From: Auanema rhodensis
Lineage: Eukaryota > Animalia > Nematoda
Direction of reading: 5' to 3'
NCBI GenBank assembly: GCA_964057225.1
Contig: OZ059897.1
Coordinates: 5,704,001 to 5,768,000 of the forward strand
Length of the DNA: 64,000 nt
This document shows positions 1-64,000 of this stretch, in pieces. Below the pieces are notes generated by a model. It ran no database searches. It saw only the letters and a list, made by a program, of their open reading frames with translations, and was not told the origin of the DNA. Every line of letters starts with the position of its first letter. Position 1 is the stretch's first letter. Position numbers and translations under genes: made by a program.

Positions 1-2658
1 AGACAAAAGGACTCCTCTCCACATTTAGGTAAATGTCAGAATATAACTAGATTCATGTTTTGTTCAGAGAAAAAATGGCTAAAGCCTATGATTTTGCTCT
101 GGAGAAAGTGGGTCTTGACGTAAACTCTTATTCGATTTATGCTGATTATATATCATTCCTAAAAATTGTGTATGTTTGATGTAAGTTGAACTGAATTTAT
201 AAGCATTTTCCAGACCAGCAGTAGGACAATATGCTGAAAATCAAAGAATTACTGCTGTTCGTAAAGTATATCAAAGAGGAGTTTCAACTCCTATGCTCAA
301 TATTGACACTCTATGGCAAGATTATTGCAATTATGAAAAAAGTATTAATCCAACATTAGCTGAAAAATTGATTGCGGAACGAAGTAAAGAGTATCAAGTA
401 GATCAAGTGACTTTGAATGCCTAATTGACAATTGTATTTAAGGCTGCCAAAAAAGTCACTAAGAGTTTAGAAGCTGTTGCTCGTGGTATTAACCGTCAAG
501 CTGTTTCTGTTCCTCCAAGAGGAAGTACTCAAGAATTGAAACAGGTAGAAATGTGGAAGAAGTATATCCAATGGGAAAAATCGAATCCGTTAGAAACTGA
601 AGAGTATGGACAGTTTGCTAAAAGAGGTAATTTATATTTGCTTATATTCTTCTCTATGTATATTATACATATGAAATTTTAGTTGTATATGCCTATGAGC
701 AAGCCCTGCTTTGTCTTGGATATTATCCTGATATTTGGTATGAAGCAGCTGTTTTTTTGCAAGAAGCTAGTAAAATGCTTGAGCAGAAAGGAGATGTTAG
801 AACGGCTCAGCAAATGACTGAAGAAGTAGTTCGTGAGTTTCATTATGAAATTTATTTTTATCAATGTTATTGTATCATCTAGAACTGTTCGAAAGAGCTG
901 TAAATGGACTTATGAAGGATTCACAGCTCTTATACTATGCTTACGCTGATTTCGAAGAAGAGAGAATGCAGTTTGACAGCGTTAAAAAAATTTATGACAA
1001 ACTTCTAGCGATTGTTGGAATAGATCCTACCTTGGTATATTTTCAAAAGATGAAATTTGTATTCATATATGTTCCAGACTTACATTCAATTTCTAAAATT
1101 TGTTCGTCGTACCGAAGGTGTGAAATCCGCTCGTTTACTATTCAAAAGAGCAAGAGAAGATAAGAGAACCTCTTATCATATATTTGTTGCTTCTGCTTTA
1201 ATGGAATACTACTGCAGTAAGGTATATTTCCTTTTTCCTTTTTTTTATTTTGGTATTTGTTTACAGGATAAAGATATTGCCATGAGAGTTTTCGACCTAG
1301 GATTGAAAAAATATGGCGATGAACCTGAATATGCTTGCGCATATGTTGATTTTCTTTCTCACTTGAATGGTTTCAATTAACATTTGACTTCTGAAATTAT
1401 AAGTATAATTTTTTTTTCAGAAGACAACAACACTCGTGTAGTATTCGAAAGAATATTAACCTCTGTTACAATGCCTCCAGAAAAACAAGGGTAATTTGTA
1501 GAATTTATTATTTTATTAATCTATTGAAATTTTCTAGCGACATTTGGGATAGGTATCTTGAATTTGAATCATTAGTTGGTGATCTAGCTTCTACTTTAAA
1601 AGTAGATGAACGAAGAAAGCAAGCTTCTAAAGATTCTGGCTCTGAAGCAGTCATGTTGATTGATAGGTAATGAATACTTTTTCGATCAAGTATAATTTAT
1701 TTTTGAAGGTATAAATTTTTAAACTTGGTTCCTTGCACTCATGAACAATTACGACTTATGGGCTATAATGTAAGTTTTAACAATTAAATCCTTTTGATGG
1801 GCTATATTTTTAGAAAACTGTACGAGGAAGCACATCAGTTACTTCCAATACTACTTCCACTCCCGCTGCTGCTCCTGCTGCAAGATCAGTGCATTGCCCT
1901 CAAGCGGCTAGTGCTGTAATGGGGGGAAATACAGGGAACAACATGGAGCTTGGAGGGTTAGTTATATGCATTAGTTTAAAATTTTGTTCATGATTCACAA
2001 TTAGTCTTTATTGTTTTAAATTCTTTGTCATTCCAGATATCCTAAACCGGACACAGATCAAATGATACCATTCAAACCAAAAGTTAACACTGCAGGGTCT
2101 TATCACCCAGTTCCCGGAGGTATTTTCATTTTATTTCTAGCTCTTTGTTTATATAAGTATAATAAATAGGTGTTTTTCCTCCACCTCCCGCTGTTGGTCA
2201 CTTAATGTCAATGTTGCCTCCTCCTTGGACGTTCAGAGGGCCTTTTGTATCTGTTGATGCGTTGATAGATTCTATCATGAAATACAACTTACCTACAGGT
2301 ATGCTTTTCTAATATTGCTATCATAATTGAAAATTGTCATAAACTTCAGTTCCGGCTGTTGATTTGAACTCTAAACTTGAGAATGGTACAATGCTAGGTC
2401 CTATGAGAGTTGAAGATGTTAAGAAAGAGTTTTATCAAATTTTGGCAACAACAACAGATCCTCATGTGGTATATTAAAACTTTAATTCACTCTATATTTT
2501 TCAATATATTTTAGTCAATGTCTTGCTCTGATTATATCAGTGGTATAGGTGCTACAAAGAGAAAGCGTGGTGATTCTGACAGTGATGATGATGGAAAATC
2601 AGGACCAGCACCTCGCGATATATACAAGAGAAGAATGAATCAAAAAGGAAACGATTAA
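1..2658 (+). CDS. suf-1: Cleavage stimulation factor 77-kDa subunit (CstF-77/CSTF3, HAT repeats); multi-exon, 5' end outside the window
   Basis: Spliced exons give [109 protein letters not shown] and [10 protein letters not shown]; stop TAA at 2656-2658. Confidence 0.95.
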
Positions 2659-2875
2659 TATGACAATATTTTGTTTAACTTATTTTTGCTATGATGGGTA
2701 TAATGACATCCTCTTTATGACGATCTTCTTTTACATCTCACGTGTCTATTTTGTGTACATTGCTTTCATAAAATTGTAAATCTGTTTGTTTTTATTGACA
2801 TTTCAAAAGGTTCTCACCTACACATATTGCTTTTAGAATATTTTGAGTTTTCAATCCTATCTAATGCATTTATAG

Positions 2876-3625
2876 ATGGATGGTAGTGTTATAGATGAAC
2901 AGTACACAACGGATGATGTATGTAAATCTGTGGTTTCCAAAAATTTTGCTTTTCTTTTAGGCTTCTCTTGGTTCTTTTGTATATTTCGTAAATCCTCGTC
3001 AATATAATCGAATAATCAGTAGAAGGATAGCTAAAGAGAAAATGATCAAAGAAGGTCGATGGCCTGATAAAAGACAAGTTTTGTACCTTACAGTAACAGT
3101 TCATCTAAACTCCTTTTAGAGAATAATGCATGCATCACGGAGCCGACATAGTATATGCCGTACCCGAACTGCTGATGGCAAATTTGCAGGTTTTTACATT
3201 TTTTTTTCAAAGAAAAACCAGTTTATAATAAGGCGGGTCATCTAGTCTTGAATCTAATCCTGTCTCGATAGGACCTACTACTAGTTCGTCTATTCCTGGC
3301 AGTAGTCAGGACGGTACGAAGGTGACCGTTAATGAGCCGGAGAAACAGCCTCTGAAAGAAGCAAGGTGGGCTGTTCTTTTTAGACTAAGTTAATTAGGTA
3401 TAGCACAGATGGGTTCCTATTGTTCCTGGCAACAGGTCTCCCGAATATCCTCATCTGCCCTGTGGTTTCTTTGTAAAATTGGACCCTTCTCACGTAGGCT
3501 TGAATATCAAATTTTAAGATTGACATTTTTTTTTGCTTAAAGAGTGGACAAGTTGAAGTAGTTGTGGAGCCCGATGGGTCAATTTTTGTTAGACCAGCTG
3601 AAGATCCACAACAGGCAGCGCCACC

Positions 3626-3667
<42 letters not shown>

Positions 3668-3671
3668 GCAG

Positions 3672-3712
<41 letters not shown>

Positions 3713-3737
3713 GCAGCAACAACAACAGCAAAACTAA
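2876..3737 (+). CDS. Divergent NF-YA (CBF-B/HAP2 domain) with a C-terminal poly-glutamine (Q35); about 6 exons
   Basis: ATG at 2876 follows a TTATAG acceptor. Spliced translation FVNPRQYNRIISRRIAKEKMIKEGRWPDKRQ/RIMHASRSRHSICRTRTADGKF aligns with the NF-YA core (YVNAKQYHRILKRR...YLHESRHRHAMARKRGEGGRF). Last exon SGQVEVVVEPDGSIFVRPAEDPQQAAPP-Q35-N*. Not in the ORF track. Confidence 0.85.
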
Positions 3738-4095
3738 TTAATAAAGTTTTCACCTTAATATATTTCAAATTCATTTTTGCGGGTACTTTGGGAATTTTAT
3801 AAGTACTAATATCATAATGCTTCATAATTTCTTTGATTTGATGCAATCTTATGTTTCATTCAAACATCTCTGTTCTTGTATATTTTTCTGTAGCTAAGCG
3901 AATGTTCCAAGCAGCTGGCTATTAATTTTTAATATCGTGCTAGGATACAACTGCCACATACACTACCATCTTTGTCTCTCGGACCATACTTTTCTTATTT
4001 AACAAGCACTAATTTATTGTCTTATTCGTTAAATTGTAATAAACATTAACATGTAACTTTACCTGTGTTGTAGATGATTGTTGGCAAGAAGGAAG
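3346..4095 (+). repeat. 750-bp direct repeat, left copy (NF-YA 3' end, spacer, first 22 nt of the paraoxonase-like CDS)
   Basis: Matches 29777-30526 at a constant offset of 26431; only difference seen is A3402 versus T29833. Confidence 0.97.
3627..3731 (+). repeat. CAA/CAG trinucleotide tract encoding Q35 (second copy at 30058-30162)
   Basis: 105 nt of CAA/CAG codons in frame with the NF-YA last exon. Confidence 0.95.
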
Positions 4096-4100
4096 ATTAG
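4074..4100 (+). pseudogene. Truncated start of the paraoxonase-like gene (MIVGKKED*)
   Basis: ATG at 4074 corresponds to ATG 30505; the frame enters the junction filler and stops at TAG 4098-4100. Confidence 0.8.
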
Positions 4101-4126
4101 ACTTAAAAAGAGAAAATTCAAGATTA

Positions 4127-7100
4127 ACTGAACACAACGTGCGTACAGCCTGAACTATTTTGTGAACAAATCTTGTGGATGGGGTCGATATAAACCGTTT
4201 TTCCGGAACCTGGAAACGTTTTACCGAAATCTCACCAAGATTTTCAGAATCTACACATCTGAATACCTAACCTCAGATTATTTTTATTTGATTTTAGTTA
4301 ATGATCTGTGAGAAAGACGGACATTCACTGAACACAACGTGCCTACAGCCTGAACTATTTTGTGAACAAATCTTGTGGATGGGGTCGATATAAACCGTTT
4401 TTCCGGAACCTGGAAACGTTTTACCGAAATCTCACCAAGATTTTCAGAATCTACACATCTGAATACCTAACCTCAGATTATTTTTATTTGATTTTAGTTA
4501 ATGATCTGTGAGAAAGACGGACATTCACTGAACACAACGTGCCTACAGCCTGAACTATTTTGTGAACAAATCTTGTGGATGGGGTCGATATAAACCGTTT
4601 TTCCGGAACCTGGAAACGTTTTACCGAAATCTCACCAAGAATTTCAGAATCTACACATCTGAATACCTAACCTCAGATTATTTTTATTTGATTTTAGCTA
4701 ATGATCTGTGAGAAAGACGGACATTCACTGAACACAACGTGCCTACAGCCTGAACTATTTTGTGAACAAATCTTGTGGATGGGGTCGATATAAACCGTTT
4801 TTCCGGAACCTGGAAACGTTTGACCGAAATCTCACCAAGGAGTCAGAATCTACACATCTGAATACCTAACCTCAGATTATTTTTATTTGATTTTAGCTAA
4901 TGATCTGTGAGAAAGACGGACATTCACTGAACACAACGTGCCTACAGCCTGAACTATTTTGTGAACAAATCTTGTGGATGGGGTCGATATAAACCGTTTT
5001 TCCGGAACCTGGAAACGTTTTACCGAAATCTCACCAAGAATTTCAGAATCTACACATCTGAATACCTAACCTCAGATTATTTTTATTTGATTTTAGTTAA
5101 TGATCTGTGAGAAAGACGGACATTCACTGAACACAACGTGCCTACAGCCTGAACTATTTTGTGAACAAATCTTGTGGATGGGGTCGATATAAACCGTTTT
5201 TCCGGAACCTGGAAACGTTTTACCGAAATCTCACCAAGATTTTCAGAATCTACACATCTGAATACCTAACCTCAGATTATTTTTATTTGATTTTAGTTAA
5301 TGATCTGTGAGAAAGACGGACATTCACTGAACACAACGTGCCTACAGCCTGAACTATTTTGTGAACAAATCTTGTGGATGGGGTCGATATAAACCGTTTT
5401 TCCGGAACCTGGAAACGTTTGACCGGAATCTCACCAAGAATTTCAGAATCTACACATCTGAATACCTAACCTCAGATTATTTTTATTTGATTTTAGTTAA
5501 TGATCTGTGAGAAAGACGGACATTCACTGAACACAACGTGCCTACAGCCTGAACTATTTTGTGAACAAATCTTGTGGATGGGGTCGATATAAACCATTTT
5601 TCCGGAACCTGGAAACGTTTTACCGAAATCTCACCAAGATTTTCAGAATCTACACATCTGAATACCTAACCTCAGATTATTTTTATTTGATTTTAGTTAA
5701 TGATCTGTGAGAAAGACGGACATTCACTGAACACAACGTGCCTACAGCCTGAACTATTTTGTGAACAAATCTTGTGGATGGGGTCGATATAAACCGTTTT
5801 TCCGGAACCTGGAAACGTTTTACCGAAATCTCACCAAGAATTTCAGAATCTACACATCTGAATACCTAACCTCAGATTATTTTTATTTGATTTTAGCTAA
5901 TGATCTGTGAGAAAGACGGACATTCACTGAACACAACGTGCCTACAGCCTGAACTATTTTGTGAACAAATCTTGTGGATGGGGTCGATATAAACCGTTTT
6001 TCCGGAACCTGGAAACGTTTGACCGAAATCTCACCAAGGAGTCAGAATCTACACATCTGAATACCTAACCTCAGATTATTTTTATTTGATTTTAGCTAAT
6101 GATCTGTGAGAAAGACGGACATTCACTGAACACAACGTGCCTACAGCCTGAACTATTTTGTGAACAAATCTTGTGGATGGGGTCGATATAAACCGTTTTT
6201 CCGGAACCTGGAAACGTTTGACCGAAATCTCAACAAGAATTTCAGAATCTACACATCTGAATACCTAACCTCAGATTATTTTTATTTGATTTTAGTTAAT
6301 GATCTGTGAGAAAGACGGACATTCACTGAACACAACATGCCTACAGCCTGAAGTATTTTGTGAACAAATCTTGTGGATGGGGTCGATATAAACCGTTTTT
6401 CCGGAACCTGGAAACGTTTGACCGAAATCTCACCAAGAATTTCAGAATCTACACATCTGAATACCTAACCTCAGATTATTTTTATTTGATTTTAGTTAAT
6501 GATCTGTGAGAAAGACGGACATTCACTGAACACAACGTGCCTACAGCCTGAACTATTTTGTGAACAAATCTTGTGGATGGGGTCGATATAAACCGTTTTT
6601 CCGGAACCTCGAAACGTTTTACCGAAATCTCACCAAGAATTTCAGAATCTACACATCTGAATACCTAACCTCAGATTATTTTTATTTGATTTTAGTTAAT
6701 GATCTGTGAGAAAGACGGACATTCACTGAACACAACGTGCCTACAGCCTGAACTATTTTGTGAACAAATCTTGTGGATGGGGTCGATAAAAACCGTTTTT
6801 CCGGAACCTCGAAACGTTTTACCGAAATCTCACCAAGAATTTCAGAATCTACACATCTGAATACCTAACCTCAGATTATTTTTATTTGATTTTAGTTAAT
6901 GATCTGTGAGAAAGACGGACATTCACTGAACACAACGTGCCTACAGCCTGAACTATTTTGTGAACAAATCTTGTGGATGGGGTCGATAAAAACCGTTTTT
7001 CCGGAACCTGGAAACGTTTTACCGAAATCTCACCAAGAATTTCAGAATCTACACATCTGAATACCTAACCTCAGATTATTTTTATTTGATTTTAGTAAAT

Positions 7101-10100
7101 GATCTGTGAGAAAGACGGACATTCACTGAACACAACGTGCCTACAGCCTGAACTATTTTGTGAACAAATCTTGTGGATGGGGTCGATATAAACCGTTTTT
7201 CCGGAACCTCGAAACGTTTTACCGGAATCTCACCAAGAATTTCAGAATCTACACATCTGAATACCTAACCTCAGATTATTTTTATTTGATTTTAGTAAAT
7301 GATCTGTGAGAAAGACGGACATTCACTGAACACAACGTGCCTACAGCCTGAACTATTTTGTGAACAAATCTTGTGGATGGGGTCGATAAAAACCGTTTTT
7401 CCGGAACCTGGAAACGTTTTACCGAAATCTCACCAAGAATTTCAGAATCTACACATCTGAATACCTAACCTCAGATTATTTTTATTTGATTTTAGTTAAT
7501 GATCTGTGAGAAAGACGGACATTCACTGAACACAACGTGCCTACAGCCTGAACTATTTTGTGAACAAATCTTGTGGATGGGGTCGATATAAACCGTTTTT
7601 CCGGAACCTCGAAACGTTTTACCGGAATCTCACCAAGAATTTCAGAATCTACACATCTGAATACCTAACCTCAGATTATTTTTATTTGATTTTAGTAAAT
7701 GATCTGTGAGAAAGACGGACATTCACTGAACACAACGTGCCTACAGCCTGAACTATTTTGTGAACAAATCTTGTGGATGGGGTCGATATAAACCGTTTTT
7801 CCGGAACCTGGAAACGTTTGACCGAAATCTCACCAAGAATTTCAGAATCTACACATCTGAATACCTAACCTCAGATTATTTTTATTTGATTTTAGTTAAT
7901 GATCTGTGAGAAAGACGGACATTCACTGAACACAACGTGCCTACAGCCTGAACTATTTTGTGAACAAATCTTGTGGATGGGGTCGATATAAACCGTTTTT
8001 CCGGAAGCTGGAAACGTTTGACCGAAATCTCACCAAGAATTTCAGAATCTACACATCTGAATACCTAACCTCAGATTATTTTTATTTGATTTTAGTTAAT
8101 GATCTGTGAGAAAGACGGACATTCACTGAACACAACGTGCCTACAGCCTGAACTATTTTGTGAACAAATCTTGTGGATGGGGTCGATATAAACCGTTTTT
8201 CCGGAACCTGGAAACGTTTGACCGAAATCTCAGCAAGAATTTCAGAATCTACACATCTGAATACCTAACCTCAGATTACTTTTATTTGATTTTAGTTAAT
8301 GATCTGTGAGAAAGACGGACATTCACTGAACACAACGTGCCTACAGCCTGAACTATTTTGTGAACAAATCTTGTGGATGGGGTCGATATAAACCGTTTTT
8401 CCGGAACCTCGAAACGTTTTACCGGAATCTCACCAAGAATTTCAGAATCTACACATCTGAATACCTAACCTCAGATTATTTTTATTTGATTTTAGTAAAT
8501 GATCTGTGAGAAAGACGGACATTCACTGAACACAACGTGCCTACAGCCTGAACTATTTTGTGAACAAATCTTGTGGATGGGGTCGATATAAACCGTTTTT
8601 CCGGAACCTGGAAACGTTTGACCGAAATCTCACCAAGAATTTCAGAATCTACACATCTGAATACCTAACCTCAGATTACTTTTATTTGATTTTAGTTAAT
8701 GGTCTGTGAGAAAGACGGACATTCACTGAACACAACGTGCCTACAGCCTGAACTATTTTGTGAACAAATCTTGTGGATGGGGTCGATATAAACCGTTTTT
8801 CCGGAACCTCGAAACGTTTTACCGAAATCTCACCAAGAATTTCAGAATCTACACATCTGAATACCTAACCTCAGATTATTTTTATTTGATTTTATTTAAT
8901 GATCTGTGAGAAAGACGGACATTCACTGAACACAACGTGCCTACAGCCTGAACTATTTTGTGAACAAATCTTGTGGATGGGGTCGATATAAACCGTTTTT
9001 CCGGAACCTGGAAACGTTTGACCGAAATCTCACCAAGAATTTCAGAATCTACACATCTGAATACCTAACCTCAGATTACTTTTATTTGATTTTAGTTAAT
9101 GGTCTGTGAGAAAGACGGACATTCACTGAACACAACGTGCCTACAGCCTGAACTATTTTGTGAACAAATCTTGTGGATGGGGTCGATATAAACCGTTTTT
9201 CCGGAACCTGGAAACGTTTTACCGAAATCTCACCAAGAATTTCAGAATCTACACATCTGAATACCTAACCTCAGATTATTTTTATTTGATTTTATTTAAT
9301 GATCTGTGAGAAAGACGGACATTCACTGAACACAACGTGCCTACAGCCTGAACTATTTTGTGAACAAATCTTGTGGATGGGGTCGATATAAACCGTTTTT
9401 CCGGAACCTCGAAACGTTTTACCGAAATCTCACCAAGAATTTCAGAATCTACACATCTGAATACCTAACCTCAGATTATTTTTATTTGATTTTATTTAAT
9501 GATCTGTGAGAAAGACGGACATTCACTGAACACAACGTGCCTACAGCCTGAACTATTTTGTGAACAAATCTTGTGGATGGGGTCGATATAAACCGTTTTT
9601 CCGGAACCTGGAAACGTTTGACCGAAATCTCACCAAGAATTTCAGAATCTACACATCTGAATACCTAACCTCAGATTATTTTTATTTGATTTTAGTTAAT
9701 GATCTGTGAGAAAGACGGACATTCACTGAACACAACGTGACTACAGCCTGAACTATTTTGTGAACAAATCTTGTGAATGAGGTCGATATAAACCGTTTTT
9801 CCGGAACCTGGAAACGTTTTACCGAAATCTCACCAAGGAGTCAGAATCTACACATCTGAATACCAAACCTCAGATTATTTTTATTTGATTTTAGTTAATG
9901 ATCTGTGAGAAAGACGGACATTCACTGAACACAACGTGACTACAGCCTGAACTATTTTGTGAACAAATCTTGTGAATGAGGTCGATATAAACCGTTTTTC
10001 CGGAACCTGGAAACGTTTTACCGAAATCTCACCAAGGAGTCAGAATCTACACATCTGAATAATAAACCTCAGATTATTTTTATTTGATTTTAGTTAATGA

Positions 10101-13100
10101 TCTGTGAGAAAGACGGACATTCACTGAACACAACGTGCCTACAGCCTGAACTATTTTGTGAACAAATCTTGTGAATGAGGTCGATATAAACCGTTTTTCC
10201 GGAACCTGGAAACGTTTTACCGAAATCTCACCAAGGAGTCAGAATCTACACATCTGAATAATAAACCTCAGATTATTTTTATTTGATTTTAGTTAATGAT
10301 CTGTGAGAAAGACGGACATTCACTGAACACAACGTGCCTACAGCCTGAACTATTTTGTGAACAAATCTTGTGAATGAGGTCGATATAAACCGTTTTTCCG
10401 GAACCTGGAAACGTTTGACCGAAATCTCACCAAGAATTTCAGAATCTACACATCTGAATACCTAACCTCAGATTACTTTTATTTGATTTTAGTTAATGAT
10501 CTGTGAGAAAGACGGACATTCACTGAACACAACGTGCCTACAGCCTGAACTATTTTGTGAACAAATCTTGTGGATGGGGTCGATATAAACCGTTTTTCCG
10601 GAACCTGGAAACGTTTAACCGAAATCTCACCAAGAATTTCAGAATCTACACATCTGAATACCAAACCTCAGATTATTTTTATTTGATTTTACTTAATGAT
10701 CTGTGAGAAAGACGGACATTCACTGAACACAACGTGCCTACAGCCTGAACTATTTTGTGAACAAATCTTGTGGATGGGGTCGATATAAACCGTTTTTCCG
10801 GAACCTCGAAACGTTTTACCGAAATCTCACCAAGAATTTCAGAATCTACACATCTGAATACCTAACCTCTTATTATTTTTATTTGATTTTAGTTAATGAT
10901 CTGTGAGAAAGACGGACATTCACTGAACACAACGTGCCTACAGCCTGAACTATTTTGTGAACAAATCTTGTGAATGGGGTCGATATAAACCGTTTTTCCG
11001 GAACCTGGAAACGTTTTACCGAAATCTCACCAAGAATTTCAGAATCTACACATCTGAATACTTAACCTCAGATTATTTTTATTTGATTTTATTTAATGAT
11101 CTGTGAGAAAGACGGACATTCACTGAACACAACGTGCCTACAGCCTGAACTATTTTGTGAACAAATCTTGTGGATGGGGTCGATATAAACCGTTTTTCCG
11201 GAACCTGGAAACGTTTTACCGAAATCTCACCAAGAATTTCAGAATCTACACATCTGAATACCTAACCTCAGATTATTTTTATTTGATTTTATTTAATGAT
11301 CTGTGAGAAAGACGGACATTCACTGAACACAACGTGCCTACAGCCTGAACTATTTTGTGAACAAATCTTGTGGATGTGGTCGATATAAACCGTTTTTCCG
11401 GAACCTCGAAACGTTTTACCGAAATCTCACCAAGGAGTCAGAATCTACACATCTGAATACCTAACCTCAGATTATTTTTATTTGATTTTAGTTAATGATC
11501 TGTGAGAAAGACGGACATTCACTGAACACAACGTGCCTACAGCCTGAACTATTTTGTGAACAAATCTTGTGGATGGGGTCGATATAAACCGTTTTTCCGG
11601 AACCTGGAAACGTTTTACCGAAATCTCACCAAGAATTTCAGAATCTACACATCTGAATACTTAACCTCAGATTATTTTTATTTGATTTTATTTAATGATC
11701 TGTGAGAAAGACGGACATTCACTGAACACAACGTGCCTACAGCCTGAACTATTTTGTGAACAAATCTTGTGGATGTGGTCGATATAAACCGTTTTTCCGG
11801 AACCTCGAAACGTTTTACCGAAATCTCACCAAGGAGTCAGAATCTACACATCTGAATACTTAACCTCAGATTATTTTTATTTGATTTTATTTAATGATCT
11901 GTGAGAAAGACGGACATTCACTGAACACAACGTGCCTACAGCCTGAACTATTTTGTGAACAAATCTTGTGGATGGGGTCGATATAAACCGTTTTTCCGGA
12001 ACCTGGAAACGTTTTACCGAAATCTCACCAAGAATTTCAGAATCTACACATCTGAATACCTAACCTCAGATTATTTTTATTTGATTTTATTTAATGATCT
12101 GTGAGAAAGACGGACATTCACTGAACACAACGTGCCTACAGCCTGAACTATTTTGTGAACAAATCTTGTGGATGGGGTCGATATAAACCGTTTTTCCGGA
12201 ACCTGGAAACGTTTTACCGAAATCTCACCAAGAATTTCAGAATCTACACATCTGAATACCTAACCTCAGATTATTTTTATTTGATTTTATTTAATGATCT
12301 GTGAGAAAGACGGACATTCACTGAACACAACGTGCCTACAGCCTGAACTATTTTGTGAACAAATCTTGTGGATGTGGTCGATATAAACCGTTTTTCCGGA
12401 ACCTCGAAACGTTTTACCGAAATCTCACCAAGAATTTCAGAATCTACACATCTGAATACCTAACCTCAGATTATTTTTATTTGATTTTAGTTAATGATCT
12501 GTGAGAAAGACGGACATTCACTGAACACAACGTGCCTACAGCCTGAACTATTTTGTGAACAAATCTTGTGGATGGGGTCGATATAAACCGTTTTTCCGGA
12601 ACCTCGAAACGTTTTACCGAAATCTCACCAAGAATTTCAGAATCTACACATCTGAATACCTAACCTCAGATTATTTTTATTTGATTTTAGTTAATGATCT
12701 GTGAGAAAGACGGACATTCACTGAACACAACGTGCCTACAGCCTGAACTATTTTGTGAACAAATCTTGTGGATGTGGTCGATATAAACCGTTTTTCCGGA
12801 ACCTCGAAACGTTTTACCGAAATCTCACCAAGAATTTCAGAATCTACACATCTGAATACCTAACCTCAGATTATTTTTATTTGATTTTAGTTAATGATCT
12901 GTGAGAAAGACGGACATTCACTGAACACAACGTGCCTACAGCCTGAACTATTTTGTGAACAAATCTTGTGGATGGGGTCGATATAAACCGTTTTTCCGGA
13001 ACCTGGAAACGTTTTACCGAAATCTCACCAAGAATTTCAGAATCTACACATCTGAATACTTAACCTCAGATTATTTTTATTTGATTTTATTTAATGATCT

Positions 13101-16100
13101 GTGAGAAAGACGGACATTCACTGAACACAACGTGCCTACAGCCTGAACTATTTTGTGAACAAATCTTGTGGATGGGGTCGATATAAACCGTTTTTCCGGA
13201 ACCTCGAAACGTTTTACCGAAATCTCACCAAGAATTTCAGAATCTACACATCTGAATACCTAACCTCAGATTATTTTTATTTGATTTTATTTAATGATCT
13301 GTGAGAAAGACGGACATTCACTGAACACAACGTGCCTACAGCCTGAACTATTTTGTGAACAAATCTTGTGGATGGGGTCGATATAAACCGTTTTTCCGGA
13401 ACCTCGAAACGTTTTACCGAAATCTCACCAAGGAGTCAGAATCTACACATCTGAATACCTAACCTCAGATTATTTTTATTTGATTTTAGTTAATGATCTG
13501 TGAGAAAGACGGACATTCACTGAACACAACGTGCCTACAGCCTGAACTATTTTGTGAACAAATCTTGTGGATGGGGTCGATATAAACCGTTTTTCCGGAA
13601 CCTGGAAACGTTTGACCGAAATCTCACCAAGAATTTCAGAATCTACACATTTGAATACCTAACCTCAGATTATTTTTATTTGATTTTAGTTAATGATCTG
13701 TGAGAAATACGGACATTCACTGAACACAACGTGCCTACAGCCTGAACTATTTTGTGAACAAATCTTGTGAATGAGGTCGATATAAACCGTTTTTCCGGAA
13801 CCTCGAAACGTTTTACCGAAATCTCACCAAGAATTTCAGAATCTACACATCTGAATACCTAACCTCTGATTATTTTTATTTGATTTTAGTTAATGATCTG
13901 TGAGAAAGACGGACATTCACTGAACACAACGTGCCTACAGCCTGAACTATTTTGTGAACAAATCTTGTGAATGAGGTCGATATAAACCGTTTTTCCGGAA
14001 CCTGGAAACGTTTTACCGAAATCTCACCAAGGAGTCAGAATCTACACATCTGAATACCAAACCTCAGATTATTTTTATTTGATTTTAGTTAATGATCTGT
14101 GAGAAAGACGGACATTCACTGAACACAACGTGCCTACAGCCTGAACTATTTTGTGAACAAATCTTGTGAATGAGGTCGATATAAACCGTTTTTCCGGAAC
14201 CTGGAAACGTTTTACCGAAATCTCACCAAGGAGTCAGAATCTACACATCTGAATACCAAACCTCAGATTATTTTTATTTGATTTTAGTTAATGATCTGTG
14301 AGAAAGACGGACATTCACTGAACACAACGTGCCTACAGCCTGAACTATTTTGTGAACAAATCTTGTGAATGAGGTCGATATAAACCGTTTTTCCGGAACC
14401 TGGAAACGTTTGACCGAAATCTCACCAAGAATTTCAGAATCTACACATCTGAATACCTAACCTCAGATTACTTTTATTTGATTTTAGTTAATGATCTGTG
14501 AGAAAGACGGACATTCACTGAACACAACGTGCCTACAGCCTGAACTATTTTGTGAACAAATCTTGTGAATGGGGTCGATATAAACCGTTTTTCCGGAACC
14601 TGGAAACGTTTTACCGAAATCTCACCAAGAATTTCAGAATCTACACATCTGAATACCAAACCTCAGATTATTTTTATTTGATTTTAGTTAATGATCTGTG
14701 AGAAAGACGGACATTCACTGAACACAACGTGCCTACAGCCTGAACTATTTTGTGAACAAATCTTGTGAATGAGGTCGATATAAACCGTTTTTCCGGAACC
14801 TGGAAACGTTTTACCGAAATCTCACCAAGAATTTCAGAATCTACACATCTGAATACCAAACCTCAGATTATTTTTATTTGATTTTACTTAATGATCTGTG
14901 AGAAAGACGGACATTCACTGAACACAACGTGCCTACAGCCTGAACTATTTTGTGAACAAATCTTGTGGATGGGGTCGATATAAACCGTTTTTCCGGAACC
15001 TGGAAACGTTTTACCGAAATCTCACCAAGAATTTCAGAATCTACACATCTGAATACCAAACCTCAGATTATTTTTGTTTGATTTTAGTTAATGATCTGTG
15101 AGAAAGACGGACATTCACTGAACACAACGTGCCTACAGCCTGAACTATTTTGTGAACAAATCTTGTGGATGGGGTCGATATAAACCGTTTTTCCGGAACC
15201 TCGAAACGTTTTACCGAAATCTCACCAAGAATTTCAGAATCTACACATCTGAATACCTAACCTCTTATTATTTTTATTTGATTTTAGTTAATGATCTGTG
15301 AGAAAGACGGACATTCACTGAACACAACGTGCCTACAGCCTGAACTATTTTGTGAACAAATCTTGTGGATGGGGTCGATATAAACCGTTTTTCCGGAACC
15401 TCGAAACGTTTTACCGAAATCTCACCAAGAATTTCAGAATCTACACATCTGAATACCTAACCTCTTATTATTTTTATTTGATTTTAGTTAATGATCTGTG
15501 AGAAAGACGGACATTCACTGAACACAACGTGCCTACAGCCTGAACTATTTTGTGAACAAATCTTGTGAATGGGGTCGATATAAACCGTTTTTCCGGAACC
15601 TGGAAACGTTTTACCGAAATCTCACCAAGAATTTCAGAATCTACACATCTGAATACTTAACCTCAGATTATTTTTATTTGATTTTAGTTAATGATCTGTG
15701 AGAAAGACGGACATTCACTGAACACAACGTGCCTACAGCCTGAACTATTTTGTGAACAAATCTTGTGAATGGGGTCGATATAAACCGTTTTTCCGGAACC
15801 TGGAAACGTTTTACCGAAATCTCACCAAGAATTTCAGAATCTACACATCTGAATACTTAACCTCAGATTATTTTTATTTGATTTTAGTTAATGATCTGTG
15901 AGAAAGACGGACATTCACTGAACACAACGTGCCTACAGCCTGAACTATTTTGTGAACAAATCTTGTGAATGGGGTCGATATAAACCGTTTTTCCGGAACC
16001 TGGAAACGTTTTACCGAAATCTCACCAAGAATTTCAGAATCTACACATCTGAATACCAAACCTCAGATTATTTTTATTTGATTTTAGTTAATGATCTGTG

Positions 16101-19100
16101 AGAAAGACGGACATTCACTGAACACAACGTGCCTACAGCCTGAACTATTTTGTGAACAAATCTTGTGGATGGGGTCGATATAAACCGTTTTTCCGGAACC
16201 TGGAAACGTTTAACCGAAATCTCACCAAGAATTTCAGAATCTACACATCTGAATACCAAACCTCAGATTACTTTTATTTATTTTAGTTAATGATCTGTGA
16301 GAAAGACGGACATTCACTGAACACAACGTGCCTACAGCCTGAACTATTTTGTGAACAAATCTTGTGAATGGGGTCGATATAAACCGTTTTTCCGGAACCT
16401 GGAAACGTTTTACCGAAATCTCACCAAGAATTTCCGAATCTACACATCTGAATACTTAACCTCAGATTATTTTTATTTGATTTTAGTTAATGATCTGTGA
16501 GAAAGACGGACATTCACTGAACACAACGTGCCTACAGCCTGAACTATTTTGTGAACAAATCTTGTGGATGGGGTCGATATAAACCGTTTTTCCGGAACCT
16601 TGAAACGTTTTACCGAAATCTCACCAAGAATTTCAAAATCTACACATCTGAATACCTAACCTCTAATTATTTTTATTTGATTTTACTTAATGATCTGTGA
16701 GAAAGACGGACATTCACTGAACACAACGTGCCTACAGCCTGAACTATTTTGTGAACAAATCTTGTGAATGGGGTCGATATAAACCGTTTTTCCGGAACCT
16801 GGAAACGTTTAACCGAAATCTCACCAAGAATTTCAGAATCTACACATCTGAATACCAAACCTCAGATTATTTTTATTTGATTTTAGTTAGTGATCTGTGA
16901 GAAAGACGGACATTCACTGAACACAACGTGCCTACAGCCTGAACTATTTTGTGAACAAATCTTGTGGATGGGGTCGATATAAACCGTTTTTCCGGAACCT
17001 TGAAACGTTTTACCGAAATCTCACCAAGAATTTCAGAATCTACACATCTGAATACCAAACCTCAGATTATTTTTATTTGATTTTACTTAATGATCTGTGA
17101 GAAAGACGGACATTCACTGAACACAACGTGCCTACAGCCTGAACTATTTTGTGAACAAATCTTGTGGATGGGGTCGATATAAACCGTTTTTCCGGAACCT
17201 GGAAACGTTTTACCGAAATCTCACCAAGAATTTCAGAATCTACACATCTGAATACCAAACCTCAGATTATTTTTATTTGATTTTAGTTAATGATCTGTGA
17301 GAAAGACGGACATTCACTGAACACAACGTGCCTACAGCCTGAACTATTTTGTGAACAAATCTTGTGGATGGGGTCGATATAAACCGTTTTTCCGGAACCT
17401 CGAAACGTTTTACCGAAATCTCACCAAGAATTTCAGAATCTACACATCTGAATACCTAACCTCTTATTATTTTTATTTGATTTTAGTTAATGATCTGTGA
17501 GAAAGACGGACATTCACTGAACACAACGTGCCTACAGCCTGAACTATTTTGTGAACAAATCTTGTGGATGGGGTCGATATAAACCGTTTTTCCGGAACCT
17601 CGAAACGTTTTACCGAAATCTCACCAAGAATTTCAGAATCTACACATCTGAATACCTAACCTCTTATTATTTTTATTTGATTTTAGTTAATGATCTGTGA
17701 GAAAGACGGACATTCACTGAACACAACGTGCCTACAGCCTGAACTATTTTGTGAACAAATCTTGTGAATGGGGTCGATATAAACCGTTTTTCCGGAACCT
17801 GGAAACGTTTTACCGAAATCTCACCAAGAATTTCAGAATCTACACATCTGAATACTTAACCTCAGATTATTTTTATTTGATTTTAGTTAATGATCTGTGA
17901 GAAAGACGGACATTCACTGAACACAACGTGCCTACAGCCTGAACTATTTTGTGAACAAATCTTGTGAATGGGGTCGATATAAACCGTTTTTCCGGAACCT
18001 GGAAACGTTTTACCGAAATCTCACCAAGAATTTCAGAATCTACACATCTGAATACCAAACCTCAGATTATTTTTATTTGATTTTAGTTAATGATCTGTGA
18101 GAAAGACGGACATTCACTGAACACAACGTGCCTACAGCCTGAACTATTTTGTGAACAAATCTTGTGAATGGGGTCGATATAAACCGTTTTTCCGGAACCT
18201 GGAAACGTTTTACCGAAATCTCACCAAGAATTTCAGAATCTACACATCTGAATACCAAACCTCAGATTATTTTTATTTGATTTTAGTTAATGATCTGTGA
18301 GAAAGACGGACATTCACTGAACACAACGTGCCTACAGCCTGAACTATTTTGTGAACAAATCTTGTGAATGGGGTCGATATAAACCGTTTTTCCGGAACCT
18401 GGAAACGTTTTACCGAAATCTCACCAAGAATTTCAGAATCTACACATCTGAATACCAAACCTCAGATTATTTTTTATTGATTTTAGTTAATGATCTGTGA
18501 GAAAAACGGACATTCACTGAACACAACGTGCCTACAGCCTGAACTATTTTGTGAACAAATCTTGTGGATGGGGTCGATATAAACCGTTTTTCCGGAACCT
18601 CGAAACGTTTTACCGAAATCTCACCAAGAATTTCAGAATCTACACATCTGAATACCTAACCTCTGATTATTTTTATTTGATTTTAGTTAATGATCTGTGA
18701 GAAAGACGGACATTCACTGAACACAACGTGCCTACAGCCTGAACTATTTTGTGAACAAATCTTGTGAATGAGGTCGATATAAACCGTTTTTCCGGAACCT
18801 GGAAACGTTTTACCGAAATCTCACCAAGGAGTCAGAATCTACACATCTGAATACCAAACCTCAGATTATTTTTATTTGATTTTAGTTAATGATCTGTGAG
18901 AAAAACGGACATTCACTGAACACAACGTGACTACAGCCTGAACTATTTTGTGAACAAATCTTGTGAATGAGGTCGATATAAACCGTTTTTCCGGAACCTG
19001 GAAACGTTTTACCGAAATCTCACCAAGGAGTCAGAATCTACACATCTGAATACCAAACCTCAGATTACTTTTATTTATTTTAGTTAATGATCTGTGAGAA

Positions 19101-22100
19101 AGACGGACATTCACTGAACACAACGTGACTACAGCCTGAACTATTTTGTGAACAAATCTTGTGGATGGGGTCGATATAAACCGTTTTTCCGGAACCTGGA
19201 AACGTTTTACCGAAATCTTACCAAGAATTTCAGAATCTACACATCTGAATACCAAACCTCAGATTATTTTTATTTGATTTTAGTTAATGATCTGTGAGAA
19301 AAACGGACATTCACTGAACACAACGTGCCTACAGCCTGAACTATTTTGTGAACAAATCTTGTGAATGAGGTCGATATAAACCGTTTTTCCGGAACCTGGA
19401 AACGTTTTACCGAAATCTCACCAAGAATTTCAGAATCTACACATCTGAATACCTAACCTCAGATTATTTTTATTTGATTTTATTTAATGATCTGTGAGAA
19501 AGACGGACATTCACTGAACACAACGTGCCTACAGCCTGAACTATTTTGTGAACAAATCTTGTGGATGGGGTCGATATAAACCGTTTTTCCGGAACCTGGA
19601 AACGTTTTACCGAAATCTCACCAAGAATTTCAGAATCTACACATCTGAATACCTAACCTCTGATTATTTTTATTTGATTTTAGTTAATGATCTGTGAGAA
19701 AGACGGACATTCACTGAACACAACGTGCCTACAGCCTGAACTATTTTGTGAACAAATCTTGTGAATGAGGTCGATATAAACCGTTTTTCCGGAACCTGGA
19801 AACGTTTTACCGAAATCTCACCAAGGAGTCAGAATCTACACATCTGAATACCTAACCTCAGATTACTTTTATTTATTTTAGTTAATGATCTGTGAGAAAG
19901 ACGGACATTCACTGAACACAACGTGACTACAGCCTGAACTATTTTGTGAACAAATCTTGTGGATGGGGTCGATATAAACCGTTTTTCCGGAACCTGGAAA
20001 CGTTTTACCGAAATCTTACCAAGAATTTCAGAATCTACACATCTGAATACCTAACCTCTGATTATTTTTATTTGATTTTAGTTAATGATCTGTGAGAAAG
20101 ACGGACATTCACTGAACACAACGTGCCTACAGCCTGAACTATTTTGTGAACAAATCTTGTGAATGAGGTCGATATAAACCGTTTTTCCGGAACCTGGAAA
20201 CGTTTTACCGAAATCTCACCAAGGAGTCAGAATCTACACATCTGAATACCTAACCTCAGATTACTTTTATTTATTTTAGTTAATGATCTGTGAGAAAGAC
20301 GGACATTCACTGAACACAACGTGACTACAGCCTGAACTATTTTGTGAACAAATCTTGTGGATGGGGTCGATATAAACCGTTTTTCCGGAACCTGGAAACG
20401 TTTTACCGAAATCTTACCAAGAATTTCAGAATCTACACATCTGAATACCAAACCTCAGATTATTTTTATTTAATTTTAGTTAATGATCTGTGAGAAAAAC
20501 GGACATTCACTGAACACAACGTGCCTACAGCCTGAACTATTTTGTGAACAAATCTTGTGAATGAGGTCGATATAAACCGTTTTTCCGGAACCTGGAAACG
20601 TTTTACCGAAATCTCACCAAGGAGTCAGAATCTACACATCTGAATACCTAACCTCAGATTATTTTTATTTGATTTTAGTTAATGATCTGTGAGAAAGACG
20701 GACATTCACTGAACACAACGTGCCTACAGCCTGAACTATTTTGTGAACAAATCTTGTGAATGAGGTCGATATAAACCGTTTTTCCGGAACCTGGAAACGT
20801 TTTACCGAAATCTCACCAAGAATTTCAGAATCTACACATCTGAATACCAAACCTCAGATTATTTTTATTTGATTTTAGTTAATGATCTGTGAGAAAAACG
20901 GACATTCACTGAACACAACGTGCCTACAGCCTGAACTATTTTGTGAACAAATCTTGTGGATGGGGTCGATATAAACCGTTTTTCCGGAACCTGGAAACGT
21001 TTAACCGAAATCTCACCAAGAATTTCAGAATCTACACATCTGAATACCAAACCTCAGATTATTTTTATTTGATTTTAGTTAGTGATCTGTGAGAAAGACG
21101 GACATTCACTGAACACAACGTGCCTACAGCCTGAACTATTTTGTGAACAAATCTTGTGAATGGGGTCGATATAAACCGTTTTTCCGGAACCTGGAAACGT
21201 TTAACCGAAATCTCACCAAGAATTTCAGAATCTACAGATCTGAATACCAAACCTCAGATTATTTTTATTTGATTTTAGTTAATGATCTGTGAGAAAGACG
21301 GACATTCACTGAACACAACGTGCCTACAGCCTGAACTATTTTGTGAACAAATCTTGTGGATGGGGTCGATATAAACCGTTTTTCCGGAACCTCGAAACGT
21401 TTTACCGAAATCTCACCAAGAATTTCAGAATCTACACATCTGAATACCTAACCTCAGATTATTTTTATTTGATTTTAGTTAATGATCTGTGAGAAAGACG
21501 GACATTCACTGAACACAACGTGCCTACAGCCTGAACTATTTTGTGAACAAATCTTGTGAATGGGGTCGATATAAACCGTTTTTCCGGAACGTGGAAACGT
21601 TTTACCGAAATCTCACCAAGAATTTCAGAATCTACACATCTGAATACTTAACCTCAGATTATTTTTATTTGATTTTAGTTAATGATCTGTGAGAAAGACG
21701 GACATTCACTGAACACAACGTGCCTACAGCCTGAACTATTTTGTGAACAAATCTTGTGAATGGGGTCGATATAAACCGTTTTTCCGGAACGTGGAAACGT
21801 TTTACCGAAATCTCACCAAGAATTTCAGAATCTACACATCTGAATACCTAACCTCAGATTATTTTTATTTGATTTTAGTTAATGATCTGTGAGAAAGACG
21901 GACATTCACTGAACACAACGTGCCTACAGCCTGAACTATTTTGTGAACAAATCTTGTGGATGGGGTCGATATAAACCGTTTTTCCGGAACGTGGAAACGT
22001 TTTACCGAAATCTCACCAAGGAGTCAGAATCTACACATCTGAATACCTAACCTCAGATTACTTTTATTTGATTTTAGTTAATGATCTGTGAGAAAGACGG

Positions 22101-25100
22101 ACATTCACTGAACACAACGTGACTACAGCCTGAACTATTTTGTGAACAAATCTTGTGGATGGGGTCGATATAAACCGTTTTTCCGGAACCTGGAAACGTT
22201 TTACCGAAATCTCACCAAGAATTTCAGAATCTACACATCTGAATACTTAACCTCAGATTATTTTTATTTGATTTTAGTTAATGATCTGTGAGAAAGACGG
22301 ACATTCACTGAACACAACGTGCCTACAGCCTGAACTATTTTGTGAACAAATCTTGTGGATGGGGTCGATATAAACCGTTTTTCCGGAACGTGGAAACGTT
22401 TTACCGAAATCTCACCAAGGAGTCAGAATCTACACATCTGAATACCTAACCTCAGATTACTTTTATTTGATTTTAGTTAATGATCTGTGAGAAAGACGGA
22501 CATTCACTGAACACAACGTGCCTACAGCCTGAACTATTTTGTGAACAAATCTTGTGGATGGGGTCGATATAAACCGTTTTTCCGGAACGTGGAAACGTTT
22601 TACCGAAATCTCACCAAGGAGTCAGAATCTACACATCTGAATACCTAACCTCAGATTACTTTTATTTGATTTTAGTTAATGATCTGTGAGAAAGACGGAC
22701 ATTCACTGAACACAACGTGACTACAGCCTGAACTATTTTGTGAACAAATCTTGTGGATGGGGTCGATATAAACCGTTTTTCCGGAACCTGGAAACGTTTT
22801 ACCGAAATCTCACCAAGAATTTCAGAATCTACACATCTGAATACCTAACCTCAGATTATTTTTATTTGATTTTATTTAATGATCTGTGAGAAAGACGGAC
22901 ATTCACTGAACACAACGTGCCTACAGCCTGAACTATTTTGTGAACAAATCTTGTGGATGGGGTCGATATAAACCGTTTTTCCGGAACCTGGAAACGTTTT
23001 ACCGAAATCTCACCAAGAATTTCAGAATCTACACATCTGAATACCTAACCTCAGATTATTTTTATTTGATTTTAGTTAATGATCTGTGAGAAAGACGGAC
23101 ATTCACTGAACACAACGTGCCTACAGCCTGAACTATTTTGTGAACAAATCTTGTGGATGGGGTCGATATAAACCGTTTTTCCGGAACCTGCAAACGTTTT
23201 ACCGAAATCTCACCAAGAATTTCAGAATCTACACATCTGAATACCTAACCTCAGATTATCTTTATTTGATTTTAGTTAATGATCTGTGAGAAAGACGGAC
23301 ATTCACTGAACACAACGTGACTACAGCCTGAACTATTTTGTGAACAAATCTTGTGGATGGGGTCGATATAAACCGTTTTTCCGGAACCTGCAAACGTTTT
23401 ACCGAAATCTCACCAAGAATTTCAGAATCTACACATCTGAATACCTAACCTCAGATTATCTTTATTTGATTTTAGTTAATGATCTGTGAGAAAGACGGAC
23501 ATTCACTGAACACAACGTGCCTACAGCCTGAACTATTTTGTGAACAAATCTTGTGGATGGGGTCGATATAAACCGTTTTTCCGGAACCTGCAAACGTTTT
23601 ACCGAAATCTCACCAAGAATTTCAGAATCTACACATCTGAATACCTAACCTCAGATTATCTTTATTTGATTTTAGTTAATGATCTGTGAGAAAGACGGAC
23701 ATTCACTGAACACAACGTGACTACAGCCTGAACTATTTTGTGAACAAATCTTGTGGATGGGGTCGATATAAACCGTTTTTCCGGAACCTGGAAACGTTTT
23801 ACCGAAATCTCACCAAGAATTTCAGAATCTACACATCTGAATACTTAACCTCAGATTATTTTTATTTGATTTTAGTTAATGATCTGTGAGAAAGACGGAC
23901 ATTCACTGAACACAACGTGCCTACAGCCTGAACTATTTTGTGAACAAATCTTGTGGATGGGGTCGATATAAACCGTTTTTCCGGAACGTGGAAACGTTTT
24001 ACCGAAATCTCACCAAGGAGTCAGAATCTACACATCTGAATACCTAACCTCAGATTACTTTTATTTGATTTTAGTTAATGATCTGTGAGAAAGACGGACA
24101 TTCACTGAACACAACGTGACTACAGCCTGAACTATTTTGTGAACAAATCTTGTGGATGGGGTCGATATAAACCGTTTTTCCGGAACCTGGAAACGTTTTA
24201 CCGAAATCTCACCAAGAATTTCAGAATCTACACATCTGAATACCTAACCTCAGATTATTTTTATTTGATTTTATTTAATGATCTGTGAGAAAGACGGACA
24301 TTCACTGAACACAACGTGCCTACAGCCTGAACTATTTTGTGAACAAATCTTGTGGATGGGGTCGATATAAACCGTTTTTCCGGAACCTGGAAACGTTTTA
24401 CCGAAATCTCACCAAGAATTTCAGAATCTACACATCTGAATACCTAACCTCAGATTATTTTTATTTGATTTTAGTTAATGATCTGTGAGAAAGACGGACA
24501 TTCACTGAACACAACGTGCCTACAGCCTGAACTATTTTGTGAACAAATCTTGTGGATGGGGTCGATATAAACCGTTTTTCCGGAACCTGCAAACGTTTTA
24601 CCGAAATCTCACCAAGAATTTCAGAATCTACACATCTGAATACCTAACCTCAGATTATCTTTATTTGATTTTAGTTAATGATCTGTGAGAAAGACGGACA
24701 TTCACTGAACACAACGTGCCTACAGCCTGAACTATTTTGTGAACAAATCTTGTGGATGGGGTCGATATAAACCGTTTTTCCGGAACCTGGAAACGTTTTA
24801 CCGAAATCTCACCAAGAATTTCAGAATCTACACATCTGAATACCTAACCTCAGATTATTTTTATTTGATTTTAGTTAATGATCTGTGAGAAAGACGGACA
24901 TTCACTGAACACAACGTGACTACAGCCTGAACTATTTTGTGAACAAATCTTGTGGATGGGGTCGATATAAACCGTTTTTCCGGAACGTGGAAACGTTTTA
25001 CCGAAATCTCACCAAGAATTTCAGAATCTACACATCTGAATACCTAACCTCAGATTATTTTTATTTGATTTTAGTTAATGATCTGTGAGAAAGACGGACA

Positions 25101-28100
25101 TTCACTGAACACAACGTGCCTACAGCCTGAACTATTTTGTGAACAAATCTTGTGGATGGGGTCGATATAAACCGTTTTTCCGGAACGTGGAAACGTTTTA
25201 CCGAAATCTCACCAAGGAGTCAGAATCTACATATCTGAATACCTAACCTCAGATTACTTTTATTTGATTTTAGTTAATGATCTGTGAGAAAGACGGACAT
25301 TCACTGAACACAACGTGCCTACAGCCTGAACTATTTTGTGAACAAATCTTGTGGATGGGGTCGATATAAACCGTTTTTCCGGAACCTGGAAACGTTTTAC
25401 CGAAATCTCACCAAGAATTTCAGAATCTACACATCTGAATACCTAACCTCTGATTATTTTTATTTGATTTTAGTGAATGATCTGTGAGAAAGACGGACAT
25501 TGACTGAACACAACGTGCCTACAGCCTGAACTATTTTGTGAACAAATCTTGTGGATGGGGTCGATATAAACCGTTTTTCCGGAACGTGGAAACGTTTTAC
25601 CGAAATCTCACCAAGGAGTCAGAATCTACACATCTGAATACCTAACCTCAGATTATTTTTATTTGATTTTAGTTAATGATCTGTGAGAAAGACGGACATT
25701 CACTGAACACAACGTGCCTACAGCCTGAACTATTTTGTGAACAAATCTTGTGGATGGGGTCGATATAAACCGTTTTTCCGGAACCTGGAAACGTTTTACC
25801 GAAATCTCACCAAGAATTTCAGAATCTACACATCTGAATACCTAACCTCTGATTATTTTTATTTGATTTTAGTTAATGATCTGTGAGAAAGACGGACATT
25901 CACTGAACACAACGTGCCTACAGCCTGAACTATTTTGTGAACAAATCTTGTGGATGGGGTCGATATAAACCGTTTTTCCGGAACCTGGAAACGTTTTACC
26001 GAAATCTCACCAAGAATTTCAGAATCTACACATCTGAATACCTAACCTCTTATTATTTTTATTTGATTTTAGTTAATGATCTGTGAGAAAGACGGACATT
26101 CACTGAACACAACGTGCCTACAGCCTGAACTATTTTGTGAACAAATCTTGTGGATGGGGTCGATATAAACCGTTTTTCCGGAACCTGGAAACGTTTTACC
26201 GAAATCTCACCAAGAATTTCAGAATCTACACATCTGAATACCTAACCTCAGATTATTTTTATTTGATTTTATTTAATGATCTGTGAGAAAGACGGACATT
26301 CACTGAACACAACGTGCCTACAGCCTGAACTATTTTGTGAACAAATCTTGTGGATGGGGTCGATATAAACCGTTTTTCCGGAACCTGGAAACGTTTTACC
26401 GAAATCTCACCAAGAATTTCAGAATCTACACATCTGAATACCTAACCTCAGATTATTTTTATTTGATTTTAGTTAATGATCTGTGAGAAAGACGGACATT
26501 CACTGAACACAACGTGCCTACAGCCTGAACTATTTTGTGAACAAATCTTGTGGATGGGGTCGATATAAACCGTTTTTCCGGAACCTGCAAACGTTTTACC
26601 GAAATCTCACCAAGAATTTCAGAATCTACACATCTGAATACCTAACTTCAGATTATTTTTATTTGATTTTAGTTAATGATCTGTGAGAAAGACGGACATT
26701 CACTGAACACAACGTGCCTACAGCCTGAACTATTTTGTGAACAAATCTTGTGGATGGGGTCGATATAAACCGTTTTTCCGGAACCTGGAAACGTTTGACC
26801 GAAATCTCACCAAGAATTTCAGAATCTACACATCTGAATACCTAACCTCAGATTATTTTTATTTGATTTTAGTGAATGATCTGTGAGAAAGACGGACATT
26901 CACTGAACACAACGTGCCTACAGCCTGAACTATTTTGTGAACAAATCTTGTGGATGGGGTCGATATAAACCGTTTTTCCGGAACCTGGAAACGTTTTACC
27001 GAAATCTCACCAAGAATTTCAGAATCTACACATCTGAATACCTAACCTCAGATTATTTTTATTTGATTTTAGTTAATGATCTGTGAGAAAGACGGACATT
27101 CACTGAACACAACGTGCCTACAGCCTGAACTATTTTGTGAACAAATCTTGTGGATGGGGTCGATATAAACCGTTTTTCCGGAACCTGGAAACGTTTTACC
27201 GAAATCTCACCAAGAATTTCAGAATCTACACATCTGAATACCTAACCTCAGATTATTTTTATTTGATTTTAGTTAATGATCTGTGAGAAAGACGGACATT
27301 CACTGAACACAACGTGCCTACAGCCTGAACTATTTTGTGAACAAATCTTGTGGATGGGGTCGATATAAACCGTTTTTCCGGAACCTGGAAACGTTTGACC
27401 GAAATCTCACCAAGAATTTCAGAATCTACACATCTGAATACCTAACCTCAGATTATTTTTATTTGATTTTAGTGAATGATCTGTGAGAAAGACGGACATT
27501 CACTGAACACAACGTGCCTACAGCCTGAACTATTTTGTGAACAAATCTTGTGGATGGGGTCGATATAAACCGTTTTTCCGGAACCTGGAAACGTTTTACC
27601 GAAATCTCACCAAGAATTTCAGAATCTACACATCTGAATACCTAACCTCAGATTACTTTTATTTGATTTTAGTTAATGATCTGTGAGAAAGACGGACATT
27701 CACTGAACACAACGTGCCTACAGCCTGAACTATTTTGTGAACAAATCTTGTGGATGGGGTCGATATAAACCGTTTTTCCGGAACCTGGAAACGTTTTACC
27801 GAAATCTCACCAAGAATTTCAGAATCTACACATCTGAATACCTAACCTCAGATTATTTTTATTTGATTTTAGTTAATGATCTGTGAGAAAGACGGACATT
27901 CACTGAACACAACGTGCCTACAGCCTGAACTATTTTGTGAACAAATCTTGTGGATGGGGTCGATATAAACCGTTTTTCCGGAACCTGGAAACGTTTGACC
28001 GAAATCTCACCAAGAATTTCAGAATCTACACATCTGAATACCTAACCTCAGATTATTTTTATTTGATTTTAGTGAATGATCTGTGAGAAAGACGGACATT

Positions 28101-29777
28101 CACTGAACACAACGTGCCTACAGCCTGAACTATTTTGTGAACAAATCTTGTGGATGGGGTCGATATAAACCGTTTTTCCGGAACCTGGAAACGTTTTACC
28201 GAAATCTCACCAAGAATTTCAGAATCTACACATCTGAATACCTAACCTCAGATTATTTTTATTTGATTTTAGTTAATGATCTGTGAGAAAGACGGACATT
28301 CACTGAACACAACGTGCCTACAGCCTGAACTATTTTGTGAACAAATCTTGTGGATGGGGTCGATATAAACCGTTTTTCCGGAACCTGGAAACGTTTTACC
28401 GAAATCTCACCAAGAATTTCAGAATCTACACATCTGAATACCTAACCTCAGATTATTTTTATTTGATTTTATTTAATGATCTGTGAGAAAGACGGACATT
28501 CACTGAACACAACGTGCCTACAGCCTGAACTATTTTGTGAACAAATCTTGTGGATGGGGTCGATATAAACCGTTTTTCCGGAACCTGGAAACGTTTTACC
28601 GAAATCTCACCAAGGAGTCAGAATCTACACATCTGAATACCTAACCTCAGATTACTTTTATTTGATTTTAGTTAATGATCTGTGAGAAAGACGGACATTC
28701 ACTGAACACAACGTGCCTACAGCCTGAACTATTTTGTGAACAAATCTTGTGGATGGGGTCGATATAAACCGTTTTTCCGGAACGTGGAAACGTTTTACCG
28801 AAATCTCACCAAGGAGTCAGAATCTACACATCTGAATACCTAACCTCAGATTACTTTTATTTGATTTTAGTTAATGATCTGTGAGCAAGACGGACATTCA
28901 CTGAACACAACGTGCCTACAGCCTGAACTATTTTGTGAACAAATCTTGTGGATGGGGTCGATATAAACCGTTTTTCCGGAACCTTGAAACGTTTTACCGA
29001 AATCTCACCAAGAATTTCAGAATCTACACATCTGAATACCTAACCTCTGATTATTTTTATTTGATTTTAGTGAATGATCTGTGAGAAAGACGGACATTCA
29101 CTGAACACAACGTGCCTACAGCCTGAACTATTTTGTGAACAAATCTTGTGGATGGGGTCGATATAAACCGTTTTTCCGGAACCTGGAAACGTTTTACCGA
29201 AATCTCACCAAGAATTTCAGAATCTACACATCTGAATACCTAACCTCAGATTATTTTTATTTGATTTTAGTTAATGATCTGTGAGAAAGACGGACATTCA
29301 CTGAACACAACGTGCCTACAGCCTGAACTATTTTGTGAACAAATCTTGTGGATGGGGTCGATATAAACCGTTTTTCCGGAACCTGGAAACGTTTTACCGA
29401 AATCTCACCAAGAATTTCAGAATCTACACATCTGAATACCTAACCTCAGATTATTTTTATTTGATTTTAGTTAATGATCTGTGAGAAAGACGGACATTCA
29501 CTGAACACAACGTGCCTACAGCCTGAACTATTTTGTGAACAAATCTTGTGGATGGGGTCGATATAAACCGTTTTTCCGGAACCTGGAAACGTTTTACCGA
29601 AATCTCACCAAGAATTTCAGAATCTACACATCTGAATACCTAACCTCAGATTATTTTTATTTGATTTTAGTTAATGATCTGTGAGAAAGACGGACATTCA
29701 CTGAACACAACGTGCCTACAGCCTGAACTATTTTGTGAACAAATCTTGTGGATGGGGTCGATATAAACCGTTTTTCC
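4127..29777. repeat. Tandem satellite array, 200-bp monomer (some 199 bp), about 128 full copies plus a 78-nt partial
   Basis: Monomer ACTGAACACAACGTGCCTACAGCCTGAACTATTTTGTGAACAAATCTTGTGGATGGGGTCGATATAAACCGTTTTTCCGGAACCTGGAAACG...GAGAAAGACGGACATTC repeats head to tail without interruption, with only a few variant positions per copy. Confidence 0.99.
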
Positions 29778-30056
29778 AGCCTCTGAAAGAAGCAAGGTGG
29801 GCTGTTCTTTTTAGACTAAGTTAATTAGGTATTGCACAGATGGGTTCCTATTGTTCCTGGCAACAGGTCTCCCGAATATCCTCATCTGCCCTGTGGTTTC
29901 TTTGTAAAATTGGACCCTTCTCACGTAGGCTTGAATATCAAATTTTAAGATTGACATTTTTTTTTGCTTAAAGAGTGGACAAGTTGAAGTAGTTGTGGAG
30001 CCCGATGGGTCAATTTTTGTTAGACCAGCTGAAGATCCACAACAGGCAGCGCCACC

Positions 30057-30098
<42 letters not shown>

Positions 30099-30102
30099 GC
30101 AG

Positions 30103-30143
<41 letters not shown>

Positions 30144-30168
30144 GCAGCAACAACAACAGCAAAACTAA
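29777..30168 (+). pseudogene. Orphan duplicate of the NF-YA 3' exons (poly-Q tail) with no start codon or DNA-binding domain
   Basis: Copy of 3346-3737, preceded only by satellite. Confidence 0.8.
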
Positions 30169-30526
30169 TTAATAAAGTTTTCACCTTAATATATTTCAAA
30201 TTCATTTTTGCGGGTACTTTGGGAATTTTATAAGTACTAATATCATAATGCTTCATAATTTCTTTGATTTGATGCAATCTTATGTTTCATTCAAACATCT
30301 CTGTTCTTGTATATTTTTCTGTAGCTAAGCGAATGTTCCAAGCAGCTGGCTATTAATTTTTAATATCGTGCTAGGATACAACTGCCACATACACTACCAT
30401 CTTTGTCTCTCGGACCATACTTTTCTTATTTAACAAGCACTAATTTATTGTCTTATTCGTTAAATTGTAATAAACATTAACATGTAACTTTACCTGTGTT
30501 GTAGATGATTGTTGGCAAGAAGGAAG
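29777..30526 (+). repeat. 750-bp direct repeat, right copy
   Basis: Begins right after satellite TTTTTCC (1-nt C microhomology) and runs into the intact paraoxonase-like gene. Confidence 0.97.
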
Positions 30527-32298
30527 CAATCTATGTTGTGATTGTTTCCGTTTTTTCGTATATCTTGGGAACATTGATGTAAGTTTTTTTCTGTACAAAC
30601 CAAATATTCAAAGTGAAATAGCAAAAAATATGTTTCAATAACTGTTCTGGGACTCGCTGAAATTATAGACAAACTCTTGGCTTGAATAGACGTGTGTATA
30701 ATCATGTTCCGGGAGAATGTGCATCAGTGGGGCAGTTTTCAGAAGTTTCGGACTTTGATACATCTTTTGATGGTACTGTATTCTTAGCAGCTGTAGGAAA
30801 TATCGATTTTCTCTTTTTTATAAATAATTTATATAACTCAGAGTCGATGCACCGAAAACTGCTCGTCCACAACGCCAAGAAACATTTTCATTTTCAATGT
30901 TGACAATAAAACTTCTTGGGAACTGACAATTATCGGTATAAGTAGAATATATTAAGAAAAACGAAAGAAAATGTTACAGATTCTAAACATAAACTGAACC
31001 CTGGAGGTATCAGTGTTACTCCGTCAAGAAATAATATTCACTTTTTGGCAATAAACCAAAAAAAAAGGCCATCAGTTGAAGTATGCATCTTCAAGTACAT
31101 GAACAAAATATATTTTGATTTTTTAAAGATCTATTTGTTCAACAGCAACAAGAAGTCTCTCAAGCACTTGCGATCTGTTAGAAGCAAAAAATTCTTGAAG
31201 TTTGCCCTCAAGTCGACCTTTCTATATACGGAAATGTTTCAGCTTGATGGATGTAGCAGCAGTAGATCGTGAAAAGTTCTTTGTGACATCTCATTCATTT
31301 TTTGAAAATAGTTATCTTCAAATAGCTGAAAAGTACGTTTGTAAATATTGAAAACCGGTTTTCTCATCCTAAACTCTCTTTTCTTATAGAATTTTCAATG
31401 TTAACACGGGATCTGTTATTTTCTTTGATGGAAAGTCAACTTATCAAGCTGCTAGTTTACCTTCTCCTGTAGGTATCATATACGATAAATTTCGAAGGTG
31501 AATTTAATGTTAAAATTAAAACATACTGACCATAATATATCTAATTATTACATATTTTCTTTTATAAATTATCTAATTAGCATTTGACAAATTCTCACGT
31601 AACTCACGTGTCGTCATTGTGCATGAAACTGTGTACTAGAACGGTTGATGACCTTTTCACTTACTATTTCATTCTTTTATGTTTATTTTTCGAACATTAT
31701 GTAATATATTTACTTATAATTTCAGTCTTTTATTTGTTGCATCATTCTCTCAGGAAGCGATTCTTGTCTTCAAAGTTGAAAAGAATTATTCGCTCACGTT
31801 TGTTGATGTTTGTTTAATAATTTTTTTTCTTGTGGACACACATGTTTTTATAGAACATTAAGTTATACTGTTCTCCCTATTCTATTTGGCGAGATATTGA
31901 TAATTCTATGGTCATCACCTGTCATCCTGTGTTCTTAAGGTTTCTACTTGTTTATTGTTTGACGTTGTGAAGTATGATCATTTAGATATGCTTCATACCT
32001 TCAAAATCAAACCGCTTATTATTCACCTTCACAAGTACTTCGAGTTTATTATCGATCTACTGGGGAAAGGTGAGTGTATTCCTTATGATATTGATGAGCT
32101 TTAATGTTAATGTCAAGATATATTATAAAATCATGACAAATCGAAGTTCCGGTTTTCAGCATGATTCAACAACTTTATGCAAACGATGGTGCTACAGTCT
32201 CAGCAGCAGTGTCTGCTATTCGAACAGGAAATACTCTATTAATTGCAGCTCAAAGCGATCTTTTGAGTTGCGATTTGATAAATTTAAAACAAGAATAG
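30505..32298 (+). CDS. Paraoxonase-like (MEC-6/POML family) beta-propeller protein with an N-terminal membrane anchor
   Basis: MIVGKKEAIYVVIVSVFSYILGTL anchor; LGLNRRVYNHVPGEC resembles the nematode PON motif LDLNKRVYNHxPGxC; also LNPGGISV, DVAAVDREKFFVT, TGSVIFFDG, CHPV, SPSQVLRV and QLYANDGATVSA; TAG at 32296-32298. Confidence 0.88.
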
Positions 32299-33042
32299 TT
32301 CTTGTCAAAATCTTTTTTTCTTATTTTGATTGCTTTCTCAACGTGTTCTCTCCGATCGTACATGTGATTACTAGTTTCCAACTTTGGTATGAAGCAGGAA
32401 ACTGATTGAAACATGTGTCTTATCACTGTATGCTGCCTGGAGAAGAGCTTTTGCTCCTTACTAATACATTCCCCACCCATCTCATGCCGATACACAATAG
32501 TTAGAATCGATTATCACCCCTCAGTTGCGCCCCTATTTGCTCTGACGCAGGGAATCATCATTCTAACCCTGTCTTGAGAAAGATATTTTGTGTCTTTCTT
32601 CCGCTCTCTAAGTTTTGTTGAGCCAATTCACATCTTCCACACTGTTTGTTAACTCCTCACACCTGTCTTTTTGATCTTTTAGTTCCTACATTTGGTTACA
32701 TAATTCCTGTTTGAAACGAATTGGAGTCTGTGCTGTTTTATGCCGAAATTATAACATCTCGCTCCGAACAAAGTTTCGTTTCGACGGTAAGAAGTTTACT
32801 CAGTTCTCTTCTGTGCAGTAGGCACATCGTAGAACCAAGCTGGTTTGCTTCAAGTTTGCTGTTTGCGGATCTTTTGATGTTTGACCTGAAATACCATTCT
32901 GTTTTTTAATTTTTATTTTATGAACTGTTGATTAGTTGTATTTCGAATTATTTTTTTTATAAATTACTCTTATTTCATGAAGCTTTATAATTCTTATTTA
33001 TGATATTCTTAAATATTTAATTTCACTTATTTTCTGTAGGAG

Positions 33043-36000
33043 ATGCCTCCAAATATATCTGACGGGTATGGAACAAGTATGGTTCGTTATTGCTTTATTC
33101 AGTAAATTACTTATCTATATTCACATTATATTCATAACTAATGGATATTTTATCAGGTAACACCGAACCATGCCCATAAGCGATCATCCTCACAATGGGT
33201 GCCACAGTCTGGCCCACTGTACAATCCTATAGAGGTTTTCAGAGGACGAAAAACACGAATAAAAGGGTAAGAGATGTAGCATCTAATTATAATTTGATTC
33301 AAAGTTATTGATAATACATCTTTCTTTTTTTAAAAACAATATGATTAAAACAAAAAAATATAATTGTTTGCTCATAACTTTAATTCTAAAAAATGGTTGC
33401 CCATGTTATAATTTGTGATTACACTTAAGGTCTCGAATGATTCAGCCAAATCATCTACAACAAGTAGCACGATATAATATGCCAAACTACAGGCAATATT
33501 CAAATAATTCAATAACCACAACGAAATATGGGTTTGAATGTTCAATTGTATCACGAATATTCTTTTTTTTTTCCAGTTTATTTACTTTTCTACCATTAAA
33601 TATATATCATCAATTACGTAATAAATTTGCTAATTTATATTTTTTTTTCATAGCAGGTAATTCATATAATCAATTTATATTTATATATTTTATTTTTCTT
33701 TCAGCTTTAAATTTTATTCCTGCATTTCAAGCTTATTCTAAATATTTAGCCCTTGTACCTCCATGCTTTGTAATATTCACAACGATGGTAAAAGTATGGT
33801 TTAAATTTTTTCCTGTTTTTCTTTATTTCATCTTCTTACTTAGGATGGTATTGAAGATCTTCGTCGATGGCGATTTGATAGGGAAATCAACAGTAGATTA
33901 ACACATGTATGGGTTAAGTAAGACAGCCTCATTCCATGTTATTCTTGAATCTCCTGCATTCAGAGATCAAAATGCTTTTCGAAAAACTGAATGGAAGCAT
34001 CTTCTAGTAGGCGATTTCGTTCACGTATCTAACGATCAAGACATTCCTGCTGATTTACTATTCATCAGGTATGTACATATATCCTCTTGAGTTTCAACAT
34101 CATATCATCATTGTTTTGTTTGTTTGAGGTCTTCAAATACTAATGGCAGTTGCTATATTGAAACAAGTAATCTTGATGGTGAGACGTCTCTAAAACAGCG
34201 AAATGTGCCACGAATATATTTGAATTTCTCGAAGGTGAATCATCAATTTATCAATTTAATTTTTTTTTTGCGCTTTATTCAGGAAGACTCAACATTTCTA
34301 CCAACTGCATTCAATGCTACAGCGTTTTGTGAAAAACCCGATAAGGGAATTTATAACGTAAATGCGAGACTAGAAACATCACCATGTGAGTGTTACTTCC
34401 GTTTTTAAAAACATAAAAAATGTATTTGTAGCAGTTTTTCAACCTATATTAGGAGAAAATATGCTTTTAAGGGGATCAAAATTGAAAAATACAACCTTTG
34501 TAGAAGGTTTAGTACTTTACGCTGGTAATATTTATAACCTTAAATCATCTGACGAAGTTTTATTCTATTTGCCTTCAGGTCATGATACTAAAGTTATGCT
34601 TAACAATGGAAGAGCACCTTATAAGCAATCATATATAGAGCAGTTAACAAACAAGTTTGTTTACGAATACAATTTTTCATAAATTATCTTTTTACATTCT
34701 TAATTTTCCAGATTTATTATTTTTTGTGTTATCATGTTAGTTGCTATGGTTGCTTCTGGAGCTTTATTATGTGGATTATTTGTTAGTCGAAATGAAGCTC
34801 AGGTTATCATAAGAAAAATCAAATTTTAATATTTTTCAACAATATTTAGGATTCTGCTTTTATTTCATGGGATACTAAAAGTCCTGTAGCTGAAGCTTTT
34901 CTTAGTATCGGAACATTTATCATCTGTTATCAGGTTTGATACAACTTTTCATAACTCAAGTTGGAAGAAGATCATTATTATTACAGGTTCTGGTACCAAT
35001 TTCTCTCTATATCACTGTTGAATTAATAAAAATTGGTCAAATATACTTTATATCTCAAGATCTGGATTTGTATGATGACGAATCGGTATATTATATAAAA
35101 TAATTTTTAAAAATATCAATATCCATCTATCTATTTAGGATTATCCAGTTAATTGTCGATCATTGAATATTCCTGAAGAATTGGGTCAGATTACTCATGT
35201 TCTTTCTGATAAGACAGGAACATTGACAGAGAATAGAATGATATTTCGAAATTTTTCTTTTGATGATATTGATAATGGAGGAGAATTCAATATAGTAAGC
35301 TTTTTGGCTTTTTTTACTTTTTATTCTAAGAAATATTATCATTATTAGGATGAAATTGATAAGGATAATCCTGTTGTTTCACCAACTGCTATGAATCGAA
35401 TAAAAGAAAATTGGGAAACAAACACAATTATGAAACATTTTTTTACAAATATTGTTGTAAATAATTCTGTAATTGTAAACAAAATTCCTCGTCATGATGC
35501 TATTGAGGTTTGTTTTATGGTAATTTGAGGTTTTTGTCATAAATAGTATTTAAGGTTGGAACATATGAAGGTGGTGTCTATTCAATAGGAAATGCAAACT
35601 TTTATCATATGACAGTTGATGATTATCGCGATAGATTAGAAGATCTGAAGTTGACACCGGAAGAAATTGAAAAGAAGTTTATACAATTTCAAATTCAAAA
35701 AAAAATTTCTTTCAAATTTCAGAACTCGTGAAACAAGATGCCAATCGGTTAGTTCTCTTCCAAATATTCCAGAAGAGAGCGAAGTTTCAACACCAATCTC
35801 TCGTAAGCTTTATCTTATATCCTATAATTACTGTTTCTTATTTTAGGAACACCTGCACGTTCACCCACTGATGGAGAAGAGTCTCCTGGTGTTATATCAC
35901 GTGTAGGCTCTACCATATCGAAGAATGTTGTACATGGCTTCAAAAAAATGAAATTGCTGAATGCTTTGTATAAACTCCTTAGATGCTTCTCACAAAATCT

Positions 36001-38508
36001 CTAATACTTTTCAGCAAACAGTCGCCGATCGAGTTAAGACGAAGATACACATTGGGATTGCCACAGCCATTCTGTCCGTATGAAGCAGAAAGTCCTGATG
36101 AGTTAGCTCTGATGCAAGGTTGAATATCAAAGTATTGTTCACAATGTATTGCTGAATTTCGTTATAGGTGTAAGCTTATATGGATGGGATATCATAGATA
36201 GTTGTGCTACTCACAGTATAATAATACGTCCAGATGGAAAGAAGCAAAGGTGACTTGATTTGAAATTCCAATGTTACACGCTTCAATTTGTTTTTAGAGT
36301 TGATATTCTTCTTGTGCTTCCTTTTGATTCTCATCGTAAGAGAATGTCTGTTATCATTGAAAATGAAGAAGGAATTGTTATGTATACAAAGGGGGCTGAT
36401 TCAGCAATATTGAACAGGTTGAAATATATAAAATCTTTCAAATTTAATATTTAAAGAACATAGCTTTTCAGAGTGAAAAGTGATGATCCTCTTCACTCTA
36501 TGATGACTAAGCGTGTGCATGAATATTCGACCAAAGGTCTAAGAACTCTCTGCTTTACCATGAGGAAATTGACGTCACAAGAGTTCGATGAATTTAAAGA
36601 TAGCTATGACTTTCTGTTACAAGATTCTTCAAAAGAGAGGGCAGCTATGCTTTCTGACAAAGCTGATGAAATAGAAAACAACTTTACTTTACTAGGAGTA
36701 ACTGGAATAGAGGATAGATTACAAGTACTACTATAACATATTAGAATTTTAATTAAAACTATTTTATAGGAAGGAGTAAAGGATACAGTTGAATCCTTAA
36801 GAGGCGCAGGAATTCAAGTTATTTTAAAAGTTGTTTCGAGTGCTATAACATACTTATAGGTGTGGGTGTTAACTGGTGATAAGCTTGAAACAGCTGAAAA
36901 TATTGCTCGATCTAGTGGTCTTTTTGGTGATCATGATGTTATACGTCATTTAGAAAATGAAGATGATCTTTTGAAGCTAGATCCCGAAATTCCAATTAAT
37001 TCAAAGTATTTTATGAAAAAATTTATAAAATTAAAAATTTATTATTTTAGAGAAAATGTAATATTGTCTCCAAAAATGGTAACTTTATTAAGAGAAAAAA
37101 ATGAACGCATTATCAAAGTATTAAAGTTGTAAGTTTTTCAGAAAATTTTATAATAAGTAAAATATTTTTTAAAGAGCTCAATCTGTATTATGTTATCGCA
37201 TGACTCCATCCGAAAAAGCTGACGTTGTCAAAATTGTCAAACAGACTTCAAAGGTTGAAACATCCTGCATATATATACTTTATTATTATCTTTCTTGTAG
37301 GTTGGAAGAGTTCTTGCTATAGGAGATGGAGCAAATGATGTCCCAATGATTCAAGCTGCTCATGTTGGTATTGGAGTCAAGGGGAAGGAAGGAATGCAGG
37401 TATAGCCTCACTATGAAGCTTTTCCCTCTACGTAATTTTCCACATTTAAGGCTGTAATGGCTTGTGATTTTGCCATATCGAAATTTCGATACCTCAAGAA
37501 ATTGCTTCTAGTACATGGCCATTGGTCATATTATCGTTTATCTCTCTGTTTCTTATATTTTTTATATAAAAATACGGTAAAGTTCGAAAAGATAAGCGAC
37601 CAATATAGAAAGTTTCTTCAGAATTGTGTCTTTATTCTATTTTTTTTCCAATTTTTCGATGGTTATTCGGGTTCATATTCGGTAGATCCAACTTATTCAA
37701 TAATGTATCCAATAGTTTTTACAGCGTATGTTTATAAATTAAGCTCTTATGTTTCAAAAGAATATTCACTATTATAGGCTTCAACCTATAGTTGTAGGTA
37801 TCTTAGATCAAGATATACTCGCCGATGAACTTTTAAAAAATGTTTCTTTATACTCTTTAGGAAGAGATGGTATATATAACCTTTTTCTATTATTTCATAA
37901 TATTTTTTTCAGGATTGTTATATACATATCAATCTTTCTTTCTAAATGTTATTGATGGCATTTGGCAAGCATTTGTTATATATTTTATATCTCATTTCGT
38001 AATTTAAATTCTATTATACTGAGAAAACAAAACATTTTCAGACCTTAATTGACTCAGATTCCAATTTGTGGCTGCTTGGCTTCTATCTTGGAACGGGTAT
38101 GATGCTATCAAATTGTTTTCATCTGGCAATAGAATGCCGAAATTGGGTAAACTGCTTGACACTCTATTATAACTAATTTTGTGTTTCAGACAAAATTTTT
38201 TATTGCCATCTTTTTTTTATTCCTTGGTTTACATTTTACTTATTTTTTGGTTTATTCATATGTTGTGACACCAGGTAGAAAAGCAAATTCTTCTTAAACT
38301 TCCTCAAATAACTATCTTGAAGGCTGGGTACCTGATCCGCCATCTATGGTTTCCAGTGTTGAAATGAAGAAAACCAGGTTTTGGGTTTGCCAAATAATGA
38401 TAACCATAGTTGCTCTCTTGCCAAGGTTGGTAAACTATTTTAAAATTATTTATAATTTTGGCTTTCAGAATAGTTTTTCGGGTAGCTTCTAATTCTAATC
38501 TTTGGTGA
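33043..38508 (+). CDS. P4-type ATPase phospholipid flippase (ATP10 class, tat-3/tat-4-like); many exons
   Basis: [48 protein letters not shown] (phosphorylated Asp), [50 protein letters not shown] and [10 protein letters not shown]. Confidence 0.95.
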
Positions 38509-39239
38509 GATATCATCAATTTGTACAGTTTTGCTACATATGCCTTTCCTCATTGTTGACCGGTTATAAATATTTTTAATTTACATTTTACTTAAATTTT
38601 TTCCAAGTTTTTTAAAAATTTTGACTGAATTCTTTACTAATTTACAGATTTCGAAAAGTATTTATCATCTTTGAGTAAATAAATGTAAAAACTATAATTC
38701 AAAAATAATTAGTTTACATTGGTTTTATTGAAAATATCATTATTAATAATTAATAAAGTAGTGTACAAATCTTAAGTGGCGCAAAAGAAGAAGAAAGACT
38801 ATGAAACAGTGATCATTGACTAGTTTAAGAATTTCAAGACCTTGTTGTCCTCGGCTTGAACTCTTTTCTCTATCTTTTACTTATCTATATTCTATACCTG
38901 GTAATATCGGGATAGAACGAAGATAATCTTGTCTTTAACATAAAAATAACAATACTGCCACATCCTGACCACATAGAAGTATCAATTAAATGAAGAAATG
39001 AAGCCTTATCATAAAAAGCTGAATAATAAAACAACCCTTTCTGACTCATTGCTTAATTCGCATTAGACATCTGTAAGTATAATACAAAAAAAAGAAAGTT
39101 TGATGTGGTGTTAACAATATCTGCAAAGAGAATACAAAATTGGGTTCCAAAACTTTAATGGGTGGGTGAATATCATTATGCATACAAATGGGTGTCAATT
39201 CTTGAGGGTTTCAAAACTTTTATGGGTGAGTAACAATTA

Positions 39240-42096
39240 TTATATATACCCGGCACGTTTCATCGATTGTCGAGCGTTTCTGTTGATATTTCCCAAGCGA
39301 TGAACTTCCTCCATAGTCTCTCGGGCCATTTCTTGAGCATAAGTATTAACATCATGTCCTGTACTGTTAAACATGACAGCATTGGCAAACATTAAATTCA
39401 ACCTTAAGCAATATACATATAAAACATAGTATTGAAATAGTCTCACTTCATTTTCAATTGTACCATACTAGCAACTTGTCCAGATTCTATCTCCTTCTTA
39501 AGTGTGCTAAGATCCATTCGTCTATAAAGAAGTAAAATACTACAATCATAAAATTTGGTAATGATCCTTACTGTTTGATCGCATCACTATAGCCAGGTGC
39601 TTCTTTCTCATTAACTGGGTGTGAAAAGATTCCAGAATGTTTATGATTGCATACGATTCTCCAAACATTTAGTAAGAGATTCTAAAAACCAAAAGACAAA
39701 TATTATGAAGAATTATGTCAGGCACCTTAGTTTGAACATGCTGATCTTCTTTTGACTTATCCTCTTTTCGCGGCCTTTTACTCGGTGAAAATGATGTTTT
39801 CCCATCATCAAGCCGATGATTAGGCCTTGATAGTAAAGCTAAAACATGTTCGTTAAAACAAATATCATATCAAATCAGACCCCGAGCAAGCCATTCATCT
39901 GTATCATACAAAACCAAAATTTCTTTTTTGGAATCAACCTTCCCTCTCTTCTCATCTTCTTCTTCCTCGGCATTTGATTTTTTTGTCAGGTTAGCTAATG
40001 CCTATAAAGAAGAAAATGTCATGTTGTCATGTTCTATACATTTGCAAACTTACAATGTCATCATCATCACTCCATTCTTCTTCTTTCAGCTTAAGTAATG
40101 AATCGGCAGCTACGCTGCGCACGAAAAAGCGTTCAGATGTGTTCCATGATACAACAACCTATAGCTCATGAAATTTATTACTCAAAAAGATTTCAAAGAG
40201 AACCTTATCTTCTTTATCAAACTCAGTTCTTTTAGTCTGAACACCGACTTCTCTGTGAGCTGATGTCGTTTTTTCTTCAACTGGTTCCGCGGCAGCCTCT
40301 GATCGTCTGGCAGATTTACGAGAACCCTGGAAGAGAACAAACATATAAAACCAATGTTAAATCCTAATGATTTACAACTGATCGTCGACTTTCTTTCTTT
40401 TCCTGGTGCACCCATAATTGACCTTGAATGGAAATTTCAGTGATTGTACCTATTTCTATGAAAGCCGGTACAAAAGGTATACTAGCTTCTGAAGCAGAAA
40501 CGGACGGAGCTGGTTCAATATTTTCGATAACTTCAGGATCCTCCCTGATATATGCTTTAGTATTCCAAAATTTATCATAGAACTTACATCTTTTTCTCTT
40601 CTGGTTCGGGTTCGGGTGATTCTGGCATCCTTCCCTTCTTCGAACGGCCAGAAACAAGGGGTGAATCCACAACTCCTCTTCTAGATGAACGACGATTACT
40701 TAAACATACGTATTATACATATTTTTAAATATTTTACTCACGCTGCAGGACTTTTTTCAACTGGTGTTTCTTCCAGGAGATCGTTTCGTGACGTTTTTCT
40801 CTTACTCGGTTCTCCCTTGGAAGCTGGGTTCGCTTGTTCTTCTTCAACTGACTCTGGTTCTTCTTTAGGTTCTTTCTAAAATTAAAATTAAATTTTGAAA
40901 ACGAGAATTCGACAGAACGGATCGTTGCAAAAAGCGAACCTTCGCTTTTCCTCTTCTCTTCTTCTCGGATTTTGGAGGTACTAGACTATTATTTTCATCA
41001 TCCGATATAGGTAAATCAGTAGGAGACTAAGAGAAAAGGATACTCTGAAGAATTAACAAAACCCACCTCATTTGAATCCATTTGCATATCTTCTTCAACT
41101 TGTGAATCTACAGATGTAAATGATGAGATAGGTTGTTCCATAGATGGCGACATATTCTCTCTGATAACATCAGCTATAGGCCTAATAGGGGATTTAAGAG
41201 GAGATCTATAAAAAATCCGTTCAAATAATTTCATAAATAGCTGGTCAAATACCTGGCAGGAGACATTGTGGTAGCAATATCTGTAACAACAGAATCACCG
41301 GCGGCTGCATTGGAAGGCAGAGCAAGATCACTCTTCAGAAATAATAAAAGTTATAAAAAAAGAAATAACTGCAACATACAGAAATATTTTCTTCTCTCAT
41401 ATTATTTTCTTCCACAATTTCTTTTAGTCGATGCATATAGGAATTAACTACATGGCATAGTTGGTGTTGGTCTACTACTTTCTGAAACAATTACAGTGAC
41501 TATATTTCTAGAATTTCAACTAGCCTTAGAATCATTATATCGTGCATCAGCTAACATGTCTCCAAGTTCTTCGCGTGTAAACGGTTTCTGGCTACCCCCC
41601 ATTAATCTTTCAATTATAGCAGATTTTTTTCTAATCTCAACTAATTCTAATTCGAAAGTCTTTGAATCTTCCTTTTCAATCTAAATAAAACAAACAATAT
41701 GTAAGCAGAAATTATTATAACCTCTTTATCCAAATGTTTTATCCAAGCATCAACAAGAGCTTTTCTACTATATGAAACGGATGCTGATCCCAAAGGTTTA
41801 TGCCCCGGACATGGTGATTGCAATATTCGTTCAAATTCAGCTTGACAAGTCTAAAACCCTTTCCTAACTTATTTACATACATATTTTTAAAGCTACATTT
41901 GGTGTAAAAAAACCTCTACCACGAGCATCTGAAAATTCTTTAGACATTTGAGCACTCCGGGCTGGCCTGAAAGATTTGAATTATATTTGAAAATTAGACA
42001 AATTTCGAACCAATCAGTCCCTGTTAAAAATTGCTCCAATAAAGTTCTTTGTTCATGAATTGACCATGGTGCCGCGTGTCCCTTTGTATACACCAT
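39240..42096 (-). CDS. BRD8-like bromodomain protein (NuA4/TIP60 subunit)
   Basis: N-terminal WSIHEQRTLL resembles BRD8 WSIREKLCL. C-terminal bromodomain VWRIVCNHKHSGIFSHPVNEKEAPGYSDAIKQRMDLSTLKK...MFANAVMFNSTGHDV. The last exon is uncertain (possible donor just before the stop). Confidence 0.85.
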
Positions 42097-42319
42097 CTGA
42101 GACAATAATATGTAACAAAATTAATGGAAGATATAAAGGAAGTAAAAATACAATATACTCTGGCAAGTACCTGGCATAAAAAAAAAAAGAAAGAAGAAAA
42201 AAATACGATTTTAATAGTATATATTTATAAAATGGAAGATCAGTATATAATTAAGTTATGCAATTTTAGACATTATGAAGAAAAATGTAAATTAAGACGA
42301 AAGAACATGGAAAGTATTA

Positions 42320-45300
42320 TTAGCAAGCTTTCCGCCTACGGTCTTTAATAACTTGCTTTACTTTGTCAACCAGATCCCTGGCTTCTTTAGGTATATTAAG
42401 ATCACGAACATCAAATCTGAAATATTTTTTTCAGATAGAAAGATATACATATTGCTAGGCTATTCAAAAATATTTTTTGTACGCAGCAACAAATGTTACA
42501 ACTCTCGCACATTTCATTGCCGGTTATGTCCAGTATTAAAATACCAAAGATTGAAATGAAGTATAAAAAACTTGCCTAATTTCACTTTTAGCGTCATTTT
42601 CATTTTCGCGGAAAATTAAGACATTGGGAACACCAGTAGACATCCGAATGAACCTGCCATCCAAAATATGCCGTACCGACACACATCCTCTCCCAATCTG
42701 AATTATTACTTCATATATTATTTCATATCCTCATAGGTTTTCAAAAAAAAATTTGCAAAGAGAAAGATTATTTTCATATGATGGATCGAAAAGAACTGAC
42801 TTCTCTCGAAGAATTACAACTTTTTCATAGGTTTTTCTCGCCATCTCCCATATGATGGCGTCGAATAAGGAATGTTATGTTATTTATGGATCTAATATAA
42901 TTGAAATATCCAACTTACATCTTTCACATAAAAAGGGTCAACATTTGGTTGCATTCGTGGCAAGTCTCTTAGAACCCTTGATTCCATGACAGAAGGTGCT
43001 GAAGCAAATGATTGCTTAACAGAAGACTGCTGAAAGAGTAGAGCTATATAGCAGTTGAACGAATAAAAAGATTTACTGTTGAATAAGGTGCCGTGGTATA
43101 TGCTTGAGAAGACGTAATCCTTACAGAATCTACAGGAAAATTAGAGCTAAAAGCAGATTTTTGGTAAAATACGGAAAACATGCTTACGCACCTTCCACCT
43201 GCACTCATAAGAAAGGGAAACTTCTGTCCAGATTTTTCAACAATGCTTTCAATGTCTATCAGAAGATCGTAAACTTCAGACATTTTTTGCAATATTCTTG
43301 CTGGAAGAAGATGATGAAATGAAATAAATTTTAAATATGTAAATAAACTAACTATCAGTGATATCAGCTCCTCCATCGGAGCCAGTATAACGCCTATAAA
43401 CAATTCGGCCGTTCGTTGTTTTCCGAACAAGTTTCTCTATATAAAGAAAATAGATAATGTAAGCAAATCAAAAATAAAACCTCCTAAAATATCATCTACA
43501 ATGGGAACAATCCGAAAATCCCCATTTTCCATTAGTTTAGCAGCAGACATTACGAATTGTGCTGGTCTCCTGAGTACAACCTATCCAAAAATATTAATAC
43601 ATTATAACAGAGTTTTTATGGCTTACCTTATCCACTTGACTTTTCAATTGTCCAAGCATATGCCTCACACTATTGTAAACTTTTAGATCATTGTCAGTCA
43701 GTGATGACAGTCTGGAAAAAAACAACTTATTCCATACCAGTAGTGTACTTTTAAATTATAACTATTAACAGATCACACAGTATTATTATAAAATTCGCTA
43801 TTAATGGCTGACTTGGTAATTGAACACTCAAAAATCTTGTCTACTCCCGACAGGAAAACCGATAGGGCGGGGGGATCGGATTAGTAGATATAAATGATCA
43901 GAATAAGAATCTTAGAACAGTGTATGCTAAAGCTATGTACACCGAAGAACGAGAAAAAGAGCTTTGGAAGGAAGCTGAAAGTCTCCGGCGAATTGCTTTC
44001 TTTGGCGTATGCATTAGGTTAGTATTGATGCTATCTTCTTTTTAATTTGTTTTTAGTACCGTCGCCACCTTAACATGTATCGTGGCTATTCCTTCTCTTT
44101 ATAACTATATGCAACATATCCAATCAACACTTCAAACAGAGGTTTGCTACAACAGTCTTTCTTATATATGAAAATTCAGGTCGAATTCTGCAAGCATCGC
44201 ACTGATGGCCTTCTAGTTCAATACGAAAAAATGCAAAAAATTGTGGGAGTAAAAGGAAAACAAATTCAGAAGAGACAGGTTGGATATGATTTCGGAGACG
44301 GTATATATTTGAAAAAAATTCCCTTTATAATTTTCTGTTTAGATAACAAACAAACAGCTGATGTTGATAACAAAGCATCAACCTTGGATTCAGATATGTG
44401 TTGCTCGTGCAGAACAGGCAATGCCGGTCCTCCAGGATTCCCAGGAAGAGATGGAGAGGATGGCAGAGATGGGGAACCAGGAGCTCACGGAGAAGATGGA
44501 GAAGACGCAAATGAAAACGAGTACAAGCCAAATATTAATGATTTCTGCTTTGAATGTCCACCAGGACCACAAGGTCCACCAGGTTATCCAGGACCAAAAG
44601 GAAATCCAGGATTGTCAGGAGAAAATGGCTCACCAGGGGAACCAGGAACACCAGGCCGTCCAGGAGAGCCTGGATATCCAGGACCTAAGGGTCCTGATGG
44701 TGAACCTGGTATACCTGGAGAACCTGGGCAAAATGGAGTGTGCGAGCAAGTGGAGATTCCTGCTGGTCCACCTGGACCTCCAGGACCTTCAGGGCTCCCC
44801 GGACTAGACGGAGAACCAGGAGTCCCAGGCTTACCAGGAATGGATGGTCCAATAGGACCACCAGGTGATCCAGGATTAGATGGACAACCAGGACAGCAAG
44901 GAAGTCAAGGAGAACCAGGACCCGTAGGACCACCAGGAGATGGAGGTGGTTGCGAACATTGTCCACCACCCAGAACAGCTCCAGGCTATTAACCTTACAG
45001 AGATATCAACTAATACCGTAATATTGTTAATATAAGATAAATAAAATTTCAAATATACAACGTCATTAAATTAGATGTCAGACTTTAGACAGATTTTTTT
45101 TAACAGTTTGCGCAGACATGAGAAAAGAACGAGAATTGTTTCTCGAACAATGGACTGGTATAAAAAAACATAAACCTGTCGTCAGGTGACACCGGAATGG
45201 AAAAAGTTAATAAAAGCAATCTTGCAAGTTTGAGCTTTACAAAAAAAACTAACGTCGAGAAAGGGCCGCGTCGAGAAGTTCTCATCAGTTCTACTCTGGG

Positions 45301-47403
45301 ATCATCTTGTTTAGGGAAGGCTTTTGACGATGAAACGGGAAGATATGTGGTTATCTGAAAAAAAAAATCATTAACAGAACAAGTTAAGATAAAAAATGCA
45401 ACCGAACTTTCGGATCGCTAATTAATAAATGATATATTTGTTCAAATCTCACGTATTACGTGAAAATTTAATTTTAACAATTTTATTTCAAGAATTTCAC
45501 TAACCTCTTGCCCTTGATGTGAGACAAAATTTATAAGCATAATCAAAGCAACATTGCCAGAATTACTTTCCTGTTCAAAAACTAAATCGCCTACGTCCGT
45601 TACCCTCAACTAAATTCAAAAAAATATTTCTTTTTTTTTAGATATATTACTTACCCTTCCTATTTTAGGTCGTATGAAAACTTTTCCATTTAGTCTATCA
45701 GTTTTTAACGGCCATGGATTATCTTTCCGATTTTGTAATCTAGACAAGTTAGGTTGAGATGTGGTGGCCGTTCTTCGTGTGGGTTTTGATATCATTTGCT
45801 CTCCGCTTTGAAAACCACTTTCTTCACTTCTTTCTTTTACAATTCTCTTTTCTCGAAATGGTGGTTGACTAGCAGCTCTTCGACGACCCCCCTTAAAACA
45901 TAACTTTAGGAAAAAGACGAAAATGGATTCAAACCTCTCGCTCGATACCAGCGCTTAAACGATCACGATCTGAGACTCTTCTGTCGTAGGAAGGCTTAAA
46001 TAGTTCAATGTATAAATGTAAAGCAGCTTCCTTACTTCTCGTCTTCCCCTACTATATCTCTCCGGCTCCCGAGAATATCGTCGATCTTCGGATCCCGATC
46101 GTCTCAATATAGCCCGTCTTTCATATGAAGTACGCTATAGTTATATGAATAAAACAACTTCAGAAAAAAATAGTAAACTTACAGCTCTGTCTACAGAATG
46201 TTCTCGGGAGCCATAGAACGAGTTCAGTGTGCCTCTGCCATCAGGTAAATAAGTTTTCATAAAATCACTCACAAAAACCTCTTAAAGAAAAAAATAATAA
46301 AAAGAAAAATCCAAATCACACCTCTCAAAGCAATGCGTTCAGAATCACAAGCCATCATAGAATTTATAAGTTCTGCTCCAAGTCGACACAAATTGTTTAA
46401 AGGAGGCTTCCCTATAATAAAAGATTAAATTGATAATGAAAATGTTTAAACTACCTTTTACCGGAGGATCCTCAGCCGTTAGCATTGTATACAAAGCAGC
46501 TCCCAAAGAGAAAACATCAGCAGCTTCATCATAAGAATCGCCACCCAACAACTCACTAAATTAGCACATTTAGGGAAATCATAACATATTAAACTTACGG
46601 TGCCATGAAACCAGGTGTGCCAACTATCGTTCTCGGAGGACCACCCGTCCTCATAGAACGAGCAAGACCAAAATCACATATTTTCTGAAACAATGAATTA
46701 CACTAACAAAAATTATTCGGAGTACCAACTATTGTGGGTAATAAGCCATCAGATGACATTTTGGATATTAAAATATTTCCCGCTGAGAGATCCCTATGCA
46801 TTATTCGTTTGGCATGAAGCTGTTGTACAGCACAAAGCAATTGCTTTAAAACATAAGCGGCTAATACAAAAATAGAAAATACACATTTATATGACAGAAC
46901 GAACCTGCCGTTTCCGATAACGGACCATTCTTCCGAACATATGATCGCATAGATCCAAAAGGGCACAATTCAAGAACGAGATAAACATCATTTTTTGATT
47001 TAAATTGACCGTAAAACTTGAAAAAACAATATATAAAACGTTTCAAAATTCAACCAACTTTTACAATATTATTATGAGATACATTATTCAGCAATTCATA
47101 TTCAGATTTTATTCTGTGTAGTGGAACACCGCCTACTCCACAGTTGATCTAAACAGAAAAAAACATTCAAAAGAAAAAGATTGAAGGCTCGACAAAATAA
47201 ATTCAAAAAAGCGATGATAATAAAGACCAAAAAACTAACTTTTTTTAATGCTACTTTATTAAATTGAGGATGTATGGCTTCATATACCACGCCAAATCCA
47301 CCTTTTCCTATCTCTTTAACGATTTGAAAGTCCTAAATCGTATAAAATAAAATTTATTCAAGTACGTTGGGAAATTTACCTCTAACCGTAATCCTGCAGA
47401 CAT
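42320..47403 (-). CDS. zyg-1: ZYG-1/PLK4 centriole-duplication kinase; cryptic polo box split by a 1542-nt intron (43712-45253)
   Basis: Kinase motifs [30 protein letters not shown] and GTPGFMAPE. Polo-box region PWPLKTDRL...[17 protein letters not shown]...[20 protein letters not shown] is in phase across the intron (AC|A). Stop TAA at 42322-42320. Confidence 0.85.
43865..43894 (+). promoter_or_regulatory. GC box (GGGCGGGGG) and TATAAA upstream of the collagen
   Basis: TATAAA at 43889-43894, about 40 nt before the ATG; GC box at 43865 in an AT-rich background. Confidence 0.55.
43935..44992 (+). CDS. Nematode cuticle collagen (bli-2-like), nested antisense in a zyg-1 intron
   Basis: N-terminal domain [37 protein letters not shown] cleavage site, CCSC, Gly-X-Y blocks and C-terminal [13 protein letters not shown]. 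Confidence 0.96.
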
Positions 47404-47478
47404 TTCATTGCTTTTTTGAAAATTATTAGTTAGAGCACTGGCTTCTATCTACGTTTGCACTAAATCTAATTCACTACA

Positions 47479-47530
47479 TTTAAATATTATAGCGTTCGCG
47501 CCAAACGGGGCGGACTAGAAATAGAGCGCG
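47479..47530 (-). promoter_or_regulatory. Candidate E2F/DREAM element upstream of zyg-1
   Basis: TTCGCGCCAAA at 47495-47505 contains the nematode E2F consensus TTCGCGCC; CHR-like TTTAAA at 47479-47484; about 90 nt from the ATG. Confidence 0.55.
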
Positions 47531-47741
47531 CATACCTAAGTAACTTAACACTTGACTCGTTGAGTAATTTATTGAAGATGAATAAGTATTTAAAATACAA
47601 AAAGTGAAATAATTAAATATATGACCACGTATGAAATGTTATCAAGCTATTTTCTAATCTTTCTCAATCATTCTATTAACAGAATTCACAAGATTTTTCT
47701 AAGACGAAAAATTAGGAAGGAAGAACCAAATATAATTAAAC

Positions 47742-48107
47742 TCAAGATTTAGATATTGGCTCAATATCAGAAGAATTGTTCGTCTCCGTGGTTTGTAAAT
47801 TTTGTAGCTGTAAAGAAAAACTGATAAAATCATCATTGGTCGAATATTACTTTGATTTCTAGAAGTTGAAGTCTCTTGTCGGCATTTCTCAATTTATGCT
47901 CAGCTGTTAAAAGCAAATTCTCCATAGATTTTGCAAACTCATTGAAATGGTCCGTCAACTTCAACAAATATGCATTATAAAAGGCTACAACTCGTCTTCT
48001 GTTCAAAGGAGGAACCGAAAAATTTAAAATTATTGTCATATTACAAATTTTCAAACTTCATTTAGATCGATATCAGGTCGTATATAATCAAGATGTGACT
48101 CTTCCAT
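47742..48107 (-). CDS. ddl-1: WASHC3/CCDC53 (DDL-1-like) coiled-coil protein, about 93 aa
   Basis: PDIDLNEVPPLNRRRVVAFYNAYLLKLTDHFNEFAKSMENLL...RLQLLEIKL resembles CCDC53 GIDLTKVPAIQQKRTVAFLN...LNILDAKL. The first intron has a non-AG acceptor. Confidence 0.75.
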
Positions 48108-48252
48108 GTCTAAACTGCGAGTATTTAAGCAGAACAGTAGCTATGTATCGAAATGAAAAGGTTCAAGCCTATAGCTTAATCCACAAAAATGTAGGAAACT
48201 TTTATTTTCACAAACGAAGTTAAGATAGATATGATACAGGTGGAATGCTTCA

Positions 48253-49132
48253 CTACTTGTAATCAACTACTTTGATTTCTTGAATATCCCTCGGGGTACT
48301 TTGATTGGAACTATCAGCACTGCTGCTAGTAGAAACTTTTTCCAGAACCTGATGAAGATTCATACGAGGAAGACGATCAGTTGGTGGTAAAAGCTCATTA
48401 AGAGTTTCAGCAGCTGGGACAAGTTCTTCGAGCATGACCTAAGTTTCACATTAAAATATCGCTAGAAAACCAATATACCTGAATTGCTTTAATCTCATCT
48501 TTTACTTTGTTCAATTTTGAAACTGATTCAGCCATGTGATCAAAAGCCACCTTTCTTTTCGTCAGTACACCGGCTAACGATGAAACATCACTGTCTATCT
48601 GAAATACTTCACAAATTGAGTTAAATTATGAATGTTATATACCTTTTTAGTTTGTAAATCAATTGCATTTTGTTCTAAAATTAAAGTTTTCGAACAGATT
48701 TGTACGTGTTCATGAAGACGAACAGTGAATCTGAACACTTTTGTATTTAATACAGAGGCAAAACGCGAAGTAAAACCTTAGAATTGGCGCACTGAGGGTT
48801 TTAACAAGAGCATCGTTTGCTACATCTTTTTTACCAATAGAAGCAAGTAGAATTGGAAGAAATTTGGGTATATCCTATAAAAAAAGCCAGTTCAAATTCA
48901 TTTGACAAAAAGACTTACTCGAAATCTTTTATACATTTCATCTTCATCAACTGTAGCTTGTTTAATTGAACCATCTTTTACAACGACAATTCCTTTGTTT
49001 TTCTTGACACTGGCTGAACAATCAACAATTTTAAAATTATTTTGTAAACAAAAAGTTACATCTCGTTGGCAAAAATGAAAATGTAGAAGAAGATGAGGGT
49101 GTTGAAGATGGACCACTTTGTTCGTTTCCCAT
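48253..49132 (-). CDS. sam-4: BORCS5/myrlysin (SAM-4), BORC subunit
   Basis: Myristoylation-type start MGNEQS, GIVVVKDG, DIPKFLPIL and AETLNELLPPTDRLP. Confidence 0.88.
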
Positions 49133-49162
49133 TATGTTAGTAAAGTTTATGAAAAATTTCTG

Positions 49163-49508
49163 TTAGTTTTGATTATGGTTACGAGCCGAAGTATGAGGTC
49201 CCATAAAAACACGGTCAATACCGGAGTCTGTCCAATGTCTTTCAAAATCAATTACAGAATCCTTTTAAAAAAAGTTCATTAGCTGCATGTATATTATAAT
49301 AATTTACCTGCTTCGCAGTACCAGGAATAGCGTCCGCGTCAGGATCAGGAAGGTGGTCACGAGGAATTTCTACGTTTTCCTATAATTCATGTTGAAATTC
49401 AATCAACAACTTTCGAGAAACCTTTGGGAGTTTATGAAAAGTCCACTCTTTGTCGTAATAAAGGTATTTTTCGTCAAGAGTAGCCAGGGAAGGGAATGTA
49501 CTAGTCAT
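49163..49508 (-). CDS. APC13 (ANAPC13)-like microprotein, 85 aa, 3 exons
   Basis: DKEWTFHKLPKENVEIPRDHLPDPDAD...ERHWTDSGI aligns with APC13 DDAWREDKLPYEDVAIPLNELPEPEQD...EMKWTDLAL; two canonical phase-0 introns; not in the ORF track. Confidence 0.82.
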
Positions 49509-49728
49509 ATCATGAGAACTATAATTAATATTCAATAAATTAGTGAACTATTTCTTAGTTTTAAATATGGCATAGGGTTTATTTTATACCCTTCAAAGTA
49601 GAAATAGAAAGTGAAAAGTAAAAATTTTTAATATACTGCAATGAGAAAAAAAAAATCACAGGTGAATTATGACAGAACAATCCCGTTATGCAATTATGCT
49701 GAATTATGCTTTCTTTTGATATTTAAAA

Positions 49729-50516
<788 letters not shown>

Positions 50517-50868
50517 TGTGATTAAGTTAGTAGGTAAAACTAAAGCAATTATATTAACGTTCTATACATTTAAAATTCGAAAATATAACAACGAAATACA
50601 TGTGAAATTGAACAAAGAAAAAAAACTTTTTTTTATGAGCCATACTAATTACATAAATTTCTATAAATTATTGTATTTTTACACGTAGAACGCAATGTAT
50701 TAGATCAATTATTAAAGGAATCTCAAATAACTTAAAGCTTTTCCTTAATTATGTTTTGAATACTGTAACACTAAGGCAATAAGGTGTGTGTATATATATA
50801 CAATAGGATTAGTGGCTAAAAATCGCATATAATACTATTTACAAGAGATCAAAACCAAACTACAAATA

Positions 50869-53800
50869 TTAAACTTCAGTTGCTGGGCCGAGATCCAACG
50901 ACACCGACAATCCATCCGATTTTTTATGAAGTTCCGTTTTATATTCTAGGATAGGAGACATGTGCTTCAGGAAATCACAATAGTTCTTTTGAAGTTCATT
51001 CTAAATGAAATTATGAGAGACAACCATAGAATAAATTCCTACTTGGTATGCTTGCTGGTCAGGTTGTATAAGTTGTTTATTCAAAGTTAATGCATCGCAG
51101 CATTTCTTTGAAAAATTTTTAAAACATAGGCGTAACTTATTCTGAAACTTGTCCACTGGTTTACCATTTTCATCTCTTGTTACTTCACGTAAGAAAATGT
51201 TAGCAACCTGTAATAAGTAAATGCGAAAGGAATATATGAATACGACCAATACTTGAATAGGTCCTTGATTAACAGTGGTTCCAATACAACCTTGCAGCAC
51301 CATTTGTAACATTTTTGCATCCGGGGGAATTTGAGCAATCGCTGCAGATAACTCTCTGAAATAGATAAACAAGTGTTGAATTTTTGACGAACTATACATA
51401 AGAAGAAAAAATATATAATAATTGAACAAACAACTAACCTAGTTTTCTTTTCTATATCTTCAATAGCAACTTGAATCGGAAGTAAAACTTTCTGTTCTCT
51501 TGAAATCACTCTTATTCGTGTTTTAACATAAGGGAAACTAGAACAAAGATAAACAGTTAAAATTTAGAAATATAAGATATTACCTGTGCTGTGTCGTCAG
51601 AATTGTTCTTCGTTTGCACTGATCTTTTAAATCACCGTGGGCCCTGCCATCACGAGTAAATGGAGTAGCATATGAAAATCGATTAATATTATGACTTCTT
51701 TCAAAATGAGTTGGTCTTCTTCTTCTTTCCCATTTATCAAAAAATGGTTCAACATATGTGATTTGAAGATAGGCATTATTTGGTTGATGAGCAGATCTTG
51801 AAACCTAGAAAAAACAATTAAAGTAAAAGAAGGATTAAAGAAAAACATACATTATTAGAATCCTTGATTACTTCAACAACACCTTTACCAAATCTCTCAG
51901 TATAAAATAACTCCAAGCGACTACTAATTTCAGACAGCTTGGTGAATGGTGGCTCCTGTATTGTGTATACAAAAAAGAAATTTAGAAAAAAAAAGAAAAC
52001 CTTGTAAATGAACTCTTCTCCATCTAGGTCTCCGAACCGAGATCCATAAAAACCTATTCGAAAATATGTGCCGTAACAGCGCTTATCTGATCTTAAAACA
52101 AAACTTCATTTTTCAAAGAAAATAAAAAAAGAAACCCTGGTAAAGGAGACAACCATGCGTCTGAATTATCTTCAAGTATTGAAACAGTAGGCTCAATTCG
52201 AGAAAGGCATTCACTTAAACGAGCATGAATAGTAGCTAGTCTCCTATAATCACGCCATTCACGTAGTGTTGGCTCAATAACCTGCAAAAAAAAGTATATT
52301 TAAAACAACTTCGATAATGAAATTCTAACCTTAAATAGATCCGATAAGAGTTCGTACATTTGAGCTTTTTCGTAATATGATGCACACTTCTCTATTAACT
52401 GAACTAAACCAGTTGAAGTGAAATGCTTGGATTCACAAACGCCATCTGTCTCCGGACTACAAATACGATACTATATAAAACAAAAACAAAAAAAGCTTAC
52501 CTAACAACATCATCACTTACGGCACTTTCTTCCAATATATTCGAACTAATCGCCTCAAAATCTACTGCTCCTTTGGGTAAATAGCCAGCAGTCGTGGTCA
52601 TAGCTGAAAAGATAATTGAAAATAGTTGTAAAATACCATTAATTTGAAGATATAGATAAGACAGACAATAAAAAAATCTTGCCTATATACTCGGCGGCCA
52701 ATGCTGAAGCATGTAACAGGCATTGCCCAGCTTCGCAATGTAAACCTCGTTCAGCGTGTCTGGAGGCCATATTCAGAAGCCATGTTAAACTGAAAGAAAA
52801 TTAATAAATCAAGGAAAGAATGAAAGAAATTGATACCGTAGATCGGGGTTGTTTTGATAGCCTTTGGCCACTCGATACATCAGATCCATTGTCATCTCAT
52901 AATCATTAGCATGCTCCTTCATTTTTACAGTATCGGAGAGAATCATGTGAAGATTGAAGATAAGGTCTTTCACTTGTTCAGAAAAACAAGCTTGACTTCT
53001 CATTAATTCGGACCCACAATCAGTCTCAGCATATATAAGTACAGTCTATAGGCAAAAAAGTTATATATTTAAGTATATTCAAATACATACTTTAAGGCTT
53101 CTGCGCAAGCAATCTTCATTAAGCCACATTCCCGCCCTAGTTCCATTAGAAACTAAAGTTGATAGAGCCATAGTGATCTGCATTTTTAAACGAGCAAAGC
53201 TGTTTCCGCTATCAAAACTTTCTCGCATCAGTAAGTAAAGACTTGCAGCAGCCTATACGATTTAGATTAATTATGGAAAGAAATATTGAAAGAAACCTGC
53301 GACCGAACAGGAGCCAAACGGGAAGCACAATGCTTCAGTAACTGTAAGCATAACTCTCCGCATTGTTCTGTTTCCTGGAAAAGTATGCTTTCGAAATTAG
53401 GAATATAGATAAAATGCCTACCTGTTCGAAGATCATTTCAGGGTATTTCAAAAATAGCGCACGAAGGCTAGCAAAAACATTTTCAAGTGCTATGACAGAT
53501 TGATTACACGATAAAATATGAATCTAAAACAATGTATCACTAATGGAAAAAGTCACATTGATCTAACTATTCCTCGGAAAACCATTGAAATTGAAAAGTA
53601 TAGATGATCATTTCCTGGCATAGATACAACCCGAATAATGGATTCATAAGCTTCCAAAACACATAGAGTTATTTCAGAACATAGAAGTCCCTCGATAATA
53701 TATTCGTTATCAGACACTGAAATCTCAAATAATGATTTGATCTTCATGAAACTTTACCTGTATTTATCTGCGCATCTACCTTCACAGCTACTCCTTTTCT

Positions 53801-56800
53801 CCATTTCACTTGGGTTTTATTATCAGAGCTAGGTGTTTCAGATTGAACTGTTTGAGATTCCAAACTCTGAAAACAATTTTTAAAAACTATACTCAGATAG
53901 AATCATACCGTAGGTTTTAATTCAAAGGTATAAATACACAGATCAAGAACATCTATGAATTGAGCTAATTGTACTGGGGGCAAGTCTCGAACCCATTGTC
54001 TAAGTACCGTATCATCAAGATGTTGTAGAACCCAACAGTAGCAAGTCAACAATTGTCGAGAAAGTTCTTTAGTTAAGCGAACTTTTTTCTCCTTTTCAGG
54101 TGGTGAGTTAGGAGGCTGAGCTTCATGCGTTCCAATTCCAGCAATAGCTAAAGCAACTTTTGGATCAACCGACGATTGATTCTCCAAAGACGATTCTGTT
54201 GATAATCGACTAAAATAATAATAGATTTTTAAAAGTTTACAACTAAGAACCTTACCTCCGATCGTATGGAATTGTCCTCGACATCATATCGAATAGTTGA
54301 CTAGCATTATCTATTACGATACTAATCAGAGGAAAATACAATGCAGCAACTCGAGATAGTACAGAAGCATCAGATAGTCTGTTGTCAGCCTCATGTGTTG
54401 CTATTAAATTTCTTATAGTTCCTATTGCCCTGAAATCACAAGATTGTGTCAAGTTATTATATAAATGGAACATACTTTCCATAAAGAAGTGCTGAGTTAG
54501 AAAACTCAAGAACGGAACTAAGATCAGATAGAACGACACCAATAAGGAAATGAGATCTTCTGAATTCTGAATTCAGCTGATCGGATCCATAACCATAAGA
54601 ACTAAGCGAGTCAGTTGTTCCCATAGAACGGCTGCTCAAACTCGAGGCTCCAGGACTAGGTGGTTGGAGTTGAGTTGTGGTTCCGACGGAACTGGATGAC
54701 GTAGATGTTGAAAGAGAGGTAGGAGCAAAAGGCAGATTGAGAATGACAAAATGTTCATGTGAGCAAATAATTCGAATAAAATCAATTTTAATTAACATTA
54801 ACGTCGTCGATTGCGAATCAGCAGTATTCACAATTTTTGACGTAACATCCTAAAATAAAAAAAGTCTGTGAAAAATTTTAAAAATTAAATACCTGAGCAA
54901 ATTCTTTTACCAGTTTCATAACAAAAGTTCTATCCATTAAGGAAAAAGCATCTCTCAAGAAAAATGCCCAGCTATGAGCTAAAGAGAAAGCTTGACGAGC
55001 ATCTTTTTGAAGGCGATTTCCCATCTAAACAAAAAAATTATTATAAAAAAAAGAGTTTAAAATTTACATCTGTTAGCACAGCAGTAGATAAGGATTCTAA
55101 TAATTTAAGATATTTTTCAGTAAATCTAGAGCGTCGCATAAGATATAAACGGCCAGTGCTTGATAAATATTCAGCCATAGATTTCAACTGAAAATAGTTC
55201 TTATAATGAAAAAAAAGTTTAAGGTGATACCATAATCTCCAATAAGAACCACGCATTCAAAAAGGCCATTTCTCTGGCTTGGCCATAGCTTTGAATCCAT
55301 AAATCGGCTATTTCTTCGTGAAGTAACTTGGAAAGAGGCGAAGGTGAAATATCAGTTAGAGCTTTAGAGTTTGAAGCTCTTTCAACTCCCTCTAAAAAAA
55401 GATGTAAACAAAAAGAAATTTCAATCGTTTGATATTGATGATGTGATTTCAACGTACCTATGATATTAAAAAGTTTCTGAGTTTCTGGCGAGTTTGTCCT
55501 ATTTTTATCAGATGGCTTGGACGTTGATAATGACTTATCTGAATTTACTGAATGAAAAACAAGACAGAAAAAAGGCAAAGTAGCATACCTCTCATGGAAA
55601 TTTTAAAATAATGTACATAAGAAGATAAGAGAGAGCTACGTCCATGATTATCTAAGCATGAATCTAATAGCATTGTGCATATCTTAGCTAAATGTCCCAG
55701 AGTTTCAAAGCAAGCAGTTGCAACAGTTTCTAAAACTTTGAAGGTATATATTTTAAAAAATCAAACCAACCAGAGAATGGAGTATCAGTAATCATCAGGA
55801 TGAGTTTATCTAAAACATTGTACAAGAAAGCAACCAAAGGTTCCGGTCTGGCTTTCAAAATTCCCTAAGATCAACCAATTTTTAAAAAATTTGAAAATTT
55901 TGATTTACTCTGATCGCTGCTATCAACCCATCCTCAGTAACAGAAGGTCTTCTTTTATCCGTAGAAGATAACGATGCAACTGCAACTAAGAATCGCTCCA
56001 AATGTTCATCCTCAAAATAAAAATTAAATTAAATTATTAACATAAAGACAATATACCTGAGGGTGAACAGAAGATTCAGCACAAATTGAAACATTGAAAA
56101 GTGGCTTATGCCCATCAAGCCATTTGATATTTGGTAAAGCACCTTCTGGGTCAAGGTAACCATAACTGTTAGGAGGTCGTTCAATGCAAATTGGAAGATT
56201 GAAATCTCCAGAAGTTAATTTCCCATCCCGATACAGTGGTAACCACTAGATAAAAATAATCTAATATTCCTTAGACACCAAAGACTTACGGAATAGCCGA
56301 TAGGGTACTCGAATTCCTCATCTTTACTGCCAGGTTTACAAGAAATATGATAAAATGTAAACAAAAGATGGAAACCATCGTCTAATTCTACAGGAATCGC
56401 CATCTTGATTTCATCAAACATTTGAGGAGTTCTATAATAGATTCAAGAGATAACGTATTTTTATAATAAAATACATACTTGCTATGATAAATAACTGTTG
56501 TTTGACCATATGTATTCATAGCAGTTCCAGCATTGTTTGGAAAAACTACAAGTTGTGGAACTTCTTTGTCATTCATCATTTCAACTCTTATCGATATGTT
56601 ACGTGCTGTCCCTTGTCGACCAGAAAAATTTACATATTTTGGATAGATATATAGTAAGTTTCTGAATTTATTATACGTTATATTATTAGTAATTATCTTT
56701 GTTATACCTGTATGAATTCAAAACAGCATATGAGCCCTTACATGAGAATTCCTGAATTTCTTTCAAGAGTTCACCGTTCCCTATCTCATTAAAAGGTGAT

Positions 56801-59416
56801 ATACGGAGAAATTCAGGAGAAATACGACGTGATATATCTTCAACGGAACTTCCTTTAAAGGTATATGATAAAAAATAGTTAGCAAAATGATTCATAATAC
56901 CTGCAAGTTGCAAAACAAGGTCGACAGGAAATGTTTTCAATTTCGAAAGCTTGCCACCGGGTTTTCGGGCTTCCGACAAAAGTTTTAAAAGATCGTCCTC
57001 GGAAAGCTTGTCACCTTCCTATAAGAAGCAGAAGTTTCTATTTACAAATAACTCAATGACTCACATATCTGAAGAAAGAATTCAAAGATAACGTGAAAGT
57101 TTGCAAGTTCGATAAAGGTGTGTCATTAGTTTTTACACCTTGATCCAGCGACGGTGTAACACATTCTTCGCTGCCTAAACAAGTCATAAACAAGGAGAAA
57201 GTTTAAAGTAGTCACCTAAGTTCTTCCGTTTTTGAAGAGGTGTTCGAACTCTCGTTAAAACAGTTGATGCTGATGTCCCACTACCCATTCTACGGAAAGT
57301 AGATGTAGAAGTGATTGATACTCTGTCTACACTCATAATACTCATTGTATCACTTTCCGAGGAAGCTAAAGGAGCATCTCCTACAACCAAAAATTAATAA
57401 AATATTAGTTTATCCCAATACCTCCCCCTAATGATGGACCAGAAGCAAATGTTGAAGCTGTCATCTCACTTTTGTCAAGAGAAGAAGCACTGTTTAAAAC
57501 TTTTTGGATATCCACTATCATAAATCCCATAGGCATACGATATCTGCCTTAAATACGAGAAGTATAAATGTATAGCAATATATTATACAAACCTAATCGA
57601 GAGCAATATTCACTTGCTTGAGACAACAGCTTTTCTCTGGCTTTTTCATCCTTTTGTGAGCAATAAGCATCAACAGCATCGGATATTTCACAAGCGTTTA
57701 ATACCTTCTCTAACTGCAAAATTGAATTTTTTAAGCGTTGATATATTAAGATTCATATTTGTAAATATAATTTCTTTTAATGATTGACATGTATCATTAA
57801 ATCAAACATGAATTATGTTTTAAAAAAAAGTTAGGTGAATCAAAACTAAAACAAGACTTTTACAAAAACCAAACCTTGATAACCATGAACATATCATGTA
57901 CGTTCCCGTTTAATCCAAAAGAAGCATGATTACACCTAGAAGTTAATATGAAGAAAATACCAAAACACACTGTATACCTCCCGTAAGGACCTGCATAAGT
58001 CATGCTTTCTTTCAACATATTTCGAAACTGATCAGGATTAACATCAAAATAAAAGTTTTCCGACACTTTTCTACGAGCTTTAGCATCATAAATCGCCATT
58101 GAACCAAAAACTGGCTCAAAGAGTGGTTCCATATTAAGCTACAAATAATTTAATTGAAATTTAATTGAAATGCTTACAAACCTTTACAATTTTGACTAAA
58201 AATCGTTGGCCACTTTCCCTATCTTCAGGATATGATGGAGCAGAACGACGTTCAATCACATCATCCTAAACTTAACTATTGAGATACCCAGTTTGTTTCT
58301 ACAAACCTCATATTGTAATGGTAGAAGATTCACAATATTCAATGACCTATTGGATTGTCTCTTATTTTCATTTTGTTGATCGAGCAAAGCGTAACTAGTC
58401 CTTTGGGTTATACCTCCAAACAACTTGTAAGCAATATAAAATATTAATTATTTACCGGAAATTATAGGATCAGGATGGCTAAGATGCAATCTGGGCTCAC
58501 GTAGTTCTCCTTCGAGTGATCCCATTGTGCCTGTTGAAGCAGAGGAAGCACAAGAAAGTCTTTTCGAAAGATTATCCTGAAAGACGAAGGAGAATAGAAT
58601 TGGAAATCACAAGGTAAAATATATTTTATTTGAATGAAACTACCTGAGTGTTATTATCTGCAAGCAAACTCGCACTTCTCGCTATTCTATCACATCGACC
58701 AGTTTCAAATTCGAAAATTGGCTTTGCACAGGTCCGGGCTATAATAGGACGTTCCATCATCATACGGATAAATGCTTCTCCGGATCCAAACTGTTGATGT
58801 CTATAACAATCACGGCTGAATAACTTCTGATTGATATTCAAGTTTACCTCCGTTGCACCAAAGAAAATTTACTATTATAGGATAATAATATATCCTTTAT
58901 ATGGGTTTCTATTTTTTTCCTATAATTATTGAAAAATCGTTACTGTTTTGATTTATTTAACTAATTTACGTCTCTATGTCATTGAAAAAAGGGTAATCTA
59001 TAGTTGAAATCTCCCGATCAACTAATCGAACATCTATATCATCAGAAGGAAATTCGCAAACTCTAAAAAGAAGAAAAAGAAAAATAGTACAATATTTTTA
59101 TTTCTACTAACTTTCTATGGGTGGTTTTCCGTTGTCCAAGGGCTTCTTCAACGTCACAGGGATCCACTACATCCATCAAAGATAACTACAAGAATTTGTG
59201 TATATCATACATGAATTTATATTTACCGAAGCACCGCAATCAGACTTATCTAAAGAAACAGGATGCACCAACACACTTCCTGTCATAATATGCCTTCGAA
59301 CATCAGCAGCAGTCATTCTTTAAAAAGAATTCTTATAACATGAATCAATAACTTTTAACATACTTGCTCCTTTTTCCAACAAATGCTCGTTGGTTCGGAG
59401 TAATAGTACCCGACAT
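50869..59416 (-). CDS. DOCK-C family GEF (DOCK6/7/8-like) with DHR1 and DHR2 domains
   Basis: [101 protein letters not shown] and [18 protein letters not shown]; ends GPATEV*. Confidence 0.95.
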
Positions 59417-61787
59417 GTTTGATTATTAACTCAGCTGTTTGAAAATAACATCATTCAATTTACCAGAGTGTCAAAATCTGAGATTAATAGCCATAATATT
59501 TGATATAAAATCGTTTGAAAACTGGAGAAGCAAACGCGAACTCGAGGCTTGTTCAGGATATGAAAACAATATGCAATCGATGTAGTCAAAAAAATATTAT
59601 GCTACTAAAATGCGGCTTTGGCTCCAAACTTAAAAATAGCTTTTTTGACAAAATTGAGCTATTAAGCATAAGAAGGCTTAAGAATTTAATGTTATCTGAT
59701 TTAGACGCTTCATGTTTTAATAATTTAATTTGTCGGCATCTTCAAAAAAAGCTAGTACGTGACTTAGCGTTATAACTGCTTAGTAATGAATACAGTAGGT
59801 AGCTTCAAAAAACATTATAAAAAACATCTTATTTTGTAAAATATGTTGTGTAATCAGATGATTTCACTTAGAATGTTTTTTTTAAAGATAAAATACAAGA
59901 AACATTATTCCGTTTTACCTGAGTACAATATTTGTTACAAAAACTACGTTTGTTTCAACGCACTATTATTTATAGAGAAATAAATTAAATTCGTTTGAAT
60001 TCTATTCATAGCTTTTATCATTATTATACAATCCAACAACATATACTACGTAGTGAAATATAGAACAAGACTTTCCAAGAGAGACAACAACAACCGTTCC
60101 ATTTGTAGATGTAACTATGAATGAAATCTCAAGAACAAAAGTTCAATCCTATGAACGTCCTTCATATCTTTGAATTGCCTACCAAATATTGTCTACAAAT
60201 ACGTCAGACTATCATAGACTAATGTGACTGTTTTGGTGTAACATTTTACACTATTTTATCCCGTCCTACATAAAACTATGCGATTATAACAAGACTTAAA
60301 GCTTTAAAATGGTGTATGACATAAGGTCACAAATGCTAATCTTTCATCGATGAAAGACAAGCGAGTTCTAAGGCAAGTTAATGTGAGGTGATACATGGGG
60401 GAGCAGGTTTCTAAATCTTATCATTACACAAGTGCCTGTTTTATTGTGATCCTCTCTCTGTCGGTATCTGGAACACACCATAAACACCGTCATCTCGGCA
60501 TTTTCAAGCGCACTTCTGCCAACCTCTGACCATGGAAGCATCATAGAAGCTTTTACATTATATTTTGGATTATTCAAACATATTTATTAATAAATTCCAA
60601 ATCTAGACATAGATTCTGTGACTGGCAAAGCAGAATGAATCAGTTGGTAACTAGTTTTATTTCAAATAAGCCACTTTCTGCTGGACTTGTCTGACCACTT
60701 GTTATCTCATCTATTGCATAGTAACATCAAGCATTGTCAGTTTTTCGCTTTATATCATGTTTTTGCTTTTTGCACTATTATTCAGTATTGCTATAGGTTT
60801 ATATTAACAAAGCATGTCATCTCGTAGACACAAATTTCTTTCATAAATGTATTGAATAACTATAATTCTGTAATTACTTGATTCTTGACCATTTTGAAAA
60901 TTGAACTGCCAAAGCAGCTGTAAATAGAAAAAAATGTTATTGTCAAAACTATTAATTGTACATTGTGTTATACATCAGGAGTTAACAAAGCCGGTCTACG
61001 CATATGTATGAGAAAGTCGTTAAAATTTCTAAGTTATTGTATTTTATTTATTCATAGATTCCATTTTCTATTCTCTCTATATTCGTACATGCAATCGTGA
61101 TCATAGATTTTCTTTCTTTTTTGATCATAAGTCAAATACATCCATCGTCTTGTTCTCTAAAAATATATTTAATAATATCTAAAATTATCATTAAATTGTC
61201 ATAGTTGAAATTCAGTTTATATACTGATCTTATCATTCTTTAAAATTTCGTTTTTCTCTCAGAAGTGTACTGAGCCTTTTAGAAATGATGGTAGTCGTCT
61301 CGCACTTTTCTTAACAACTTCATTTTTGGCTGTTTACTGCAATGACATCAGAATTGTAATGCTGTACTATAAGATTTTTAATAATGTAATCGTACTAAGA
61401 ATACATCTTATATATGAGTAGTATGTTCATTAGAAGTCAGTATTGACAATCGTGAGCGTTTCTAATGATAATCTTCTTTCCTTGTAAAAATATAAATACA
61501 AATTTTTACATATGAGCCAAAATATATTCTTCTGATACTTCCTTGGTTATATACATTTTCTCTCTTCGACACAAATATTGTTTCTTTTTTTTAAACATTT
61601 ATCAACAATTCATACATATCTTCATTATAGAAACAGAAAAGATGGTGATGAAGTTTGATACTTCCTTGTCTCTTGTTCTTCTCTTGTTCTTTCTTAAACA
61701 CTGTTTATTTCTCTGATTTTCAAAGTTATTCAATAAATAATTGTTACAGTTATCAAATTTATTTGTTCGTTTATCTTGTGTGTCAAG

Positions 61788-62521
61788 ATGGATCATAATA
61801 CCTTATTTAACATTCAAAGCTGGTTTCGCTCTCAACGAAAAGCAGCTCAAGTAAGATTTTAATTCTTATTACGAGAAAACATTTGTGTTGATTTCGGATT
61901 TAACCTTTTTTTTCTTTAATTTTATGTTTATAGAGCCGTACAGCCGTCTTAATTCTCATGATCTGTAACGTGGTCAACTGCTTTGCTATTTCATTCAGTG
62001 CTGCTGGTCAAGTTTCTATTACTTTATTGACATTGAACGGAGCCAATACCCTCTCTGTACTAGTTGCTATTTATGGAATTTATAAGCTTAAACCAGTTTT
62101 CATTATTCCTGATGCTGTAATTAAAGTAAGTACATCTAGCTTTCTCTATATTTGTTTCATATTTGAATTATTTTATTAGGTTTGTCTTTGCTCGTCTTCA
62201 CTGTTTTATACATTGCATCTAGCAGAAACCAGAAATTTTGACTCTGAATTTCACTTTGTATGGCTTCTTGTGTCTTATGTTATCTTAATGTGGGAGCTGC
62301 AATCCATTATTCGTATCTCGTTTGACATAATCAAACAAACTGATTCGAAAAAGTCTGTGAAACCACCTCCCTCCTACAATCAGGTACATTCCATGAGCTT
62401 GAGCAAAAACTTACAACTTAATTTGCAGATAATTTTGGAAGAACAACCTCCTTCATATTTAGAAGCTATAGAGAAAATAGAAAAAGGTGCTTCTCCAATA
62501 TCTGGAATACACATCGTATGA
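61788..62521 (+). CDS. Small multi-pass (about 4 TM) membrane protein with two C-terminal PPSY motifs (LAPTM-like architecture)
   Basis: Four exons joined by canonical introns; hydrophobic segments; KPPPSYNQ and EQPPSYLEA. Confidence 0.7.
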
Positions 62522-63408
62522 GCATAGTCTCGCTGTATTATATCGAAAACGGCACAGCACGAGCTTTTATTAAGTGAATCATCAACATATCTGCTAAGAT
62601 GATTGAGCCGTTCGGCAATCTTAGTTCAACGTCGGGTTTTTGTATAGTTAGTAACTGTAATATACTCATGATTTCCATCACATTGATCTCATTTCTTTAA
62701 TTCTTTAACTTTGTATTATTCATACAATTAACTAAATGAATGTTTGGTTTTAAAAAGTTTTCGTTTTTGAACATTTCTTACAATCTCTTACACTCTTGAT
62801 TTTAACAGATACATAAACATATACTACAGAAGAAAACAGTATGAATGACACACTCCTGTCTTTAAAGAAGATAGATTCTTATTATATTTGAAACATTACA
62901 ATATAGAGTACATAGGTGATGGCGTCAAGACCTTCGTACTCTATGTTCAATTTCATAAATCGAGAAATTTATCAATCAAAGTTCATACTTCGGGTATGAG
63001 TAACATGACGAATAAATAAAAAGATTTTTGTATATAAATTCTTTGTTTTTCTTTTTAAAATTATGTACATTATCAGTTTTAAAATAAACATTATTGCATA
63101 TTTAGTATGGCCACTAGCAAACTAAAAAACTACACGTAAACAACAGATCTTAGAGGTCAAGATTACCATATTTCAGATGAGTAATCATCTGTTTTGATTT
63201 CAAAAATTTACAAATTAAAATGAACCCTCCAATAAGGGGTAAAATTTTCAAGGAAAAAATAATTTGAAATATCACACTCTCATGTAAAAAACATTCGGCT
63301 GCTTGGAGCACATATTTACAAGATTGTTGGTTGAAGCTGATTTTTTTCCTGAAAGACCAACACTGTATAAAATTACTGAAAAGATCGTACTTACTTCATT
63401 CTATTATA

Positions 63409-63999
63409 TCATATCATTCTATGTTGCGCACTTGCGTTTCCGAGGATCTCTTTCTCCGTTAATACTTTACACCCACCCTCTCCTACTGCAACAAGTGCAT
63501 TTGCCATGACAGGAATACAAATCTAAAAGGTGAAATTCCGTTCAAATCCTAATCACATTTGAAAATTATTAGAAAGAGTTCACTTACTAAATATATTGTA
63601 GCCCCGATATGACTGCGCATTTTCTTGTTAGGATGATTAGGATACCACCTATATACAACTCGTCCAGTCGTACCCGAAACTGGTTGACAATACCATTGTT
63701 TATGACAAGCCATCTACAAAAAAAGGTGAAACATGAAGATAGCAATTAAATATGAACTTGTCTCATCTCTTCACTAGGCCATTCTACCAAAGGATGTCCA
63801 GTCGATTTCAAAGGCTCATTTAAATATTTAAAAATCTACAAATTTAGTATTCAGAAAGAAAAAACACTATCCAACTAACATGTTCTATATCTGTTATTTC
63901 TACCCAAAGAGGATTTCCTTCATCATCTTCTTGAGTTGTAAGGTCTCGTGATTCCGGAACTGAGGTTTCGTCGTCAGCGGTAGCGTTATCTGTGCTCAT
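63409..63999 (-). CDS. Uncharacterised spliced gene at the window edge
   Basis: Exon-like blocks MSTDNATADDETSVPESRDLTTQEDDEGNPLWVEITDIEH / IFKYLNEPLKSTGHPLVEWPSEEMRQ / MACHKQWYCQP... bounded by GT-AG; no family recognised and the 3' end is uncertain. Confidence 0.45.
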
Positions 64000-64000
64000 C

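Follow-up and report, generated by a model that had tools for sequence, protein, structure and literature searches.

A satellite cassette lies between an NF-YA-like gene and a paraoxonase/arylesterase-like gene in the window, the whole stretch of 64,000 nucleotides that was analysed and to which all positions refer. In order it consists of a 750-bp segment (copy A), a 27-nt filler, 128.4 monomers of 200 bp and the same 750-bp segment again (copy B). The cassette is a real, germline-inherited structural insertion in a gene-dense part of the chromosome, and it is paradoxical in that the array is private and old whereas its flanks are young. The chances are about even that a single break-repair event produced it: the duplication would stem from extension of one broken end, and end joining would have sealed in a satellite block that had been captured or copied.

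Layout and junctions of the cassette

Alignment of the window with itself by BLAST gave a direct pair on the plus strand, copy A at 3346-4095 and copy B at 29777-30526, with 99.87% identity over 750 bp, one mismatch and no gaps. The sole mismatch, A at 3402 in copy A and T at 29833 in copy B, lies 56 bp from the duplication edge, and the (CAA/CAG) tract measures 35.3 units in each copy by Tandem Repeats Finder (3626-3731 in A and 30057-30162 in B). The single SNP and the equal poly-Q length described in an earlier sequence-only reading of this DNA are thereby confirmed. Copies A and B are the only occurrences of the segment in the 181-Mb genome, and the duplication is a head-to-tail repeat of unique sequence with sharp, arbitrary edges inside exons of two different genes.

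The array occupies 4123-29776 on the plus strand. Tandem Repeats Finder reported it as a single array (4123-29777, period 200, 98% matches), and cutting into monomers gave 128 full units plus 82 nt, every one of them on the plus strand. The filler at the copy A-to-array junction (4096-4122, plus strand) is defined by alignment and covered by a 105-nt contig described below. The order of elements given by the sequence-only reading, with about 128 monomers, was correct; its filler of 31 nt was not, because 4 nt from the start of a monomer, slightly altered there, had been counted with it. The filler sequence is found nowhere else in the genome, and its alignment to monomer positions about 167-200 is no more than patchy. 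One 13-mer of it matches the minus strand at 30806-30818, 280 bp away, and coverage of the filler by nearby 6-7-mers was not significant (P 0.27 and 0.05). At the array-to-copy B junction one base is common with the monomer (C at 29777). The junctions are asymmetric, with 1-nt microhomology at one side and filler at the other.

No ORF longer than 74 aa was present in the array, where ORFs were monomer-periodic only, and no Rfam or tRNA match was found there. The flanks showed no terminal inverted repeats, no LTRs and no long direct repeats beyond the 750-bp pair, and the insert is uniform one-way satellite. These features, which bear out the absence of transposase, terminal inverted repeats and LTRs noted previously, indicate that the cassette is not a transposon insertion with a target-site duplication.

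Both neighbouring genes remain whole

NF-YA-like exons on the plus strand extend from the left flank into copy A (2961-3367) and were assigned from Pfam, frame reading and sequence. When exons were searched singly, Pfam CBFB_NFYA matched those at 2961-3116 (E 3.6e-7) and 3120-3242 (E 0.0024). The left duplication edge (3346) falls inside the second-last NF-YA exon, 22 nt ahead of its GT donor, and copy A contains the end of this exon, the intron, the last exon with poly-Q and stop (3735-3737), the 3' UTR and spacer. The start and first exons of the paraoxonase-like gene run from copy B into the right flank (30505-31498, plus strand), an assignment from sequence and from weak Pfam Arylesterase matches, again with exons searched singly, at 31199-31348 (E 5e-4) and 31373-31498 (E 0.02). 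The right duplication edge lies 22 nt past the ATG of this gene, which is found at 4074 and at 30505. Copy A also carries these first 22 nt of coding sequence, and the frame opened there hits a stop at once in the filler. Copy B contains an orphan NF-YA 3' fragment, spacer and the working ATG at 30505. The spacer between the two genes is 337 bp.

Both genes are whole because the duplicated piece takes in the end of the NF-YA-like gene as well as the beginning of the paraoxonase-like gene. The gene calls, made from single-exon Pfam matches, agree with the earlier proposal of an intact NF-YA gene on the left and an intact paraoxonase-like gene on the right. The unusually long flanking duplication appears to have saved the two neighbours, and survival of the allele is probably owed to both of them staying whole.

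The cassette in independent reads

Read evidence was taken from the contigs of four public runs (X1, X4, X7 and X9), seemingly of one strain lineage; such contigs demonstrate presence, not absence. The 105-nt contig, from run X4 of a different study (2019), spans 4066-4170 from copy A through the filler into the array with 0 mismatches, and depth at this junction was 0.86x flank. A contig of run X1 terminates exactly at 3346. Contig depth over the 750-bp segment was 1.6-1.8x flank in runs X1 and X4. For private variants of the array in runs X7 and X9, 4 assembled copies corresponded to a depth of 3.07x, 92 copies to 69-108x and 10-16 copies to 10-12x. Monomer variants were present at about 0.8-1.0x flank depth per copy, and each of the four runs carries the array at a per-copy depth close to that of the flanks.

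Misplacement of the array or of the second 750-bp copy by the assembler would be a familiar kind of mistake, satellite arrays and repeats at contig joins being classic error sources. The poly-Q tract breaks every contig, and the whole cassette is spanned by no single record. Against this stand the mismatch-free junction contig from an independent study, a contig end in X1 at exactly the position expected of a graph branch point, depth over the segment about twice that of the flanks, and variant copy numbers in two further runs that agree with the assembled array. The artefact test that had been proposed, based on junction coverage and segment depth, came out in favour of the assembly at the copy A-to-array junction and over the segment, and an artefact is very improbable.

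A monomer subfamily private to the locus

Monomers of the array differ pairwise by 2.4% on average, against 0.13% between the two flanking copies. Blocks have been duplicated locally, with offsets of 2, 11 and about 20 monomers, and no long higher-order or array-wide period was found in the variant pattern. A rolling-circle signature was considered and rejected on this pattern without an array-wide period. Both array ends are consensus-like; degenerate edges were dropped as an age marker, being uninformative when other arrays of the family are equally sharp-edged.

Private words of 34 and 32 nt, allowing up to 2-3 mismatches, gave 128 matches each genome-wide; about 100 of these were listed for each word, and every listed one lies within the array. 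Among the matches listed, the monomer subfamily is private to the locus. The nearest other arrays are 82-89% identical to the monomer and further arrays 74-79%, placing the subfamily at 11-18% divergence from its nearest relatives. Other loci of the satellite family likewise carry their own subfamilies. No donor array was found by BLAST with the monomer, by private words or by looser words, the C1 and C3 arrays being more distant subfamilies. Dispersal by eccDNA should be marked by resemblance to a source array elsewhere in the genome, and the closest arrays found were those with 82-89% identity. Long flanking duplications, which the sequence-only reading proposed looking for at other arrays of this monomer, were seen at none of the four other arrays of the family that were checked.

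Retention in body cells

In Auanema rhodense, satellites are eliminated in body cells by breakage at a palindromic motif and telomere addition. This involves 28 break sites with a 29-nt palindrome, telomere-healed ends and removal of multi-megabase blocks, and about 61% of the germline genome, mostly satellites, is discarded. Eliminated DNA has about 0.12x coverage in whole-worm samples (29/236). The cassette showed none of this strong reduction, its copy A junction and its monomers having the near-flank depths given above. Per-copy array depth is close to that of the flanks, and the cassette is therefore kept in body cells.

Signals of the elimination machinery were likewise absent from the places searched. 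No inverted repeat or palindrome was found at the cassette junctions, and the window contained no TTAGGC run and no match to TAGGC-N13-17-GCCTA, a putative break-site core. Among the contig ends listed there were no telomere-repeat loose ends. At the published chromosome 5 coordinate C5:16,502,174 no clear 29-nt palindrome was present at the exact position, where contig and scaffold coordinates may differ.

Exact removal is permitted by the architecture: as had been pointed out, one crossover or single-strand annealing between A and B, whose starts are 26,431 bp apart, would rebuild the original locus. An element lost from body cells during development, or often lost and regained through the 750-bp repeats, would also suit a species that removes satellites in its body cells. 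Contigs of X7 and X9 pass both segment edges unbranched and leave the filler uncovered, which first suggested an empty allele in these runs. This was rejected because the poly-Q tract breaks every contig and because private variants are present in X7 and X9 at their assembled copy numbers; cleaning of the contig graph is the simplest explanation for the branches missing there. No record shows left flank, segment and right flank in one piece. Junction, segment and monomer depths (0.86x, 1.6-1.8x and about 0.8-1.0x per copy) are far from the 0.12x of eliminated DNA, and the known elimination operates through its palindromic sites and telomeres, not through excision and rejoining. With no palindrome, telomere repeat or break-site-like core at hand either, a developmentally excised or reversible element is highly unlikely. 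The earlier idea of a reversible, polymorphic or soma-excised element gained no support, no evidence pointing to an empty allele, a circle or somatic loss. Its link to programmed elimination was sound in that the species has such a process and went astray in that the process works by breakage and telomere addition, of which there is no signal here.

The cassette resembles the DNA eliminated in A. rhodense in being satellite, the main cargo of that process, and differs in having no break palindrome or telomeres and in being kept in body cells. A 26-kb array left alone in retained DNA agrees with elimination steered by break-site motifs rather than by repeat content.

Origin of the cassette

The satellite block must have formed before the last common ancestor of the flanks, because monomers differ by 2.4% and flanks by 0.13%. 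Monomer divergence arising later than the duplication would predict at least 18 differences between A and B, against the one seen (Poisson P about 2e-7), which suggests that the monomers of the block had diverged from one another before the two 750-bp copies parted. A diversified array between near-identical flanks is consistent with break repair that brought in an entire block. In such an event a double-strand break would have occurred in or beside the 337-bp spacer, and one broken end would have been extended by 750 nt on the sister or homologous chromosome, re-copying 3346-4095. The extended end may then have switched or been joined to a pre-existing 200-bp satellite block of at least 25.7 kb, cleanly and with 1-nt microhomology (29776/29777), and end joining would have connected the far end of the block with the remaining broken end, leaving the 27-nt filler. 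Such a repair would yield a segment repeated in tandem with foreign DNA between its two copies, equivalent to a 'target-site duplication' of 750 bp. What is inferred here is the sequence in which the steps followed one another, the origin of the satellite block and the pathway, whether polymerase-theta-type end joining or template switching. Kamp et al. 2020 (PMC7368036) propose that tandem duplications arise when polymerase theta links an end already lengthened on the sister chromatid to its partner, at times adding an insertion, and by analogy the junction asymmetry of the cassette would suit this model.

Several observations weigh against a single event. A copy-type event should leave its template behind and no donor was found; the own subfamilies at other loci suggest that arrays of this family are old residents; no significant templating of the filler by nearby sequence was seen; and the tandem duplications of C. 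elegans brc-1 mutants, described below, are larger and lack such an insert. Of the recent whole-block insertion proposed by the sequence-only reading, a block diversified beforehand is upheld, and simple copying from a donor is not shown. A bolder and rather unlikely reading is that a long-established private array of at least 25.7 kb moved whole, as a circle or linear fragment, into the 337-bp spacer, its source then being lost and the 750-bp duplication left behind. If true, this would be a base-resolved footprint of the relocation of a satellite block in a nematode that both makes and discards satellite DNA in huge quantity, and the allele could be polymorphic in wild populations and reversible by recombination between A and B.

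The main rival of a single event is an old insertion and duplication, with the array evolving in place and the flanks kept alike by repeated gene conversion (concerted evolution). It needs no donor and would account for a private subfamily whose closest relatives are 11-18% away, a situation shared with other loci of the family, and for the history of local block duplications. The position of the sole difference between A and B, 56 bp from the edge, is where conversion tracts reach least often. However, a pair of direct repeats undergoing frequent conversion would be expected to lose the array as well, through crossover or single-strand annealing, and since deletion restores an intact locus, long persistence without selection would be hard to explain. 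The mutable (CAA/CAG)35 tract is moreover identical in A and B. The array ends are undegraded beyond the 27-nt filler, a weak point given that other arrays are sharp-edged too. On balance gene conversion is possible, at clearly lower probability than the single break-repair event.

An old array and young flanks could also result from two steps, in which an array without a duplication disrupted one gene and a later break at its edge was repaired from an intact allele together with end joining. The later repair would add the second 750-bp copy and restore the gene, and a degenerate filler at one edge with a clean cut at the other would follow. This calls for two rare events in the same place and for a null allele that persisted over a long time, is required by nothing observed, and is unlikely.

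Relation to known systems

Two opposite-strand nicks some distance apart yield a direct duplication of the stretch between them, a non-transposon 'target-site duplication'. Vaughn and Bennetzen in 2014 and Schiml et al. in 2016 are said to have traced tandem duplications to staggered single-strand breaks or patch repair, the duplications reportedly being tens to about a hundred bp long and without a large foreign insert. The cassette differs from these in having a 750-bp duplication and a large foreign insert.

How satellites arrive in gene-rich DNA is still debated, with circles, template switching, transposons and gene conversion all under discussion. Junctions that still bear a repair scar are rare, and this locus offers both at base resolution. 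Extrachromosomal circles or microhomology have carried the Drosophila 1.688 and Rsp-like satellites into gene-rich regions (Sproul et al. 2020; PMC7403614), and the same kind of spread is described for Tribolium Cast satellites (PMC11610590). In the parts of these papers drawn on here, the likeness lies in lone arrays between genes without transposon features and with minimal junction homology. The same parts have new arrays that resemble arrays elsewhere, whereas the subfamily here is private, and describe no long flanking duplication comparable to the 750 bp seen here.

Tandem duplications in C. elegans brc-1/brd-1 mutants range from 1 kb to 1 Mb, and none reported for brc-1 has a 25-kb insert (PMC7368036). 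They share with the cassette the head-to-tail repetition of unique DNA, junctions with 0-1 nt homology or an insertion, and a nematode germline. The cassette differs in that its 750-bp duplication is below the reported 1-kb minimum, in that its junction holds a 25.7-kb satellite block where theirs hold inserts of a few to tens of nt, and in being a natural allele. Taken alone, the cassette amounts to one structural variant of neutral appearance and does not constitute a new system. Related work of the C. elegans type on tandem duplications concerns helq-1 and tnsl-1.

Structure of the cassette

Comparison of the window with itself by BLAST identified two copies of a 750-bp segment on the + strand, copy A (3346–4095) and copy B (29777–30526), aligning with no gaps and one mismatch, an A at 3402 in copy A corresponding to a T at 29833 in copy B. 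Tandem Repeats Finder reported one intervening array (4123–29777) of 128.4 repeats with a period of 200, together with the same (CAA/CAG) tract, 35.3 units long, in copies A and B. When cut into units the array gave 128 complete monomers and a remainder of 82 nt, in + orientation throughout, with every monomer 95–100% identical to a reference unit. A 27-nt filler that matches nothing else in the genome separates copy A from the array, whilst the array/copy B junction is clean, with one shared base (29777). Across the 181-Mb assembly the 750-bp segment has these two copies and no others. Self-BLAST, repeat finding and monomer cutting thus bear out, in every measurable point, the cassette described in the sequence-only reading.

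Support in independent reads

Fifteen public sequencing runs contain this stretch, all as contigs, and four (X1, X4, X7 and X9) were compared with window positions 1500–4400, leaving out the poly-Q tract (3613–3738), at which every contig stops. A 105-nt contig from X4, which belongs to a different study from X1, covers 4066–4170 with 0 differences and joins copy A, filler and array at a depth of 257, against 234–347 in flank contigs. In X1 a contig terminates exactly at 3346, as expected for a branch point in the contig graph, and depth over the 750-bp segment is 1969–2031 compared with 924–1510 in the flank (approximately 1.8x); the corresponding ratio in X4 is approximately 1.6x. The duplication and the copy A/array junction are therefore present in the reads, and the junction contig together with the raised segment depth rules out an assembler-made artefact. 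At position 3402 all four runs contain only T, the copy B state, and the A of the assembly appears in no contig; it may exist only in the reads used for the assembly, or may have been lost from the contigs through bubble popping.

In X7 and X9, long contigs cross both outer edges of the segment without a branch, linking it to the left flank on one side and to the right flank on the other, and none lies on the filler. Interpretation of these runs as an empty site was rejected, because the full cassette would yield the same two contig halves. Two sequences private to this monomer subfamily (34 and 32 nt) have 128 genome matches each, and all of the approximately 100 listed per search fall within this array. 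Contigs with such array-private sequences are present in X7 and X9 at depths agreeing with assembled copy numbers: an exact 60-mer with 4 assembled copies has 3.07x single-copy depth in X7, an exact 80-mer with 92 copies has 69–108x in X9, and variants with 10–16 copies have 10–12x. Both runs therefore carry the same array, and the simplest explanation for the absent branches is graph cleaning beside a very deep repeat. No contig of the four runs joins left flank, segment and right flank, because every one ends at the poly-Q tract; an empty allele was not seen among these contigs, none of which crosses that tract.

Programmed DNA elimination

The suggestion that the cassette might be eliminated from the soma is reasonable for these worms, yet does not apply here, and its excision is likewise not supported. 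According to a 2026 preprint on a 180.9-Mb germline assembly of the inbred line APS4, Auanema rhodense body cells discard approximately 61% of germline DNA, chiefly satellite blocks of several megabases. Loss begins at 28 internal sites that carry a 29-nt palindrome and receive new telomeres, and coverage is 29x for eliminated against 236x for retained DNA. In contrast, there is no inverted repeat at either cassette junction, no telomere repeat in the window and no putative break-motif core (TAGGC-N13-17-GCCTA) at the cassette. Depth at the copy A/array junction is 0.86x that of the flanks and monomers are at approximately 0.8–1.0x per copy; the array is retained in body cells.

History of the satellite block

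The closest arrays of the 200-bp family, on the chromosome-level sequences C5 and C6, are 86–89% identical by BLAST (82–84% by consensus), and those on C1 and C3 are 74–79% identical. A subfamily of its own at each locus is a tendency across the family. Superfamily loci lie at C1:14.61 Mb, C3:15.89 and 17.95 Mb, C5:7.30 Mb, and C6:4.26–4.78 and 13.36 Mb, with 74–95% identity between loci and 97–100% within, neighbouring C6 arrays being exceptional in having a common consensus. At G000:C5:7296242-7306272, in the assembly under study, a family array (7296554–7303246) is accompanied by an inverted repeat whose 299-bp arms are 98.7% identical. One arm stops 15 bp short of the array and the other (7305974–7306272) lies 2.7 kb past its end; the arrangement may be a foldback or terminal-inverted-repeat element carrying satellite.

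Within the cassette, monomers differ pairwise by a mean of 2.4%, and variants are clustered locally, with block duplications at lags of 2, 11 and approximately 20 monomers. The variant pattern lacks an array-wide period, which speaks against an origin by rolling-circle copying from a small circle. Had all monomers diversified after the duplication, at least 18 differences between copies A and B would be expected; one was observed (Poisson P ~2e-7), indicating that the array was already diverse at the last common ancestor of the copies. That ancestry dates either from the insertion or from a subsequent gene-conversion event. The chief rival to recent insertion of a whole block is an old insertion whose flanks have been homogenised through gene conversion; this reading requires no donor but must explain how the array has escaped deletion by repeats converting so frequently. 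Both array ends are consensus-like, and their sharpness gives no date because other family arrays are equally sharp-edged. Recent insertion, as originally proposed, is plausible but unproven.

Mechanism

Transposition is excluded, as the array has neither coding capacity nor terminal repeats, in agreement with the lack of transposon features first noticed. The architecture is a head-to-tail 750-bp duplication with foreign DNA at the junction, an uncommon form of an already known class of repair product. PMC7368036 proposes a model for nematode tandem duplications in which the sister chromatid is invaded by a broken end; after extension and release, that end is joined to the other by polymerase-theta-mediated end joining, sometimes with an insertion. 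The cassette matches this architecture, with the addition of a satellite block of at least 25.7 kb. A broken end would have been extended on the sister chromatid and released, would then have switched into, or been ligated to, the block, and would have been closed by polymerase-theta-mediated end joining; the outcome would be identical had two staggered breaks been filled in. The filler shows no significant templating from nearby sequence, so the pathway itself is one that we infer. A filler 13-mer (4105–4117) is the reverse complement of 30806–30818, 280 bp into the right flank (chance approximately 0.04, a rough estimate), and may be what is left of templated synthesis as the ends were joined. 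The absent donor array is the main weakness of the break-repair reading; it could have been lost, could have been polymorphic before inbreeding of the line, or could be part of germline-only DNA missing from the assembly. No flanking duplication was found at four other arrays of the family. The main value of the cassette is as a clean, testable locus for how satellite blocks move.

Neighbouring genes

Pfam searches used individual, unjoined exons. Translations of 2961–3116 and 3120–3242 matched CBFB_NFYA, and those of 31199–31348 and 31373–31498 gave weak Arylesterase matches, representing the NF-YA-like and paraoxonase-like genes, respectively. The duplication begins within the second-last NF-YA exon, 22 nt short of its donor site, contains the intron, poly-Q last exon, stop codon, 3′ UTR and a 337-bp spacer, and ends 22 nt past the paraoxonase-like ATG. 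Both neighbours are intact, as the sequence-only reading held: copy A completes NF-YA as read from the left, and copy B together with the right flank gives an unbroken paraoxonase-like gene. Left over are an eight-codon paraoxonase-like stub in copy A, with its stop in the filler, and an orphaned 3′ end of NF-YA in copy B.

The two genes may formerly have been an operon with a trans-spliced downstream gene, judging from their common strand and 337-bp separation, an AATAAA approximately 30 nt upstream of the paraoxonase-like ATG and an acceptor-like 'ttgtag' immediately 5′ of it (4039–4076 and 30470–30507). If so, the cassette now places 26 kb between the downstream gene and the upstream promoter. 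Further out, translations read by eye include open reading frame pieces resembling a HAT-repeat, cleavage-stimulation-factor-77-type gene upstream of NF-YA (60–2650) and a P-type (phospholipid-transporting) ATPase to the right of the paraoxonase-like gene (33400–34700).
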